This document shows, in pieces, positions 1 through 64,000 of a DNA stretch of 64,000 nucleotides. The stretch comes from Amphiscolops sp. MND2022. Its lineage: Eukaryota. A program made the translations under genes and the position numbers. Each line of letters begins with the position of its first letter. The first letter of the stretch is position 1. The notes beneath the pieces were generated by a model. The model saw only the letters and a list, made by a program, of their open reading frames with translations, was not told where the DNA came from and searched no databases. The stretch covers positions 22,136,001 to 22,200,000 of the forward strand of contig OZ076409.1 of the NCBI GenBank assembly GCA_964187785.1, in the 5' to 3' direction.

Positions 1-2150
1 TTGATTCTCTTCTCCGAAACGATTGGTCGGCTACCCGCCTGCTCCACCTGGTCCGGGTTCTCGTGAATAATCTTCGCGATAACCCCTCTCACGAGTGGGT
101 CATAAAACGCGGGTGGATACTGATTGCGTTCCCAGATCACCTAAGCTTTCTCCAATCCTGTGTGAAAAGCCGCCACGTAGAACTGGCGTGGTGGATACGA
201 TGGACCATGCCTGCCACGGTGTTGCGCTTAAATCTCGTCGGCGCGGAAGCGTGATACGACAGACACAATCCTGTGTCAGTTGGTTTCGTATACCAATCAG
301 AGTGTAGGCGCTGGTCAGATCTCGTGAGCAACATATCCAGAAACGGGATCGAACCTCCATCCTCGGTTTTCAATGAACTCCAAATTGGGATGAAGTGCGT
401 TCACTCTGGCCAAAATGCCGTCTACGTCATGTTTCATGCTCCACAAGATGTCATCCATATAACGGTGAAATATCTTGGCACGGGGTTCCCGGTGTCCAGC
501 CGTTGCTCTTGTGCATCCGCAGTGCCATGACCCAACGGCTACTCTTCTTATCTGCTGTACGCTCATGTCAAGGCATGCCCTGTGGTACCAGAAGGCACAA
601 CGATTACACTATATCGAATATCCCCGTCTCGTTACACGACTTCCGCATTTTCCACATGGGTCTCTGTCAGCTGCAGTAACCGGGCTCTGCCATGTGGTGA
701 CGGTGTCCACGATCTCCTCGCTTCCACCACCTAGAAACGGTTCAAACTTGAGCCAGATGTTCGCCAAGAAAACAGCCAACTTAGATCCCATGGCCAGACC
801 ATCTCTCTTATCTCTCTGGTATCAATTATGACCAACCTGGAGACATACATCTTTGACGGCTAGTTTCATCAACTCTACAGAGGTCTCCTTGCTAAAATCA
901 AGAACGCTGGTCTCCACCAATTCTCCGGCTAGTGCAATCGACTCATCAACCGGGACGTTGGTATAGAGACTCTTGACGTCAAGGGAAATCATTACTTCAT
1001 CTCGATCCAACTCAGCCGCCGCAATGCTATTCCGTACCTTTTCAGTAGAGGTCTCTAAACCCGCCCCTACTACCTGGTCGAACAGCTTGGCAAGCTCATT
1101 TGTCAGGTTCTCATAGCAGCTACCTGGCAAGGAGAGGACGGGGCGAAGAGGAACATCCTTTTTATGGACCTTCGCCAATCCGTAAAGTCGCGCCGGCTGG
1201 GCTCCGCAGCTCCGGGAGCGTTCATAGAAAGACTGGCTGATCTTACCAGCCTTGAAGAGCCTCATTAGCTTCCTGTTGAACCTGGTCTCTTCGTCAATTA
1301 CGAAGCAGTCGGGCTTCTGAATGTCCATTTGCTGAACTGAGGAGCGTCCATTTCTGCCTCAAGCTTGCCCCAGTACACCTGCTCAGACATCAGGCAAAAA
1401 AACCCAACCCCTTGTCAAAGGGGACCGCCTTGATACCACTCTTCTTCAGGAAAATGCTCACCTTGCCCAGTGTCCTGTCGACAGTAAAAGAGTTTGTCTG
1501 CTTCCTATACCACACCGCCGCAGCATTGAGCTCATTCAACAGCTCAGGTTCCGACCGCTGCATGTCCTTTAGACATCGATCCATGTCAGCCATGAACGAA
1601 AATCCATCGAATTTGCTCCATACCGGATGTCTTGGCCCCATCGATAGGAAGTCTCTGACGAAGCTTGGTATCTGTAAATCCCCCAACACGCGGACATTAT
1701 TTCCAGTGGTCAAAAGCGGTTTTTCCTGCTCATTAGACAACGCATGCAGCTTCTTGGAATGGCGCTCTCTGATGTCCCTCTTGTGCCGACGCAATTCCAA
1801 GCGCGTGTAAAGTGAGACTGAAGGCAATAGACCAGTGGGACACATGCTGGACAGGGCGTCGCGTGCCTCCGGTAAGTCTTTCTCGTGCTCGCGGACCGTA
1901 CCTCTTGCCGCAGCAATCTCTTTCCGCAGATGTCGTTTTTGGAAATTTCTCACTATCGTTATTTCGAAGCAACCATTGTCGGGCACCCTGAATCTCAGAA
2001 ATCGCGGAATAAGATCATTCCTCGCACAACTCTTCAGGAAAACAACTCTCGGCTGATAACTTCAAGATCCTTCTGACATAGGCGATATAGAAGACCTCCC
2101 CGCCAATATTATGCAAGCTTTTTTCAAAAGACGATAAGGCAGCAACGTTG
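1..2150 (-). pseudogene. PLE reverse transcriptase ORF (frameshifts and stops) with an in-frame PHD finger between RT motif B' and YMDD
   Basis: ORFs 1390-1986, 822-1328, 609-791, 315-566, 137-373. 609-791 and 315-566 share a frame across one TAG: CGKC-x10-CNRC-x4-H-x2-C...WHCGC then RYMDD. Confidence 0.85.
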
Positions 2151-2188
2151 ATATGTTTGATATTGGAAAAACGCGATCAATGTTTAAG

Positions 2189-2240
2189 AATGTCTTGAAA
2201 ACGTTTTCGGCTACAAGCCATCATCAGTCTAAAAATACTC
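2189..2240 (-). ncRNA. Minimal hammerhead-ribozyme-like motif associated with the PLE
   Basis: Minus strand: CTGATGA-t-ggct-tgt-agcc-GAAA followed by palindromic stem III (GAAAACGTTTTC). Stem I pairing is poor. Such motifs are established in PLE pseudo-LTRs. Confidence 0.55.
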
Positions 2241-2355
2241 CAATACATTTATAAAAACTCAACGCTACAAATTTACAAAACTTAACAAAAGTATACAAAA
2301 GACGTCAGGTTAAATTTAATATGTAGGTGGAAGACCACGACAAAACATTTTGTGT

Positions 2356-2790
2356 CTAGAGTTTCACCATTAGCGGCCGCTGCACGTACTCATCCCTGCT
2401 GTTGATGGTTGGGTTCAGCGATTGAATGTATAAGGCCTCCAAGGTTAAAAGTTTCGACAGACAAGGGCACTTGTGGAGGATTGTTATTTCCGGTTGATTC
2501 CCAGCACAGGATAGAAGGTGTGAACCGACAGGTGCTGAGTCCTTCAGGTGTTCTGTCACTCGTGTTTTGACATGTCGGCTTGTCTGGCCGACGTAGCAAG
2601 CCGCGCAGCTCGTACATGTGATTTTATATACAACACGACTACAGTAATCCTTCGAGACTTTGGTCTTGAGAGAGGGAAGGGCTGACTTCATCTTACAGGT
2701 TGTGAAGATGATATTTATGTCCTGTGAGATGTTCTTAACTTTCTTCGACATCTTGTCCGACACTTTGCCTCTGCATTGTAAAAATGGCGA
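2356..2790 (-). pseudogene. PLE GIY-YIG endonuclease (C-terminal part of PLE ORF)
   Basis: VVYKITCTSCAACYVGQTSRHVKTRVTEH...EALYI...PTIN matches the PLE GIY-YIG/CCHH pattern. Confidence 0.9.
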
Positions 2791-3178
2791 CTTTTGATAT
2801 GTAGGTGGAAGACCACGACAAAACATTTTGTGGCCGAAGAGGTATTCTTGGGAAACTTTTGGCTCCGAATAAAATTACTTTCAAGGAAGAAACTTTTAAA
2901 AGCCCCAAGTTTCTGTTCTGAAAGTTTTCTGTTCGGCTAGTCACCTATGCCCTATGTTGCAACCCGCCTGGATCATATTTTGCCCGACGACCGATAATAG
3001 GGGCCCGCAATTAATAATTGGCATTTACATTCTCTAAAATTTCGAAAATCAATAATTTGTTAATTGGATACCCCGCCAATTAATAATTGCCAATAATTGG
3101 AGAAGAAAAAGTGATGCTTCAAACATTGAATTTTACCTTACTTATAAGGACATCACTCTGAAGCATTAACCAAATGAT

Positions 3179-4660
3179 TCACGAGCGCTGAGTCCCAATG
3201 TCTTTTGTTGTACATGAGGAAGATCTTGTGCTCCAAACGTACGGGCAGGATGTTTTCTGCAGATCGTCGTATGCAAACCCCGCAGGGTTGAACAGTCGTT
3301 CCATATGATTGGATGTAAGCATGAGAAAGCTACAGTCAACGTATTTCTCGGTCTTCACATCGAGTCGTTGTTTCTTCAAAACTTCTGTAGCAAAATCAAT
3401 CAGCGTTTCATACTCTTGACCGAGTTCTACCGCGTCGATATCAGCACATTTTCTCAATTGTTTCACAGCCAAGGCTTCTGATACACTCAAAGACAACTCT
3501 GCGCCATTTGTAATTTTGACGATGCCATGTTCAAAATCTTTGTTCTTCGTGATAGTACTATTCATATGAACGTACTTCTTACGGGCATCGAAGCCGTTAT
3601 CCATGGACTTTATCAATTCATCCAGTAAAAGGCGCACAGTTCCCATATCCATGTCATTTTTCTGCAAAGCTAGGGTTACAGACTTGACAGGTTTCAGCAA
3701 TTCACAGAGCTCCGTGACACGCGCATCCTCGGCTGGAGCAAGCATGAAGCTGAATATGGTTACCCTTTTCTATGGCTACCCTAGGCGTTTTTTCTAGATG
3801 TTGTTAAATTCGGATATATCATTCCAGCATATCCATAACTGACATCCAGCGGTGGTATTTTTAATGACAGGTCTGAGCTCGGTGTACTTTTTCAGCTCAC
3901 CGGAATTCTTCGGCGACTTGTGTTTGACCATCAATAGATGGACTTTATTGACTAGGTCATCATCACTCTTCAAAAACTTTCACTGCCAAAGCTAGTCGAT
4001 GCGAATGACATTCAAGAGGTACATTGCAAAGCTCTCTCAGGCAGTTGTTTTATTTGCAGTTGTCCGCGATGAGAGCAACGACGTTGTCGACGGTCTTGTA
4101 TTGTTCAAGTGTAAAGCATAGCAACTCAAATTCCACCTGAGCGGCCTGGTTTGTCTCATCTACAATTGGTTAGAAAGCCAGCAACGAAATTTTGTATCGG
4201 TTATTTCCAGCGCTCGGAAATGAAGCCATGATTCCGATAAAATGGACGCAAGCCTCTGTCCATCCATCAAAGATAATCGCGAACTTTTCAGACAGTTCTG
4301 GCGTTATTTCTCGCTCCACACCATTGGAAACCAAATGCACATATTTTTCCAGCGTATTCACCGATATATTGCCCAGCTTCGGATACTTCTGAGTGTACTC
4401 ACTCTCAACAAAGGCAAAGGGCTTCAATTCTAGGCAGACCCACTCAGGCCATCTATAAAGAGTCTCACTTTTCTTGCTGTTCATGAATTGTAGAATTGCG
4501 GTGTTGCAATTGTACAATTCTCCTGACCATGCTGACTTCGATTGTGCTGTATCAAATTCGACCATCCCGTGCCATCCTTTCTGTTTGTAGACAATTGTAG
4601 ACATCGTTGTCGACGTAGGTGAAGAACTTCTTTTTGGGGTGTAACAGCGTGCTTACTCAT
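3179..4660 (-). pseudogene. hAT-like transposase, fragmented
   Basis: BED-finger-like GTGWSNLIQH..H, catalytic-D motif FAIIFDGWT, C-terminal TSNHMERLF; split over several frames. Confidence 0.8.
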
Positions 4661-4670
4661 TTCAAACCTG

Positions 4671-5204
4671 AACAAGCCGGGAACGGCCCAAGTCGGCGCC
4701 TTATCTAAGGCTCAAAAATAGCAAAAGGATTTCAAAGTGTCAAGTATTCTCTTCTACAGAACCTCGTGAGGAAAAAATTTCCGATTTTTTTGATTTTTTT
4801 TGAAATTTTTCTGGTCTCCGGTAAGTCGCATAGTGCCGAAAAATGTAAATGGGGGGCCTTTGGGAGTTTTTGATTACCATTCTTTTGCAAAATAGAAAAA
4901 AAATGAAGGGGGACCCTATGAAGAGAATAAAAAAATTTGCGGAAAAAAGTCTCACAAAGTGGAAAAAACCTGCTCAAAAAGTTTTTGGTCATGGGCGGGA
5001 CTCGAACCCACGTCCTGCTTGGCAGACCTCAAAAAAGCCTAATTAACCTCTATGCCAAGTGCCAGTAGTCTCTATGCAGTTAGTGGAAGCCAGCTTATGA
5101 TATCTGTCACTTCGTTGGTCTTGAAAGAAAGGAAAGTCAAAGGAAATGCATTGACTTTAGTCTGCTATAGTCTGCGTTTTTCGACGAAAAGCGCTGACTA
5201 AAAA
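4671..5204 (-). mobile_element. Helentron-type non-autonomous repeat (HINE/DINE-like), copy 1, nested in the hAT element
   Basis: On the minus strand: TTTT start, subterminal IR agtcggcgc/gcgc(c/t)gact, 3' hairpin GCCG-ttcc-CGGC, CTTGTT end. Homologous to 9848-10694 and 13091-13624. Confidence 0.7.
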
Positions 5205-6311
5205 CCATCTTTTCTAATTATTGGTAGAGAGATTTGCAATTAATTGGAAAATGGAAAGAAGCCAATGCAATTAATTGACCAATTATAATTGCAATGATTG
5301 AAACCCCAATTAATAATTGCGGGTCAGTGATCGATATATGTTGTGATACGCTGATATCTATTTCATTTTAAAAAACTTTTGCCGATCTTACCATATTTTG
5401 ATGGGGCTGTCATTGACTTTTCATGTTTTCAGAACATACGCAATTCCAGTCCCTTGTAAAGATAATAACCTAAAATTTTTCGGATGTAACGTCAGTTTCT
5501 GAAAGTACTGCCTTTAAATGTTTATCAGGTACCCCTTATATTTTGTTTCTGAATATTCCCTTTTCGATCTATTCGGTACTCTGTTATTTGAAAGACTATG
5601 GGTTTTGTTTCGAGAATTGAATTTTAAGTAATACTTCCTCAGTTCAAAAATTATATACTCGGAAATTTTTGGAATTTTGACAGCTGCAGAAAAATTGCTG
5701 AGCCCCCGATTTTGCTTATGAGGTCAATTCTGTTCGAATTTGTTCGACTTTTTCGGTCGGTGCTATTTGATATATAGACCGATTTCCTTTTGTCTAATAG
5801 CATTTGAGTGAATAATTTGTTTAGGATGTTCTTACAAGTTGGGAATATGCGCTTTATGCGGTAAGAAGATACTGGACACATCAAACTACAAACAAACATC
5901 AGTTTAGTATGTGTGGGGACAGTCATATACTCTATGGGGGCACTCTACGTTGCCATCGACGTTAGATTCGTTTCTTGTCATGATGAACAGATGCGGAATG
6001 GAAAGCAGAAGAAGAAAGGTGTGGATATCCGAAGTATTGAAATATTGTTGGTTTTCTCTTACGAAGATTACTGTGACGTGAAATGTTTGAACATCTAAAA
6101 ACTCAATTGAACTATCCAATGTAGCTTGAAATCTAGTTTTTGATAATTCACCAGTTTTCTTTCTGAGTTCACCCGAGAGTTACCTCTAGAATTGGCAGAG
6201 TTTTTGCTAGAAATTGGAATGACCATCACTTTTTCCATGATGGTAAAAAAACTCCATTTTCCAAATGCGTTTGAGAAATTGATAATACAATGCTAATATT
6301 ATCTACGAATA

Positions 6312-7059
6312 CAGTCCTGTGATGAAAGAATGGAACCCCTTATTGATAATAATGTTTGGAACACCTAATTTTTCAGCCCCCCATATCTCGGAAACTATTG
6401 GTATTCAAAAGAAATGCCTTTGATAAAAGTTTTTCAGAATTTATTCTAGTTTACATCCGTGTTTGTTTGAAACTTTTATGACAAATATTGGGGAAATTAG
6501 TTTTCAATGCCTCTCTATGTAAACCAAGTTTTAAATTTTTGTCTAATTTACAAACATTTTTGATTAGTTTTTGTTCATTAACCGGTTCATCACTGTCCAC
6601 TGATTGCACTGTCAAACTTTGAGGCACTCCGTATTTACATGTCCAAAGAAAATCGATAATCTCCACTGAATTAATTCCGGTACATGTATTAAGATTGGGT
6701 ATAGATTTAAGACTTATAAATTTGTGATATTCTTTTTACATGTACACTGAGTGTACTCAGTGAATGATGGGCACCTTGAACAGCATGAAAAAGTAAATAG
6801 TTACCACATTCTGCTCCTAATTTAGACTCTGCAACTGAATTTCCAAAATTGCTTATGTAAAAAATATCATTTTCAAACTTGTCTCATATTTGTTTTAAAA
6901 CTTTCAAACTTAGATAAATGTAAACTAGACAAAAATCCAAGAAACTTTCGTTTCTATCATATTTTGGAAAATTTGTCAGTTTTTGAGAAATTTGCAAAAC
7001 CATTAGGCGTTCCAAACTTATTTACCAAACAGGGGTTCCATTCTTTTATCACAGGACTG
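6312..7059. mobile_element. Tc1/mariner-type MITE
   Basis: 29-bp TIRs cagtcctgtgatgaaagaatggaacccct / aggggttccattcttttatcacaggactg (1 mismatch), TA on both sides. Confidence 0.85.
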
Positions 7060-7122
7060 TAAGTTAGTTTCTTCTTCGTGATGTTAGAGGTTATTCTCCT
7101 GTCCATCATTTTAGAGCGTCAT

Positions 7123-9105
7123 ATGTCCTCTTTTTCTGACTTCCAAGTCCCAAACTGGCTTGTTCAACAGTGTGCGTCACTTGGGATCAAGCATCCAACG
7201 GATGTGCAAAAAGCCTGTATTCCTCCCACAATTGCTGGACGCGATGTCTTAGGCTGTGCAAAAACGGGAAGTGGTAAAACAGCAGCTTTCGTAGTGCCAA
7301 TTTTGACGCAACTCAGTAAAGATCCTTATGGAATATTCGCCTTGATTCTGTCTCCAACTCGTGAACTGGCATGTCAAATAGTTGATCAAGTCAAGGTTCT
7401 TGGGAAACCCATGAATGTTAGAGTCGCTCTGGTTTCTGGTGGCCTAGACAGATCTGATCAGTCGCGAGAACTGGCCAAGAAGCCCCATGTTGTCGTTGCA
7501 ACTCCAGGACGTTTGGCAGACTTTCTTGAGTTTGACGAAAGTGTGTCCATCTCTAAAATAAAGTATCTGGTTTTTGACGAAGCTGACCGACTTTTTGACA
7601 ATTCCATGGCCAGTTCCATATCAACTATCATGTCTCGCGCTCCAAAGGAGAGACAGACTTTGTTATACAGTGCTACGTTGACGCCTGTGATAGAAAAGGT
7701 TTTGAGGTTGGCAAAAAACGAGCCATTTCAGTGGTCCAGTGAAGACAGTGTAGCCACAGTTGCAACTCTCAGTCAGAAAATGATCCTAGTCCCGCCCACC
7801 GCGAAAGACACTTATTTAGTTTACCTGATCAAAACAGAGCTGGAAAGGAAACCTGACAGCCAGATCATTGTTTTTACATCTTCTTGCAAACACTGCCAGT
7901 CTATGAGTATCTTTCTGAAACAAGTTGGTTGTTCAAACGTGTCTCTCAATTCTGCATTGAAACAGAAAATTCGGTTGTCCAGCATATCCAGGTTCAAGTC
8001 CGGCTATGCCAGAATTTTGGTCACCACTGACGTAGGCAGTCGTGGTTTGGACATTCCTGAGGTTGAACTTGTGCTCAATTTCAATATTCCCCCTGATCCT
8101 GACACTTACATCCATCGAGTGGGAAGAACGGCCAGAGCTGGGGATTCAGGAACCGCCATTTCATTAGGTAAGCCTGTGTTTTGTCCTGGATGAACAAAGA
8201 TTTATTCATCCTTCTTTCAACGGCATTCTTTCAATTACCTTGGTACTACCATATTGGTACAATAACTTTAGTTAGGGAGTATATTTATAACAGCACTGTA
8301 GTTGTTACATTAAAATCAAACTAGTTTAGTACGTGTATTAAACTAAGAATTAAACCGGCCCGTACTTTCAGTCGGCGTACTTTGTAACAAAATGCGCCCA
8401 ACTTAACGGTTTTTTCTCCAGGCCACGGAACTCACCCCGTATGGTCCACTTCTAACAGACTTCACGCTTAAAATATGAAGCCACACGTCATTGAAACAGA
8501 GCAAAAGTTCTGAAATTGAGTGGTCCAAAGCGAGTTTATCGCATAAAATTTTGAATTTGTTTATTTGCAAATAGTATTTCTACGGTAAAATTCGTGTTTG
8601 CTGCGAATTGAAGTTTAATCAAATAGATACAAAAATGAAGCAGTTGAACAGTTTTTACTGTTAGGTGCAATTTCGCAGCAACCTTGAGTAGCACTTAAAC
8701 GGAAATTCGAACTTGATTTGATGTAACATATGAATGCTGTTGAAAATCCAGAAAGTTGAAAAACATGTTCAATCAGTCATTATTGATGTGTTAGAAAAGC
8801 TACACAAAAATATCGAGTTAATTTCCAGCCTCCGTTGTTCTTGCGATTGGAAAGTTGTTTCATTTTCAGTAACCCCTAAAGACCAGGAGAAAATCCTGGA
8901 GATAGAAAAGAGAATTGGGAAAGAGTTGGAAGTGATGGAGGTCGACGAAAATGAACACATTCTTCCTCTCATGATGACAGTCAGTGTAGGCAAAAAACAG
9001 ATCGAGATGAATTTAGAAGACCAAGGCTTTTTTGACAGACACGAACAGTATGTGATGAAGAAGAAAAGGAAACTAGAAAGTTCGAATTGCTCCTCTATTT
9101 CATAA
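7123..9105 (+). CDS. DDX49: DEAD-box RNA helicase, DDX49/Dbp8-like; exons 7123-8167 and 8870-9105 (426 aa)
   Basis: Q motif, AKTGSGKT, PTRELA, TPGR, DEAD, SAT, RGLDIP, HRVGRTAR; LSKDPYGIFAL is typical of DDX49. Phase-1 GT-AG intron joins SL-V-TPKD in frame. Confidence 0.9.
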
Positions 9106-9847
9106 CTATTTGGAATTTTTGTCAAAGTTGAGAAATTGATTTTAAACCACGCATTTTTATTATTTCTGTGATAGTAGGAATATTAGTGAAATCTCAAGAA
9201 ATCAACTTTTTTCAGTAAAATTTTTGTCCTGATACTGAATAATTCAGATATTTTGTTCGGCAGTGAGTATAAGCGTGAGATTTAAATTTCTCAAGCTGCC
9301 GACAACAATTCGTTTCTCGTACCATTGAACTAGCGAGTGTTAATTATGCTTTCGTGCGCCGAGTTATTGAGATGAAGCGAACGAGTGTTAATTATTCACT
9401 CGCCGAGAGCTTCGCCTGCATTCAAATGCGAAAGCGAAATTTCATCTACGCTTAGTAGATATATATGCTTTAGTCCGAGATTTAAAGGCGGTATAAACTA
9501 GTACCTACTCTATACACTATTAATTGTGCGCTAAATAATGATTAAACACAGTGTATTGGTAATCCAGATATGATTATATTATTACTGAAAGATTAAAGCA
9601 GTAGTAGTGTGCCCCGGAGGGGGGCCTATTTTTTAGATGAAAGATTGTTTGAAAATATTTGCTAGAAGATCTTGAAAGTGATTCAAAAAGGACAATTTTC
9701 CATTGTGCTTGGCCAAAGTTAACTTTCAGGTTTCGTCTATGAAACAAAGTTTCAATTGGGTGAACCCCAATAGGTTCAGGCTTAAATTTAGGCTGTTGTT
9801 TTGAAATACGTTCTAACCCTGCATGGCCAAACCCAATGGAAATCTAG

Positions 9848-10694
9848 AACATGCCGGGACCGCCCCGAGTCGGCGCCATATCTAAGGCATAAAAATAGCA
9901 AAAGGACTTCAAAGTGTCAAAGTATTCTCATCTACACCACCGGATTTTTTTGAAGAAACTTACAATTCCAGAAAACTGAAAGGGGGGACACTTTTTCAAC
10001 ATTTTTCAACATTCATTCTGTTGCAAAACTCCAAAAAAATGGAGGGGGGCCCTAGGGAAAATTTGTTTTCCGGAAAAAGTCTCGCAATGCCGAAAAAACT
10101 GAAAAGGGGACCCTTTAGTCTCGTCCGGTATTGTATGTTTCGCAGGAAACCTTTTTGGTTCAATTCCTTGGGCCAACAGGTACAATTTGGCGTCTTCTTG
10201 AAATTTTGTAGAACTTTTGGTAGAGCTATTTTGGTCACTTCAGGTGTATCGAAAAACAAGAGCAGTCAATGAACAATCATTGCAGTCAAAAAAGTAATCA
10301 GTCACACACAATCAATAACAATGAAAACAACCCATTTTACCTGATAGGCTTCGGGCAGAAAAACAAAGAACGTACCTGAAAAAAAGAATTGGAAGCGAAG
10401 GAAATGTCAAAAATTGAAGGGGGAGCCTTTGTTGAAACAAAAAAAATTCAAAAAAAGTCGCATAGTGCCGAAAAAAGTGGGGCTAAGGGGGGAGTTGTCC
10501 TTAGTGTGTTTTCGAGGTTCTGGACGTGTTTTTGTTTTTTCTTTTGTTTTGGACGCGCCTTAGAGGTTCAAGTGTTTTGAACCTCCATAGTTCAAGTTGT
10601 TGAACAAATGAACAAAAATGTGGACCTTACGCGAGTAAAAACAACTACCCACTGTAAGAGCCGGGCACATTTTCTAAAATGCGCCGACTAAAAA
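9848..10694 (-). mobile_element. Helentron-type non-autonomous repeat, copy 2 (longer interior)
   Basis: Same termini (aacatgccggga...agtcggcgccatatctaagg; gcgccgactaaaa) as 4671-5204. Confidence 0.7.
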
Positions 10695-12080
10695 CAGCTC
10701 AACTCGAGAAGTTTTATTCATTCCAGGACAAAACGTCTGAAGTAGAAAGGCTCACTTCTGGAAGCTTCCAGGATTTTTCAGCAAATCGAAGTGGAAGCAA
10801 ATGAAATGATATTTTGTTTTTTCACTTGTAAAAAGACTGCAGACGTCTGATTTTTTGAAAATGAAATCAGTGGATTGCTATCAATGGCAGCATTTACGAA
10901 ATCTGGAAGCTTAGCTCTGCCTAATATGTAACAAGTCAAGATGACCTTGCACATAGCAGCCGTGACATAAAATTTTGCCAATGCTAACTCAGAGGGATTC
11001 AGACGCTTTAAAAATCATCGAAAAGCTCAAGTCACGTTTTGCGTTTAGAGGTTACTGATCCTCATTCTAATGAAACTTCGAAGTTTTTCAGTTAACCAGT
11101 TGACTTTGCCTAAAAATTTGCATGGGAAAGTTTTGATAATTTTTGTTCGGAAGAATTTCTCGACACTGTTTTTTAACCAACTTAGGAATTATTGATTAAT
11201 GGAACTCGACCTGATGGTTTTTTAACACCGGGTTTTCATTAGAAAGTAAAAATCAACTCAAGTTCTACATCTTCAACCCTCGTTCGAATCAACAGAATCA
11301 GCCGATAAAAATAGCATATTCAATATAAATCCGCAAATATAGATGTGGAGTGTTTGCCTCAATGATTATAACTACAGTATCTCTTGGATAGCTTTGTTCC
11401 AGGCAAAATCAAATCATACATTTCTGAAAGCAGTTACAGATGACCTGGTTAATGTGAAAAAAACTTTTGTTACAAATGTTTCAGAAAGAAGCGCAATGTT
11501 CCAGCTGCTTTCGTTTACCTCGGAAAACTATTTAATAGTTAAATGCTATATGCACGCTAAAACTTGGAATGCGTTGCAGAAAGTGCAAGTTGTACAGACT
11601 AGTTTTATCGACCAAAAATTGTGGTTCTCACGATTAACAGGAGTTTGGAAAATGTCTTCTTTGACAAGACCATGACAAGGAAAATCGCACAATTATAAAA
11701 ACGTGGTTTGAAGATGGCTTAGGAAAGTATCGGATTCAGATAATAAAATGCCTGTTAGCGTGAATAGTTGAACAATTCCACCACTCAGAAAACTCAAGTT
11801 GCAAACCTAACATATTCAACGAAAACATTGAAGGAATATTCAGCCTAGAACTCTTCATGGGAGAAAGTTCAATTTTCGCGTCAAAGTTTTAACTTCGTTC
11901 AAATTTCTGTGTTGAACGTCATGAAGTTCAGCGACGAAATTCTACTTACTATTCAGAGAAAGCATAATTTTCTACTTTTTGCACATGACGAAGTCAATGT
12001 GCATTGCAGTCCAGCTACGAAAGTTTTTTTTTCCACTATAGTCAACTTCATAATGAGCGCTTTTTAGAATAAAGCCAAAA

Positions 12081-12150
12081 CCCCAGAGAGATTCGAACCT
12101 GCAGCCTCCCGATTGCACGGCATAAGTGTTGACCACTGTGCCATGGGGAC
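12081..12150 (-). other. tRNA-derived sequence (SINE head or tRNA pseudogene)
   Basis: Minus strand has an A-box (TGGCACAGTGG), a B-box (GGTTCGAATC) and cccc/gggg acceptor-like pairing, but the anticodon stem is poor. Confidence 0.5.
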
Positions 12151-13090
12151 GTTATTGAACAATGTTGAACTGTTGAATATATACGCATGCGATAAAAATA
12201 ATATATATACGCATATTAAAATAATCGATGTCTTCGTCATGTGTTGCGAAGCACCGCTTCGCCTCTGTGTTGGAAAGTTGGAATCACCGGCAAAAGTCTG
12301 AAGACAGTTTTTGAGACTTTCGCATGTTCGGACGTACACAACATTTACTGAAGCAATAGACTCTTGGTATGTAGATTATCTGAAATATCTTATATCGGTA
12401 TCTCGGCAAAGTTTAAGAAATTTTGTTTGACAAAAAATTGCGACCTTTCTTTTGTCACCTTAATCTCTGAACACCATGTACAGTAAATTGTCTACCAATT
12501 GGATGACGTCATTCAATAGAAAACCAGAAGAGACGTTACACTGATTGCTTTCAGGTGAAGAAGAAAAACATGAAATACTCAGGAAATTCGTTAATTTCTT
12601 CGTACAAAAACCATGTCATTTTTTTCTGAGTGAAATGGTTGGGAATGAAAATCTCAGAGAATGAATTGATTACGAGGGCGAAACGAAACCATTTGTCGTA
12701 ACAAAGGACTAATCTGACTGCATTTTAACATGCTTTTCAAGATGAAATACCAATCAAACACTCAGGTGATGATTGAATCAAATTCAAAAATGAACGGGAT
12801 CGTGTAGGCATAACAACCACGTATTCTCATTACCTGAACCATTTGAAAGCATACAATAATTAATTCGATTAGAACGTTTATTGCAAGTAATGACTGCAAT
12901 CAAGTTTAAAACATTTTTTCATCATTGAAAAAAAACGAAACTTCAACTAAAAGCATACCGTAACAGCAATCTATTGCTTACACATAAAATCAATCGCGAA
13001 ATGATTTTGGTTATTAGAAATCACACCACTTCTCACCCGTCAAAAATACTTTCACTTCACTAATGGAAAACAACAGTCGATTCAAGTAAA

Positions 13091-13624
13091 AACAAGCCGG
13101 GAACGGCCCAAGTCGGCGCCATATCTAAGGCTCAAAAATAACAGAAGGACTTCAAAGTGTCAAGTATTCTCTTCTACAGTACCCGTTTGAGGAAAAATTG
13201 AAAAAAAAAATCCGATTTTTTTTGAAATTTTTCAATTTTTTTTGGTCTCCCGTAAGTCGCATAGTGCCGAAACATGTAAAATGGGGCCCTTCGGAAGTTT
13301 TTTAACATCCATTCTTTTGCAAAATAGACAAAAAAATGAAGGGTGGACCCTATGGAGATATTTGCGAAAAAGTCTCACAAAGCCGAAAAAAAATTGCACA
13401 AAAAAATTTTGGTCATGGCGGGACTCGAACCCATGTCATTCTGCTTGTCAGACCTCGAAAAAGCCGTAGTGGCCAAGTGGCAGTGAAGTAGTGTGACACA
13501 GTTTAGTGTTAGTGCCGGTTTAGTGCCAACTTATAAAATTTATAAAATCTGTCGGTTCGTTGGTCTTAAAAAAAGAAGTCACTACTATAGTCTGCGTTTT
13601 TCTTCGAAAAGCGCCGACTAAAAA
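13091..13624 (-). mobile_element. Helentron-type non-autonomous repeat, copy 3
   Basis: Closely similar to 4671-5204 along its length, with the same termini. Confidence 0.75.
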
Positions 13625-13831
13625 TCGGGTTTTACTATCATAATAGGGCATTTTAGATACTAACATCCCATTTGGAAATCTGAAACTGCTTCTGAAAAGG
13701 TAATCAATCGAGGGCGCGAAAGATTTTTGGCACAAGTCACTGAAAGAACCTAACTGTAAAGAGAATTTGTTAGCTATTAAAATATTCTTTCAAAGATTAT
13801 TGACTCAATGTAAACTTCCAAATATGAATTT

Positions 13832-14420
13832 ATGAACTTTGGCTACCCAATTGACTTCACTGTGAAAGCGCTTCCAATAAAGTATTCGTCTAAATACTTA
13901 AGAGTTTATTTCAACAATAAACTCACAATCCGTGATCACATTGAGCTTGTTTTAAAAACATCGAATAAATTCAGTGGTATAATATACGAAGCCAGACCTA
14001 TGTATCCCGTTAAATGCCTTTTAACTTTTATAGTTCGTTTGCTAAATCTGTCATCACATATAGTTTGCTTGTCTATGGCGGTGCCGCAAAACGAATTTGA
14101 AAAAAAACTTGAAAATACACAGAGGAGACTTTTGAGAGCAATTTCTTCAACAATAAACATGATAGTGTCAGACAAATTTTCGATAAGACTAGTATTTTAA
14201 CGGTATCTGAGCTATACGTTAAGGAAGTTTACAGAGAAGTATTCAAACAGCTGAATCAGAATCACCTCTTTGTTTCCACGATGGAATCGGTCTTTGCCAT
14301 TATAATACGAGAAAAAACGAAAAAAATTTACTATCCTTGATTTATTGTGGAACAGTTTCCCGAGCCAAATCAGTGGAATACAGATTGAGAAAGGCCTATA
14401 ATCGCTTGAAAGACCATGAT
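13832..14420 (+). pseudogene. Decayed non-LTR retrotransposon RT C-terminal fragment
   Basis: KYLRVYFNNKLT..DHI...KFSGIIY and QRRLLRAI resemble LINE post-RT motifs; frameshifted. Confidence 0.6.
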
Positions 14421-14929
14421 TTAATACCAGTTGGCTTACCGAAGTTGAACACATTTTAAACACAATCACATCAGATCCTAAAAGGAAGTCATTTTTACGA
14501 AACTCTTTCCTGAATATTGAAAAACATTCCGTTTTCCAATCCGAAAAATGAATCTTTAAGAAAAATCCTAATTTGACACATCAATTGTTTTGCAACATTT
14601 CTCTTTATGTTTCTCATATTAGTGGAGAGGCTAGAAGAGCTGCTCAAAGCTCATCCTGTTTCCTGGCGGCATGTGAATTTAGTTTTTCTTCAATAAATTA
14701 GGATGAATATGTATCTTTTCAAGTATCCAGTCAAAGAAACTTTTTTTTTCCTTTCATTATCATAATGGGGCATTTTAGAAATCAACATTCCAATTGGAAA
14801 TCTGAAACTGCTTCTGAAAAGGTAATCAATCGAGGGCGCGAAAGATTTGTGGCGCAAGTCACTGAAAGGACCTAATTATTAGGAGATATTGTTAGCTATT
14901 AAAATATTCTTTCAAATATTATCGAGTGA

Positions 14930-15175
14930 ATGCAAAAGTTGTCACCAATAAAAAAACCAGCGACACGAATATTGTTTGACAGTTTGCTTGAAATGTACCC
15001 TACAACGAGAAATTACATCGACCAGCCGCCAGATGTTGATATTGTTCCTTCTCCGAATTTCGAGTCAGGAATTGTCAAAGTGATGAAGTTGCCAATGAGT
15101 CAATATTTTTGTCCTCTGAAGAAAATCCAATTGCGACATGAAGAATCGGAAGTTCCCCAAAAAATGTTTCGCTAA
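14930..15175 (+). pseudogene. hAT transposase fragment
   Basis: RILFDSLLEMYP...IVPSPNFESGIVKV parallels RLLLDELIK...KNKDFEHGIVKI in the 3179-3745 transposase. Confidence 0.5.
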
Positions 15176-18100
15176 TGAGTTGCTCCAGCATGTGTCATTT
15201 CAGAAGCTGTAATGTGTCATTTCAAAAATTAATTTTCACTATTTTAAACTGAATCATGTCTTGATTCTTTTTGGAATCTATCGAAAAACCAAAATTGAAT
15301 GAAGTTTTTTTAAAATGAAAAAAATGCAAAAGTTGCCCTTTGGTTTCATACAGCTTTGTGACTTAGGGAAAATGTAGAGCGATCACAAGGGGATCCGTTA
15401 ACCTTTTCGGCGGCTACTCTTCAGATTCAATGCCTAAAATTTTTCGAAAAAACTAGTCATCCTTCTCATAAAATGCGCCTATTACAAAGTAATCACTGTA
15501 ACGGCGTTCCACTTTTTTCCAAAAAACGTCAACTACTGATATTGCCCTTCATTCTGAACACTGCCATTGTTCTTGAAGATAAGGAACTTATCAAAGAATG
15601 CTGTCTGGAAACTCCCTGAGGTTGAGAGATTGTTCCACCGGATTAATTGGATTGCTGCCATTTTACTTTTTATTCTTCAAGGCTACAATTTTTCAATGAG
15701 TCTGCGCTCTCGGTCTATCTGTCTCGACAATAAGGTCGACGATTGTTATCTTGGCTTTCTAAACCCCAACAATTTTTCTAAGTCCCAGCTCTCCAATTAA
15801 AGGAAGCCAAAAATCCATTTTCTTTGTTTTCCTGGAAGCTGCATCATCCCGATTAAGTATTTATCTGGCCGTTTCTTTTTCACTTTGACCGGGATTCATT
15901 TCGCCAATAAAACTCTCGACAAATTCAAGCATTCGAAAATCATTTTGAAAGCCAATTCCTAATAATATCGATACTTATTACATTGTTGTGCACTTATTAA
16001 AGTTTTTTTTATTTCTCACTGGGGTCTTTTCTCCAGATTCGAACAAAATTTGAAGGTCAGGTATTGGATGTAAATTTTGTGCATGTGCTTTCGACTAGTG
16101 TGAGTGATAGGAGTATCGATCATTTTCATCACAGGAGTTTATCTCAGAGACAGGAAATTAACTTTCTTTTGAATTGAGAAGAGCCAACCGTCAACAGAGA
16201 CGGGCTCGGAATTACTGCACATTTGATAAGTGGATAGATATTTCAGGCGGTGTCAGTGCTTCAGCCTGTGCTTCGTTTTGAATCAATCAGTTAGATAAAT
16301 ATTCGTGTCTCTCCTCTGATTTTAATCGATTGAATGGAGCGCTTGTTTGACTTGGATCTGTTACTGCACTTGGCTCGAAAAAACAAGAGTAGGCACAGCC
16401 TCATTTCCTTAGTAGCCACCGTAGCCACTCTCTGCAACCGCAGCCAATGTCTAAGTTAACATCAGCGTCAGAATCCTCACAATTCACTCAACTAACCTCT
16501 TCCATTTTATGCTTCACTTTGTTTTTCATCAGTTGTGGCCATGAATCCTCTCTGGGAATAATTTCTTGGGCAAGGATGATTACGTTAAGAGCTGAAAACA
16601 ACGACTATGCTCCAAATCAACTCCTTTCTAACCCCACTCCTGCGAGCCCTGGTCTACCCGGTAAGGGTAAGTTGCTTAACCCTGCTTTTATTAGTTTTAC
16701 AGAATAGTCTCACAGACCGATGGCCCCTGGGGTACCATGATTAAAGATGCCCATGCTCCTAATTTATAAGAATTTTATAACATATGACCTTTTCAACTTT
16801 CAACTGTCCCCTTTAGTGGGGGGAAGCATAACTTTGTACCTTTGTGCAAACACCTGTTGAAGTTTCTTTGTGACTGAGGAGCCATCTTTGATCAGTGGTA
16901 ACTTCTTTGTTTCTGTCAGACCTCATGACACCTTATTAAATTTTTGTCACGCTTTGAAAGTTTTAAAAGTGGTTATTATATCAGCTTTTTTTTTCATTTT
17001 TCTGTTTCTTTGCAGTGAAAGATAACACAGTTGTCTGTCAGTCTATTGAGAGCTTCATTCTTACTTTGACGTATATTTCTATGTATCTATCTCCATATCC
17101 TCTAAGAAGAGCAATAACTAATTCAATTTAGTTTACTCTTGAATCTGATTGTAATGATTTAATAAGTACTGTATTGAGACATAGATTTTTGTATTGAGAC
17201 AACAAAGTTTTGTCTAGAGAGATACTAGAGCTCGTACAGATCGAAGAAACCCAGGTTCCAGTGTTGTATTATCCTAGCTGTTCAAGCGTTTATTAACGGT
17301 AACCCCCAGGTCAAGTGAAGTGAAATTGAATTGTTATAGAAAGTTTATAGAAGTTGTGGCAGAAACTGGAGAAGGAAAACAATGAAAAGTGTCCCCAGCT
17401 GAAACTAAAATTTAGCTTTAAAAATCATACAAAAACGAAAAATAATACTTCACCACCAGAATAGGCTTGATGTTTTTGCATACTATATCGGAGCTCAAGT
17501 TGGAGCAATGAGTTTTGAAGTGTCGGTTTTTGACCGTTGTTTTGGGATTCTATGATGATAGAAAAAATTCCGGACTATCGAAAGGACCTTATCGTATTTT
17601 ATTCAGCGCGTTTTGTGAAATAAGTGCCCAGTTATCACAGTAACTTTTTTCCTTTTCTGCAGACTAAAGACTTCTAAATCTGTGCTTTCTTTTTCCCTCA
17701 AAATTGTTACTAAATTTCCCATATTTTTGAAGTGTCCTCTTTTGATATCAGTTGAGGAAACCATTGGGTACCTAAAAGACCCCCTTAATTTTTTGTCTTT
17801 GGACTGTGAAAACTTCGGGATTTTCCACAAGAAAGCTATTGAGAATTAGCGAAACTTGTTTTTTTTTGCGGCTTGTTGGCAATTTTGCTGGCAAAAAATT
17901 GTTTTATTGGAATTTTTATGGGAGTGTGGGAGAAGAATTAGGCAGTTGGCGGGTTGTCTTGTTTTTATTATTCGGTTATTATGATAACGAAGCTCGTATT
18001 ATCATCCATGGTTAATGTTTGTGTTAGATAATAATAATGCTCGCATCGATTAATTGTGATAGTTCTCTAGTGTCCATTGATATGGTTAAATCAATATTTT

Positions 18101-19719
18101 GGAACATTTCTTAGGATTCCTCCCTTCGGAACCAGGTAAGCAGTTTATTTTTGTCTTCTGGTGTTTCCTTATTCTTTTATCAGAAGCATCATCATGAACT
18201 TGAGGACTCGCTTCAGGTATTTTTAATTATTTTCGTCGAAAAATACAACGTTTCGTTGGTTCAACCGCCCCCTCTTTGCTATAACGTCGTTTATTGTTTT
18301 TCAAGTTAGTATATGTGAAGTTCAAAAAGATGAAACTGAATCAAATCAACCCTTTACATTTTGAAAAGTTTCCAGAGCAATCATATACAAAGCGGTAGAC
18401 GATAAATTCACGAGCTTTTTAACCGATTACGAATGAATCATTTCATTGAAGAAAAATAAAAAAGAAAATCGATTATGTCTAGAAAGAAACAGATAAGAAT
18501 TCCTAAAAGTTTTAAAAGCGCCAGAAATCGATGGGTATCCATATGAAGGCCAGTCAGTGCATGGTAGGAACCTGCGACTGTCGCTAAGTTAGATGGAATC
18601 ATCAGTTTAGACATTGCTTTCGTTTTCAATTTTTGTCAGTGCAGTTTATGATGAAATTTGCCTAGTTGTTACTGTGGATTTTTTATCCTCCAGATGACAG
18701 AGCTCCCATTGAATGATTCATTTTTACACTTCAAACAGTCTTTTACACCAACATCATGCAAAGGGACTAAAGAGTATTTCATAGTTTGAGTATTTCATAT
18801 TTTTGTTTGAACTAAGAAACTGTATGACATCAAAGACGTCCCTTTTTTGTGACGTTTGCATTGAAAAAAACTTTTGAATCTAGAAGAACTTTCACTTCGG
18901 ATATTTTTTGGCAGCGGAAATTTTTAGGCAGCCATGGGCCCATTTTGCCTCCTTCGGGTAAAAACTGTCCCGTCAGAGGAGGATTTCGCTTCGTGTGGAG
19001 TGCTCGCCGGCCTGATCCAGTCTGTAATTGCTATCAGTATCGTGAATTACGCTTTGTCCTCGAAACTACCGCTTAAATAGCCTTTAAAAAAGTGGCGGTG
19101 GTAAAAGTGAAGAATTTTTTATCGCGGGACATGATGAAAAATAGCTCACGAGCTAATTCAACAAGATAATCGATATTTTGTGGCACAATTGACATTGCAT
19201 GGCAACAATTAGTGGGGAACACAAGAACGTATGAGTGTTAAACGAACTGACTCATTTTAGGTAATTACAACCATAAGTAGCAATTTGCTAAAGAAAGCGC
19301 CGGTCTAAACAATGTCCGTATTGGCGCGATTAGCAGGTTTGCTCATTGAGTCTTTTTCTGGCGTGTTCTTTGTGCGTTTGATGCTCCAATCCTCTTTGAT
19401 TCGCCTGGCAGGTCTTTTGGTAAAAACACGGAAGCGATCAGCGGCAACTGATCGAAAACAGCAAAACATAATTCCTTGAACGAATTTTTCAGACGCCTAT
19501 GAGTAATCGTTATACAGACTACTGTAGTGCCTCTTTAAAAACCAGGAGAACTGAGAGGTTATAAAATCTCTTAGTTTCTTTATGTTGTTCTATCACTTGC
19601 TGCCTAAGTCCTACCACTTGGTCAAGTGATTAGGGCGTGTGGCTGTTGAGCAGGAGAAAATGGATTCGATTCTCGCGCTTGGTCCCCCCTTCGAGTTTTG
19701 TGTTATTTTGCACAAGAAT

Positions 19720-19843
19720 GTATGTTAATAATCTAAAAGGGTCCCCCTTTTTACATTTTTTGGCACTATGCGACATTTTTCGAAAGAAAAAAATTTCAAA
19801 AATTTCAAGATATAGCGCCGACTTTAGACGTTCTCGTCTTGTT
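19720..19843 (+). mobile_element. Partial Helentron-type repeat, opposite orientation
   Basis: Ends gcgccgactttagacgttctcgtcttgtt; contains ggcactatgcgac shared with the other copies. Confidence 0.55.
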
Positions 19844-20959
19844 AGTCTGTGCGAAGCTAGACTAGATCAAAGGGCCCCCTTTGGATCGTTTTGGCACTGT
19901 TCTACTTTTTTCGGGATAATTCATTTTAGAAAAAGTCCTTTCTTCGAGTGTTTTGTTTTTAGCAAAAAAGCGTTTTCAAAGCAGTAAGGGTCCTCCATAT
20001 GTGTTTTTGACTTCCAAAGAATTTTCTACCAAGTTTCTAGGGAGCCTAATTTGGTTATTTTCGAAATTGAAATTGCCATAGTGTGAGTTTCCTCAATATG
20101 TTCGCTTGAACATATTCACTATTCACTATCGAAAATGCTTCTCTGAGCTTGTTCCTGTTCGACTTTTTGGCACTCTAAAATTATTCATAACTTTTCTGAA
20201 AAATGAACACCTGACCACTTCAAAAGCCTTTGCGTTTTTACCCAACCTTCAAGCGATGCACCAAGTTGTTTTTACATTCCAGGTGTGATTTTTCAGTATA
20301 CAAATTTCAGTCTGTAAATGTGTACAGTATGTGCCTTTTTACTGACGCTTGTAAACAAGAAACTATATTTTGGATCGAAACTAAATGAGATGCAGACATG
20401 AAAAAATGATCTATCTCAACATTGAATGTGTTAAAGTGATTTGCTTTTTAAGAGCAATTTTTTGACAAAAGCTACAAATATTCAGTCATGTGAGCAAAAC
20501 AAAGAGTTGACTCTGCTCAGCTCAGTGGTAGAAAATGTTAACTTATCGATCGAAATGTCTCAAAACGAGCAGACAGCCTTTTGTATCATCTCTAAGCAGC
20601 CTCCAGCTATTTTTCCCTCACTTTTTCTCTCTTTTTTTTGTCATCATGCATGAAAACATTGTTATTCTGGGAAAATTCCGCGCAACTTTTGTATGATCTA
20701 AAATACCAACAAAAAGTGGACACTTTGATTGGGTTCCAAATCGCATGCATGTGAGGGTATATGCATTCTTATAAGATGACGGGAAAGCAGAAATAGTTAG
20801 TGAAATTCCTGCAAGTCTGGGATTTATCAATGTTGACTGGAGAAAAAAGAAATAAGATTAGTGGTATAGCTGTGAATTTCTGGCTACACGGCGATTAGAC
20901 ACAATCGCGTTTTTCAGACGCCCTTACTGTCTCTTACCGGCACTCCACCCATGTTGAGT

Positions 20960-21600
20960 TTTCCTTGAGAATCTGTAAAGATCTGTGAGCCAATTTTCCT
21001 TGAGGATCTGTAAAGATCGTGCCACTGCTACGTAAGGACAACTGCAGATCTGCAAGGATCTTTACAGAAGTTCAAAGATTTTCTGTACAGATTTCTCAGG
21101 AAATTTTTTCCGGAACTTTTAGTGAAAATATGCATTTCATTTTTTAGCTTCTTCGGTAGATATTTTTGCTGACCAAGGCTCAGTCAGTTGAAACTCTCCA
21201 TCACTCAAAATTCTTGAGCAGGAAATGTTGTCCCCATCACGGTAATATTGGTGTCTGGGGAATGTTCGGTGTTGGTTATACACTGTAATTTATCCATTTC
21301 ACTTGAACTTTCCAGTAGTGGTTTTTCAACTTTGAGAGGCTCGTTTGCCATATTGACTTCGTTTTGACGGATGAGATTTGACATGTGACAACCTTCTGGG
21401 TTGGTAGAGGTGTTGATAGAGTGCTGTGGTTGTAATATTTCGGGAACATGGTTTGCTGGAGTGGTTTTAGTAATTGCTGGAAACTCGGAATACATTATAG
21501 TAATTTATTGGTATGGTTAATTTTCGACAAATCCTGGAATATCTGCAAGGATCTGTACAGATCTGTACAGATTCGCACAGAAACTTTTTTAAAACTTCAA
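20960..21600 (+). repeat. Dispersed AGATCTG-rich repeat, related to 63650-64000
   Basis: Shared blocks such as cagtcagttgaaactctccatcactcaaaa, tgtccccatcacg and tttgacatgtg. Confidence 0.7.
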
Positions 21601-21701
21601 ATAAGAGGTGTGTTTTTTCGTAGAGCACTTTTTAACCAACTAATTTCTTTTTCGAAAACTGAATTTATGACTATTCAATTTTCGAACAATCCTGGAATAT
21701 C

Positions 21702-24700
21702 TGTTCGAGGGAGTTTTCGGGGTTTTCGGGATGTTCGAGGTTTTCGGTGTTTTCGGGGTTCTCGGGGTTTGCGGAAAATCAATGCTGTCGAGGCTGTCGT
21801 CTGAATTGTCGTCGTCGCTGCCGTCTTCTTCCAAATTTCTGGCACGCTTCACTGCCGATCTTCTGAGGTCAAATGTTGAATTTAATGACGTCCACTGGTA
21901 GTTTTTAGGTCTCGGAGTTTCTTTCTCGACCTCTTCCTCAGTGCTCTCTTCTTCCTCCGGCAATTGCTCAGGCTCCACTGCCACTGTCCGCAGTGTGTTG
22001 CTGTAGATATTCAGCACCGCATTTCGATCTGCTTCGGTGACTCCTAAAAAGTTGCGTAAAATTTGTTAGAAATCAGACCATTTTGCGTGACCCTTAATAA
22101 CTAAAATACCAAGTTGCACAATTTTACTAATAAATACTAATAATAACCAAACATGCAACTTGGACAACTTTTCGCAAGTTGGACAGATTTCTAGCAAATT
22201 TAGGGGAAAATGAAAAATTTTTGCAAAATGTTTTCAAAAAGCTCCAAAACTGTTTCAGAAAGCAGGTTATCCCTCTTAGTGTTCAAGTTTGGTCGGAAAT
22301 GTTTCACTAATTTTGCAAGCGGGTGTTACTGTGAAAGAAATAGGCTCAAAAAGAGCCACTACTAAATGGTCTCGCTTGCTGAAGCCTTTACATGTTGGGA
22401 TTTAAGTTTCTGTCGAACATGTTTCTCAGCAATACAGCGGCAGTTGAATAAAACTGCATGAAGGAAAATTTCAGTCAGTTCCCAATGCTTTTTCTCACAG
22501 TCATCTTTTACGGTACTTGTTATTGTTAGTAATGTCGAGTTCATCGTTTTTGTTCAGATAGAAACGAAAGAAGTGACAACGATGGTATTAGTACTGTAAC
22601 ATAACATCTAACATAACTGCAGTGTTAGGTCTTGTCGCAGGCTGAAGCCTGTGACGGGACTAAAATCACAACAACCGCAGTCGGACAAGAAACGGCGACA
22701 GGTACTCTCCCAATTTATTGAATCAAGCTTAGGGAAAACTCAAACTTTTCATTTTCAAAACTCAAACTATGCTTCATTATTTTTTGCAGTTTGTGTGAAC
22801 TGCTCCTATTTTACACAATGTGTTAATCCCCTGAGTAACTATTATTTCGCCACTTTCTTCTAATTTTTTGACTTAAAAAAATCAAGTTTTTAAAATCTAG
22901 TCTATCTAACTATCTAAGGCATAATACTCAAAGTATAAAAGAGTCAGGTTTTGAAAACATGCATTTCATACGAGTGAAAGCAGTTTAAAATGTTTGGGAG
23001 AGAAATAAATAAACTTTTCAAGAATGAAAATGAGAACAGTTTATAACATTTAAACAAGTTTCTGCAGTTTTGTTGAATAATTACTGGAACGGGAACTTTT
23101 TGTTAACATTCATCCAGGCAGCCTTCACCTTGTGGTAAATCTTGTTAGCAGACACTTTGCTTAATTGCGGTTGAAACTCCTTCAAATTAGCTTCAACTTC
23201 TGCCTTTTGGATTGTCGGTAACGCCATATGGAAAAAACTGCATGCTAATTTTTCTTCTTCTGTCCAAGGATCTTTAGTGTTTCTGAATTGCTTCATGCTT
23301 TTAATATATAATTTTCGTTTTTTCTCCAAAATGTCAGGGGTGTTCGAGGGAGTTTTCGGGGTTTTCGGGATGTTCGAGGTTTTCGGTGTTTTCGGGGTTC
23401 TCGGGGTTTGCGGAAAATCAATGCTGTCGAGGCTGTCGTCTGAATTGTCGTCGTCGCTGCCGTCTTCTTCCAAATTTCTGGCACGCTTCACTGCCGATCT
23501 TCTGAGGTCAAATGTTGAATTTAATGACGTCCACTGGTAGTTTTTAGGTCTCGGAGTTTCTTTCTCGACCTCTTCCTCAGTGCTCTCTTCTTCCTCCGGC
23601 AATTGCTCAGGCTCCACTGCCACTGTCCGCAGTGTGTTGCTGTAGATATTCAGCACCGCATTTCGATCTGCTTCGGTGACTCCTAAAAAGTTGCGTAAAA
23701 TTTGTTAGAAATCAGACCATTTTGCGTGACCCTTAATAACTAAAATACCAAGTTGCACAATTTTACTAATAAATACTAATAATAACCAAACATGCAACTT
23801 GGACAACTTTTCGCAAGTTGGACAGATTTCTAGCAAATTTAGGGGAAAATGAAAAATTTTTGCAAAATGTTTTCAAAAAGCTCCAAAACTGTTTCAGAAA
23901 GCAGGTTATCCCTCTTAGTGTTCAAGTTTGGTCGGAAATGTTTCACTAATTTTGCAAGCGGGTGTTACTGTGAAAGAAATAGGCTCAAAAAGAGCCACTA
24001 CTAAATGGTCTCGCTTGCTGAAGCCTTTACATGTTGGGATTTAAGTTTCTGTCGAACATGTTTCTCAGCAATACAGCGGCAGTTGAATAAAACTGCATGA
24101 AGGAAAATTTCAGTCAGTTCCCAATGCTTTTTCTCACAGTCATCTTTTACGGTACTTGTTATTGTTAGTAATGTCGAGTTCATCGTTTTTGTTCAGATAG
24201 AAACGAAAGAAGTGACAACGATGGTATTAGTACTGTAACATAACATCTAACATAACTGCAGTGTTAGGTCTTGTCGCAGGCTGAAGCCTGTGACGGGACT
24301 AAAATCACAACAACCGCAGTCGGACAAGAAAAGGCGACAGGTACTCTCCCAATTTATTGAATCAAGCTTAGGGAAAACTCAAACTTTTCATTTTCAAAAC
24401 TCAAACTATGCTTCATTATTTTTTGCAGTTTGTGTGAACTGCTCCTATTTTACACAATGTGTTAATCCCCTGAGTAACTATTATTTCGCCACTTTCTTCT
24501 AATTTTTTGACTTAAAAAAATCAAGGTTTTAAAATCTAGTCTATCTAACTATCTAAGGCATAATACTCAAAGTATAAAAGAGTCAGGTTTTGAAAACATG
24601 CATTTCATACGAGTGAAAGCAGTTTAAAATGTTTGGGAGAGAAATAAATAAACTTTTCAAGAATGAAAATGAGAACAGTTTATAACATTTAAACAAGTTT

Positions 24701-25321
24701 CTGCAGTTTTGTTGAATAATTACTGGAACGGGAACTTTTTGTTAACATTCATCCAGGCAGCCTTCACCTTGTGGTAAATCTTGTTAGCAGACACTTTGCT
24801 TAATTGCGGTTGAAACTCCTTCAAATTAGCTTCAACTTCTGCCTTTTGGATTGTCGGTAACGCCATATGGAAAAAACTGCATGCTAATTTTTCTTCTTCT
24901 GTCCAAGGATCTTTAGTGTTTCTGAATTGCTTCATGCTTTTAATATATAATTTTCGTTTTTTCTCCAAAATGTCAGGGGTGTTCGAGGGAGTTTTTCGGG
25001 GTTTTCGGGATGTTCGAGGTTTTCGGTGTTTTCGGGGTTTGCGGAAAATCAATGCTGTCGAGGCTGTCGTCTGAATTGTCGTCGTCGCTGCCGTCTTCTT
25101 CCAAATTTCTGGCACGCTTCACTGCCGATCTTCTGAGGTCAAATGTTGAATTTAATGACGTCCGCTGGTAGTTTTTAGGTCTCGGAGTTTCTTTCTCGAC
25201 CTCTTCCTCAGTGCTCTCTTCTTCCTCCGGCAATTGCTCAGGCTCCACTGCCACTGTCCGCAGTGTGTTGCTGTAGATATTCAGCACCGCATTTCGATCT
25301 GCTTCGGTGACTCCTAAAAAG
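21702..25321. repeat. Tandem reiteration (period 1639 bp; one partial plus two full units) of the cassette left flank and last SET-YR exon
   Basis: Identical ORFs at 22362/24001 and 22651/24290; junction ctcctaaaaag|ttgcgtaaaa at ~22051 and ~23690. Confidence 0.95.
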
Positions 25322-28300
25322 CATTAACACTTTGTGTAGACAAGAAGTAAATTACACAAAAAGTTAAACACACAAGTTTTGTTTAAAAATGTTCAAAGCA
25401 AGAATATATCCAACCACATATCCAAGTGGATAAAAAATATTCAATATACTTACTCTGGTAGTGTTTCCTGGCCGTTGTCTCTGAGTGCGCGGTTTGGGCT
25501 AAATGGGCGTCTTTGTGATTTTGAGACAGTTCCAGCCCAGCCATATACATCTCCCAGAACTTTCGTATTGAGTTTGCGTTATATCGCACCAAGTTTGGAT
25601 CGTCCTGGAACAGTTCAGTAAAGGTGTCGCTGATTAAGTAAGACATTTTTGTCTCCTGCTGGGACTTCGTGTTCGCGAACATGAGGGAAGGCATTGTGGG
25701 GTACTCGCTCTTCATCCTTTCCCTCAATTCGTCCAAGAACGCGATTTGGTCGGCCTCAATCCTGACAGCAACGTCATAGAATTTCCCCGTCTTGTGGTCA
25801 CTGGTTTCATAGACGTGACCAGCTTTCAAGTGGGAGTCGAAGCACTCCCACGTCACGTTCAATATGGGCCCAGGCCTGACGTTGAGGCGACATTGAAGCA
25901 GAAAAAAGTTGAGAGCTTTCAAGGTAGTCGTCGTCAAGTTTTTCTCTTCCAAATCCCGCTCCAGCACCTCAATCACTTGCTGCTGCCTCTTTGTGACCTG
26001 CTGCAGACTGGGGACCCGGGAGAACTTGTCTTTCTTATTTTCTTTGGAACAACGCGCAAGATTTGGCGCAAATTTTCGTCTCGCGTCTCTCAGCGCCTTC
26101 TGCATGGTGGGAAGGCAGAATTCCTTTTTCATCTGCCTTTTCTCGTACGTGTGGCAGTAGTCAAGAAAAACTTTCAATTGGGACATGTATCAATTGGTTG
26201 TGCTTGGCTCCCATTGTCTTCTGAGCTCAACTCTAGAAAAAAAATGCAAAACTTAGAACATTTTTTGACCAACAGGTCTTTATGTGGTTGATCCATTCTG
26301 CAGTCCATGTTGCTTTGGGGATATGGCAACTTGGACAGTTTTTCAAGTTTTTCCTATCTGCAACTTGTCACTGAATTATATTATTTTATTTCATTAAATA
26401 TTTATGAAGAAAATAAATAAATACCTTTCAATAGCTGGAATCAGCGCTTTTGGTTCTGTTAACCCGAGCGTGTCCCCATAAATAATTGCTAGGAAGTTCT
26501 TCAGCGAGTCCCGTCCTCGCACGTCGCTGACGGTTTCGTCGGACAACCCTGAGCCTCTTTCTCGAAACTCGTGGTTGACGAAGTCTGTCACCAGAGACAT
26601 GTGACTCTCCCTCGGCAGATGACTATTGCGCAATTTTGCGCGCAGTTCAAGTGGAAGAGATCTAAAAACGGCAACTAACCAATAAAAAACTATCTAATAC
26701 AGCGATAATTAATTGTTTGTTTTTGATAACAACAAAAAATACCTTTTACTAGTGTGGTTAGCAACCACGGAGATAGAGTTGAGGTCGCATTTGTAATGTC
26801 TCTTGTGATCCAACTTGTTGGGAAATCGTCGATTGTGCTCCTCGCAATAAAAAATTTTGGTATTTTCATGCCGACCTCGGGTTCTCATAAAGTCCTTCAA
26901 ATTTCGAAGGTCCTTCTCAGTCAGCTCTGGATGAGCACGGATATAGTGCTTATCTATCCGTTTCGCTGTTTTTTCACAGATCAGGCACTGGGTGACTTCG
27001 TCATATTTGGTCTTTTTCTGGAGTTTGTTGACTTTCTGTTCTCTGGGGACCACACCCACAGCAGAAGTGCATTCAGGGACATCAGCTGCTGGTACTTCGC
27101 TTGTTAGGTTGACATGGCTGGAGTTCAGACCAACAGCAGAAACGCAATCAGGGACATCAGCTGCTGGTACTTCGCTTGTTAGGTTGACATGGCTGGAGTT
27201 CAGACCAACAGCAGAAACGCATTCAGGGACATCAGCTGCTGGTACTTCGCTTGTTAGGTTGACATGGCTGGAGTTCAGACCAACAGCAGAAACGCATTCA
27301 GGGACATCACTGGGCTGCCTAAACAAAAGAATATCTTTTTGTGTAATCAATCCGTATTATACAGAAGTTGTTATGTGGAATTGTTTGTCGGTAAAATGTT
27401 CACAGCCAAGACTTTTCTAAATTGATATGAGAAAAACGTTATTGCAATAAGTATGCTTACTCTTGGTTAGCGTATATTGAGCTGTTAGAAGCTGCTGGTA
27501 CTTCGCTTGTTAGGTTGACATGGCTGGAGTTCAGACCAACAGCAGAGACGCATTCAGGGACTTCAATGGGCTGTCTGAACAACTTCTCTGTGCACGGGTC
27601 ACAGGCGCATTCTTAGTTGTTGTTGCCAAAGTAATTTGTTCCATAAGAAACAAAAATTTCTTCGTTTTCTTCAATGTTTCTTATGGCCTCAATCCGCAAA
27701 ATTGTTCGGTTTTTTGTGGGACCTCCGCAAACATACACAGCATTTGGTTGACAGCTGTGGTTAACGAAACTTGCCGGTCCCAGCATGATTCGCTCCTTTC
27801 CAGATTTTCGCTCCGATCCGAAGAGCGAAAATGTGGGCGCATTATCCACGGCCTCTGCGAAATAACCATCAAGGCCCTGAATCTTGGAGCCCTTTTGCAG
27901 CCTCTTTCTGGCAAAAACTCCAAACTCATATCCAATTCCCGTGTAGCTCAGGACATCTTTGTATTTGACACTGTCAAACGATGTGGCGTAAGACTGCGTC
28001 ATTTCCCGGTACAAGGCCATTGCATGAGGCTTCGCCAGTATCGTGCAAATGTTTTCAGGGACTTCACAATATTTATGCGTTTTTTGGGTTTCAGAATCGA
28101 TGAATATGTGCGTCAGATGGGCTTCTATTAGGCCCAGCAGTGTATCGGGACGCATCACCTGCTCTGAGACAACAGCCGGTAGAGGCCGCGCATCACTGGG
28201 AGGCCCTTGGTATGCGATTGGACCCCCCACAGCTCCAGCACCACTTTCTGCCTCGGGTCTGGTGCCTAAAAAGATGTTTTGATATAAAAATTTTAGTTTA

Positions 28301-29060
28301 TAGCTGTTTCATCACTTCCTTAACAATTTGTGTAAACACCCCCTATTTTACACAATGAGTAAAAAACAATTTTATTTTGGTATTCAAACTCTACATGTAT
28401 TAAAATTTTACTTTATAGCTGTTTCATCACTTCCTTAATTTGTGTAAACACCCCCTATTTTACACAATGAGTAAAAATCAATTTTATTTTGGTATTCAAA
28501 CTATACATGTATTAAAATTTTACTTTATAGCTGTTTTATCACGTCCTTAACAATTTGTGTAAACACCCCCTATTTTACACAATTAGTAAAAAACAATTCT
28601 ATCTAATTTTTTACATGTATATTTTTACTTATTTTTACTTCTGACATGAAGATTAACGTTTTATGTAATCAACCCCTAAATTTAATAACTACTTACATCT
28701 ATCTTCCGATCCAGCAACGTCAGGCAGCTCTACAGCAGAGACTTCCGCAGCAGGAATTTCCATAGCAGGGACTTCCGCAGCAGGAATTTCCATAGCAGGG
28801 ACTTCCGCAGCAGGAATTTCCATAGCAGGGACTTCCGCAGCAGGAATTTCCCTAGCAGGGACTTCCGCAGCCGAATCTGGATAGGATGATACAGAGACAT
28901 CCGAAAGTGTTAACGAAACATTTCCAACCACCGCAATGTTGCTTGTCTTTTTGGCCGGCTGTTTTGAGCCAGGGTTCGGGTTTGGACGTTTTCCGATTTT
29001 CACGCCTCGAGTTGAACGAGTTACGCGGGCGACAGCACTTTGTGATCGAGTGCAAGGCAT
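24720..29060 (-). pseudogene. SET(SUV4-20-like)-zinc finger-tyrosine recombinase fusion gene, copy A; exons 29060-28697, 28265-27461, 27318-26743, 26661-26425, 26232-25454, 25313-24720
   Basis: All five introns are GT-AG with compatible phases (1,2,2,2,1). Lesions: TAA at 27613-27615, TGA at 26190-26192, frameshift in the last exon. Confidence 0.85.
28283..28620. repeat. ~113-bp tandem repeat (x3) in intron 1, each unit holding a 28-bp palindrome (also at ~42025-42360)
   Basis: Repeated tatagctgtttcatcacttcctt...ttgtgtaaacaccccctattttacacaa. Confidence 0.9.
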
Positions 29061-29477
29061 TGTGAAATTCAAGTTGAGAGCTTTCGAAATTTCAATTCAA
29101 ATTGAGAGTAAGTTGAGTTTGAGAAGCAAACGAAAATAATGGCAAAATTTTTGATGCTGTAAAACCTCCAAAAAAGCGTCTTTATTTCCTATTAACACAT
29201 AATTAGATTTGAACTCGAATTCGCCGCATTTCAATAATGATCTTAACTCACTTTAAGTCACTCCCATTAACATTTCCACCAATTCTCCTTAACACCAATT
29301 ATCTCATTATCACTTTTCGGGTCAACATTAGGATTTGTCAGGGAACCCCAAACAACCCAACCCCCCACACCGCCCCCCGGGGGTTGATATATAATGTTTT
29401 AAAAGTTAAATTAAATTATAAGATATTATAAAAATAAAATGTTAAATTAATTATAAAATAAAACAACCATTAAAAAA

Positions 29478-30690
29478 ACAATAAACCAATGTGAAATATT
29501 TGTTTTTAAATTCCGGATCACATAAAATTATTTCACTGTAATTTTTGTGCCTTAGATATACTCTCTATGTCCCCCCAAAGGCATCAGTACCAATTCTGAA
29601 CCAATTTTGAGGATATGTAAAAAATCGAAAAATTAGATACCATTTTCGACATGAAAAACAATAAACCAATGTGAAATACTTGTTTTTAAATTCCGGATCA
29701 CATAAAATTATTTCACTGTAATTTTTGTGCCTTAGATATACTCTCTATGTCCCCCAAAGGCATCAGTACCAATTCTGAACCAATTTTGAGGATATGTAAA
29801 AAATCGAAAAATTAGATACCATTTTCGATATGAAAAACAATAAACCAGTGTGAAATACTTGTTTTTAAATTCCAGATCATATAAAATTATTTCACTGTAA
29901 TTTTTGTGCCTTAGATATACTCTCTATGTCCCCCCAAAGGCTTCAGTACCAATTCTGAACCAATTTTGAGGATATGTAAAAAATCAAAAATTAGATACCA
30001 TTTTCGACATGAAAAACAATAAACCAATGTGAAATACATGTTTTTGAATTCCGGATCACACAAAATTATTCCACTGTAATTTTTGTGCCTTAGATATACC
30101 CTCTATGTCCCCCCAAAGGCATCAGTACTAATTCTGGACCCATTTTGAGGATATGTAAAAAAGTCGAAAAATTAGGTATTATTTTCGACATGAAACTCAA
30201 TCAAAACAATGTGAAATACATGTTTTTAAATTCCGGATCAAACAAAATTATTCCACTGTAACTTTTGTGCCTTAGATATACTCTCTATGTCCCCCCAAAG
30301 GCATCAGTACCAATTCTGGACCGATTTTGAGGATATGTAAAAAAGTCGAAAAATTAGGTACTATTTTCGACTATTTTCAGTCAAAACAATGTGAAATACA
30401 TGTTTTTGAATTCCGGATCACACAAAATTATTCCATTGTAATTTTTGTGCCTCAGATATACTCTCTATGTCCCCCCAAAGGCATCAGTACCAATTCTGGA
30501 CCGATTTTGAGGATATGTAAAAAAGTCTAAATATTAGGTACTATTTTCGACTATTTTCAGTCAAAACAATGTGAAATACATGTTTTTGAATTCCGGATCA
30601 CACAAAGTTATTCCATTGTAATTTTTTGCCTCAGATATACTCTCTATGTCCCCCCAAAGGCATCAGTACCAATTCTGGACTGATTTTGAG
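29478..30690. repeat. ~180-bp tandem array, about 7 units (copy A)
   Basis: ctctctatgtccccccaaaggcatcagtac recurs at ~180-bp spacing. Confidence 0.95.
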
Positions 30691-31319
30691 AATGCGTATC
30701 TATTTGTTAGAAATTCTTACAAAAAATGCGATGTGTTATTTTGACCAAAAATTCGTTCAAGATTTTGGGTTAGATTGTCATAAATTAGGAAGCAGCAGAA
30801 TAATAGCTAAGGAGTAATATCTAAAACGATTTCGGGAATAATATCTAAAACTGATATGGCTAAAATCATTTTTCGGGAATAATATCTAAAGTTTTCGTCA
30901 TAATCTCTGCTATTTTTGCTATTTTCTTTGAGTGTTGATGGTTTGCTCGATTTTGACATACTTCCTTGAATTTCAATTGAACATTCCGGCATATTTTCCG
31001 TTTTTAGATACAATTCTCAGTTTTAGATCTTATTCCTGTTTTTTTTAGATACAATTCCTCCAATTTGCATTTTAGATACTATTCCTTTAGATATTAATCT
31101 CGACATTGTTTTAGATATTATTCCTTAGATACTGTTCCTGGTTTGATGACTTCTTTTTTAAAAACTCAATATTTTAGATCTTATTCTGTTAGATCATATT
31201 CCGTTAGATCTCAGGCGCAACGTGTTTTAGTTAGATCTTATTCCGTTAGATCTTATTCCGATTTGGTGTCTAAGATCTTAGGCGTTAGATCTTATTCCGT
31301 CTTCCACATAAATTTTAGA

Positions 31320-31856
31320 TGAAAATGGTCCAAATTTGGAATATTGTCGTAAATTTGATGCCTATTTAGAGGATCTTTACTCGACGACGAATGTGACATG
31401 AGTCGACGTAATAATCTCAGTCTATGTGCTCTTAGAAAATTTGACTTCGTCTGGAAAAACCCTTTCATAAAAATCCCCATGAAACTATTCATATATCAAA
31501 CTTTTGTGAAACCCATCTTCCAATATAATAATCTTCCAATAGAGAATAAACTTGATGTTTTTCAGAGAAAGCATCTGAGATATTTCCTAAACATTTTCTA
31601 CCCAAAGAAAATCCACAATAAAGAACTATACAAGATCACAAATAACCAACCCTTCTCCGAATCTGTGAGATTCTTTCGAAAACATCACCTTGGTCATCAT
31701 TTGTAGAGACATTGCCCAAAAGAAAAAGAGGACCCCGCCCTCCAACGATCCTGAAAACGTACCGAAAAGACCTTGGAACAGACAATTGGCTCAAACTCGA
31801 AGAGCTGGCTTTTGCGAGGACGATATAGCTATCGGATAATCTCGTACTACTACTAT
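31320..31856 (+). mobile_element. 3' fragment of an RTE-like LINE within copy A
   Basis: KLFIYQTFVKPIFQY...KLDVFQRKHLR..LNI...NKELY...LGH and a short (CTA)n tail. Confidence 0.7.
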
Positions 31857-32004
31857 TTAGTGCCTATTTCAGAAGTAGTGTTCTTGTCTTGAAGTCGCAG
31901 CTACTTGCGAATTTGTCTACTTTCGAATTACATACAATTCATAGAGCGAGAGACTCTACTATTCATCTACACCCGGACCTCTACTCTACTGGAACAGCAT
32001 CGAC

Positions 32005-33724
32005 ATGGACCCACCTTTTCGAGACAGCAGGCCTCAATGTAGCGGTAAGTTGCTTTATTATTCTTTTTCCTTGTATACTTAAAAATTTAGGCCTACATGT
32101 AAAACAAAAGGTGGATATTATCAGCAGAGATGCACCTGAAAGAAAAAAAATTATTGTTATTGTTGTTGCAGAAAAATGAATAAGAACATAAGAGCAAATG
32201 ACATAAACACGAATTTCCCATCCCCTTTCGGTGAGACACTACGGTGATGACGGCAAAGAAAAGATTAAGAAGCAGACGTTCCAGCAATTTGTCGACTCCT
32301 TGGGTGGACCAAATCCACTTAACGTCATCGACTGTTTTCCACCTGGTTTGTTTTCCCAAATTGTTGAATTTTTTGTTCAATCGAGGCCCCTAATTTTACT
32401 GAAGCACCTGAAAACTGAAAACTTCTTTTTGGAAACAGCCATCGACAAACAAATTTGTTTATTTCCATTCTTTCCGAAGATGTTTTGCTTGTTTATTTCA
32501 GAAGATGCTGCTCTCTGTGACTTCGAGCTACCGGCAGTGATTAAGGGAGTGTCACTGTACCACCAGTTTTTGGAGAAGCTCCCTCGTAGCCTTATCCATA
32601 ATTCGCTGGACAAGTACCTATTGCTGACCGAGAAAGGCGCAATAACTCCTTGGCATGTAGATTTCTCGGGCACAAGCGTATTTTACTTGCTTGTACGAGG
32701 CCAAAAGGAGTTCCTTGTCATAGAGCCAACCCCCGAAAACATGAGGAAATATTCGGATTTCAAACGAGACAAAATGTAAGTTGACAATCTGGTTCTTTTA
32801 CCTGATATATCGACGTAATTTAACGTACTTAACTCATTGTGTAAAATGTAAGGTGTTTACACAAACGGTTATTCTTCATGATCGAGTGTATTTAGGAACG
32901 ACGTTGTGTTCGGGACCGATCCTACACTCAAATGTCGGAAGGTTATCCTGAACCAGGGCGAGGGATTGATCCTACCAGGCGGTGTTCCTCACATGGTCAG
33001 GACTACTGAGCACTCCATAGCAAGAGGAGCTAACTTTCTGTGGGACAAAACCCTGAGTAAGTTAAACAAAGTTTTGTTCTAATGTAAAGAATAAAGGTGT
33101 ACCGGACAGCAATACCGGTATCTCAAATGTCTGTGACCTCAAATATCTAAGCAAAGATTTATGTATTCTGAGATTAAATGCTGGAATAGTCGAGGCTAAT
33201 TTTAGAAATGGCTGTTTTAGATTTGATCACAGACGTTTACATGCAAGAGAAGAAGCAAGCCTTGCGTGCGGATGAGCGGTACCCCTCGCTACCCGCAATC
33301 CTCCTGCTGTGGGTTATGGATAACCTTGAGAACCCGAATTGCCACAAAGTCGCTGAGATGCTAATCAGCAAGGAGGCAAGAAGGGAGACGACAAACTGCG
33401 CGGTAAGTTTCTTTCACTTGTCACCCATGTCAAATAAAATATCTGTCCATATACGTGCATAACGCAGCGTTGTGCGTGTCTGTCACGTGTCTGTCCGTCG
33501 CTTGGGTTCTATTATTGGTCTCGTTGGGTCGAACACCTGCACATGATTCAAGCAAACTTTGTTAGATTTTGTTTTGTGTTTAGAACAAACTGAAGAAGCA
33601 CAACAGTTGTTTCTGGTCTTTTGATGAGCTGAAGCAGCATGTCACTGATGCAGAGAGTCGCAGCGTCCTATGCAGAAGCCACACAATTGGAGATCCATCT
33701 AAGCCACAAAACTTAGAGAACTAG
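32005..33724 (+). pseudogene. JmjC demethylase gene, copy A, with ~1.16-kb deletion removing the 5' part of exon 2 and its acceptor
   Basis: Junction aaacacgaa|tttcccatcc at ~32213 joins copy-B positions ~46688 and ~47845. Remaining exons: 32005-32044, ..-32775, 32896-33056, 33206-33402, 33584-33724. Confidence 0.85.
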
Positions 33725-35303
33725 ATTTGGAGAACTTTAGAGAACTAGAACTGCCTATATTTGCCTTATTTTAGTGTTATTGAAGCATTTTGTTAGTGTT
33801 AGCAACTGTAACTGAAACATAACTGTAACTGTAACTGAAATGCATATAACTTGCATTTCAGGTCTTGTGACATATTTGAAATTTTGAACCCATTTTTGAA
33901 CTCCTCGATGAGCATTTCCTTGATTTCAGGCTTTCTTTTCGACCATTTTTTTCTAAATTTCATTTGTGAAAAACGTAACTTTAACTGAAATTTGAAATCA
34001 ATTCAGTTGCCTAACACTACATTTAGTGTTTTCATTGTTTCTTCTTGGACAGTATTTGGTTGTCATGTTAGTTTAGAAAGAACATTTTAAATGAGAAACT
34101 ATATTTTTATTCAAGAACAAAATGTGCTTTCGTGTTTGGTTTGGGGGAATTCACAACACGATGTACCTGGGGGTGCGGACCTTGGTAAATACTGAAAAAT
34201 GAGTAATTTTAAGGGCGTTCGGTTCTAAATGAATAATTGCAATCAATCGCAGTAATTAGGTTCACATTCGCGGATAAATAATGTAAAGTGACCTAGCATG
34301 AATTCATCGTATGATCATTAATTGTTTTTGTATCTAGTTTTGCCCATAAATTACATTACCAATTATTTTGCTTGTTTCAGTGAGACACTTCAGAGGCCAC
34401 GTTCCCGACGTGGGTCTTGTTATGGGTGACACAATGTGATCCCCAAACTGAGAGCCTCTTTAAAAATACATTATACTGGGAAAAAGTGATGATTTGTTGT
34501 GAATTTATCATAGCAACCACTTGTTCCCGACATTTTTGTTATCAACATTGGTGCAACAATTAACAAAAAAATCTCTTTTTGAACTTAATCCTAGGGGTAT
34601 TTGAGTTTTACTTAGAAATTTTCAAATTATACTTGTTTCATTATTTCATTTACAGTTTGTGTAAATTCCTTGTATTTTACACAATTTGTTAAAGCGACTG
34701 AGTATGTTGAGATATGAATTCTGAGTTGCAGCGTCTTGTGCAGAAGTCATTTGTTTTTTAAATTTACCAAAAAAGGGCAATTTTGCTTTCCATGTTGCAT
34801 ATATATCAGATTCTTTCTTTCAAACGTTTTCCACGACAACCAAAAAATGGTCGCTTTTTGTTGAGAATCAATGAGTTTCAAGTTCTTTTACAATTTATAT
34901 TCAAGTTTTTTGTAGGTTAGTGGTAATAATATACAAAAATCGGCGTTTCCTAGATTTGAACCCCAGGCTCCGGTAAAAATTTCGCTATGTTCAAACTATT
35001 GACAATTATATCACCCTATATGCGAAATTTTAGAGAAAAACGTTTCGGATAGTTTGACTTTTGTAATCTGAGAAAGTTTCAAAAACTTTGTTCCTGAGCG
35101 GGATTCGAAATCGTTTCCGTTTGCCCTCCGTGCCAGTGGTCTGAATGGTTTTTCAGTAAAATTTATAATTATTTTTTTCTTAAAAAAACATTGTCAGTAC
35201 AGTGACAGAGCCGACGAAAAATATAGGATAATTATTCTGTATATGATAATTTTTTTCACGAAAATAGTGTGAATGCGCTCTTAGTTTTTCATACAGTTTT
35301 TTA

Positions 35304-36629
35304 TTAGCAAAATCCATTCAGCTGTCCAGTGAGCTTAAGTAAACTCCCCCATGATCTTTTATTTAGACCCCTGGCAAATTGATAAACCCGAAGTTTAGTC
35401 CGCACCTCTAGGTCTTTTTTGATTTGAGGCAAAGCTGTGCGGTCGGAGGAGTACTTGAGAGAAGCTTCCTTCCATAATTGGTTCAAGTAGACCGACGGAA
35501 ACTCTCTGTCTTTCGCGTTGTCGTGTTTCATCACACGATTTTTCTCTTCTCTGAATTTCTCTGCAAAACAAACAAGAAAATTGGCTTTTTCCGAGAAAAA
35601 GTGAAAACTGAAAAAAAACAAATCATACACATTTTCCCAATTTTGGAGTATAAAAAGAAAGAAGGTATGATAAATTTTCTTAGGATTTTGATTTTTGTAA
35701 ATTTTCAAAGCCTTTCATGTTTATTTTGAAACATTATTAGACAGAGCACGTTTTTGATGTTTTGAAGACGCAAAATGTTTGAATAGATTTTTCCGGAAGC
35801 AAAAATAAAACTCAAGTTCGAAACTAAACTCGGTTCTTTTTGCTTTCTATTACTAACACATTGCTACAAATTTTATGGGAAGTTAGTGGGAAAATTTGGA
35901 CAAAGACTGAAAACCAAATCACAAACCTTCGATTTCTAAATTTCATTCCAAGTGACAGTTTATAATCCATATATACTCTTTGTTCACACTATTTCTCTTT
36001 TTCAAGTTACGCAAATTAACAGCTTCCTTTTTGGAGTCTGAAAAAAAACAATTAAATTGAACAAAACTACGGTTAACTATGGAAAATGTTTTGTTCAAAC
36101 GAACAACTATTCCAATAAATGTTGACTTCCTGTTACGGAAAAGATTGTTTTTATTTTTTCCACTCTTAAAACTTTTTTAAAATTTGATTTTAAAAAGTTT
36201 GACGCGGTGGGGTGTTGTATTGGTTACAAAAAAAGCCATCAACTCAATTTTCTGTTATCTGAAATTTTTATTTTTTGTTTCAACTGAAACTTGAACTAAC
36301 CAAGAGACACAGGTAATTTGTTCAGTCTGCTCTTCACATCCTCTGTCATCTGTGAGTGTATTTCCCGCAATTTTTCCCGGTCTTTTTCACCGAATCTGCC
36401 CCCTCCACTTGAGATATCTTTTTCCACTCTGTCCATGGTTCTCTGAAGTTTCTGTTGATCTGTTAGTTTCTTCTCCAACTCCATTAGATCGAATTTGAAG
36501 TTCTCTTGGTCTTCCAGGGAAAAATCGCCTGCCTGGATTTCTTTCCATAGCCTTTCTACTATTGGCTGTCTGAAACATTGAAAGCCGTTTTAGAAGCCTT
36601 AAAATGCATTGAAATGCGACTACAGACAA
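35304..36629 (-). pseudogene. Possible three-exon gene of unknown function, disrupted
   Basis: ORF 36296-36484 ends at a GTTAGT donor; putative exon 36037-35927 (one in-frame stop); terminal exon 35560-35304. Phases are compatible but no domain is recognised. Confidence 0.35.
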
Positions 36630-37232
36630 AAGCGCCTCAATTCAAAGCGCTTCGCTAGGGACTCTTTGTCCCAGGCGTCCGTCTGTGATGGCAACTTGTA
36701 TTCTATTTGCCAAAACTATCAAAAAGCTCTACCCAACACGATCCATTTAAATTGAAACTTTTTAAATGAACTGCATTTGTATCTCAAAAGTCATGTAATT
36801 CATTTATTCTGAATGTAAAATATCATGTAGTGATGATTTAATATTACGTAATACCGGCGCTAATTTGTACGTTGCTAGTAAATTGGACACCAAGGCGTAC
36901 AGGTAGAGGAAACGCGTTCAAATGTTTTCTCACCTGTCGCCTTGGTCTACCAGTCCAATTAATTCGTTAGCCAATCACAGTGCAGTACTTTCTTTATTCG
37001 GTGCTGTATTATGCTTCTAGATTAAAGGGACTGAACGGCCATATGCCGCCAGTCAATAATATCTCGGTCCACTCATGTCGGTTGGACGCTGAGGCCGTTT
37101 ATGAAATTAAAAGCGCTTGCTGGAAAGTGTTATGAATTACATAATAACCGGTGCTTTATTGTCTTATTTAGTGAATTATTAGTCCTTAGAGGACATGTAA
37201 TCTGCGTTAAATAGTACGCCATCAATGCCTTT

Positions 37233-37432
37233 NNNNNNNNNNNNNNNNNNNNNNNNNNNNNNNNNNNNNNNNNNNNNNNNNNNNNNNNNNNNNNNNNNNN
37301 NNNNNNNNNNNNNNNNNNNNNNNNNNNNNNNNNNNNNNNNNNNNNNNNNNNNNNNNNNNNNNNNNNNNNNNNNNNNNNNNNNNNNNNNNNNNNNNNNNNN
37401 NNNNNNNNNNNNNNNNNNNNNNNNNNNNNNNN
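37233..37432. other. Assembly gap (200 N)
   Basis: Run of N. Confidence 1.
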
Positions 37433-38444
37433 AGACCATTTTCCGTGACCCTTAATAACTAAAATACCAAGTTGCATAATTTTACTAATAAATACTAATA
37501 ATAACCAAACATGCAACTTGGACAACTTTTCGCAAGTTGGACAGATTTCTAGCAAATTTAGGGGAAAATGAAAAATTTTTGCAAAATGTTTTCAAAAAGC
37601 TCCAAAACTGTTTCAGAAAGCAGGTTATCCCTCTTAGTGTTAAAGTTTGGTCGGAAATGTTTCACTAATTTTGCAAGCGGGTGTTACTGTGAAAGAAATA
37701 GGCTCAAAAAGAGCCACTAATAAATGGTCTCGCTTGCTGAAGCCTTTACATGTTGGGATTTAAGTTTCTGTCGAACATGTTTCTCAGCAATACAGCGGCA
37801 GTTGAACAAAACTGCATGAAGGAAAACTTCAGTCAGTTCCCAATGCTTTTTGTATTTCTCACAGTCATCTTTTACGGTACTTGTTATTGTTAGTAATGTC
37901 GAGTTCATCGTTTTTGTTCAGATAGAAACGAAAGAAGTGACAACGATGGTATTAGTACTGTAACATAACATCTAACATAACTGCAGTGTTAGGTCTTGTC
38001 GCAGGCTGAAGCCTGTGACGGGACTAAAATCACAACAACCGCAGTCGGACAAGAAACGGCGACAGGTACTCTCCCAATTTATTGAATCAAGCTTAGGGAA
38101 AACTCAAACTTTTCATTTTCAAAACTCAAACTATGCTTCATTATTTTTTGCAGTTTGTGTGAACTGCTCCTATTTTACACAATGTGTTAATCCCCTGAGT
38201 AACTATTATTTCGCCACTTTCTTCTAATTTTTCGACTTAAAAAAATCAAGTTTTTAAAATCTAGTCTATCTAACTATCTAAGGCATAATACTCAAAGTAT
38301 AAAAGAGTCAGGTTTTGAAAACATGCATTTCATACGAGTGAAAGGAGTTTAAAATGTTTGGGAGAGAAATAAATAAACTTTTCAAGAATGAAAATGAGAA
38401 CAGTTTATAACATTTAAACAAGTTTCTGCAGTTTTGTTGAATAA

Positions 38445-41400
38445 TTACTGGAACGGGAACTTTTTGTTAACATTCATCCAGGCAGCCTTCACCTTGTGGT
38501 AAATCTTGTTAGCAGACACTTTGCTTAATTGCGGTTGAAACTCCTTCAAATTAGCTTCAACTTCTGCCTTTTGGATTGTCGGTAACGCCATATGGAAAAA
38601 ACTGCATGCTAATTTTTCTTCTTCTGTCCAAGGATCTTTAGTGTTTCTGAATTGCTTCATGCTTTTAATATATAATTTTCGTTTTTTCTCCAAAATGTCA
38701 GGGGTGTTCGAGGGAGTTTTCGGGGTTTTCGGGATGTTCGAGGTTTTCGGTGTTTTCGGGGTTCTCGGGGTTTGCGGAAAATCAATGCTGTCGAGGCTGT
38801 CGTCTGAATTGTCGTCGTCGCTGCCGTCTTCTTCCAAATTTCTGGCACGCTTCACTGCCGATCTTCTGAGGTCAAATGTTGAATTTAATGACGTCCGCTG
38901 GTAGTTTTTAGGTCTCGGAGTTTCTTTCTCGACCTCTTCCTCAGTGCTCTCTTCTTCCTCCGGCAATTGCTCAGGCTCCACTGCCACTGTCCGCAGTGTG
39001 TTGCTGTAGATATTCAGCACCGCATTTCGATCTGCTTCGGTGACTCCTAAAAAGCATTAACACTTTGTGTAGACAAGAAGTAAATTACAAAAAAAGTTTT
39101 GTTTAAAAATGTTCAAAGCAAGAATATATCCAACCACATATCCAAGTGGATAAAAAATATTCAATATACTTACTCTGGTAGTGTTTCCTGGCCGTTGTCT
39201 CTGAGTGCGCGGTTTGGGCTAAATGGGCGTCTTTGTGATTTTGAGACAGTTCCAGCCCAGCCATATACATCTCCCAGAACTTTCGTATTGAGTTTGCGTT
39301 ATATCGCACCAAGTTTGGATCGTCCTGGAACAGTTCAGTAAAGGTGTCGCTGATTAAGTAAGACATTTTTGTCTCCTGCTGGGACTTCGTGTTCGCGAAC
39401 ATGAGGGAAGGCATTGTGGGGTACTCGCTCTTCATCCTTTCCCTCAATTCGTCCAAGAACGCGATTTGGTCGGCCTCAATCCTGACAGCAACGTCATAGA
39501 ATTTCCCCGTCTTGTGGTCACTGGTTTCATAGACGTGACCAGCTTTCAAGTGGGAGTCGAAGCACTCCCACGTCACGTTCAACATGGGCCCAGGCCTGAC
39601 GTTGAGGCGACATTGAAGCAGAAAAAAGTTGAGAGCTTTCAAGGTAGTCGTCGTCAAGTTTTTCTCTTCCAAATCCCGCTCCAGCACCTCAATCACTTGC
39701 TGCTGCCTCTTTGTGACCTGCTGCAGACTGGGGACCCGGGAGAACTTGTCTTTCTTATTTTCTTTGGAACAACGCGCAAGATTTGGCGCAAATTTTCGTC
39801 TCGCGTCTCTCAGCGCCTTCTGCATGGTGGGAAGGCAGAATTCCTTTTTCATCTGCCTTTTCTCGTACGTGTGGCAGTAGTCAAGAAAAACTTTCAATTG
39901 GGACATGTACCAATTGGTTGTGCTTGGCTCCCATTGTCTTCTGAGCTCAACTCTAGAAAAAAAATGCAAAACTTAGAACATTTTTTGACCAACAGGTCTT
40001 TATGTGGTTGATCCATTCTGCAGTCCATGTTGCTTTGGGGATATGGCAACTTGGACAGTTTTTCAAGTTTTTCCTATCTGCAACTTGTCACTGAATTATA
40101 TTATTTTATTTCATTAAATATTTATGAAGAAAATAAATAAATACCTTTCAATAGCTGGAATCAGCGCTTTTGGTTCTGTTAACCCGAGCGTGTCCCCATA
40201 AATAATTGCTAGGAAGTTCTTCAGCGACTCCCGTCCTCGCACGTTGCAGACGGTTTCGTCGGACAACCCTGAGCCTCTTTCTCGAAACTCGTGGTTGACG
40301 AAGTCTGTCACCAGAGACATGTGACTCTCCCTCGGCAGATGACTATTGCGCAATTTTGCGCGCAGTTCAAGTGGAAGAGATCTAAAAACGGCAACTAACC
40401 AATAAAAAACTATCTAATACAGCGATAATTAATTGTTTGTTTTTGATAACAACAAAAAATACCTTTTACTAGTGTGGTTAGCAACCACGGAGATAGAGTT
40501 GAGGTCGCATTTGTAATGTCTCTTGTGATCCAACTTGTTGGGAAATCGTCGATTGTGCTCCTCGCAATAAAAAATTTTGGTATTTTCATGCCGACCTCGG
40601 GTTCTCATAAAGTCCTTCAAATTTCGAAGGTCCTTCTCAGTCAGCTCTGGATGAGCACGGATATAGTGTTTATCTATCCGTTTCGCTGTTTTTTCACAGA
40701 TCAGGCACTGGATGACTTCGTCATATTTGGTCTTTTTCTGGAGTTTGTTGACTTTCTGTTCTCTGGGGACCAGAGCCACACCCATTTATATTAGCCACAC
40801 CCACAGCAGAAGTGCATTCAGGGACATCAGCTGCTGGTACTTCGCTTGTTAGGTTGACATGGCTGGAGTTCAGACCAACAGCAGAAACGCATTCAGGGAC
40901 ATCAGCTGCTGGTACTTCGCTTGTTAGGTTGACATGGCTGGAGTTCAGACCAACAGCAGAAACGCATTCAGGGACATCAGCTGCTGGTACTTCGCTTGTT
41001 AGGTTGACATGGCTGGAGTTCAGACCAACAGCAGAAACGCATTCAGGGACATCACTGGGCTGCCTAAACAAAAGAATATCTTTTTGTGTAATCAATCCGT
41101 ATTATACAGAAGTTGTTATGTGGAATTGTTTGTCGGTAAAATGTTCACAGCCAAGACTTTTCTAAATTGATATGAGAAAAACGTTATTGCAATAAGTATG
41201 CTTACTCTTGGTTAGCGTATATTGAGCTGTTATAAGCTGCTGCTACTTCGCTTGTTAGGTTGACATGGCTGGAGTTCAGACCAACAGCAGATACGCATTC
41301 AGGGACTTCAATGGGCTGTCTGAACAACTTCTCTGTGCACGGGTCACAGGCGCATTCTTCGTTGTTGTTGCCAAAGTAATTTGTTCCATAAGAAACAAAA

Positions 41401-42816
41401 ATTTCTTCGTTTTCTTCAATGTTTCTTATGGCCTCAATCCGCAAAATTGTTCGGTTTTTTGTGGGACCTCCGCAAACATACACAGCATTTGGTTGACAGC
41501 TGTGGTTAACGAAACTTGCCGGTCCCAGCATGATTCGCTCCTTTCCAGATTTTCGCTCCGATCCGAAGAGCGAAAATGTGGGCGCATTATCCACGGCCTC
41601 TGCGAAATAACCATCAAGGCCCTGAATCTTGGAGCCCTTTTGCAGCCTCTTTCTGGCAAAAACTCCAAACTCATATCCAATTCCCGTGTAGCTCAGGACA
41701 TCTTTGTATTTGACACTGTCAAACGATGTGGCGTAAGACTGCGTCATTTCCCGGTACAAGGCCATTGCATGAGGCTTCGCCAGTATCGTGCAAATGTTTT
41801 CAGGGACTTCACAATATTTATGCGTTTTTTGGGTTTCAGAATCGATGAATATGTGCGTCAGATGGGCATCTATTAGGCCCAGCAGTGTATCGGGACGCAT
41901 CACCTGCTCTGAGACAACAGCCGGTAGAGGCCGCGCATCACTGGGAGGCCCTTGGTATGCGATTGGACCCACAGCTCCAGCACCACTTTCTGCCTCGGGT
42001 CTGGTGCCTAAAAAGATGTTTTTATATAAAAATTTTAGTTTATAGCTGTTTCATCACTTCCTTAACAATTTGTGTAAACACCCCCTATTTTACACAATGA
42101 GTAAAAAACAATTTTATTTTGGTATTCAAACTCTACATGTATTAAAATTTTACTTTATAGCTGTTTCATCACTTCCTTAATTTGTGTAAACACCCCCTAT
42201 TTTACACAATGAGTAAAAATCAATTTTATTTTGGTATTCAAACTATACATGTATTAAAATTTTACTTTATAGCTGTTTTATCACGTCCTTAACAATTTGT
42301 GTAAACACCCCCTATTTTACACAATTAGTAAAAAACAATTCTATCTAATTTTTTACATGTATATTTGTACTTATTTTTACTTCTGAAATGAAGATTAACG
42401 TTTTATGTAATCAACCCCTAAATTTACATTACTTACATTACTTACCCCATTACTTACATCTATCTTCCGATCCAGCAACGTCAGGCAGCTCTACAGCAGA
42501 GACTTCCGCAGCAGGAATTTCCATAGCAGGGACTTCCGCAGCAGGAATTTCCATAGCAGGGACTTCCGCAGCAGGAATTTCCATAGCAGGGACTTCCGCA
42601 GCAGGAATTTCCCTAGCAGGGACTTCCGCAGTCTGGTTAGGGTGATACAGAGACATCCGAAAGTGTTAACGAAACATTTCCAACCACCGCAATGTTGCTT
42701 GTCTTTTTGGCCGGCTGTTTTGAGCCAGGGTTCGGGTTTGGACGTTTTCCGATTTTCACGCCTCGAGTTGAACGAGTTACGCGGGCGACAGCACTTTGTG
42801 ATCGAGTGCAAGGCAT
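38445..42816 (-). pseudogene. SET(SUV4-20-like)-zinc finger-tyrosine recombinase fusion gene, copy B; exons 42816-42458, 42007-41206, 41063-40463, 40381-40145, 39952-39174, 39046-38445
   Basis: SET: FSLFGSERK..IMLGPASFVNHSCQPN...EEIFVSYG..YFG..NEECACDPC. YR: RPG, HKTG, NSIRK, AHS, ARKHY. Lesions: 5-bp deletion in exon 1 and 25-bp insertion in exon 3. Confidence 0.85.
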
Positions 42817-43233
42817 TGTGAAATTCAAGTTGAGAGCTTTCGAAAATTCAATTCAAATTGAGAGTAAGTTGAGTTTGAGAAGCAAACGAAAATAATGGCG
42901 AAATTTTTGATGCTGTAAAACCTCGAAAAAAGCGTCTTTATTTCCTATTAACACATAATTAGATTTGAACTCGAATTCGCCGCATTTCAATAATGATCTT
43001 AACTCACTTTAAGTCACTCCCATTAACATTTCCACCAATTCTCCTTAACACCAATTATCTCATTATCACTTTTCGGGTCAACATTAGGATTTGTCAGGGA
43101 ACCCCAAACAACCCAACCCCCCACACCGCCCCCCGGGGGTTGATATATAATGTTTTAAAAGTTAAATTAAATTATAAGATATTATAAAAATAAAATGTTA
43201 AATTAATTATAAAATAAAACAACCATTAAAAAA

Positions 43234-45167
43234 ACAATAAACCAATGTGAAATATTTGTTTTTAAATTCCGGATCACATAAAATTATTTCACTGTAATTT
43301 TTGTGCCTTAGATATACTCTCTATGTCCCCCCAAAGGCATCAGTACCAATTCTGAACCAATTTTGAGGATATGTAAAAAATCGAAAAATTAGATACCATT
43401 TTCGACATGAAAAACAATAAACCAATGTGAAATACTTGTTTTTAAATTCCGGATCACATAAAATTATTTCACTGTAATTTTTGTGCCTTAGATATACTCT
43501 CTATGTCCCCCAAAGGCATCAGTACCAATTCTGAACCAATTTTGAGGATATGTAAAAAATCGAAAAATTAGATACCATTTTCGATATGAAAAACAATAAA
43601 CCAATGTGAAATACTTGTTTTTAAATTCCAGATCATATAAAATTATTTCACTGTAATTTTTGTGCCTTAGATATACTCTCTATGTCCCCCCAAAGGCATC
43701 AGTACCAATTCTGAACCAATTTTGAGGATATGTAAAAAATCAAAAATTAGATACCATTTTCGACATGAAAAACAATAAACCAATGTGAAATACATGTTTT
43801 TGAAGTCCGGATCACACAAAATTATTCCACTGTAATTTTTGTGCCTTAGATATACTCTCTATGTCCCCCCAAAGGCATCAGTACTAATTCTGGACCAATT
43901 TTGAGGATATGTAAAAAAGTCGAAAAATTAGGTATTATTTTCGACATGAAACTCAATCAAAACAATGTGAAATACATGTTTTTAAATTCCGGATCATATA
44001 AAATTATTTCACTGTAATTTTTGTGCCTTAGATATACTCTCTATGTCCCCCCAAAGGCATCAGTACCAATTCTGAACCAATTTTGAGGATATGTAAAAAA
44101 TCGAAAAATTAGATACCATTTTCGATATGAAAAACAATAAACCAATGTGAAATACTTGTTTTTAAATTCCAGATCATATAAAATTATTTCACTGTAATTT
44201 TTGTGCCTTAGATATACTCTCTATGTCCCCCCAAAGGCATCAGTACCAATTCTGAACCAATTTTGAGGATATGTAAAAAATCGAAAAATTAGATACCATT
44301 TTCGATATGAAAAACAATAAACCAATGTGAAATACTTGTTTTTAAATTCCAGATCATATAAAATTATTTCACTGTAATTTTTGTGCCTTAGATATACTCT
44401 CTATGTCCCCCCAAAGGCATCAGTACCAATTCTGAACCAATTTTGAGGATATGTAAAAAATCAAAAATTAGATACCATTTTCGACATGAAAAACAATAAA
44501 CCAATGTGAAATACATGTTTTTGAAGTCCGGATCACACAAAATTATTCCACTGTAATTTTTGTGCCTTAGATATACTCTCTATGTCCCCCCAAAGGCATC
44601 AGTACTAATTCTGGACCAATTTTGAGGATATGTAAAAAAGTCGAAAAATTAGGTATTATTTTCGACATGAAACTCAATCAAAACAATGTGAAATACATGT
44701 TTTTAAATTCCGGATCAAACAAAATTATTCCACTGTAACTTTTGTGCCTTAGATATACTCTCTATGTCCCCCCAAAGGCATCAGTACCAATTCTGGACCG
44801 ATTTTGAGGATATGTAAAAAAGTCGAAAAATTAGGTACTATTTTCGACTATTTTCAGTCAAAACAATGTGAAATACATGTTTTTGAATTCCGGATCACAC
44901 AAAATTATTCCATTGTAATTTTTGTGCCTCAGATATACTCTCTATGTCCCCCCAAAGGAATCAGTACCAATTCTGGACCGATTTTGAGGATATGTAAAAA
45001 AGTCTAAAAATTAGGTACTATTTTCGACTATTTTCAGTCAAAACAATGTGAAATACATGTTTTTGAATTCCGGATCACACAAAAATATTCCATTGTAATT
45101 TTTGTGCCTCAGATATACTCTCTATGTCCCCCCAAAGGCATCAGTACTAATTCTGGACTGATTTTGA
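43234..45167. repeat. ~180-bp tandem array, about 11 units (copy B)
   Basis: Same monomer as 29478-30690. Confidence 0.95.
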
Positions 45168-45794
45168 TAATGCGTATCTAATTGTAAGAAATTCTTACAA
45201 AAAATGCGATGTGTTATTTTGACCAAAAATTCGTTCAAGATTTTGGGTTAGATTGTCATAAATTAGGGGAGCGGAATAATAGCTAAGGAGTAATATCTAA
45301 AACGATTTCGGGATTAATATCTAAAACTGATATGGCTGAAATCATTTTTCGGGAATAATATCTAAAGTTTTCGTCATAATCTCTGCTATTTTTGCTATTT
45401 TCTTTGAGTGTTGATGGTTTGCTCGATTTTGACATATTTCCTTGAATTTCAATTGAACATTCCGGCATATTTTCCGTTTTTAGATACAATTCTCAGTTTT
45501 AGATCTTATTCCTGTTTTTTTAGATACAATTCCTCCAATTTGCATTTTAGATACTATTCCTTTAGATATTAATCTCGACATTGTTTTAGATATTATTCCT
45601 TAGATACTGTTCCTGGTTTGATGACTTCTTTCTTAAAAACTCAATATTTTAGATCTTATTCTGTTAGATCATATTCCGTTAGATCTCAGGCGCAACGTGT
45701 TTTAGTTAGATCTTATTCCGTTAGATCTTATTCCGATTTGGTGTCTTAGATCTTAGGCGTTAGATCTTATTCCGTCTTCCACATAAATTTTAGA

Positions 45795-46331
45795 TGAAAA
45801 TGGTCAAAATTTGGAATATTGTCGTAAATTTGATGCCTATTTAGAGGATCTTTACTCGACGACGAATGTGACATGAGTCGACGTAATAATCTCAGTCTAT
45901 GTGCTCTTAGAAAATTTGACTTCGTCTGGAAAAACCCTTTCATAAAAATCCCCATGAAACTATTCATATATCAAACTTTTGTGAAACCCATCTTCCAATA
46001 TAATAATCTTCCAATAGAGAATAAACTTGATGTTTTTCAGAGAAAGCATCTGAGATATTTCCTAAACATTTTCTACCCAAAGAAAATCCACAATAAAGAA
46101 CTATACAAGATCACAAATAACCAACCCTTCTCCGAATCTGTGAGATTCTTTCGAAAACGTCACCTTGGTCATCATTTGTAGAGACATTGCCCAAAAGAAA
46201 AAGAGGACCCCGCCCTCCAACGATCCTGAAAACGTACCGAAAAGACCTTGGAACAGACAATTGGCTCAAACTCGAAGAGCTGGCTTTTGCGAGGACGATA
46301 TAGCTATCGGATAATCTCGTACTACTACTAT
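45795..46331 (+). mobile_element. 3' fragment of an RTE-like LINE within copy B
   Basis: Equivalent to 31320-31856. Confidence 0.7.
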
Positions 46332-46479
46332 TTAGTGCCTATTTCAGAAGTAGTGTTCTTGTCTTGAAGTCGCAGCTACTTGCGAATTTGTCTACTTTCG
46401 AATTACATACAATTCATAGAGCGAGAGACTCTACTATTCATCTACACCCGGACCTCTACTCTACTGGAACAGCATCGAC

Positions 46480-49322
46480 ATGGACCCACCTTTTCGAGAC
46501 AGCAGGCCTCAATGTAGCGGTAAGTTGCTTTATTATTCTTTTTCCTAGTATACTTAAAAATTTAGGCCTACATGTAAAACAAAAGGTGGATATTATCAGC
46601 AGAGATGCACCTGAAAGAAAAGAAATTATTGTTATTGTTGTTGCAGAAAAATGAATAAGAACATAAGAGCAAATGACATAAACACGAAATTATCGTATAA
46701 TCCGGCGTATTTACCCCCCCCCCTTTTGAATATTTGACTATCATTTACACACACCACAAAAAACACCCAAATTTCGTATTATGACTACAAAATGGGCAAA
46801 CCCTTCTAAATAATTTTTTACAATTTATATAAAAAACGGTGCCAAGTTGCTGCTAAGAAAAAAATGAAAAACTGTCCAAGTTGCCATTTCCCCAAAGCAA
46901 CATGGGCTGCAAAATGGACCAACCCCCTATAAAGTTACCGTGCAAATATGTTAATTTGAAACATTTTTTAGTATGCAAAGAACGGTTTGCAACAAGTGGA
47001 ACCCTCAAGAGACACATGGAGCAAAAGAAACGCTCTTGCATGGAGAAACCGGTCGGGACCCGGTGTATGTTCTGCGGCTATGGGCCTTCCGGTGAGGAGT
47101 TTGAAAACAGGTGGAGGCTGTCGGAGCACGCTCTGGGCAAACTCTGTCACTCGATCATGCAGTTTCAATGGTCGAGTACAGATCAGCAACAGGTCAGAGC
47201 GCGTGGACAACTCTTGCTCCCCACAGAGAGGAATGTTAAGAACCTAATAAGCGAGAGGCATCTGAACTCTTTTGCGAGGCTCCTAGAGCGCGACTCGAAT
47301 CGGTTGGGATGGATGCCAACCTTGGACCAGGTCAACAAAACTCGGATCGCAAACCAGAAGCCCCCTTTAGACAGTCTTCCCGCCGTCAGAGAGACGAACG
47401 AGTCTGCCGCCCAAGAGGACCCAGTTCCATCCGCCCAAGAGGACCCAGTTCCATCCGCCCAAGAGGACCCTGCTGCCACCCAACTTCTCACCGTCACTGG
47501 TGATCCACTACCTTTTATCGACATCTCCAGCTCCGCAAACACTGTCACTGTCAAAAGTGACATTTATTTCAATTTCCCTTCAGAAAGTTGTAATTCTATG
47601 ATGAAAAACCGGCCAGCTCTGGACGCTTGTTTTGATGCTGCTTCCACCAGTTCGATTGAATTCGTAAAGGTTCTGTTGGCAAGAGATGTTGAAAATTCTT
47701 TGCCTCAACTCTCCGGCGACATTCGTGTCATCAAAGTGCAGGATCCACACAATCTGACAGGACTACGCTCCACAATTCCTTCCTCATGTATTCGCCAACC
47801 TTTTAAGGAATGTCTGTTGTCTCTGGGAAACTGCAATCAGATGATTTCCCATCCCCTTTCGGTGAGACACTACGGTGATGACGGCAAAGAAAAGATTAAG
47901 AAGCAGACGTTCCAGCAATTTGTCGACTCCTTGGGTGGACCAAATCCACTTAACGTCATCGACTGTTTTCCACCTTGTTTGTTTTCCCAAATTGTTGAAT
48001 ATTTTGTTCAATCGAGGCCCCTAATTTTACTGAAGCACCTGAAAACTGAAAACTTCTTTTTGGAAACAGCCATCGACAAACAAATTTGTTTATTTCCATT
48101 CTTTCCGAAGATGTTTTGCTTGTTTATTTCAGAAGATGCTGCTCTCTGTGACTTCGAGCTACCGGCAGTGATTAAGGGAGTGTCACTGTACCACCAGTTT
48201 TTGGAGAAGCTCCCTCGTAGCCTTATCCATAATTCGCTGGACAAGTACCTATTGCTGACCGAGAAAGGCGCAATAACTCCTTGGCATGTAGATTTCTCGG
48301 GCACAAGCGTATTTTACTTGCTTGTACGAGGCCAAAAGGAGTTCCTTGTCATAGAGCCAACCCCCGAAAACATGAGGAAGTATTCGGATTTCAAACGAGA
48401 CAAAATGTAAGTTGACAATCTGGTTCTTTTACCTGATATATCGACGTAATTTAACGTACTTAACTCATTGTGTAAAATGTAAGGTGTTTACACAAACGGT
48501 TAATCTTCATGATCGAGTGTATTTAGGAACGACGTTGTGTTCGGGACCGATCCTACACTCAAATGTCGGAAGGTTATCCTGAACCAGGGCGAGGGATTGA
48601 TCCTACCAGGCGGTGTTCCTCACATGGTCAGGACTACTGAGCACTCCATAGCAAGAGGAGCTAACTTTCTGTGGGACAAAACCCTGAGTAAGTTAAACAA
48701 AGTTTTGTTCTAATGTAATGAATAAAGGTGTACCGGACAGCAATACCGGTATCTCAAATGTCTGTGACCTCAAATATCTAAGCAAAGATTTATGTATTCT
48801 GAGATTAAATGCTGGAATAGTCGAGGCTAATTTTAGAAATGGCTGTTTTAGATTTGATCACAGACGTTTACATGCAAGAGAAGAAGCAAGCCTTGCGTGC
48901 GGATGAGCGGTACCCCTCGCTACCCGCAATCCTCCTGCTGTGGGTTATGGATAACCTTGAGAACCCGAATTGCCTCAAAGTCGCTGAGATGCTAATCAGC
49001 AAGGAGGCAAGAAGGGAGACGACAAACTGCGCGGTAAGTTTCTTTCACTTGTCACCCATGTCAAATAAAATATCTGTCCATATACGTGCATAACGCAGCG
49101 TTGTGCGTGTCTGTCATGTGTCTGTCCGTCGCTTGGGTTCTATTATTGGTCTCGTTGGGTCGAACACCTGCACATGATTCAAGCAAACTTTGTTAGATTT
49201 TGTTTTGTGTTTAGAACAAACTGAAGAAGCACAACAGTTGTTTCTGGTCTTTTGATGAGCTGAAGCAGCATGTCACTGATGCAGAGAGTCGCAGCGTCCT
49301 ATGCGGAAGCCACACAATTTGA
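46480..49322 (+). CDS. Zinc finger + KDM2/KDM7-type JmjC histone demethylase-like protein (646 aa); exons 46480-46519, 46972-48406, 48527-48687, 48837-49033, 49215-49322
   Basis: Spliced CDS is 1941 nt and open. Exon 1-2 junction builds PQCSVCKERF..LKRH. JmjC: KYLLLTEKGAITPWHVDFSGTSVFY...GQKEF...GEGLILPGGVPHMVRT...GANF; ERYP helix follows. Confidence 0.85.
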
Positions 49323-50881
49323 GATCCATCTAAGCCACAAAACTTAGAGAACTAGATTTGGAGAACTTTAGAGAACTAGAACTGCCTATATTTGCCTTAT
49401 TTTAGTGTTATTGAAGCATTTTGTTAGTGTTAGCAACTGTAACTGAAACATAACTGTAACTGTAACTGAAATGCATATAACTTGCATTTCAGGTCTTGTG
49501 ACATATTTGAAATTTTGAACCCATTTTTGAACTCCTCGATGAGCATTTCCTTGATTTCAGGCTTTCTTTTCGACCATTTTTTTTCTAAATTTCATTTGTG
49601 AAAAACGTAACTTTAACTGAAATTTGAAATCAATTCAGTTGCCTAACACTACATTTAGTGTTTTCATTGTTTCTTCTTGGACAGTATTTGGTTGTCATGT
49701 TAGTTTAGAAAGAACATTTTAAATGAGAAACTATATTTTTATTCAAGAACAAATGTGCTTTCGTGTTGGGCGGGGGGGGGGGGGTTTGGGGAATTCACAA
49801 CACGATGTACCTGGGGGTGCGGACCTTGGTAAATACTGAAAAATGAGTAATTTTAAGGGCGTTCGGTTCTAAATGAATAATTGCAATCAATCGCAGTAAT
49901 TAGGTTCACATTCGCGGATAAATAATGTAAAGTGACCTAGCATGAATTCATCGTATGATCATTAATTGTTTTTGTATCTAGTTTTGCCCATAAATTACAT
50001 TACCAATTATTTTGCTTGTTTCAGTGAGACCCTTCAGAGGCCACGTTCCCGACGTGGGTCTTGTTATGGGTGACACAATGTGATCCCCAAACTGAGAGCC
50101 TCTTTAAAAATACATTATACTGGGAAAAAGTGATGATTTGTTGTGAATTTATCATAGCAACCACTTGTTCCCGACATTTTTGTTATCAACATTGGTGCAA
50201 CAATTAACAAAAAAATCTCTTTTTGAACTTAATCCTAGGGGTATTTGAGTTTTACTTAGAAATTTTCAAATTATACTTGTTTCATTATTTCATTTACAGT
50301 TTGTGTAAATTCCTTGTATTTCACACAATTTGTTAAAGCGACTGAGTATGTTGAGATATGAATTCTGAGTTGCAGCGTCTTGTGCAGAAGTCATTTGTTT
50401 TTTAATTTTACCAAAAAAGGGCAATTTTGCTTTCCATGTTGCTCAAAAATTATTAATTTTGGTTATTATTGTGGTCATTAATTTTTCCTGCTGAAAAGTT
50501 TGTGGAAACTGGTTGTTTGGTTATCAAAAGGCCCAATTATGATTTAATCCTAATTTCCGCTGCTGCAACAATGTTTTTTTATCAATTTTTATTTCGTTGA
50601 AAATCGGACCATCTTGCCAAAATTTTTCGGCAACTTGGGTTCCAGCTCGACGCAAGTTGGAAACAATTCAATTTTTTCAATTTTTTTGTAAGTTGTGCAG
50701 AACTTTCTTTCAGTGAAAAAAACGAAAGATATGGCCCCAGGCAGTACCAGATTTTTTTTTGGAAAAAAATTCCCACTGGAAAATTTTTTTGGGGGTTGTC
50801 CCAGTTGCTGTCCATGTTGCTCTGAAGATATGGCAACTTGGCAAGTTTTTCAATTTTTTCTCACCAGCAACTTGTCCCTGA

Positions 50882-50960
50882 TTTTTTTATATATATATAT
50901 ATATATATAAATATATAATATATAATATATAAATATATATAAAAATATAAATAAATATAT
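50882..50960. repeat. TA-rich microsatellite
   Basis: (TA)n tract. Confidence 0.9.
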
Positions 50961-51826
50961 CTTCTCTTGGGAAGATGATGGAAATGTTTGAATTACTATT
51001 ATTAATTTTAGCTAAACTACTAGGTGAGTATTTAATAAAATCAATTTTTCGAATAGATTTATCCATAGCATATTTATTTTTCAATGAAAACAATTCCATT
51101 TAAATAAGAAACAATATCCATTTTTTCTCCAAACCTTTGGTTTGGATAAGAATAAAAATTAGTATTTATATTTTATACTGATTTTATTTTTACTTGAAAA
51201 ATTTATCCTAAAAAAGTAATTTCAGAATTTCAGTACAATAACAGAACAATACCAAAGAATTAACAGTACAATACCAAAACAAACTAGCTTTGAATCCTTT
51301 TGATGTTAAGCGTATGTACTTAAATCCAATAAAAAGTTTACCATGGGATAAACATACACAAAACGGTGACTGTCCTTTTATACTTTGTATAAAATTTATT
51401 GGTTTATATTATAAAGAAATGAACGAAAATAAAACAGACGAAGAAATTTATTTGATTACATGGTATTGTAAACAAACCCGGACTCATCAACAACTCCTAA
51501 AACTGATAAGTGATGGAGCACATCTTTTTTAATTATATTTTTATTTAGATATATATCTTCTCTTGGGAAGATGATGGAAATATATGAATTACTATTATTA
51601 ATTGTAGCTAAACTACTAGGTGAGTATTTAATAAAATCAATTTTTCGAATAGTTTTATCCATAGCATATTTATTTTTCAATGAAAACAATTCCATTTAAG
51701 TAAGAAACAATATCCATTTTTTCTCCAAACCTTTGGTTTGGATAAGAATAAAAATTAGGATTTATATTTTATACTGATTTTATTTTTACTTAAAAAATTT
51801 ATCCTAAAGAAGTAATTTCAGAATTT
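50950..51826 (-). pseudogene. Two ~280-bp direct-repeat copies of a truncated capsid-like N-terminus (Polinton/adintovirus-like)
   Basis: MELFSLKNKYAMDK..RKIDFIKYSPSSLA.INNSNS.ISIIFPRED at 51099 and 51695. Confidence 0.5.
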
Positions 51827-52117
51827 AGTTTAATTTCATGCGTAGCCAGCTTTGCTGTATTGTTTTTGTACACATCATAAGTTTGTTTTAATTTGTTGTA
51901 TTCATTCAGATCAATTTTATTGTCTTCCAAACATTTTGAATGTAGTTTACAGAAATCATTTAGTGTTCTACCAGCAGGAGTATATATATCAAAGATCCTT
52001 TACCAGAGATTCTTTATCATTATCATTAATTATGATTATTATTATTATTATTTATTATAAATTTAGTATTATAAATTTATTAATATTAAAATTTATTTAT
52101 TATTATAAAATTATTTA

Positions 52118-52850
52118 TCAAATTAAATCGAAATGCCTTTGTCCATCACTGCTGATACTTATCAGCTTGGATGTTAGGACTAGGGCATAAGCTATATAGT
52201 CTGCTACATCAATGTCAGCACTCAATTTGAATTCTAAACGGATTGGTTGACTCGCAATTTGATCTTTTTGTTTGCTGAGATCAAATACATAAAAATTATA
52301 ATTTGTCCTGAATTACGCAAATCAATTAATGGGTTGAGTAAGTTAGTTTCACTTTTTAACAAATAGAAGTTTTCAATTTCACTGTATGCTTGGTCATACT
52401 TATCCCGGTTGTAGTCACATTCTATTCCATCATCGGGATATTTTTCTGATCCTATTCTACAAACTGTATTTGAAACAGGTAAAGGATCAAATATTGCATT
52501 ATCAAGTGTTTGTGAATGGATTTTATTTCTAGCTTGAAAGTCAACAACAACGTATGTTGGTGTGGATTCGCCACTGTTACCTAATTCAAATGTCCACGAA
52601 TTATTCATGTTAACATCTTTTCTAAAAACAGTTCTTTCGGTATAAAATATTTCAGTTGGGTCTTTGTCTAATATTTGATCCATCACGAGTTGTTGGTTTT
52701 CCATTGATGGTGTGTAGTGTGGAATATACCAGAAGATGTCTTTTATCTTTATTTTTGCAGCATCCACATCGTTGTCCCTGATGATAGGGTCGTTACTATT
52801 ATTACGTTTTAACGTGAGACTGTAACCCAATCCATAAATTATTTTTTCTT
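52118..52850 (-). pseudogene. Double-jelly-roll major capsid protein C-terminal fragment (Polinton/adintovirus-like)
   Basis: YSLTLKRN, IFWYIPHYTPS, IGSEKYP, YDQAY, then after a frameshift FYVFDLSKQ...LEF...AYALVL...ISSDGQRHFD; recognised from memory of this family. Confidence 0.7.
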
Positions 52851-53139
52851 GATCAGCAAATTAATGTGATAGCAGTTGAAGAAACACTCCATAATAAAAC
52901 TCCATCAATAGATTGAATTAAACCGTTTATAATTTTATATATTTTAGATTTCTTTTTATACTTGTTAGCTTCATGATAATAAAAATTTTGAATATCTTTT
53001 ATACTTTGAATTGAATTATTAAAACTATTTGTTTCTTTTAATCGAAAACTAAACTATCTGATTCGCGTAAACTAGGATACAAATTTCCACTCATTTAAGT
53101 TCAAATAAAAACCTAATTTATAAAGTATTCACTCTTTAT

Positions 53140-53620
53140 AAAGTATGAAATTGAGAAACTTGCTAATAGAACGATAACTTTAGACAATGCAGGTGCATAT
53201 AGAAACCTGAAAACAAAAGTAGACGATTTATTCCGGTTTGGTAGACATCATAATATACAAGTTATTTATCTTGCGCACTATGCAAAGGATGTTCTACCTG
53301 TTGTAAGAGAGAATTGTTTTAAGATCTTTATAACAATCAACAATCCAGATAGTTTCTTTGAAACAATAGTAAGCACTTATATTATACCGAAGGAGCTTTG
53401 CTTAAAAGAAAATTGGAAACAATATCGTAGTCACTTAGAATTTGGTGTAATTGAATTTGATACTACATCACAAAAGTATAAAATACTCAACCACAACTAC
53501 TAAGTAGTATTTGATACAACTAAACATAAATGGAGTCCTGAAGAATATGTAAAATATGAAAGTTATTTCTTTACAGGTGAAGAATACAACAAACTCAAGG
53601 TGTTTTTAGAAGAGATGTGA
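53140..53620 (+). pseudogene. A32/FtsK-HerA-like packaging ATPase, C-terminal part
   Basis: Translation TITLDNAG...DLFRFGRHHNIQVIYLAHY...VRENC (Walker B-like and GRH motif); internal stop. Confidence 0.65.
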
Positions 53621-54101
53621 GTTAAAATCATTGAAAAACACCTTTTAATGTACCTTATTATTATGTATATCATTGTAAACAGAATAAAATTAAATTAAAA
53701 TAAAAAATTAAATAAATTAAATAAAAAAAATAATTTGTGAAAAAAGTAATGAAAAATCTGTCTGCTCCGATTGTGAGGATAAAAATAGATGTAAAGTGTG
53801 TAATATACTGAAAACAGATTTCTACAAATATAAAAATGGTAAATTGTATAGTAAATGTATAGAGTGTTTCAAAAAAAGTAAAATGTGAATTCTGTAATAA
53901 GGAATTCAATGAAACATATTTATCAAAACATATCGAGAGATTCCTTTTTAAAAAGATTCATTTAAATGATAATAAAATTCTAAATAATTATAACTAAAAT
54001 CATAATGATAAAAATAATATTATAAATCATTATGATGAAAATCATCATAATGAAAATCATAATAAAGAAATTGTAATGATGAAAATCATAATGATAATAA
54101 T

Positions 54102-54236
54102 ATGTTCAATCGAACATTAATAGTTGGCCCATCATTTGGTGGTAAAACTCATTCATTATTAAACCATATACAATTATATCGATTGTGTGATAGTGAAAAA
54201 CAAATACATATCATTACGAGAAGTCCTGAACAATAA
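54102..54236 (+). pseudogene. Truncated P-loop ATPase N-terminus
   Basis: MFNRTLIVGPSFGGKT...IHIITRSPEQ (Walker A), ending at a short duplication aagtcctgaacaa. Confidence 0.6.
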
Positions 54237-57200
54237 GTCCTGAACAAGCCATGTTTACAGTTGGTGAACTTTGAGTGGGATTGTAAGTTGTATTCATTTG
54301 ATATAAGGGGTCGGTTGATATATACGAAAGTGGAGGATTTTGAGATCGTCTTTGAGAAGATTGTACAATGTTAGAACATGGTATCCTTTGATTTTGTGGA
54401 AGAGAAATTGTTTGTCTGGAATTTGTTGATAGCGGATGTGTGTATGAGTGATGTGCTAACTAAGTAGGATTACTGTTAGGTTGAGAAGTATTTTGTATAT
54501 CATTCATTTGAATATTTGTATAAGATTGTGGATAAAAGGAGTAATTGAATGGGTCGTAATATCTGCTAGAGGTCTGCTGGTTATTTATGTTTTCAGATCG
54601 AATTGTTTTGTTTGGATATTTAAATGTAGAAGGGAGTGATGGAGGATCGTATATAGATCGAGTTATATTTTGTGTGGTATTGAGAATAGTTCTCGTAGGT
54701 GACGAAACATTAACAGAAGTATTACGGAGTGGAGTTATATTTTGGGTTTCATCTTGTGTTTCAACATCTGAATTAGAGGGAAAGTTAAAAGTAATGATGC
54801 GTCGTGGAGATGTATCTGAGTTTAATTGTGGCTTATATGTATTTGGTCTTGGACTAACAATTCTAGTTGGAACTCTAACAAATTGGCTATTTGGTGATTC
54901 ATCTTGTGTTGAAGTTGTAGATTCTGGGGTGGTATATTCATTAGTATTGTTTTCATTTATATGTTGTACAATATTTCCATTACGATTTTCATTTCGATTT
55001 TCAGGAGTGTAATCTTCATTATTGTTATCATTTTCATTGTAGTTTTCAATAGTAGTGAATAGACCTTGTTGTTCTTGAACATTTTGTTCATAACGATAAG
55101 GTCTATTGTCATCGATAAGATTGTTTTCTGTAATTAAACGAGGATCAAAAGTTATAAGATCAATGGTTTGCTTTGTTAGTTTATCTGGTTTGAAAAAACA
55201 AAGATGTTTATTCTTTTTATTTATGATGAATGGTGGACATTCATCAGCTGTAAGATGAGTTGTGAATGCTGTGAAAGCAGCTTGATCCTGTTCTGATCAT
55301 AGTAGTTGATAATTGAATCTGAAAAACTTAGAAATAAAGATATTAGTTTAATTTAGGTATTGATTGTTCGTTCAATATTATATCTTTGAGATAATGATAT
55401 AAGAAATTTTGTATCCGTATTATATCTGTTTGTAGCCAATGGTGAGGATTATCTTGAGTTAGAACTATTCTTTCTATATCGTCTACTTCGAAGTTGTGTA
55501 TATTTTGTTCAAGTTCTTGAAGTGCATTTGGGCTATATTTTGGATTTTCAAGTGCTAAATTGACTTCTTTGACTTGGTTTAAGAAAGCATGGAAAACGTC
55601 TTAAATATGGATTTGGAGATTACTTGGGTTGATTGTTCTTCTAGATGTTTGGGTTGTAGAAGTTTCTTGTTGAGGAAAGGTAAATTGAAAAGATGGATAT
55701 TCTCTAGAAACAGTTGTAGATCTATGTCTAATATAAAATAGATATGTATCCAGATGTTCTCTAATAAGAAGAATTGTTTCAAGTCTGTAAGGTTCAATTT
55801 CAAATGAAAGTGGTTTTGTATAGTTATAAACAATGTTGTGTAAAAATGGTTTTGTTTCTGTTTCTATTACTCTTGCATTTTTAATGTTAGGTATCTCAAA
55901 AGGTGAAGGAGAAACTTTTAAAGATTGCATGTTAGAGGTTATTTATTGATGTAGATAACTTTTCCAACAGGATGCAAAGTAGGAAAAGAACACAAAATGT
56001 ATATGTGGTAATAAGAAGTATTGTGCGAACGTTTTCCCACATGGTATGTTGTCTTAGTTTAATATTGAGAATTGTTGTTACTTTTACTGAAGGTTGTAAT
56101 TACAAAATTCTAAGACAAGTTTGTAAGGTGGTTAAGAAGGGTTAAAAAGCAGAAATGTAATAATGAAAGACGTTTTTATTTGAAATTGTTTTTAAGTTCG
56201 TGATCTTCGGTAAGTTTGTTGTTGGTTCAAAAGATAGAAAAAATATTGTTCGTTTTGCAGAATTAATCTCTCAAAGTCTACAGTTGTAGGGTTATGAATG
56301 GGGTTGGTTATTTGAGGAATTATATGTGAATAAATAGATATTAGGGAGTACAATGAGTTTGTTATTCAAGGATTGGTTATGTGTATTTGAGTTCATAGAT
56401 TTTATCGTGTATCCTATGTAATTGTTGAAGTATTTATTAGTGTAGATAGAGAAAAAGAAGCGGATGCAACGGAATCTGTATTCAACCTCAAGGATTGTTA
56501 ACAGAATCAGTTTATGATTTAGTCTGGATTAACGTGTCTGGCATAAGGCCACTGACACGCTCAGTGAAAGTTGTATTTTAGAGCTTGACTTTAATCAAGG
56601 TGTCTAACATAAGGTTATTGACACGTCTAGGAAAGCTAAGGGAATTTTAGTTTTAAGTGTGTGGTGTGTTTTAAGACTAAGGGAGTGGAACTCTGAAAAA
56701 TCAACGTCCACTATCCAAAGTCGGATCAATACTGATCAAGATCAAAAGTTTGATGATCTGTGTCTTTTACTTTTACTTTTACTTCCTGAGAATTTCGAAG
56801 ATTCGAACGTAGTTCGGTGTCCTCTAGATTATCCTTAGTGACGTTTAAACTTAACTGAAGTGTTTAGTCAGTCTTAAAATCAGATTATGAAGCTGAACGC
56901 TACAGTCTGATTGCTTAAATCTTACGGGAGGGAATAGGAATTGTGGGTGCCTGAAAGTATAAAACTACCCTTACAGTGTCTGTTTTATTTGCATGTCCAA
57001 TTTTAGATTTTAGGGCAAAAGAGTGTTCTAAAATTATATGCGTAGTTTTGTTGAATAAAATGTTTTGCGATTTTTTAAAATTAGTAGAAAGATTGGAGAT
57101 ATTGTTGACAGAAGAATGTTGTGAATGAAGTAACGGAAGACTTGGTTTCTTTTTATGATTTTCAGAGTCTAATTCTGAAGGTAGATTTTTTGAAGATTTC

Positions 57201-60200
57201 ATTAGAAAATGGATCCGAAACGTAAGAGTAGAAAATCCAGGTTTTCTGCCAACACGAAGTTGACCTTGAAACGTATGTGCTTATAGGTGAGGTGAGTCAG
57301 AGATGCACTCAGTCAACTATTACACCAGGAGTCCTTCTGACGTTATTGCCATGTCAAACCTGAGGTTATTGACGTGTCAAAGGTGTTAGGAAACCTTGAT
57401 AAACCGGACAGAAGACAAACTGTTTCAACAAGCTTCCGGATAGATGCGATAAATCAGTATGGAGAACAGAACTGTGTCACTGTGGATAAATCAGTCTGAA
57501 AGAAGAACAGAGCTATGTCACTGTGGATAAATCAGTCTGAGAATGTACCGTGTCAACGTGTTAGAAAACGTGATAAACCGGCAAACAAGAGAACAGAAGA
57601 AGAATCGTATCTACGTTTGTAGAAAAACGTGATAAATCGGTATTGGAGAAAATTTGTTGTATTCAGATGGAGAAATTGTTTGTCTAACAATAATGTGTTT
57701 TTTGAAGAAATTCAGAAAGGTACAGGTTGTATTTTCCAGAAAATCCACAAAATATCACTGCACTCAAAAAGACTTTCAATGAGGAAGAGTGGTAGCTTTT
57801 GTATTGATGAGAGAAGAGGAAGCATTCAGCGAAAAGAGAGTTTTTACAAGTCGCACCAAATTGTGCTGCTTTTAGAGTCTTACTTTTTAGTTGGTGGCCT
57901 TGTATCTAGATGGCACAGGTCTAACTTTTACGACAAGACTGCTTAGATCGATGCTAGCTAGCTAACTCTAGTAAAGCTTGGAGGTCTTAAAAAAAGAAGA
58001 AAGGAAGTCGACTAAATACTGAGTATTAGTTTTCTCTCTCTGAAGGAGTAGAGTTTTACAGTCATTCAATATTAAATAAATGTACATTCTAGAACATTCT
58101 ATAATCATCTAAATACTATTGGTTATTAATGTAGGTCAGTACAGACGTAACGAACATTGGAACAAGTGGAAAGAAGAATCCCACCGACAAAATGAATTGA
58201 AGCCATAGCGGTAACAGGCACGAAGAAAGCGATCGAATTTTCACATATTTCATAAAAGTAATGAGAAAAAAAGAGGTAACACCGATAGGACAGTTTCGAA
58301 ATATATTTACCTGAGGAATTGGTCTGCTTTTTTTTCTTTTGTTGAATTTCATTTCTGTATCTTGCAAAGACGCAAAAAATAATTTTCCATTTTTGCCATT
58401 CATGAGAACTTGCAATGAGCAGTACGAACAATCGAAAAACTGGAATTATTTCAAGAGATTTCACATATTAATCACAATCAATGAAAATGTTGAGTCACAA
58501 CAAGCATAATATTCATCCAATTTCCATCTACACTTTCACCGTAAAAAGAAATTACTAACTATTGACTACTGTTTCTATCTGCCTTGATAACTATCTACCT
58601 TGATATTTCTTGGATGTAAAACCGATGTACCTGCGCAAAATCTTGTAAATTCATCACATTTTACAACGTAAATATGAATTTTTCTTCGAAATACTTGAAA
58701 TTACCTTTCCAGTTTATATTTGTGGATTGGCAAGATTTGAAATTGAACAGAAATTGAGAAACCATCGTAAAATCATCACCTAATCCAGTCTTCAGTGAAA
58801 TCTTTCTTTTCCCTCATCCTATGAGTATTGAACAAGGCACAACGCTCAGAAACATAAGATACTTGTGAGTTTTATTAAAAATCCTCCGACAAGTTCTTCC
58901 ACAATGACTGAATTTAATGCTGCCGAAATTGAATCCGTAGAAAGATTCTTCTCAATTAGCTGGGATCAGAGAGGGTTACGAGAGGAACATTAGTGATCTT
59001 CAAACAGAATTTAGGCAACTGAGTGATCTAATGATGGCCGTACTAGGAAAATACAACAATAACAGCCAAGATGAGAATACTCACGGTTCTTCAAAGCAGC
59101 CCAAACAGAGACTTGACAGCACTTGATTGAGTTCGCTGGGACTGAATTGAACTGCTCACATAATGAACAAAAACTGTGGAACTAGAAGTTGCAAGATGAT
59201 AGAAAGTGATAGAACGGACCAATGTGTTTGATGTAACTGTTTCAATGCTCTTTAAACCTTCCTGTACTGGTCTATCAAACATAACCAACAATGGACCGAA
59301 ACTTGTTGAGTTTCACTTAATATTGCATTGCCTGCTTCGAAAACACAAACACAAGAGAATCAAAGAACGTGCCACAGTGTAAGGGAGTTCACAGAGCAAA
59401 CAATCCAGTCAAAGTTTTCAAAATTGAAAACAAATTGGAATCAGTCGAGGCGAAATCAACTTCCATGAATGACAAAAAGGATGAAGAAGACTTGGAAGAC
59501 CCCTGTAAACAAACTCAAGAACTAAACCTCAAAGTTTCATCGATTGTGGGACCTCACTATATCCACGGGGATATTAACAAAACTCGATAGTCATTCACAA
59601 ACCACTGAAGAAGGTAATCAAACACTAAACACAAATGCTGTTTATAAAAAAATTAAGGAATAGATACAACTATGAACGCTAAAAGGAAAAATCTAGGGCT
59701 CTTCGTGTCATGATCTTTACGACGCGCAATGCACGTTTAGTGTCGAAACATTTTGAAATGGGAGTCGAATTCATAAAGTTTTACAGTACCTACGACATCC
59801 CAGTGATATACCTAAGGAGAAGGAAGAACGGTCTTTGAAAAAACAGAGGGATATCAGAGACAGCAAGGTTTTGACCGACAAGATGAGAAAGGGAAACTTA
59901 GAGATGTTTTTTGACAAAAACTTTCCTATCAAACAGAAAAAAAATGGACCCTTTGAAAATACTTACTTGGGAAAAAATTCACATAAGAACTGACATTTGA
60001 TAGTCTGTAGTGATAGAAACTTGCCTCATTTAGGCTTGAACACGCTATACAGACCAACAAAAGCATTTTTTTTGCAATTAATGGATAATGCGATTAAACG
60101 TTCTTTTACTCCGGTGTACCTAATGAACATTGAGAATGTTACGACTACCTAACGGAGTGTGAATTTGGGTAGTCGTTTTAGTTTCTTATAGGTGTTGGAG

Positions 60201-63200
60201 TAGGTGCAATGATAATATTGTCAGGCTTTTTTTGACTTCGAGTCTTCATATTTGACCTGAGAAAAGGAATTTGAAAGCATTGATGAGAAAAAATCGTTTT
60301 AACAACGGTGAAAAACAGGGCAACAATGATCATCATTAACTAACTAATTTACTTTACAGAACCAACATATTTATAACTCCCTGGCATCATGTTTTCCTCA
60401 CCAAAAATTCCTAGGTGTCATAAAAATCGGGTTTGTTAACACAACTCAGTTGATTCATATTATTCAGGACCGGCGTCTACAGTTCAGGTATCGAAAATCC
60501 TAGTTACGTCAACTCTGCGTCAAAATTGTTGAAAACATTTTTGTTCTGCTCAAAATGGCTGTACACTGGAAGTCTAATTGACAGTTTCATCAATGAAAGC
60601 ACGCTGGCGTGAACAATTAGTCAACTTTCCAATCAATTCTGGAATCGAGACAAAAGTATGACTCGCGAATAATGGCAACGCAACTGAAACTGAGCAAAAC
60701 AAAATTCGAGAGCAAAAATCTCTGAATACAGATTAGAAGGAGCGAACGATGCCGGAATAACACATTCCAGTTTTTGCCAATAATATTAGCACGAACGTAA
60801 AACTACATGAAAATATCTAAGCTAACCGAAAAACCACACAAATACAAAAAACGGAAACTTTTCGGTCAACAAATTCCACACTTTGGAAAATGCTAATCAG
60901 AACATCGGTTAGTAACAAAAACATGGTATTGTTTCGATTGACAAATCCGATTTTGAAGTTTAAATGCAGAACACTCAATGAAAACACTGGTGAGAACTTC
61001 ATCTAAAAGAAAGTATCCATTCAAATGACGGTGTCCTTACGTTGTATTCTATTCAAGAAACCTCTGCAATTCATCAATTTTCGAGGAAATGTCTTACTAA
61101 ACTGTTTTTCAGTCCCTTTTGTGATAACTATAATCTTACAGTTGCTCCGTAACGTCTCCGGTTGTATTAAAAGTAGCTATAGCTGACCAGCAGATGACGG
61201 ATACGTTATGTTGAGCTTTAGAAAGTATCTCCAATTCTCTATTTAGTGACTTCACGAAGTCAATCGAATAAATAACCTGTTTCTACTATAGCTGTCTTGA
61301 AGCCGTCACAAAAAGCATTCAACTTAGTTCACAGCAGTATGTTCAATTGCGTATAGAGCGCCAACAGCCGCTAACTTTTTGAGCACATCAAAACTGGTCA
61401 AAAACGTAAATCCTAGAAGGGCAATCCTTCGAAAAACAAACACTAGATGTCGCGAAACCCACACGACTGTTATCGATTAGAACACGATTACTGCTATTCA
61501 AATTACTGTGATGACTTATTTGAAATGATTTTTGTGACTTCATCAAGACAGCTATGCTAGCAGTTTTTAACTGTTTAGAAAAATTTCCTCTCGGCAATTT
61601 CTTTTCGACAAATTTCCTTTCAACAAAGAAAGGAATATTTCAACAATGCTTTTCAAGCAAAAACAGGGGTGGCCTTGGTCAAATTGTTGTTGGAAAATAA
61701 AAGTGCTGTTTGAAATTTTACGCCATCCAACCGTTGACAAGTTTTTAAACGACAGTTTTTTTACTACATGCCCAGGGTAAAACGATTGCGAAACATCACT
61801 AAATATACTACCATTGATGCAAGTATTACCATCAATTTGATGATCCAGAAACCACATTCTCCGTATTAGTCTCAAACAATTTTTTAGTAACGTAAATTTC
61901 ACGTCGTGGGTTACTTTTTAAAGTTTTTTGTTGTTGTTCAATGAAATAATTACTTTTCAGTTTTGATGAAAAGGAACGAAAAACCACTGAATTATTGTTT
62001 TTTTAATATTGAGATTGATAATTTCTTTACCGGCACATGCATTACAATACATATGCCGCAAAAGTGGATTTCATCATCCAGTGTAAAGTGTGTTTTCCGT
62101 AAAACGAGAGAAAACCGTATTCTAGTCAAATAGTGCACCGTGTTCATCGCGGATTGTGATGCACAGTGTAACAATAAATTTTGCATTGTAATCATTGAGC
62201 CTGATTGTGTAAAGTAGTCATTTACTGTATTTTGATCACGACGCGTAACGCCAAATCACACAGTTAAACGAGCAAAACACGTAACGCGTATCAGAAATAT
62301 TAACTTGTTTTTATTGGCTGTTGATCGAACTAGCAAGATCCTGCTAGTTCGTTGCGGCATATGTATCGTAATGTGGATATTTTGTGCTATTTTTGAAAGA
62401 TAAACTCGACATTTCGTTTGACATTGTTTCTAGCTCATTTCCGCTAATAGTAAAAGTTTCCCACTGGTAACTGTGCTACACTGTGAAACGTCGATTAAAC
62501 CAGATATTACAACTCCTTTTCATTTCCGTTACTTTCATCTACCACCCTTGTCCAATTCTTCCGCGAAATATTAGTTCCTTTTTTTCTCGTTCTACCGAAT
62601 TCTTATATTTGTTCACACCTAGCGTGTTTGACTAACGCATATTTTGTCGCCATATTGGCGATAAGTCAAGAACAATCTATGGCAAAAAGATGACTTCAAC
62701 ACTGTCTGGTCAAATAGTAAATGAAAGTATGAGATAATCTAGGAATTTCTCTTCTCGACAAAATGACAATTGATTGAAATAAATTCAAAGCAGCGATGTT
62801 CTCAACTTAGTCATTTTCATTTCACGTTTGTAAAAGTCCTGCGATTTTTTAGGAAAGAACAAATATGCTAGCAATGTATAAATAAGTTGTAATAATTTAA
62901 TTTTGTAGACAATTCGGAAATTAGTTGTTTGAATTTCTGGATCAATGACAAAACTATTTCTCGATTGAAATTTTCTCGACCGCAACGTTTTCCCTAAGCC
63001 TCAGAAATGGAAGCAATTCGTCGAAAGAAGATAAAACCCCTGGAACGCACTTAAAAACAGTTACAGAGGATAATAACTCTTTGCGCGTAGAGGTGACAAA
63101 ACAATATTTTCAACAGAACAGTGAGATTAGTGCCTCACGAACTCAACGCGACAAGAGGAAATTACTCAACTGTTAAGAAAGCTCCGCTCAGCCAGACAAT

Positions 63201-63649
63201 GAAACTTACGGGTCCGTGGCGATCCGTCGCTAATACGACCATCTTTTTCCTTTTGCTGTCTTTCGCACTGAAAAGTATCTGTACGTGGAAGCTCTGTGCA
63301 AGCAAACAAGGTGAAAATTTTCAAAAACATACATAGATAGAACTTCAAATAATTCGGTGGCTGATTTTCATACCGACTTTGCGGAAGCCTTCATCCTAGT
63401 GAAAACAATGAAATGGTGAAAAAAGTAAAAACGACTGGAGATTTAGGCTGTTCCTCGATTTACTCCATGATTACCTGGAACGACAAACTAAGCACTTCAA
63501 AATTTCAAGTACGATCTCTGACTAGCTGAAAACGACGCGTGGAGGACCTTAAGCCTTAAGGTTTCGCCGTTGGTCGCGTACTCTTTTAAAACTTTTTTTA
63601 AAGGACTTACGTTTTTTTTTCAATAGCTACCCACGTTTTTTTTCAATCT

Positions 63650-64000
63650 TTGCGAATCTGTAAAGATCTGCAGGATTTTTTCTGCTGGGTTCTGCAAAGA
63701 TCGTTGCATTGAATCTTGAAGATCCATACAGATCTGCAAGATCTTTACAGAAGTGTGCAGATTTTTTTAAAGATTTCTGCAGAAATATGTTTTTCTGCAG
63801 CTTCTAAGGAACCAATATACTGATTTTTGGACTTCTTCAACTACTTCATCGAGTAGTTTAGCTGACCTAGGGTCAGTCAGTTGAAACTCTCCATCACTCA
63901 AAAGTCTTGAGAAGGAAAATTTGTCCCCATCACGAAAAATTTTGTGACGGGATAAATTTTGACATGTGGCAACCATCTGAGTTGGTCGATGTGTTGATGA
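63650..64000 (+). repeat. Dispersed AGATCTG-rich repeat, related to 20960-21600
   Basis: Shared blocks as above; runs off the window end. Confidence 0.7.

Follow-up and report, generated by a model that had tools for sequence, protein, structure and literature searches.

A probable Crypton-like DNA transposon family with terminal inverted repeats, a predicted SET-tyrosine recombinase fusion and a predicted JmjC gene

We describe a family of DNA transposons that is probably moved by its own tyrosine recombinase (YR). The window (the whole stretch of 64,000 nucleotides that was analysed) holds one near-complete and one decayed copy, and we put the probability of this reading at roughly 70%. What is new is a YR DNA transposon that resembles the Cryptons but has inverted repeats, and that carries a predicted SET domain and a predicted JmjC gene. 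The ~13 kb unit is a real, dispersed mobile element and not one domesticated locus. Movement by the YR, like any action on chromatin, is what we infer; for mobility we argue from the anatomy of the element, as neither an excision circle nor an empty site nor a polymorphic insertion was observed.

An earlier note on this DNA had described a ~13 kb cassette in two copies, in which a minus-strand SET-zinc finger (ZnF)-YR gene and a plus-strand ZnF-JmjC gene stand head-to-head around a 180-bp array. This arrangement is present in both window copies (Table 1), which are 97.5-98.8% alike by self-BLAST (23714-30690 versus 37433-44447, 97.5% identity; 29479-32213 versus 43954-46688, 98.6%; 32213-34798 versus 47844-50442, 98.8%). 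Copy 2 is missing its left ~220 bp, including the left terminal repeat, which was lost in an N gap; because of this 200-N gap, both the first ~220 bp and the true spacing to copy 1 are obscured. The same kind of assembly gap lies at the left edges of the copies that we call C3, C5a and C2. In copy 1, 2.2 tandem repeats of the left 1,639 bp occupy 21702-25327, 1,156 bp are deleted at 32213 (within JmjC exon 1), and the right end breaks off at 34798, where ATATATAT follows; no intact terminal repeat is present. Both genes were intact together in none of the single copies examined.

Table 1. Coordinates of the element copies and their features in the window
Feature	Position	Strand	Basis or remark
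Element copy 1, degraded	21702..34798	+	Self-BLAST, end comparison
180-bp tandem array, copy 1, 6.8 units	29474..30690	.	Tandem-repeat finding
200-N scaffold gap	37233..37432	.	Directly abuts left edge of copy 2
Element copy 2	37433..50886	+	Self-BLAST; right end is the same base as in the C5 copy
SET-ZnF-YR gene, copy 2	38445..42816	-	Six inferred exons, GT-AG junctions
SET-ZnF-YR exons, copy 2	42816-42458, 42007-41206, 41063-40463, 40381-40145, 39952-39174, 39046-38445	-	Inferred
SET-domain exon, with NHSC motif and post-SET CxCxxC	41206..42007	-	Pfam SET E 1.1e-11; PDB KMT5B
Linker of 75-bp (25-aa) coding repeats, then paired CxxC...HxxxH zinc-finger region	40463..41063	-	TRF 40799-41054
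~95-bp copy of right-end module, in intron between exons 4 and 5	40006..40104	-	TIR-like sequence and two CAAGTTGC motifs
YR catalytic exon	39174..39952	-	Alignment, AF2 model, Foldseek, VIA
Last exon: acidic linker and C-terminal four-helix domain	38445..39046	-	Conserved in relatives
180-bp tandem array, copy 2, 10.8 units	43230..45167	.	TRF; between divergent genes
Second internal end-module copy	46826..46936	+	Just upstream of, and overlapping, the JmjC start codon
ZnF-JmjC gene	46902..49322	+	Four inferred exons: 46902-48406, 48527-48687, 48837-49033, 49215-49322
Right terminal inverted repeat, 20 bp	50867..50886	-	Exact reverse complement of C60 and C5 left repeat
(TA)n-rich microsatellite, right-end flank	50887..50950	.	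Sequence inspection

Across the 1.07 Gb genome, the YR exon occurs at 14 places with 81-100% identity. At 12 of the 14, SET and JmjC exon matches lie alongside in the expected order, on at least 9 contigs. The linkage between the JmjC and YR genes is kept elsewhere, and it also holds in a family with 35-59% protein identity. Together with shared termini that bear inverted repeats, the dispersal of the YR exon upholds the proposal that this is a mobile element. Three families share the terminal repeat, and all three encode the same type of YR gene beside the left end. In family 2 (35-59% amino acid identity), one 623-aa ORF encodes SET-ZnF, and the YR, the C-terminal exon and a JmjC gene are present as well; in family 3, which has a GGGCC variant of the repeat, the C-terminal exon of the YR gene lies 4 kb inside the left end. 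The head-to-head layout is not conserved, as both genes of family 2 run in the same direction, and the 180-bp array is restricted to a young subfamily, being absent from the diverged C1599 copy and from family 2. The SET-ZnF-YR architecture recurs in two unrelated metagenome records, P0040 (895 aa) and contig L057, the latter with a break at the same ZnF/YR point.

It is very improbable that the SET-YR and JmjC genes are domesticated host genes in segmental duplications, or that the window copies are an artefact of assembling two haplotypes. Such an account could point to the scaffold gap at which copy 2 begins, the gaps at several copy edges, and the difference of only 1-2.5% between the copies, but it has to face at least 12 other places, spread over 9 or more contigs, whose flanks are unrelated, a graded divergence of 78 to 99% with two more distant families besides, and window copies that differ structurally by a deletion, by array length and by truncation. 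The exact termini with inverted repeats are also common to the copies. Dispersed copies with exact shared termini rule out host genes or an assembly artefact as the sole explanation.

The host carries metazoan-type genes and transposons. Nested in one copy of the element is an unrelated 18.8-kb inverted-repeat transposon with a KMT5A-like SET, a KDM7-like JmjC and a 1,003-aa putative transposase.

The SET, ZnF and YR parts are predicted to belong to one spliced gene, as had been proposed. Exons 1 and 3 of this gene contain frame breaks in copy 2; in the copy at C5:22.505 Mb, the same five inferred GT-AG junctions yield an open SET-ZnF-YR frame of 1,117 aa. The ~1,117-aa protein would combine a KMT5B-like SET domain with paired zinc fingers, a SAM-like N-domain, the catalytic domain of the YR and, at its C-terminus, a helical domain. 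The ZnF-to-YR intron (~80 nt in family 1 and ~160 nt in family 2) is in phase 2 at an identical codon position, and the frame is kept in both families. Family 2 has no intron at the exon 4/5 point where family 1 holds a copy of the right-end module.

The description of the SET domain as SUV4-20-like agrees with its Pfam match (Table 1) and with its closest solved relatives, KMT5B/SUV420H1 (E 4.4e-14). It aligned to KMT5B residues 165-243 with GPASFVNHSCQPN, FVSYG and CACDPC, and the NHxC motif, catalytic Tyr and post-SET Cys cluster expected of a KMT5B/C (SUV4-20) SET domain are all present; the predicted domain is closest to KMT5B. The zinc-finger region has weak ROS_MUCR and C2H2 matches, and its consensus is kept in 16 relatives. 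For the C-terminal four-helix domain (AF2 helices at 119-199), structure comparison gave no clear fold match, with a best Z of 5.9.

The YR had no Pfam or PDB sequence match, and its identity comes from its AF2 model (pLDDT 87.2) and its residues. The 35 Foldseek matches listed are nearly all tyrosine recombinases; the exceptions are a protelomerase and a phage repressor. VIA gave Z scores of 12.6 to XerH (171 aligned, rmsd 3.7), 12.1 to Cre/Tre (247 aligned) and 11.1 to Tn1549 Int, and the first 29 rows of its listing are YR-type proteins, followed by topoisomerase IB. Across both tools, the best fold matches were XerH, Cre, XerA and Tn1549 Int. The catalytic residues (numbered in ORF 39103-39972) are R126, H153-K154-T155-G156, R230, H256 and Y265; in an alignment of 26 sequences, R126 is invariant and the others are at least 90% conserved. 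One departure is that Asn takes the place of the first His in the classical HxxR box (NSIR). With both a modelled Cre/XerD/lambda Int fold and the catalytic residues found, the YR is confirmed as a genuine member of the tyrosine recombinase superfamily, as first suspected from its sequence. Relative to three more diverged copies, the YR exon has a dN/dS of 0.15-0.24, which indicates purifying selection. Pfam searches of 11 ORFs of the element, and of 70 further ORFs of at least 55 aa in copy 2, matched no reverse transcriptase, in accord with the earlier note, and no DDE transposase; the YR is the sole recombinase found in the element.

In the ZnF-JmjC gene of copy 2, the inferred junctions give an open spliced frame of 656 aa. 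Exon 1 matches KDM7 residues 174-226 at E 3e-7 and holds the HxD motif; the match resumes in exon 2 with KDM7 228-282 (E 7e-5), where the second His lies. The HVD and GQK of exon 1 align to HID and GEK of KDM7, and the PHMV of exon 2 aligns to IHAV. The protein thus has the Fe(II) ligands (HxD...H) and the 2-oxoglutarate Lys of the KDM2/KDM7/PHF8 core, and exons 1 and 2 align to KDM7, KDM2A and PHF8, which bears out the proposed KDM2/7-like JmjC; the predicted domain is closest to KDM7/KDM2/PHF8. Of the companion reader domains PHD, CXXC and F-box, Pfam found none in the 517-aa JmjC exon 1, and the N-terminus of the protein has Cys/His-rich motifs only.

Full-length copies are bounded on both sides by perfect 20-bp terminal inverted repeats, which are directly flanked by (TA)n or (TAA)n microsatellites. 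One and the same 20-mer, in inverted orientation, is present at the left end of the C60 copy, at the right end of window copy 2, and at both ends of C5. The terminal 19-mer has 35 genome matches with at most one mismatch, versus 0 for a reversed control, and 16 of the 19 terminal copies examined lie next to 12 nt or more of (TA)n or (TAA)n. The DNA that flanks the C60 copy on the left is itself repetitive, with 37 other matches in the genome; 28 of these stop no more than 2 nt from the last base of the flank, a point that precedes the (TA)n tract by ~30 bp and the terminal repeat by ~55 bp. The ends are under-sampled because 4 of the 7 left ends inspected adjoin assembly gaps. C5 is the only copy with both ends visible, and its flanks permit, without proving, a reading as a TA duplication. 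The motif CAAGTTGC occurs 17 times in the window versus 2.5 expected, a count that none of 100 shuffles attained, and all but 2 of these occurrences fall within the ends of the element or in modules that resemble them.

Perfect 20-bp inverted repeats with TA beside most ends are a classical DDE signature. We reject an autonomous DDE cut-and-paste transposon, as copy 2, family 2 and 4.5 kb of family 3 contain no DDE/RNase-H-fold transposase or DDE domain. An unlikely alternative is that a DDE transposase encoded elsewhere, which targets TA or (TA)n, moves the element as a non-autonomous inverted-repeat transposon, with SET-YR and JmjC as cargo that has no role in transposition. Ginger2-type DDE elements with a 46-bp inverted repeat do insert into (AT/TA)n in crabs (PMC10871703, in part), and the same genome has the unrelated inverted-repeat element with its 1,003-aa putative transposase, in which SET and JmjC are apparent cargo. 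Cryptons, moreover, are described without inverted repeats in the parts of PMC3212892 and PMC13465315 covered. Cargo status would nevertheless sit poorly with the same YR-type gene next to the left end in all three families that share the repeat, and with the purifying selection on the YR exon. Furthermore, the flanks are long microsatellites rather than bare TA, and inverted arms around a short spacer are how a YR site on a circle is expected to look (PMC3212892, in part).

If instead the element is moved by its own YR, as we favour, the recombinase would excise it as a circle, in which the two inverted repeats would face each other across an AT-repeat spacer and make a lox-like site with two 20-bp arms. 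Re-integration would follow by strand exchange between the circle and any (TA)n or (TAA)n tract in the genome whose sequence fits the spacer; the inserted element would then have microsatellite on either side but no target duplication of fixed length. The CAAGTTGC motifs, which cluster near both ends, would likely be accessory sites at which the zinc fingers or the C-terminal domain bind. It is not expected of a clean site-specific mechanism that 3 of the 5 visible right ends (copy 1, C3 and C5a) are truncated at differing points, each then followed by (TA)n.

Less probable still is that the circle is the main living form, an episome or virus-like replicon that replicates extrachromosomally and occasionally integrates by its YR, like endogenous nimaviruses. 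The C2H2, SAM-like and YR architecture and the repeat-targeted insertion do resemble the telomere-repeat YRs of nimaviruses (PMC10871703, in part). Head-to-tail tandem copies, which occur in the window and in C2, would be expected if circles integrate beside resident copies. A writer of H4K20 methylation could in principle aid replication licensing. Yet no gene for a capsid, a polymerase or packaging was found among the ORFs of the element, a viral contig collection yielded no relative, and the element is only 13 kb, with genes that have putative spliceosomal introns.

Within our preferred reading, a transposon moved by its own YR, the role of the chromatin enzymes is the weakest step. We propose that the fusion of SET to the recombinase would bring a methyltransferase of the H4K20 type to wherever the recombinase binds. 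The separately expressed JmjC enzyme would remove repressive H3K9me2, H3K27me2 or H4K20me1 over the element, and the two activities together would keep it expressed and competent for recombination. The element may in this way edit its own chromatin, as the earlier note proposed, and rewrite the marks by which such elements are normally silenced. Marks of the KMT5B type are usually repressive, which is a poor fit with an anti-silencing role. We also raise, tentatively and with more doubt than belief, the idea that transposons of this animal lineage have made a strategy of rewriting histone methylation: in one genome, two unrelated families of DNA transposons would each have an H4K20-class SET writer and a KDM7-class JmjC eraser, and in the YR element the writer, fused to the recombinase, would mark exactly where the recombinase binds, while the eraser would strip the silencing marks of the element. 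The writer's mark could then serve to license the excised circle for replication or repair, or to prime nucleosomes at the target.

The earlier note knew of no named animal family with this combination of writer, eraser and YR, and no YR element with SET or JmjC is described in the literature searched (Repbase and Dfam were outside the scope of this search). DIRS, Ngaro and VIPER retrotransposons, which have a reverse transcriptase and RNase H beside the YR, are ruled out, as no reverse transcriptase was found among the ORFs searched. SETMAR likewise joins a SET domain and a transposon recombinase in one protein, but it is a single-copy host gene with a captured mariner DDE transposase, whereas here the fusion is to a YR in a mobile, multi-copy element. 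A catalogue of fusions between transposable elements and chromatin proteins (10.1101/2021.11.30.470311) reports, in the part covered, mostly reader domains, then SNF2_N remodellers and SET, and the words "recombinase" and "Crypton" occur 0 times in that part. Endogenised giant viruses of Amoebidium similarly show a parasite-borne homologue of a JmjC demethylase that lacks host reader domains, and the authors proposed that this KDM4-like protein interacts with host chromatin silencing (PMC11244446). That case differs in having a KDM4 rather than a KDM2/7 JmjC, in a giant virus rather than a 13-kb transposon, and in having no paired methyltransferase.

Crustacean nimaviruses have YRs with C2H2 and SAM-like domains that insert into microsatellite-like repeats (PMC10871703, in part), and like them this element inserts into simple-sequence repeats of the host; the likeness drawn here is one of description. 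Nimaviruses are viral genomes of 200-300 kb that target (TAACC)n, and for those with a YR, the part of PMC10871703 covered reports no SET fusion, JmjC partner or defined inverted repeats. Starships too have a YR gene at one end and cargo genes, some have terminal inverted repeats (PMC13465315, in part), and a circular intermediate has been reported (10.64898/2026.09.21.753150 and PMC13465315, each in part). However, they are 27-700 kb long, are known only from Pezizomycotina, and have a DUF3435 "captain" YR and host-adaptive cargo. We exclude membership, given the ~13 kb length, the metazoan-type host, and the lack of a Pfam DUF3435 match among the window exons and 21 relatives.

The closest comparison is with the Cryptons (CryptonF/S/A/I; Goodwin 2003, Kojima & Jurka 2011), in which a YR is likewise the sole recombinase, there is no reverse transcriptase, and a second, accessory gene is optional. 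Their proposed route is excision as a circle and then integration via short homology with the target. No Pfam match to DUF3504 (CryptonA) or GCR1_C (CryptonF) was found among the window exons (E <= 0.1) or 21 relatives (E <= 0.01). As described in the parts of PMC3212892 and PMC13465315 covered, Cryptons have no terminal inverted repeats and are flanked by 4-6 bp direct repeats, and the accessory genes listed there are a C48 peptidase, an HTH domain or DDE (MarCry). This element shares with Cryptons a YR without reverse transcriptase, but it has perfect 20-bp inverted repeats and microsatellite flanks in place of short direct repeats, a predicted SET domain fused to its YR, and a predicted JmjC gene.

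The earlier note described one unit that occurs twice in the window, and our self-comparison of the window bears this out: 23714-30690 matches 37433-44447 at 97.5% identity, 29479-32213 matches 43954-46688 at 98.6%, and 32213-34798 matches 47844-50442 at 98.8%. To go beyond the window, we searched the 1.07 Gb assembly with the exon that encodes the putative tyrosine recombinase (YR). We found it at 14 places (81-100% identity) on contigs C1, C2, C3, C4, C5, C10, C60, C690, and C1599. At 12 of the 14, a SET exon lies about 2 kb off and a JmjC exon comes next in the expected order; one further place has JmjC fragments alone and the last has neither. The linkage of the JmjC gene to the YR gene, which the note allowed might be peculiar to this locus, therefore holds at 12 places and also in a second family (family 2, below). 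When four near-identical copies were compared along with their flanks, homology ended at common points and the flanks were unrelated, so that the dispersed copies with shared boundaries that the note had proposed looking for do exist. Family 1 (the window element and its close copies) is a real and recently active family, with copies 97-99% alike.

The SET domain (Pfam E 1.1e-11) has KMT5B/SUV420H1 as its best solved relatives (E 4e-14), and the NHSC motif, the region of the catalytic tyrosine, and the post-SET CxCxxC all align with KMT5B. JmjC exon 1 aligns to KDM7 174-226 (T..HxD and the lysine; E 3e-7), with KDM2A and PHF8 close behind, and exon 2 continues the KDM7 alignment at 228-282, second histidine included. 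Given these alignments, the labels first assigned by eye, "SUV4-20-like" and "KDM2/7-like," were correct. Both domains have their catalytic residues, and both are kept across families.

The recombinase was recognized from its fold and its catalytic residues. A PDB sequence search with the single YR exon or with a 26-sequence profile found no recombinase, neither the YR nor 21 relatives matched Phage_integrase, DUF3504, or DUF3435 in Pfam, and we found no longer homologous proteins containing the YR exon. An exhaustive phmmer search gave 109 relatives. In an alignment of 26 sequences (A1), R126 is invariant and HKTG153-156, R230, H256, and Y265 are nearly so. Foldseek ranks tyrosine recombinases first for the AlphaFold model (pLDDT 87.2). 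With VIA, XerH scores Z = 12.6 (171 residues aligned, rmsd 3.7) and Cre scores about 12 (about 240 residues aligned); 91 chains reach Z ≥ 8 and topoisomerase IB ranks after the recombinases, although for helical proteins a Z below about 13 can be unspecific. Because the ranking of the fold matches is consistent and the catalytic residues are conserved, we consider the predicted tyrosine recombinase to be a firm assignment, and the fold check that the earlier note wanted for it came out in its favor. The stretch between SET and YR has paired CxxC...HxxxH zinc fingers (ZnF) and a SAM-like N-domain, and the last exon terminates in a conserved four-helix domain. For this C-terminal domain, the AF2 model was usable at 119-199 and a wide fold search returned unrelated helical proteins (Z ≤ 5.9).

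The exon models of both genes (see table) are predictions from the genomic sequence. In the SET-ZnF-YR model, every junction is a canonical GT...AG and preserves the frame. When the copy-2 junction strings are transferred to the copy at C5:22.505 Mb, the predicted frame is open for 1,117 codons; with the same junctions, there is a stop at codon 338 in copy 1 (the degraded window copy) and at codon 59 in copy 2 (the near-complete one). The spliced ZnF-JmjC frame of copy 2 would be open for 656 codons. The intron between ZnF and YR lies at the identical codon and phase in families 1 and 2 (about 80 nt versus about 160 nt), and this is good evidence that SET-ZnF-YR is a single predicted protein. 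Against three more diverged family-1 copies, dN/dS of the YR exon is 0.15-0.24. Most of the intron that separates exons 4 and 5 consists of a copy of a ~95-bp module from the element's right end, and family 2 lacks an intron at this point; the intron looks as though it arose from an insertion of the element's own sequence. The linkers of the SET-YR gene contain coding tandem repeats of 75 bp (25 aa), whose number varies between copies, and of 30 bp (10 aa), and its intron 1 contains a 112-bp repeat.

Features of the window (strand given where the feature has one)
Feature	Position	Strand	Remarks
SET-ZnF-YR gene, copy 2	42816-42458, 42007-41206, 41063-40463, 40381-40145, 39952-39174, 39046-38445	-	six inferred exons
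ZnF-JmjC gene, copy 2	46902-48406, 48527-48687, 48837-49033, 49215-49322	+	four inferred exons
SET-YR gene repeats (75, 30, and 112 bp)	40799-41054, 42495-42631, 42025-42344		and copy-1 equivalents
180-bp tandem array, copy 1	29474-30690		6.8 units
180-bp tandem array, copy 2	43230-45167		10.8 units
200-N scaffold gap	37233-37432		copy 2 starts immediately after
Tandem repeat at left of copy 1	21702-25327		1,639-bp unit, x2.2
Right-end module in exon 4-5 intron	40006-40104, 26286-26384		
Second internal right-end module	46826-46936		region around JmjC start codon
115-aa ORF	45834-46181, 31359-31706	+	one in each copy
LRPAP1-like (Alpha-2-MRAP_C) exon	36299-36589	-	between the copies
Double jelly-roll capsid domain	52237-52860	-	Pfam E 3e-11; Polinton/Maverick-like fragment
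A32-like packaging ATPase	53117-53500	+	weak match; Polinton/Maverick-like fragment
GIY-YIG ORF	2359-2874	-	presumably Penelope-like
DEAD-box helicase gene	7063-8190	+	single long exon

Copy 1 has lost 1,156 bp of JmjC exon 1 (breakpoint 32213) and is cut off on the right at 34798. On its left, a 1,639-bp unit made up of the YR gene's last exon and the subterminal region is repeated in tandem; the junction falls 16 nt within the terminal repeat and connects position 17 of that repeat to an exon-6 acceptor region. The two copies are separated by 2.4 kb of unrelated sequence. Both contain a 115-aa ORF with no Pfam match that by eye resembles the C-terminal tail of a non-LTR retrotransposon reverse transcriptase, and which is probably an old fragment that travels with the young subfamily. 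The 180-bp array between the two genes is not a core functional part, because it is missing from the C1599 copy and from family 2.

The element has defined ends. The same 20-mer, inverted, is found at left ends (C60 and C5) and at right ends (copy 2 and C5), and a genome search for the terminal 19-mer that allows one mismatch gives 35 hits, versus 0 for the reversed control. A (TA)n or (TAA)n tract of at least 12 nt directly adjoins 16 of 19 terminal occurrences; 2 others have short AT runs and 1 has none. In the only copy with both ends visible, at C5:22.24-22.29 Mb, (TAA)n is present at each side. In the C60 copy, the sequence to the left of the element is itself repetitive and has 37 other matches across the genome. 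Of these, 28 stop no more than 2 nt from the last base of the flank; from that base it is about 30 bp to the (TA)n tract and about 55 bp to the terminal repeat. Since so many matches end there, it is possible that the AT tract was already at the tail of this repeat before insertion. We counted 17 occurrences of the octamer CAAGTTGC in the window (2.5 expected; 0 of 100 shuffles reach 17), and 15 of the 17 are in element ends or in the two internal copies of the right-end module. These octamers are candidate accessory binding sites.

What moves the element? The YR gene is common to all three families that have the terminal repeat (families 2 and 3 are described below), so we infer that the YR is the recombinase that the element uses. 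In an excised circle, the joined ends would place two 20-bp inverted arms around an AT-repeat spacer. Two inverted arms around a spacer is how YR core sites are classically built, a point made in general terms in excerpts of PMC3212892. Strand exchange between the circle and any genomic (TA)n/(TAA)n tract that matches the spacer would then yield flanks like those observed, and the head-to-tail neighboring copies in the window and on C2 would fit circles that integrated beside resident copies. The rival explanation, which is still alive, is that a TA-targeting DDE transposase acts in trans: TA adjoins most element ends, and excerpts of PMC10871703 describe Ginger2-type elements as targeting (TA)n. 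However, besides the presence of the YR gene in every family, we found no DDE transposase in the 81 ORFs of copy 2, in the family-2 ORFs scanned, or in 4.5 kb of family 3. The same scans found no reverse transcriptase, as the earlier note had claimed for the element. Overall, we give YR-mediated mobility into AT microsatellites a probability of roughly 0.7. One observation does not fit this mechanism: 3 of the 5 visible right ends (copy 1, C3, and a C5 copy, C5a) are cut at differing internal points (window-equivalent 50442, 50522, and 50677), each with (TA)n directly after. Our guess is that these arose by deletions spreading out of the unstable (TA)n tract. Junctions of the element also seem hard to assemble: 4 of 7 inspected left ends (copy 2, C3, C5a, and C2) lie exactly at the edge of a 200-N gap, and there is an assembly gap at each head-to-tail junction. 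Three small contigs (C60, C1599, and C690) break close to the element's right end.

Two more families share the terminal repeat. Family 2 (at least 6 copies; locus L055) begins with an exact copy of the 19-mer, preceded by (ATA)n, and its proteins are 35-59% identical to those of family 1. It encodes the N-terminus, SET, and ZnF in one 623-aa ORF, followed by the SAM-like domain and YR, the C-terminal exon, and a ZnF-JmjC gene. The head-to-head layout around an array, as first described, is correct for the window copies, whereas in family 2 the JmjC and YR genes run in the same direction and the array is absent. Thus, the predicted genes point to the YR-JmjC linkage as essential and to the head-to-head layout as not. 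In family 3 (at least 7 copies with 98-99% identity across 1.5 kb; loci L033-L035 and L058, for instance C3:63134441-63140459), a long (ATA)n is followed by a terminal repeat that differs at one base; inside this left end come about 4 kb of sequence of low complexity and then the YR gene's C-terminal exon.

Outside the host genome, we found the SET-ZnF-YR-C-terminal architecture in two cases: P0040, an 895-aa metagenome protein, and L057, a 3.3-kb metagenome contig whose SET domain matches Pfam at E 2.7e-14 and which is broken at the corresponding point between ZnF and YR. Other YR relatives are ZnF-YR proteins without SET. Searching with a further alignment (A3) matched one metagenome contig, the 3.3-kb L057, and no viral contigs, and P0040 matched no metagenome contigs. 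In the Atlas, the nearest clusters are from Chordata and Mollusca and are labeled "hypothetical protein," and the clusters of 10 YR relatives have no informative names. The JmjC exon and the family-2 SET region, used as queries, matched unnamed ENA proteins alone.

The C5:22.24-22.29 Mb copy (L018-L022, C5:22240001-22290000) is interrupted in intron 1 of the SET-YR gene, at the equivalent of window ~28400, by an 18.8-kb element whose inverted repeats are unrelated to those of the YR element. This second element encodes a 1,003-aa ORF, present in at least 13 near-full copies, with no Pfam or PDB sequence match; comparison with the YR profile ruled it out as a YR relative, and the RAG1/Transib-like clusters that it reaches in the Atlas (scores of 0.80) are no more than weak leads. 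It also encodes a SET ORF closest to KMT5A/SETD8 and a JmjC ORF closest to KDM7, PHF8, and KDM2A. A further ORF looks Tudor- or chromo-barrel-like by eye. Therefore, a predicted H4K20-type SET and a predicted KDM7-type JmjC are found together in two unrelated transposon families of one genome.

In the YR element, the writer (SET) is apparently fused to the recombinase, and the eraser (JmjC) would have a separate start, with a copy of the end module immediately upstream of it. Our best guess, which we hold with far less confidence than the mobility itself, is that the JmjC enzyme would strip repressive methyl marks from the element while the SET domain would mark H4K20 where the recombinase binds. 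The purpose may be anti-silencing, priming of recombination, or aid to the replication or repair of the circle; the idea of circle replication comes from the link between H4K20 and origin licensing. Transposons are usually regarded as passive targets of chromatin silencing, and to our knowledge there are few exceptions, such as integrases with reader domains, some retrotransposons with DNA methyltransferases, TET/JBP genes adjoining KDZ transposons, and KDM4-like genes in endogenized giant viruses. Here, a histone methyl writer and eraser are in one element and are kept together across families that share only about 50% protein identity. If our reading is true, this is a direct case of a mobile element that carries its own chromatin-editing kit. 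It would also widen the picture of eukaryotic YR transposons to include lox-like inverted-repeat arms and insertion into AT microsatellites, and its compact recombinase, aimed at simple repeats and joined to a chromatin enzyme, would be an experimentally tractable system for studying site-specific recombination against nucleosomes.

Among known systems, SET-transposase fusions include SETMAR and are cataloged in 10.1101/2021.11.30.470311 (as excerpted), and KDM4-like JmjC genes occur in endogenized giant viruses (PMC11244446). In the portions of the full-text literature that our searches returned, which did not extend to Repbase/Dfam entries, there was no description of a YR element with SET or JmjC. 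Starships are ruled out by the lack of DUF3435, the 13 kb size, and the animal host. For a YR with C2H2 and SAM-like domains that inserts into simple repeats, the closest published parallel is the endogenous nimaviruses of crustaceans, as described in excerpts of PMC10871703. Like Cryptons, our element is a YR-only DNA element without reverse transcriptase. In contrast, Cryptons as described in excerpts of PMC3212892 and PMC13465315 lack inverted repeats and have short direct repeats, and the element differs on both counts; it also lacks the DUF3504 and GCR1_C signatures in Pfam. By these descriptions it is set apart from Cryptons, and a YR DNA transposon with a writer-plus-eraser kit appears to be new.
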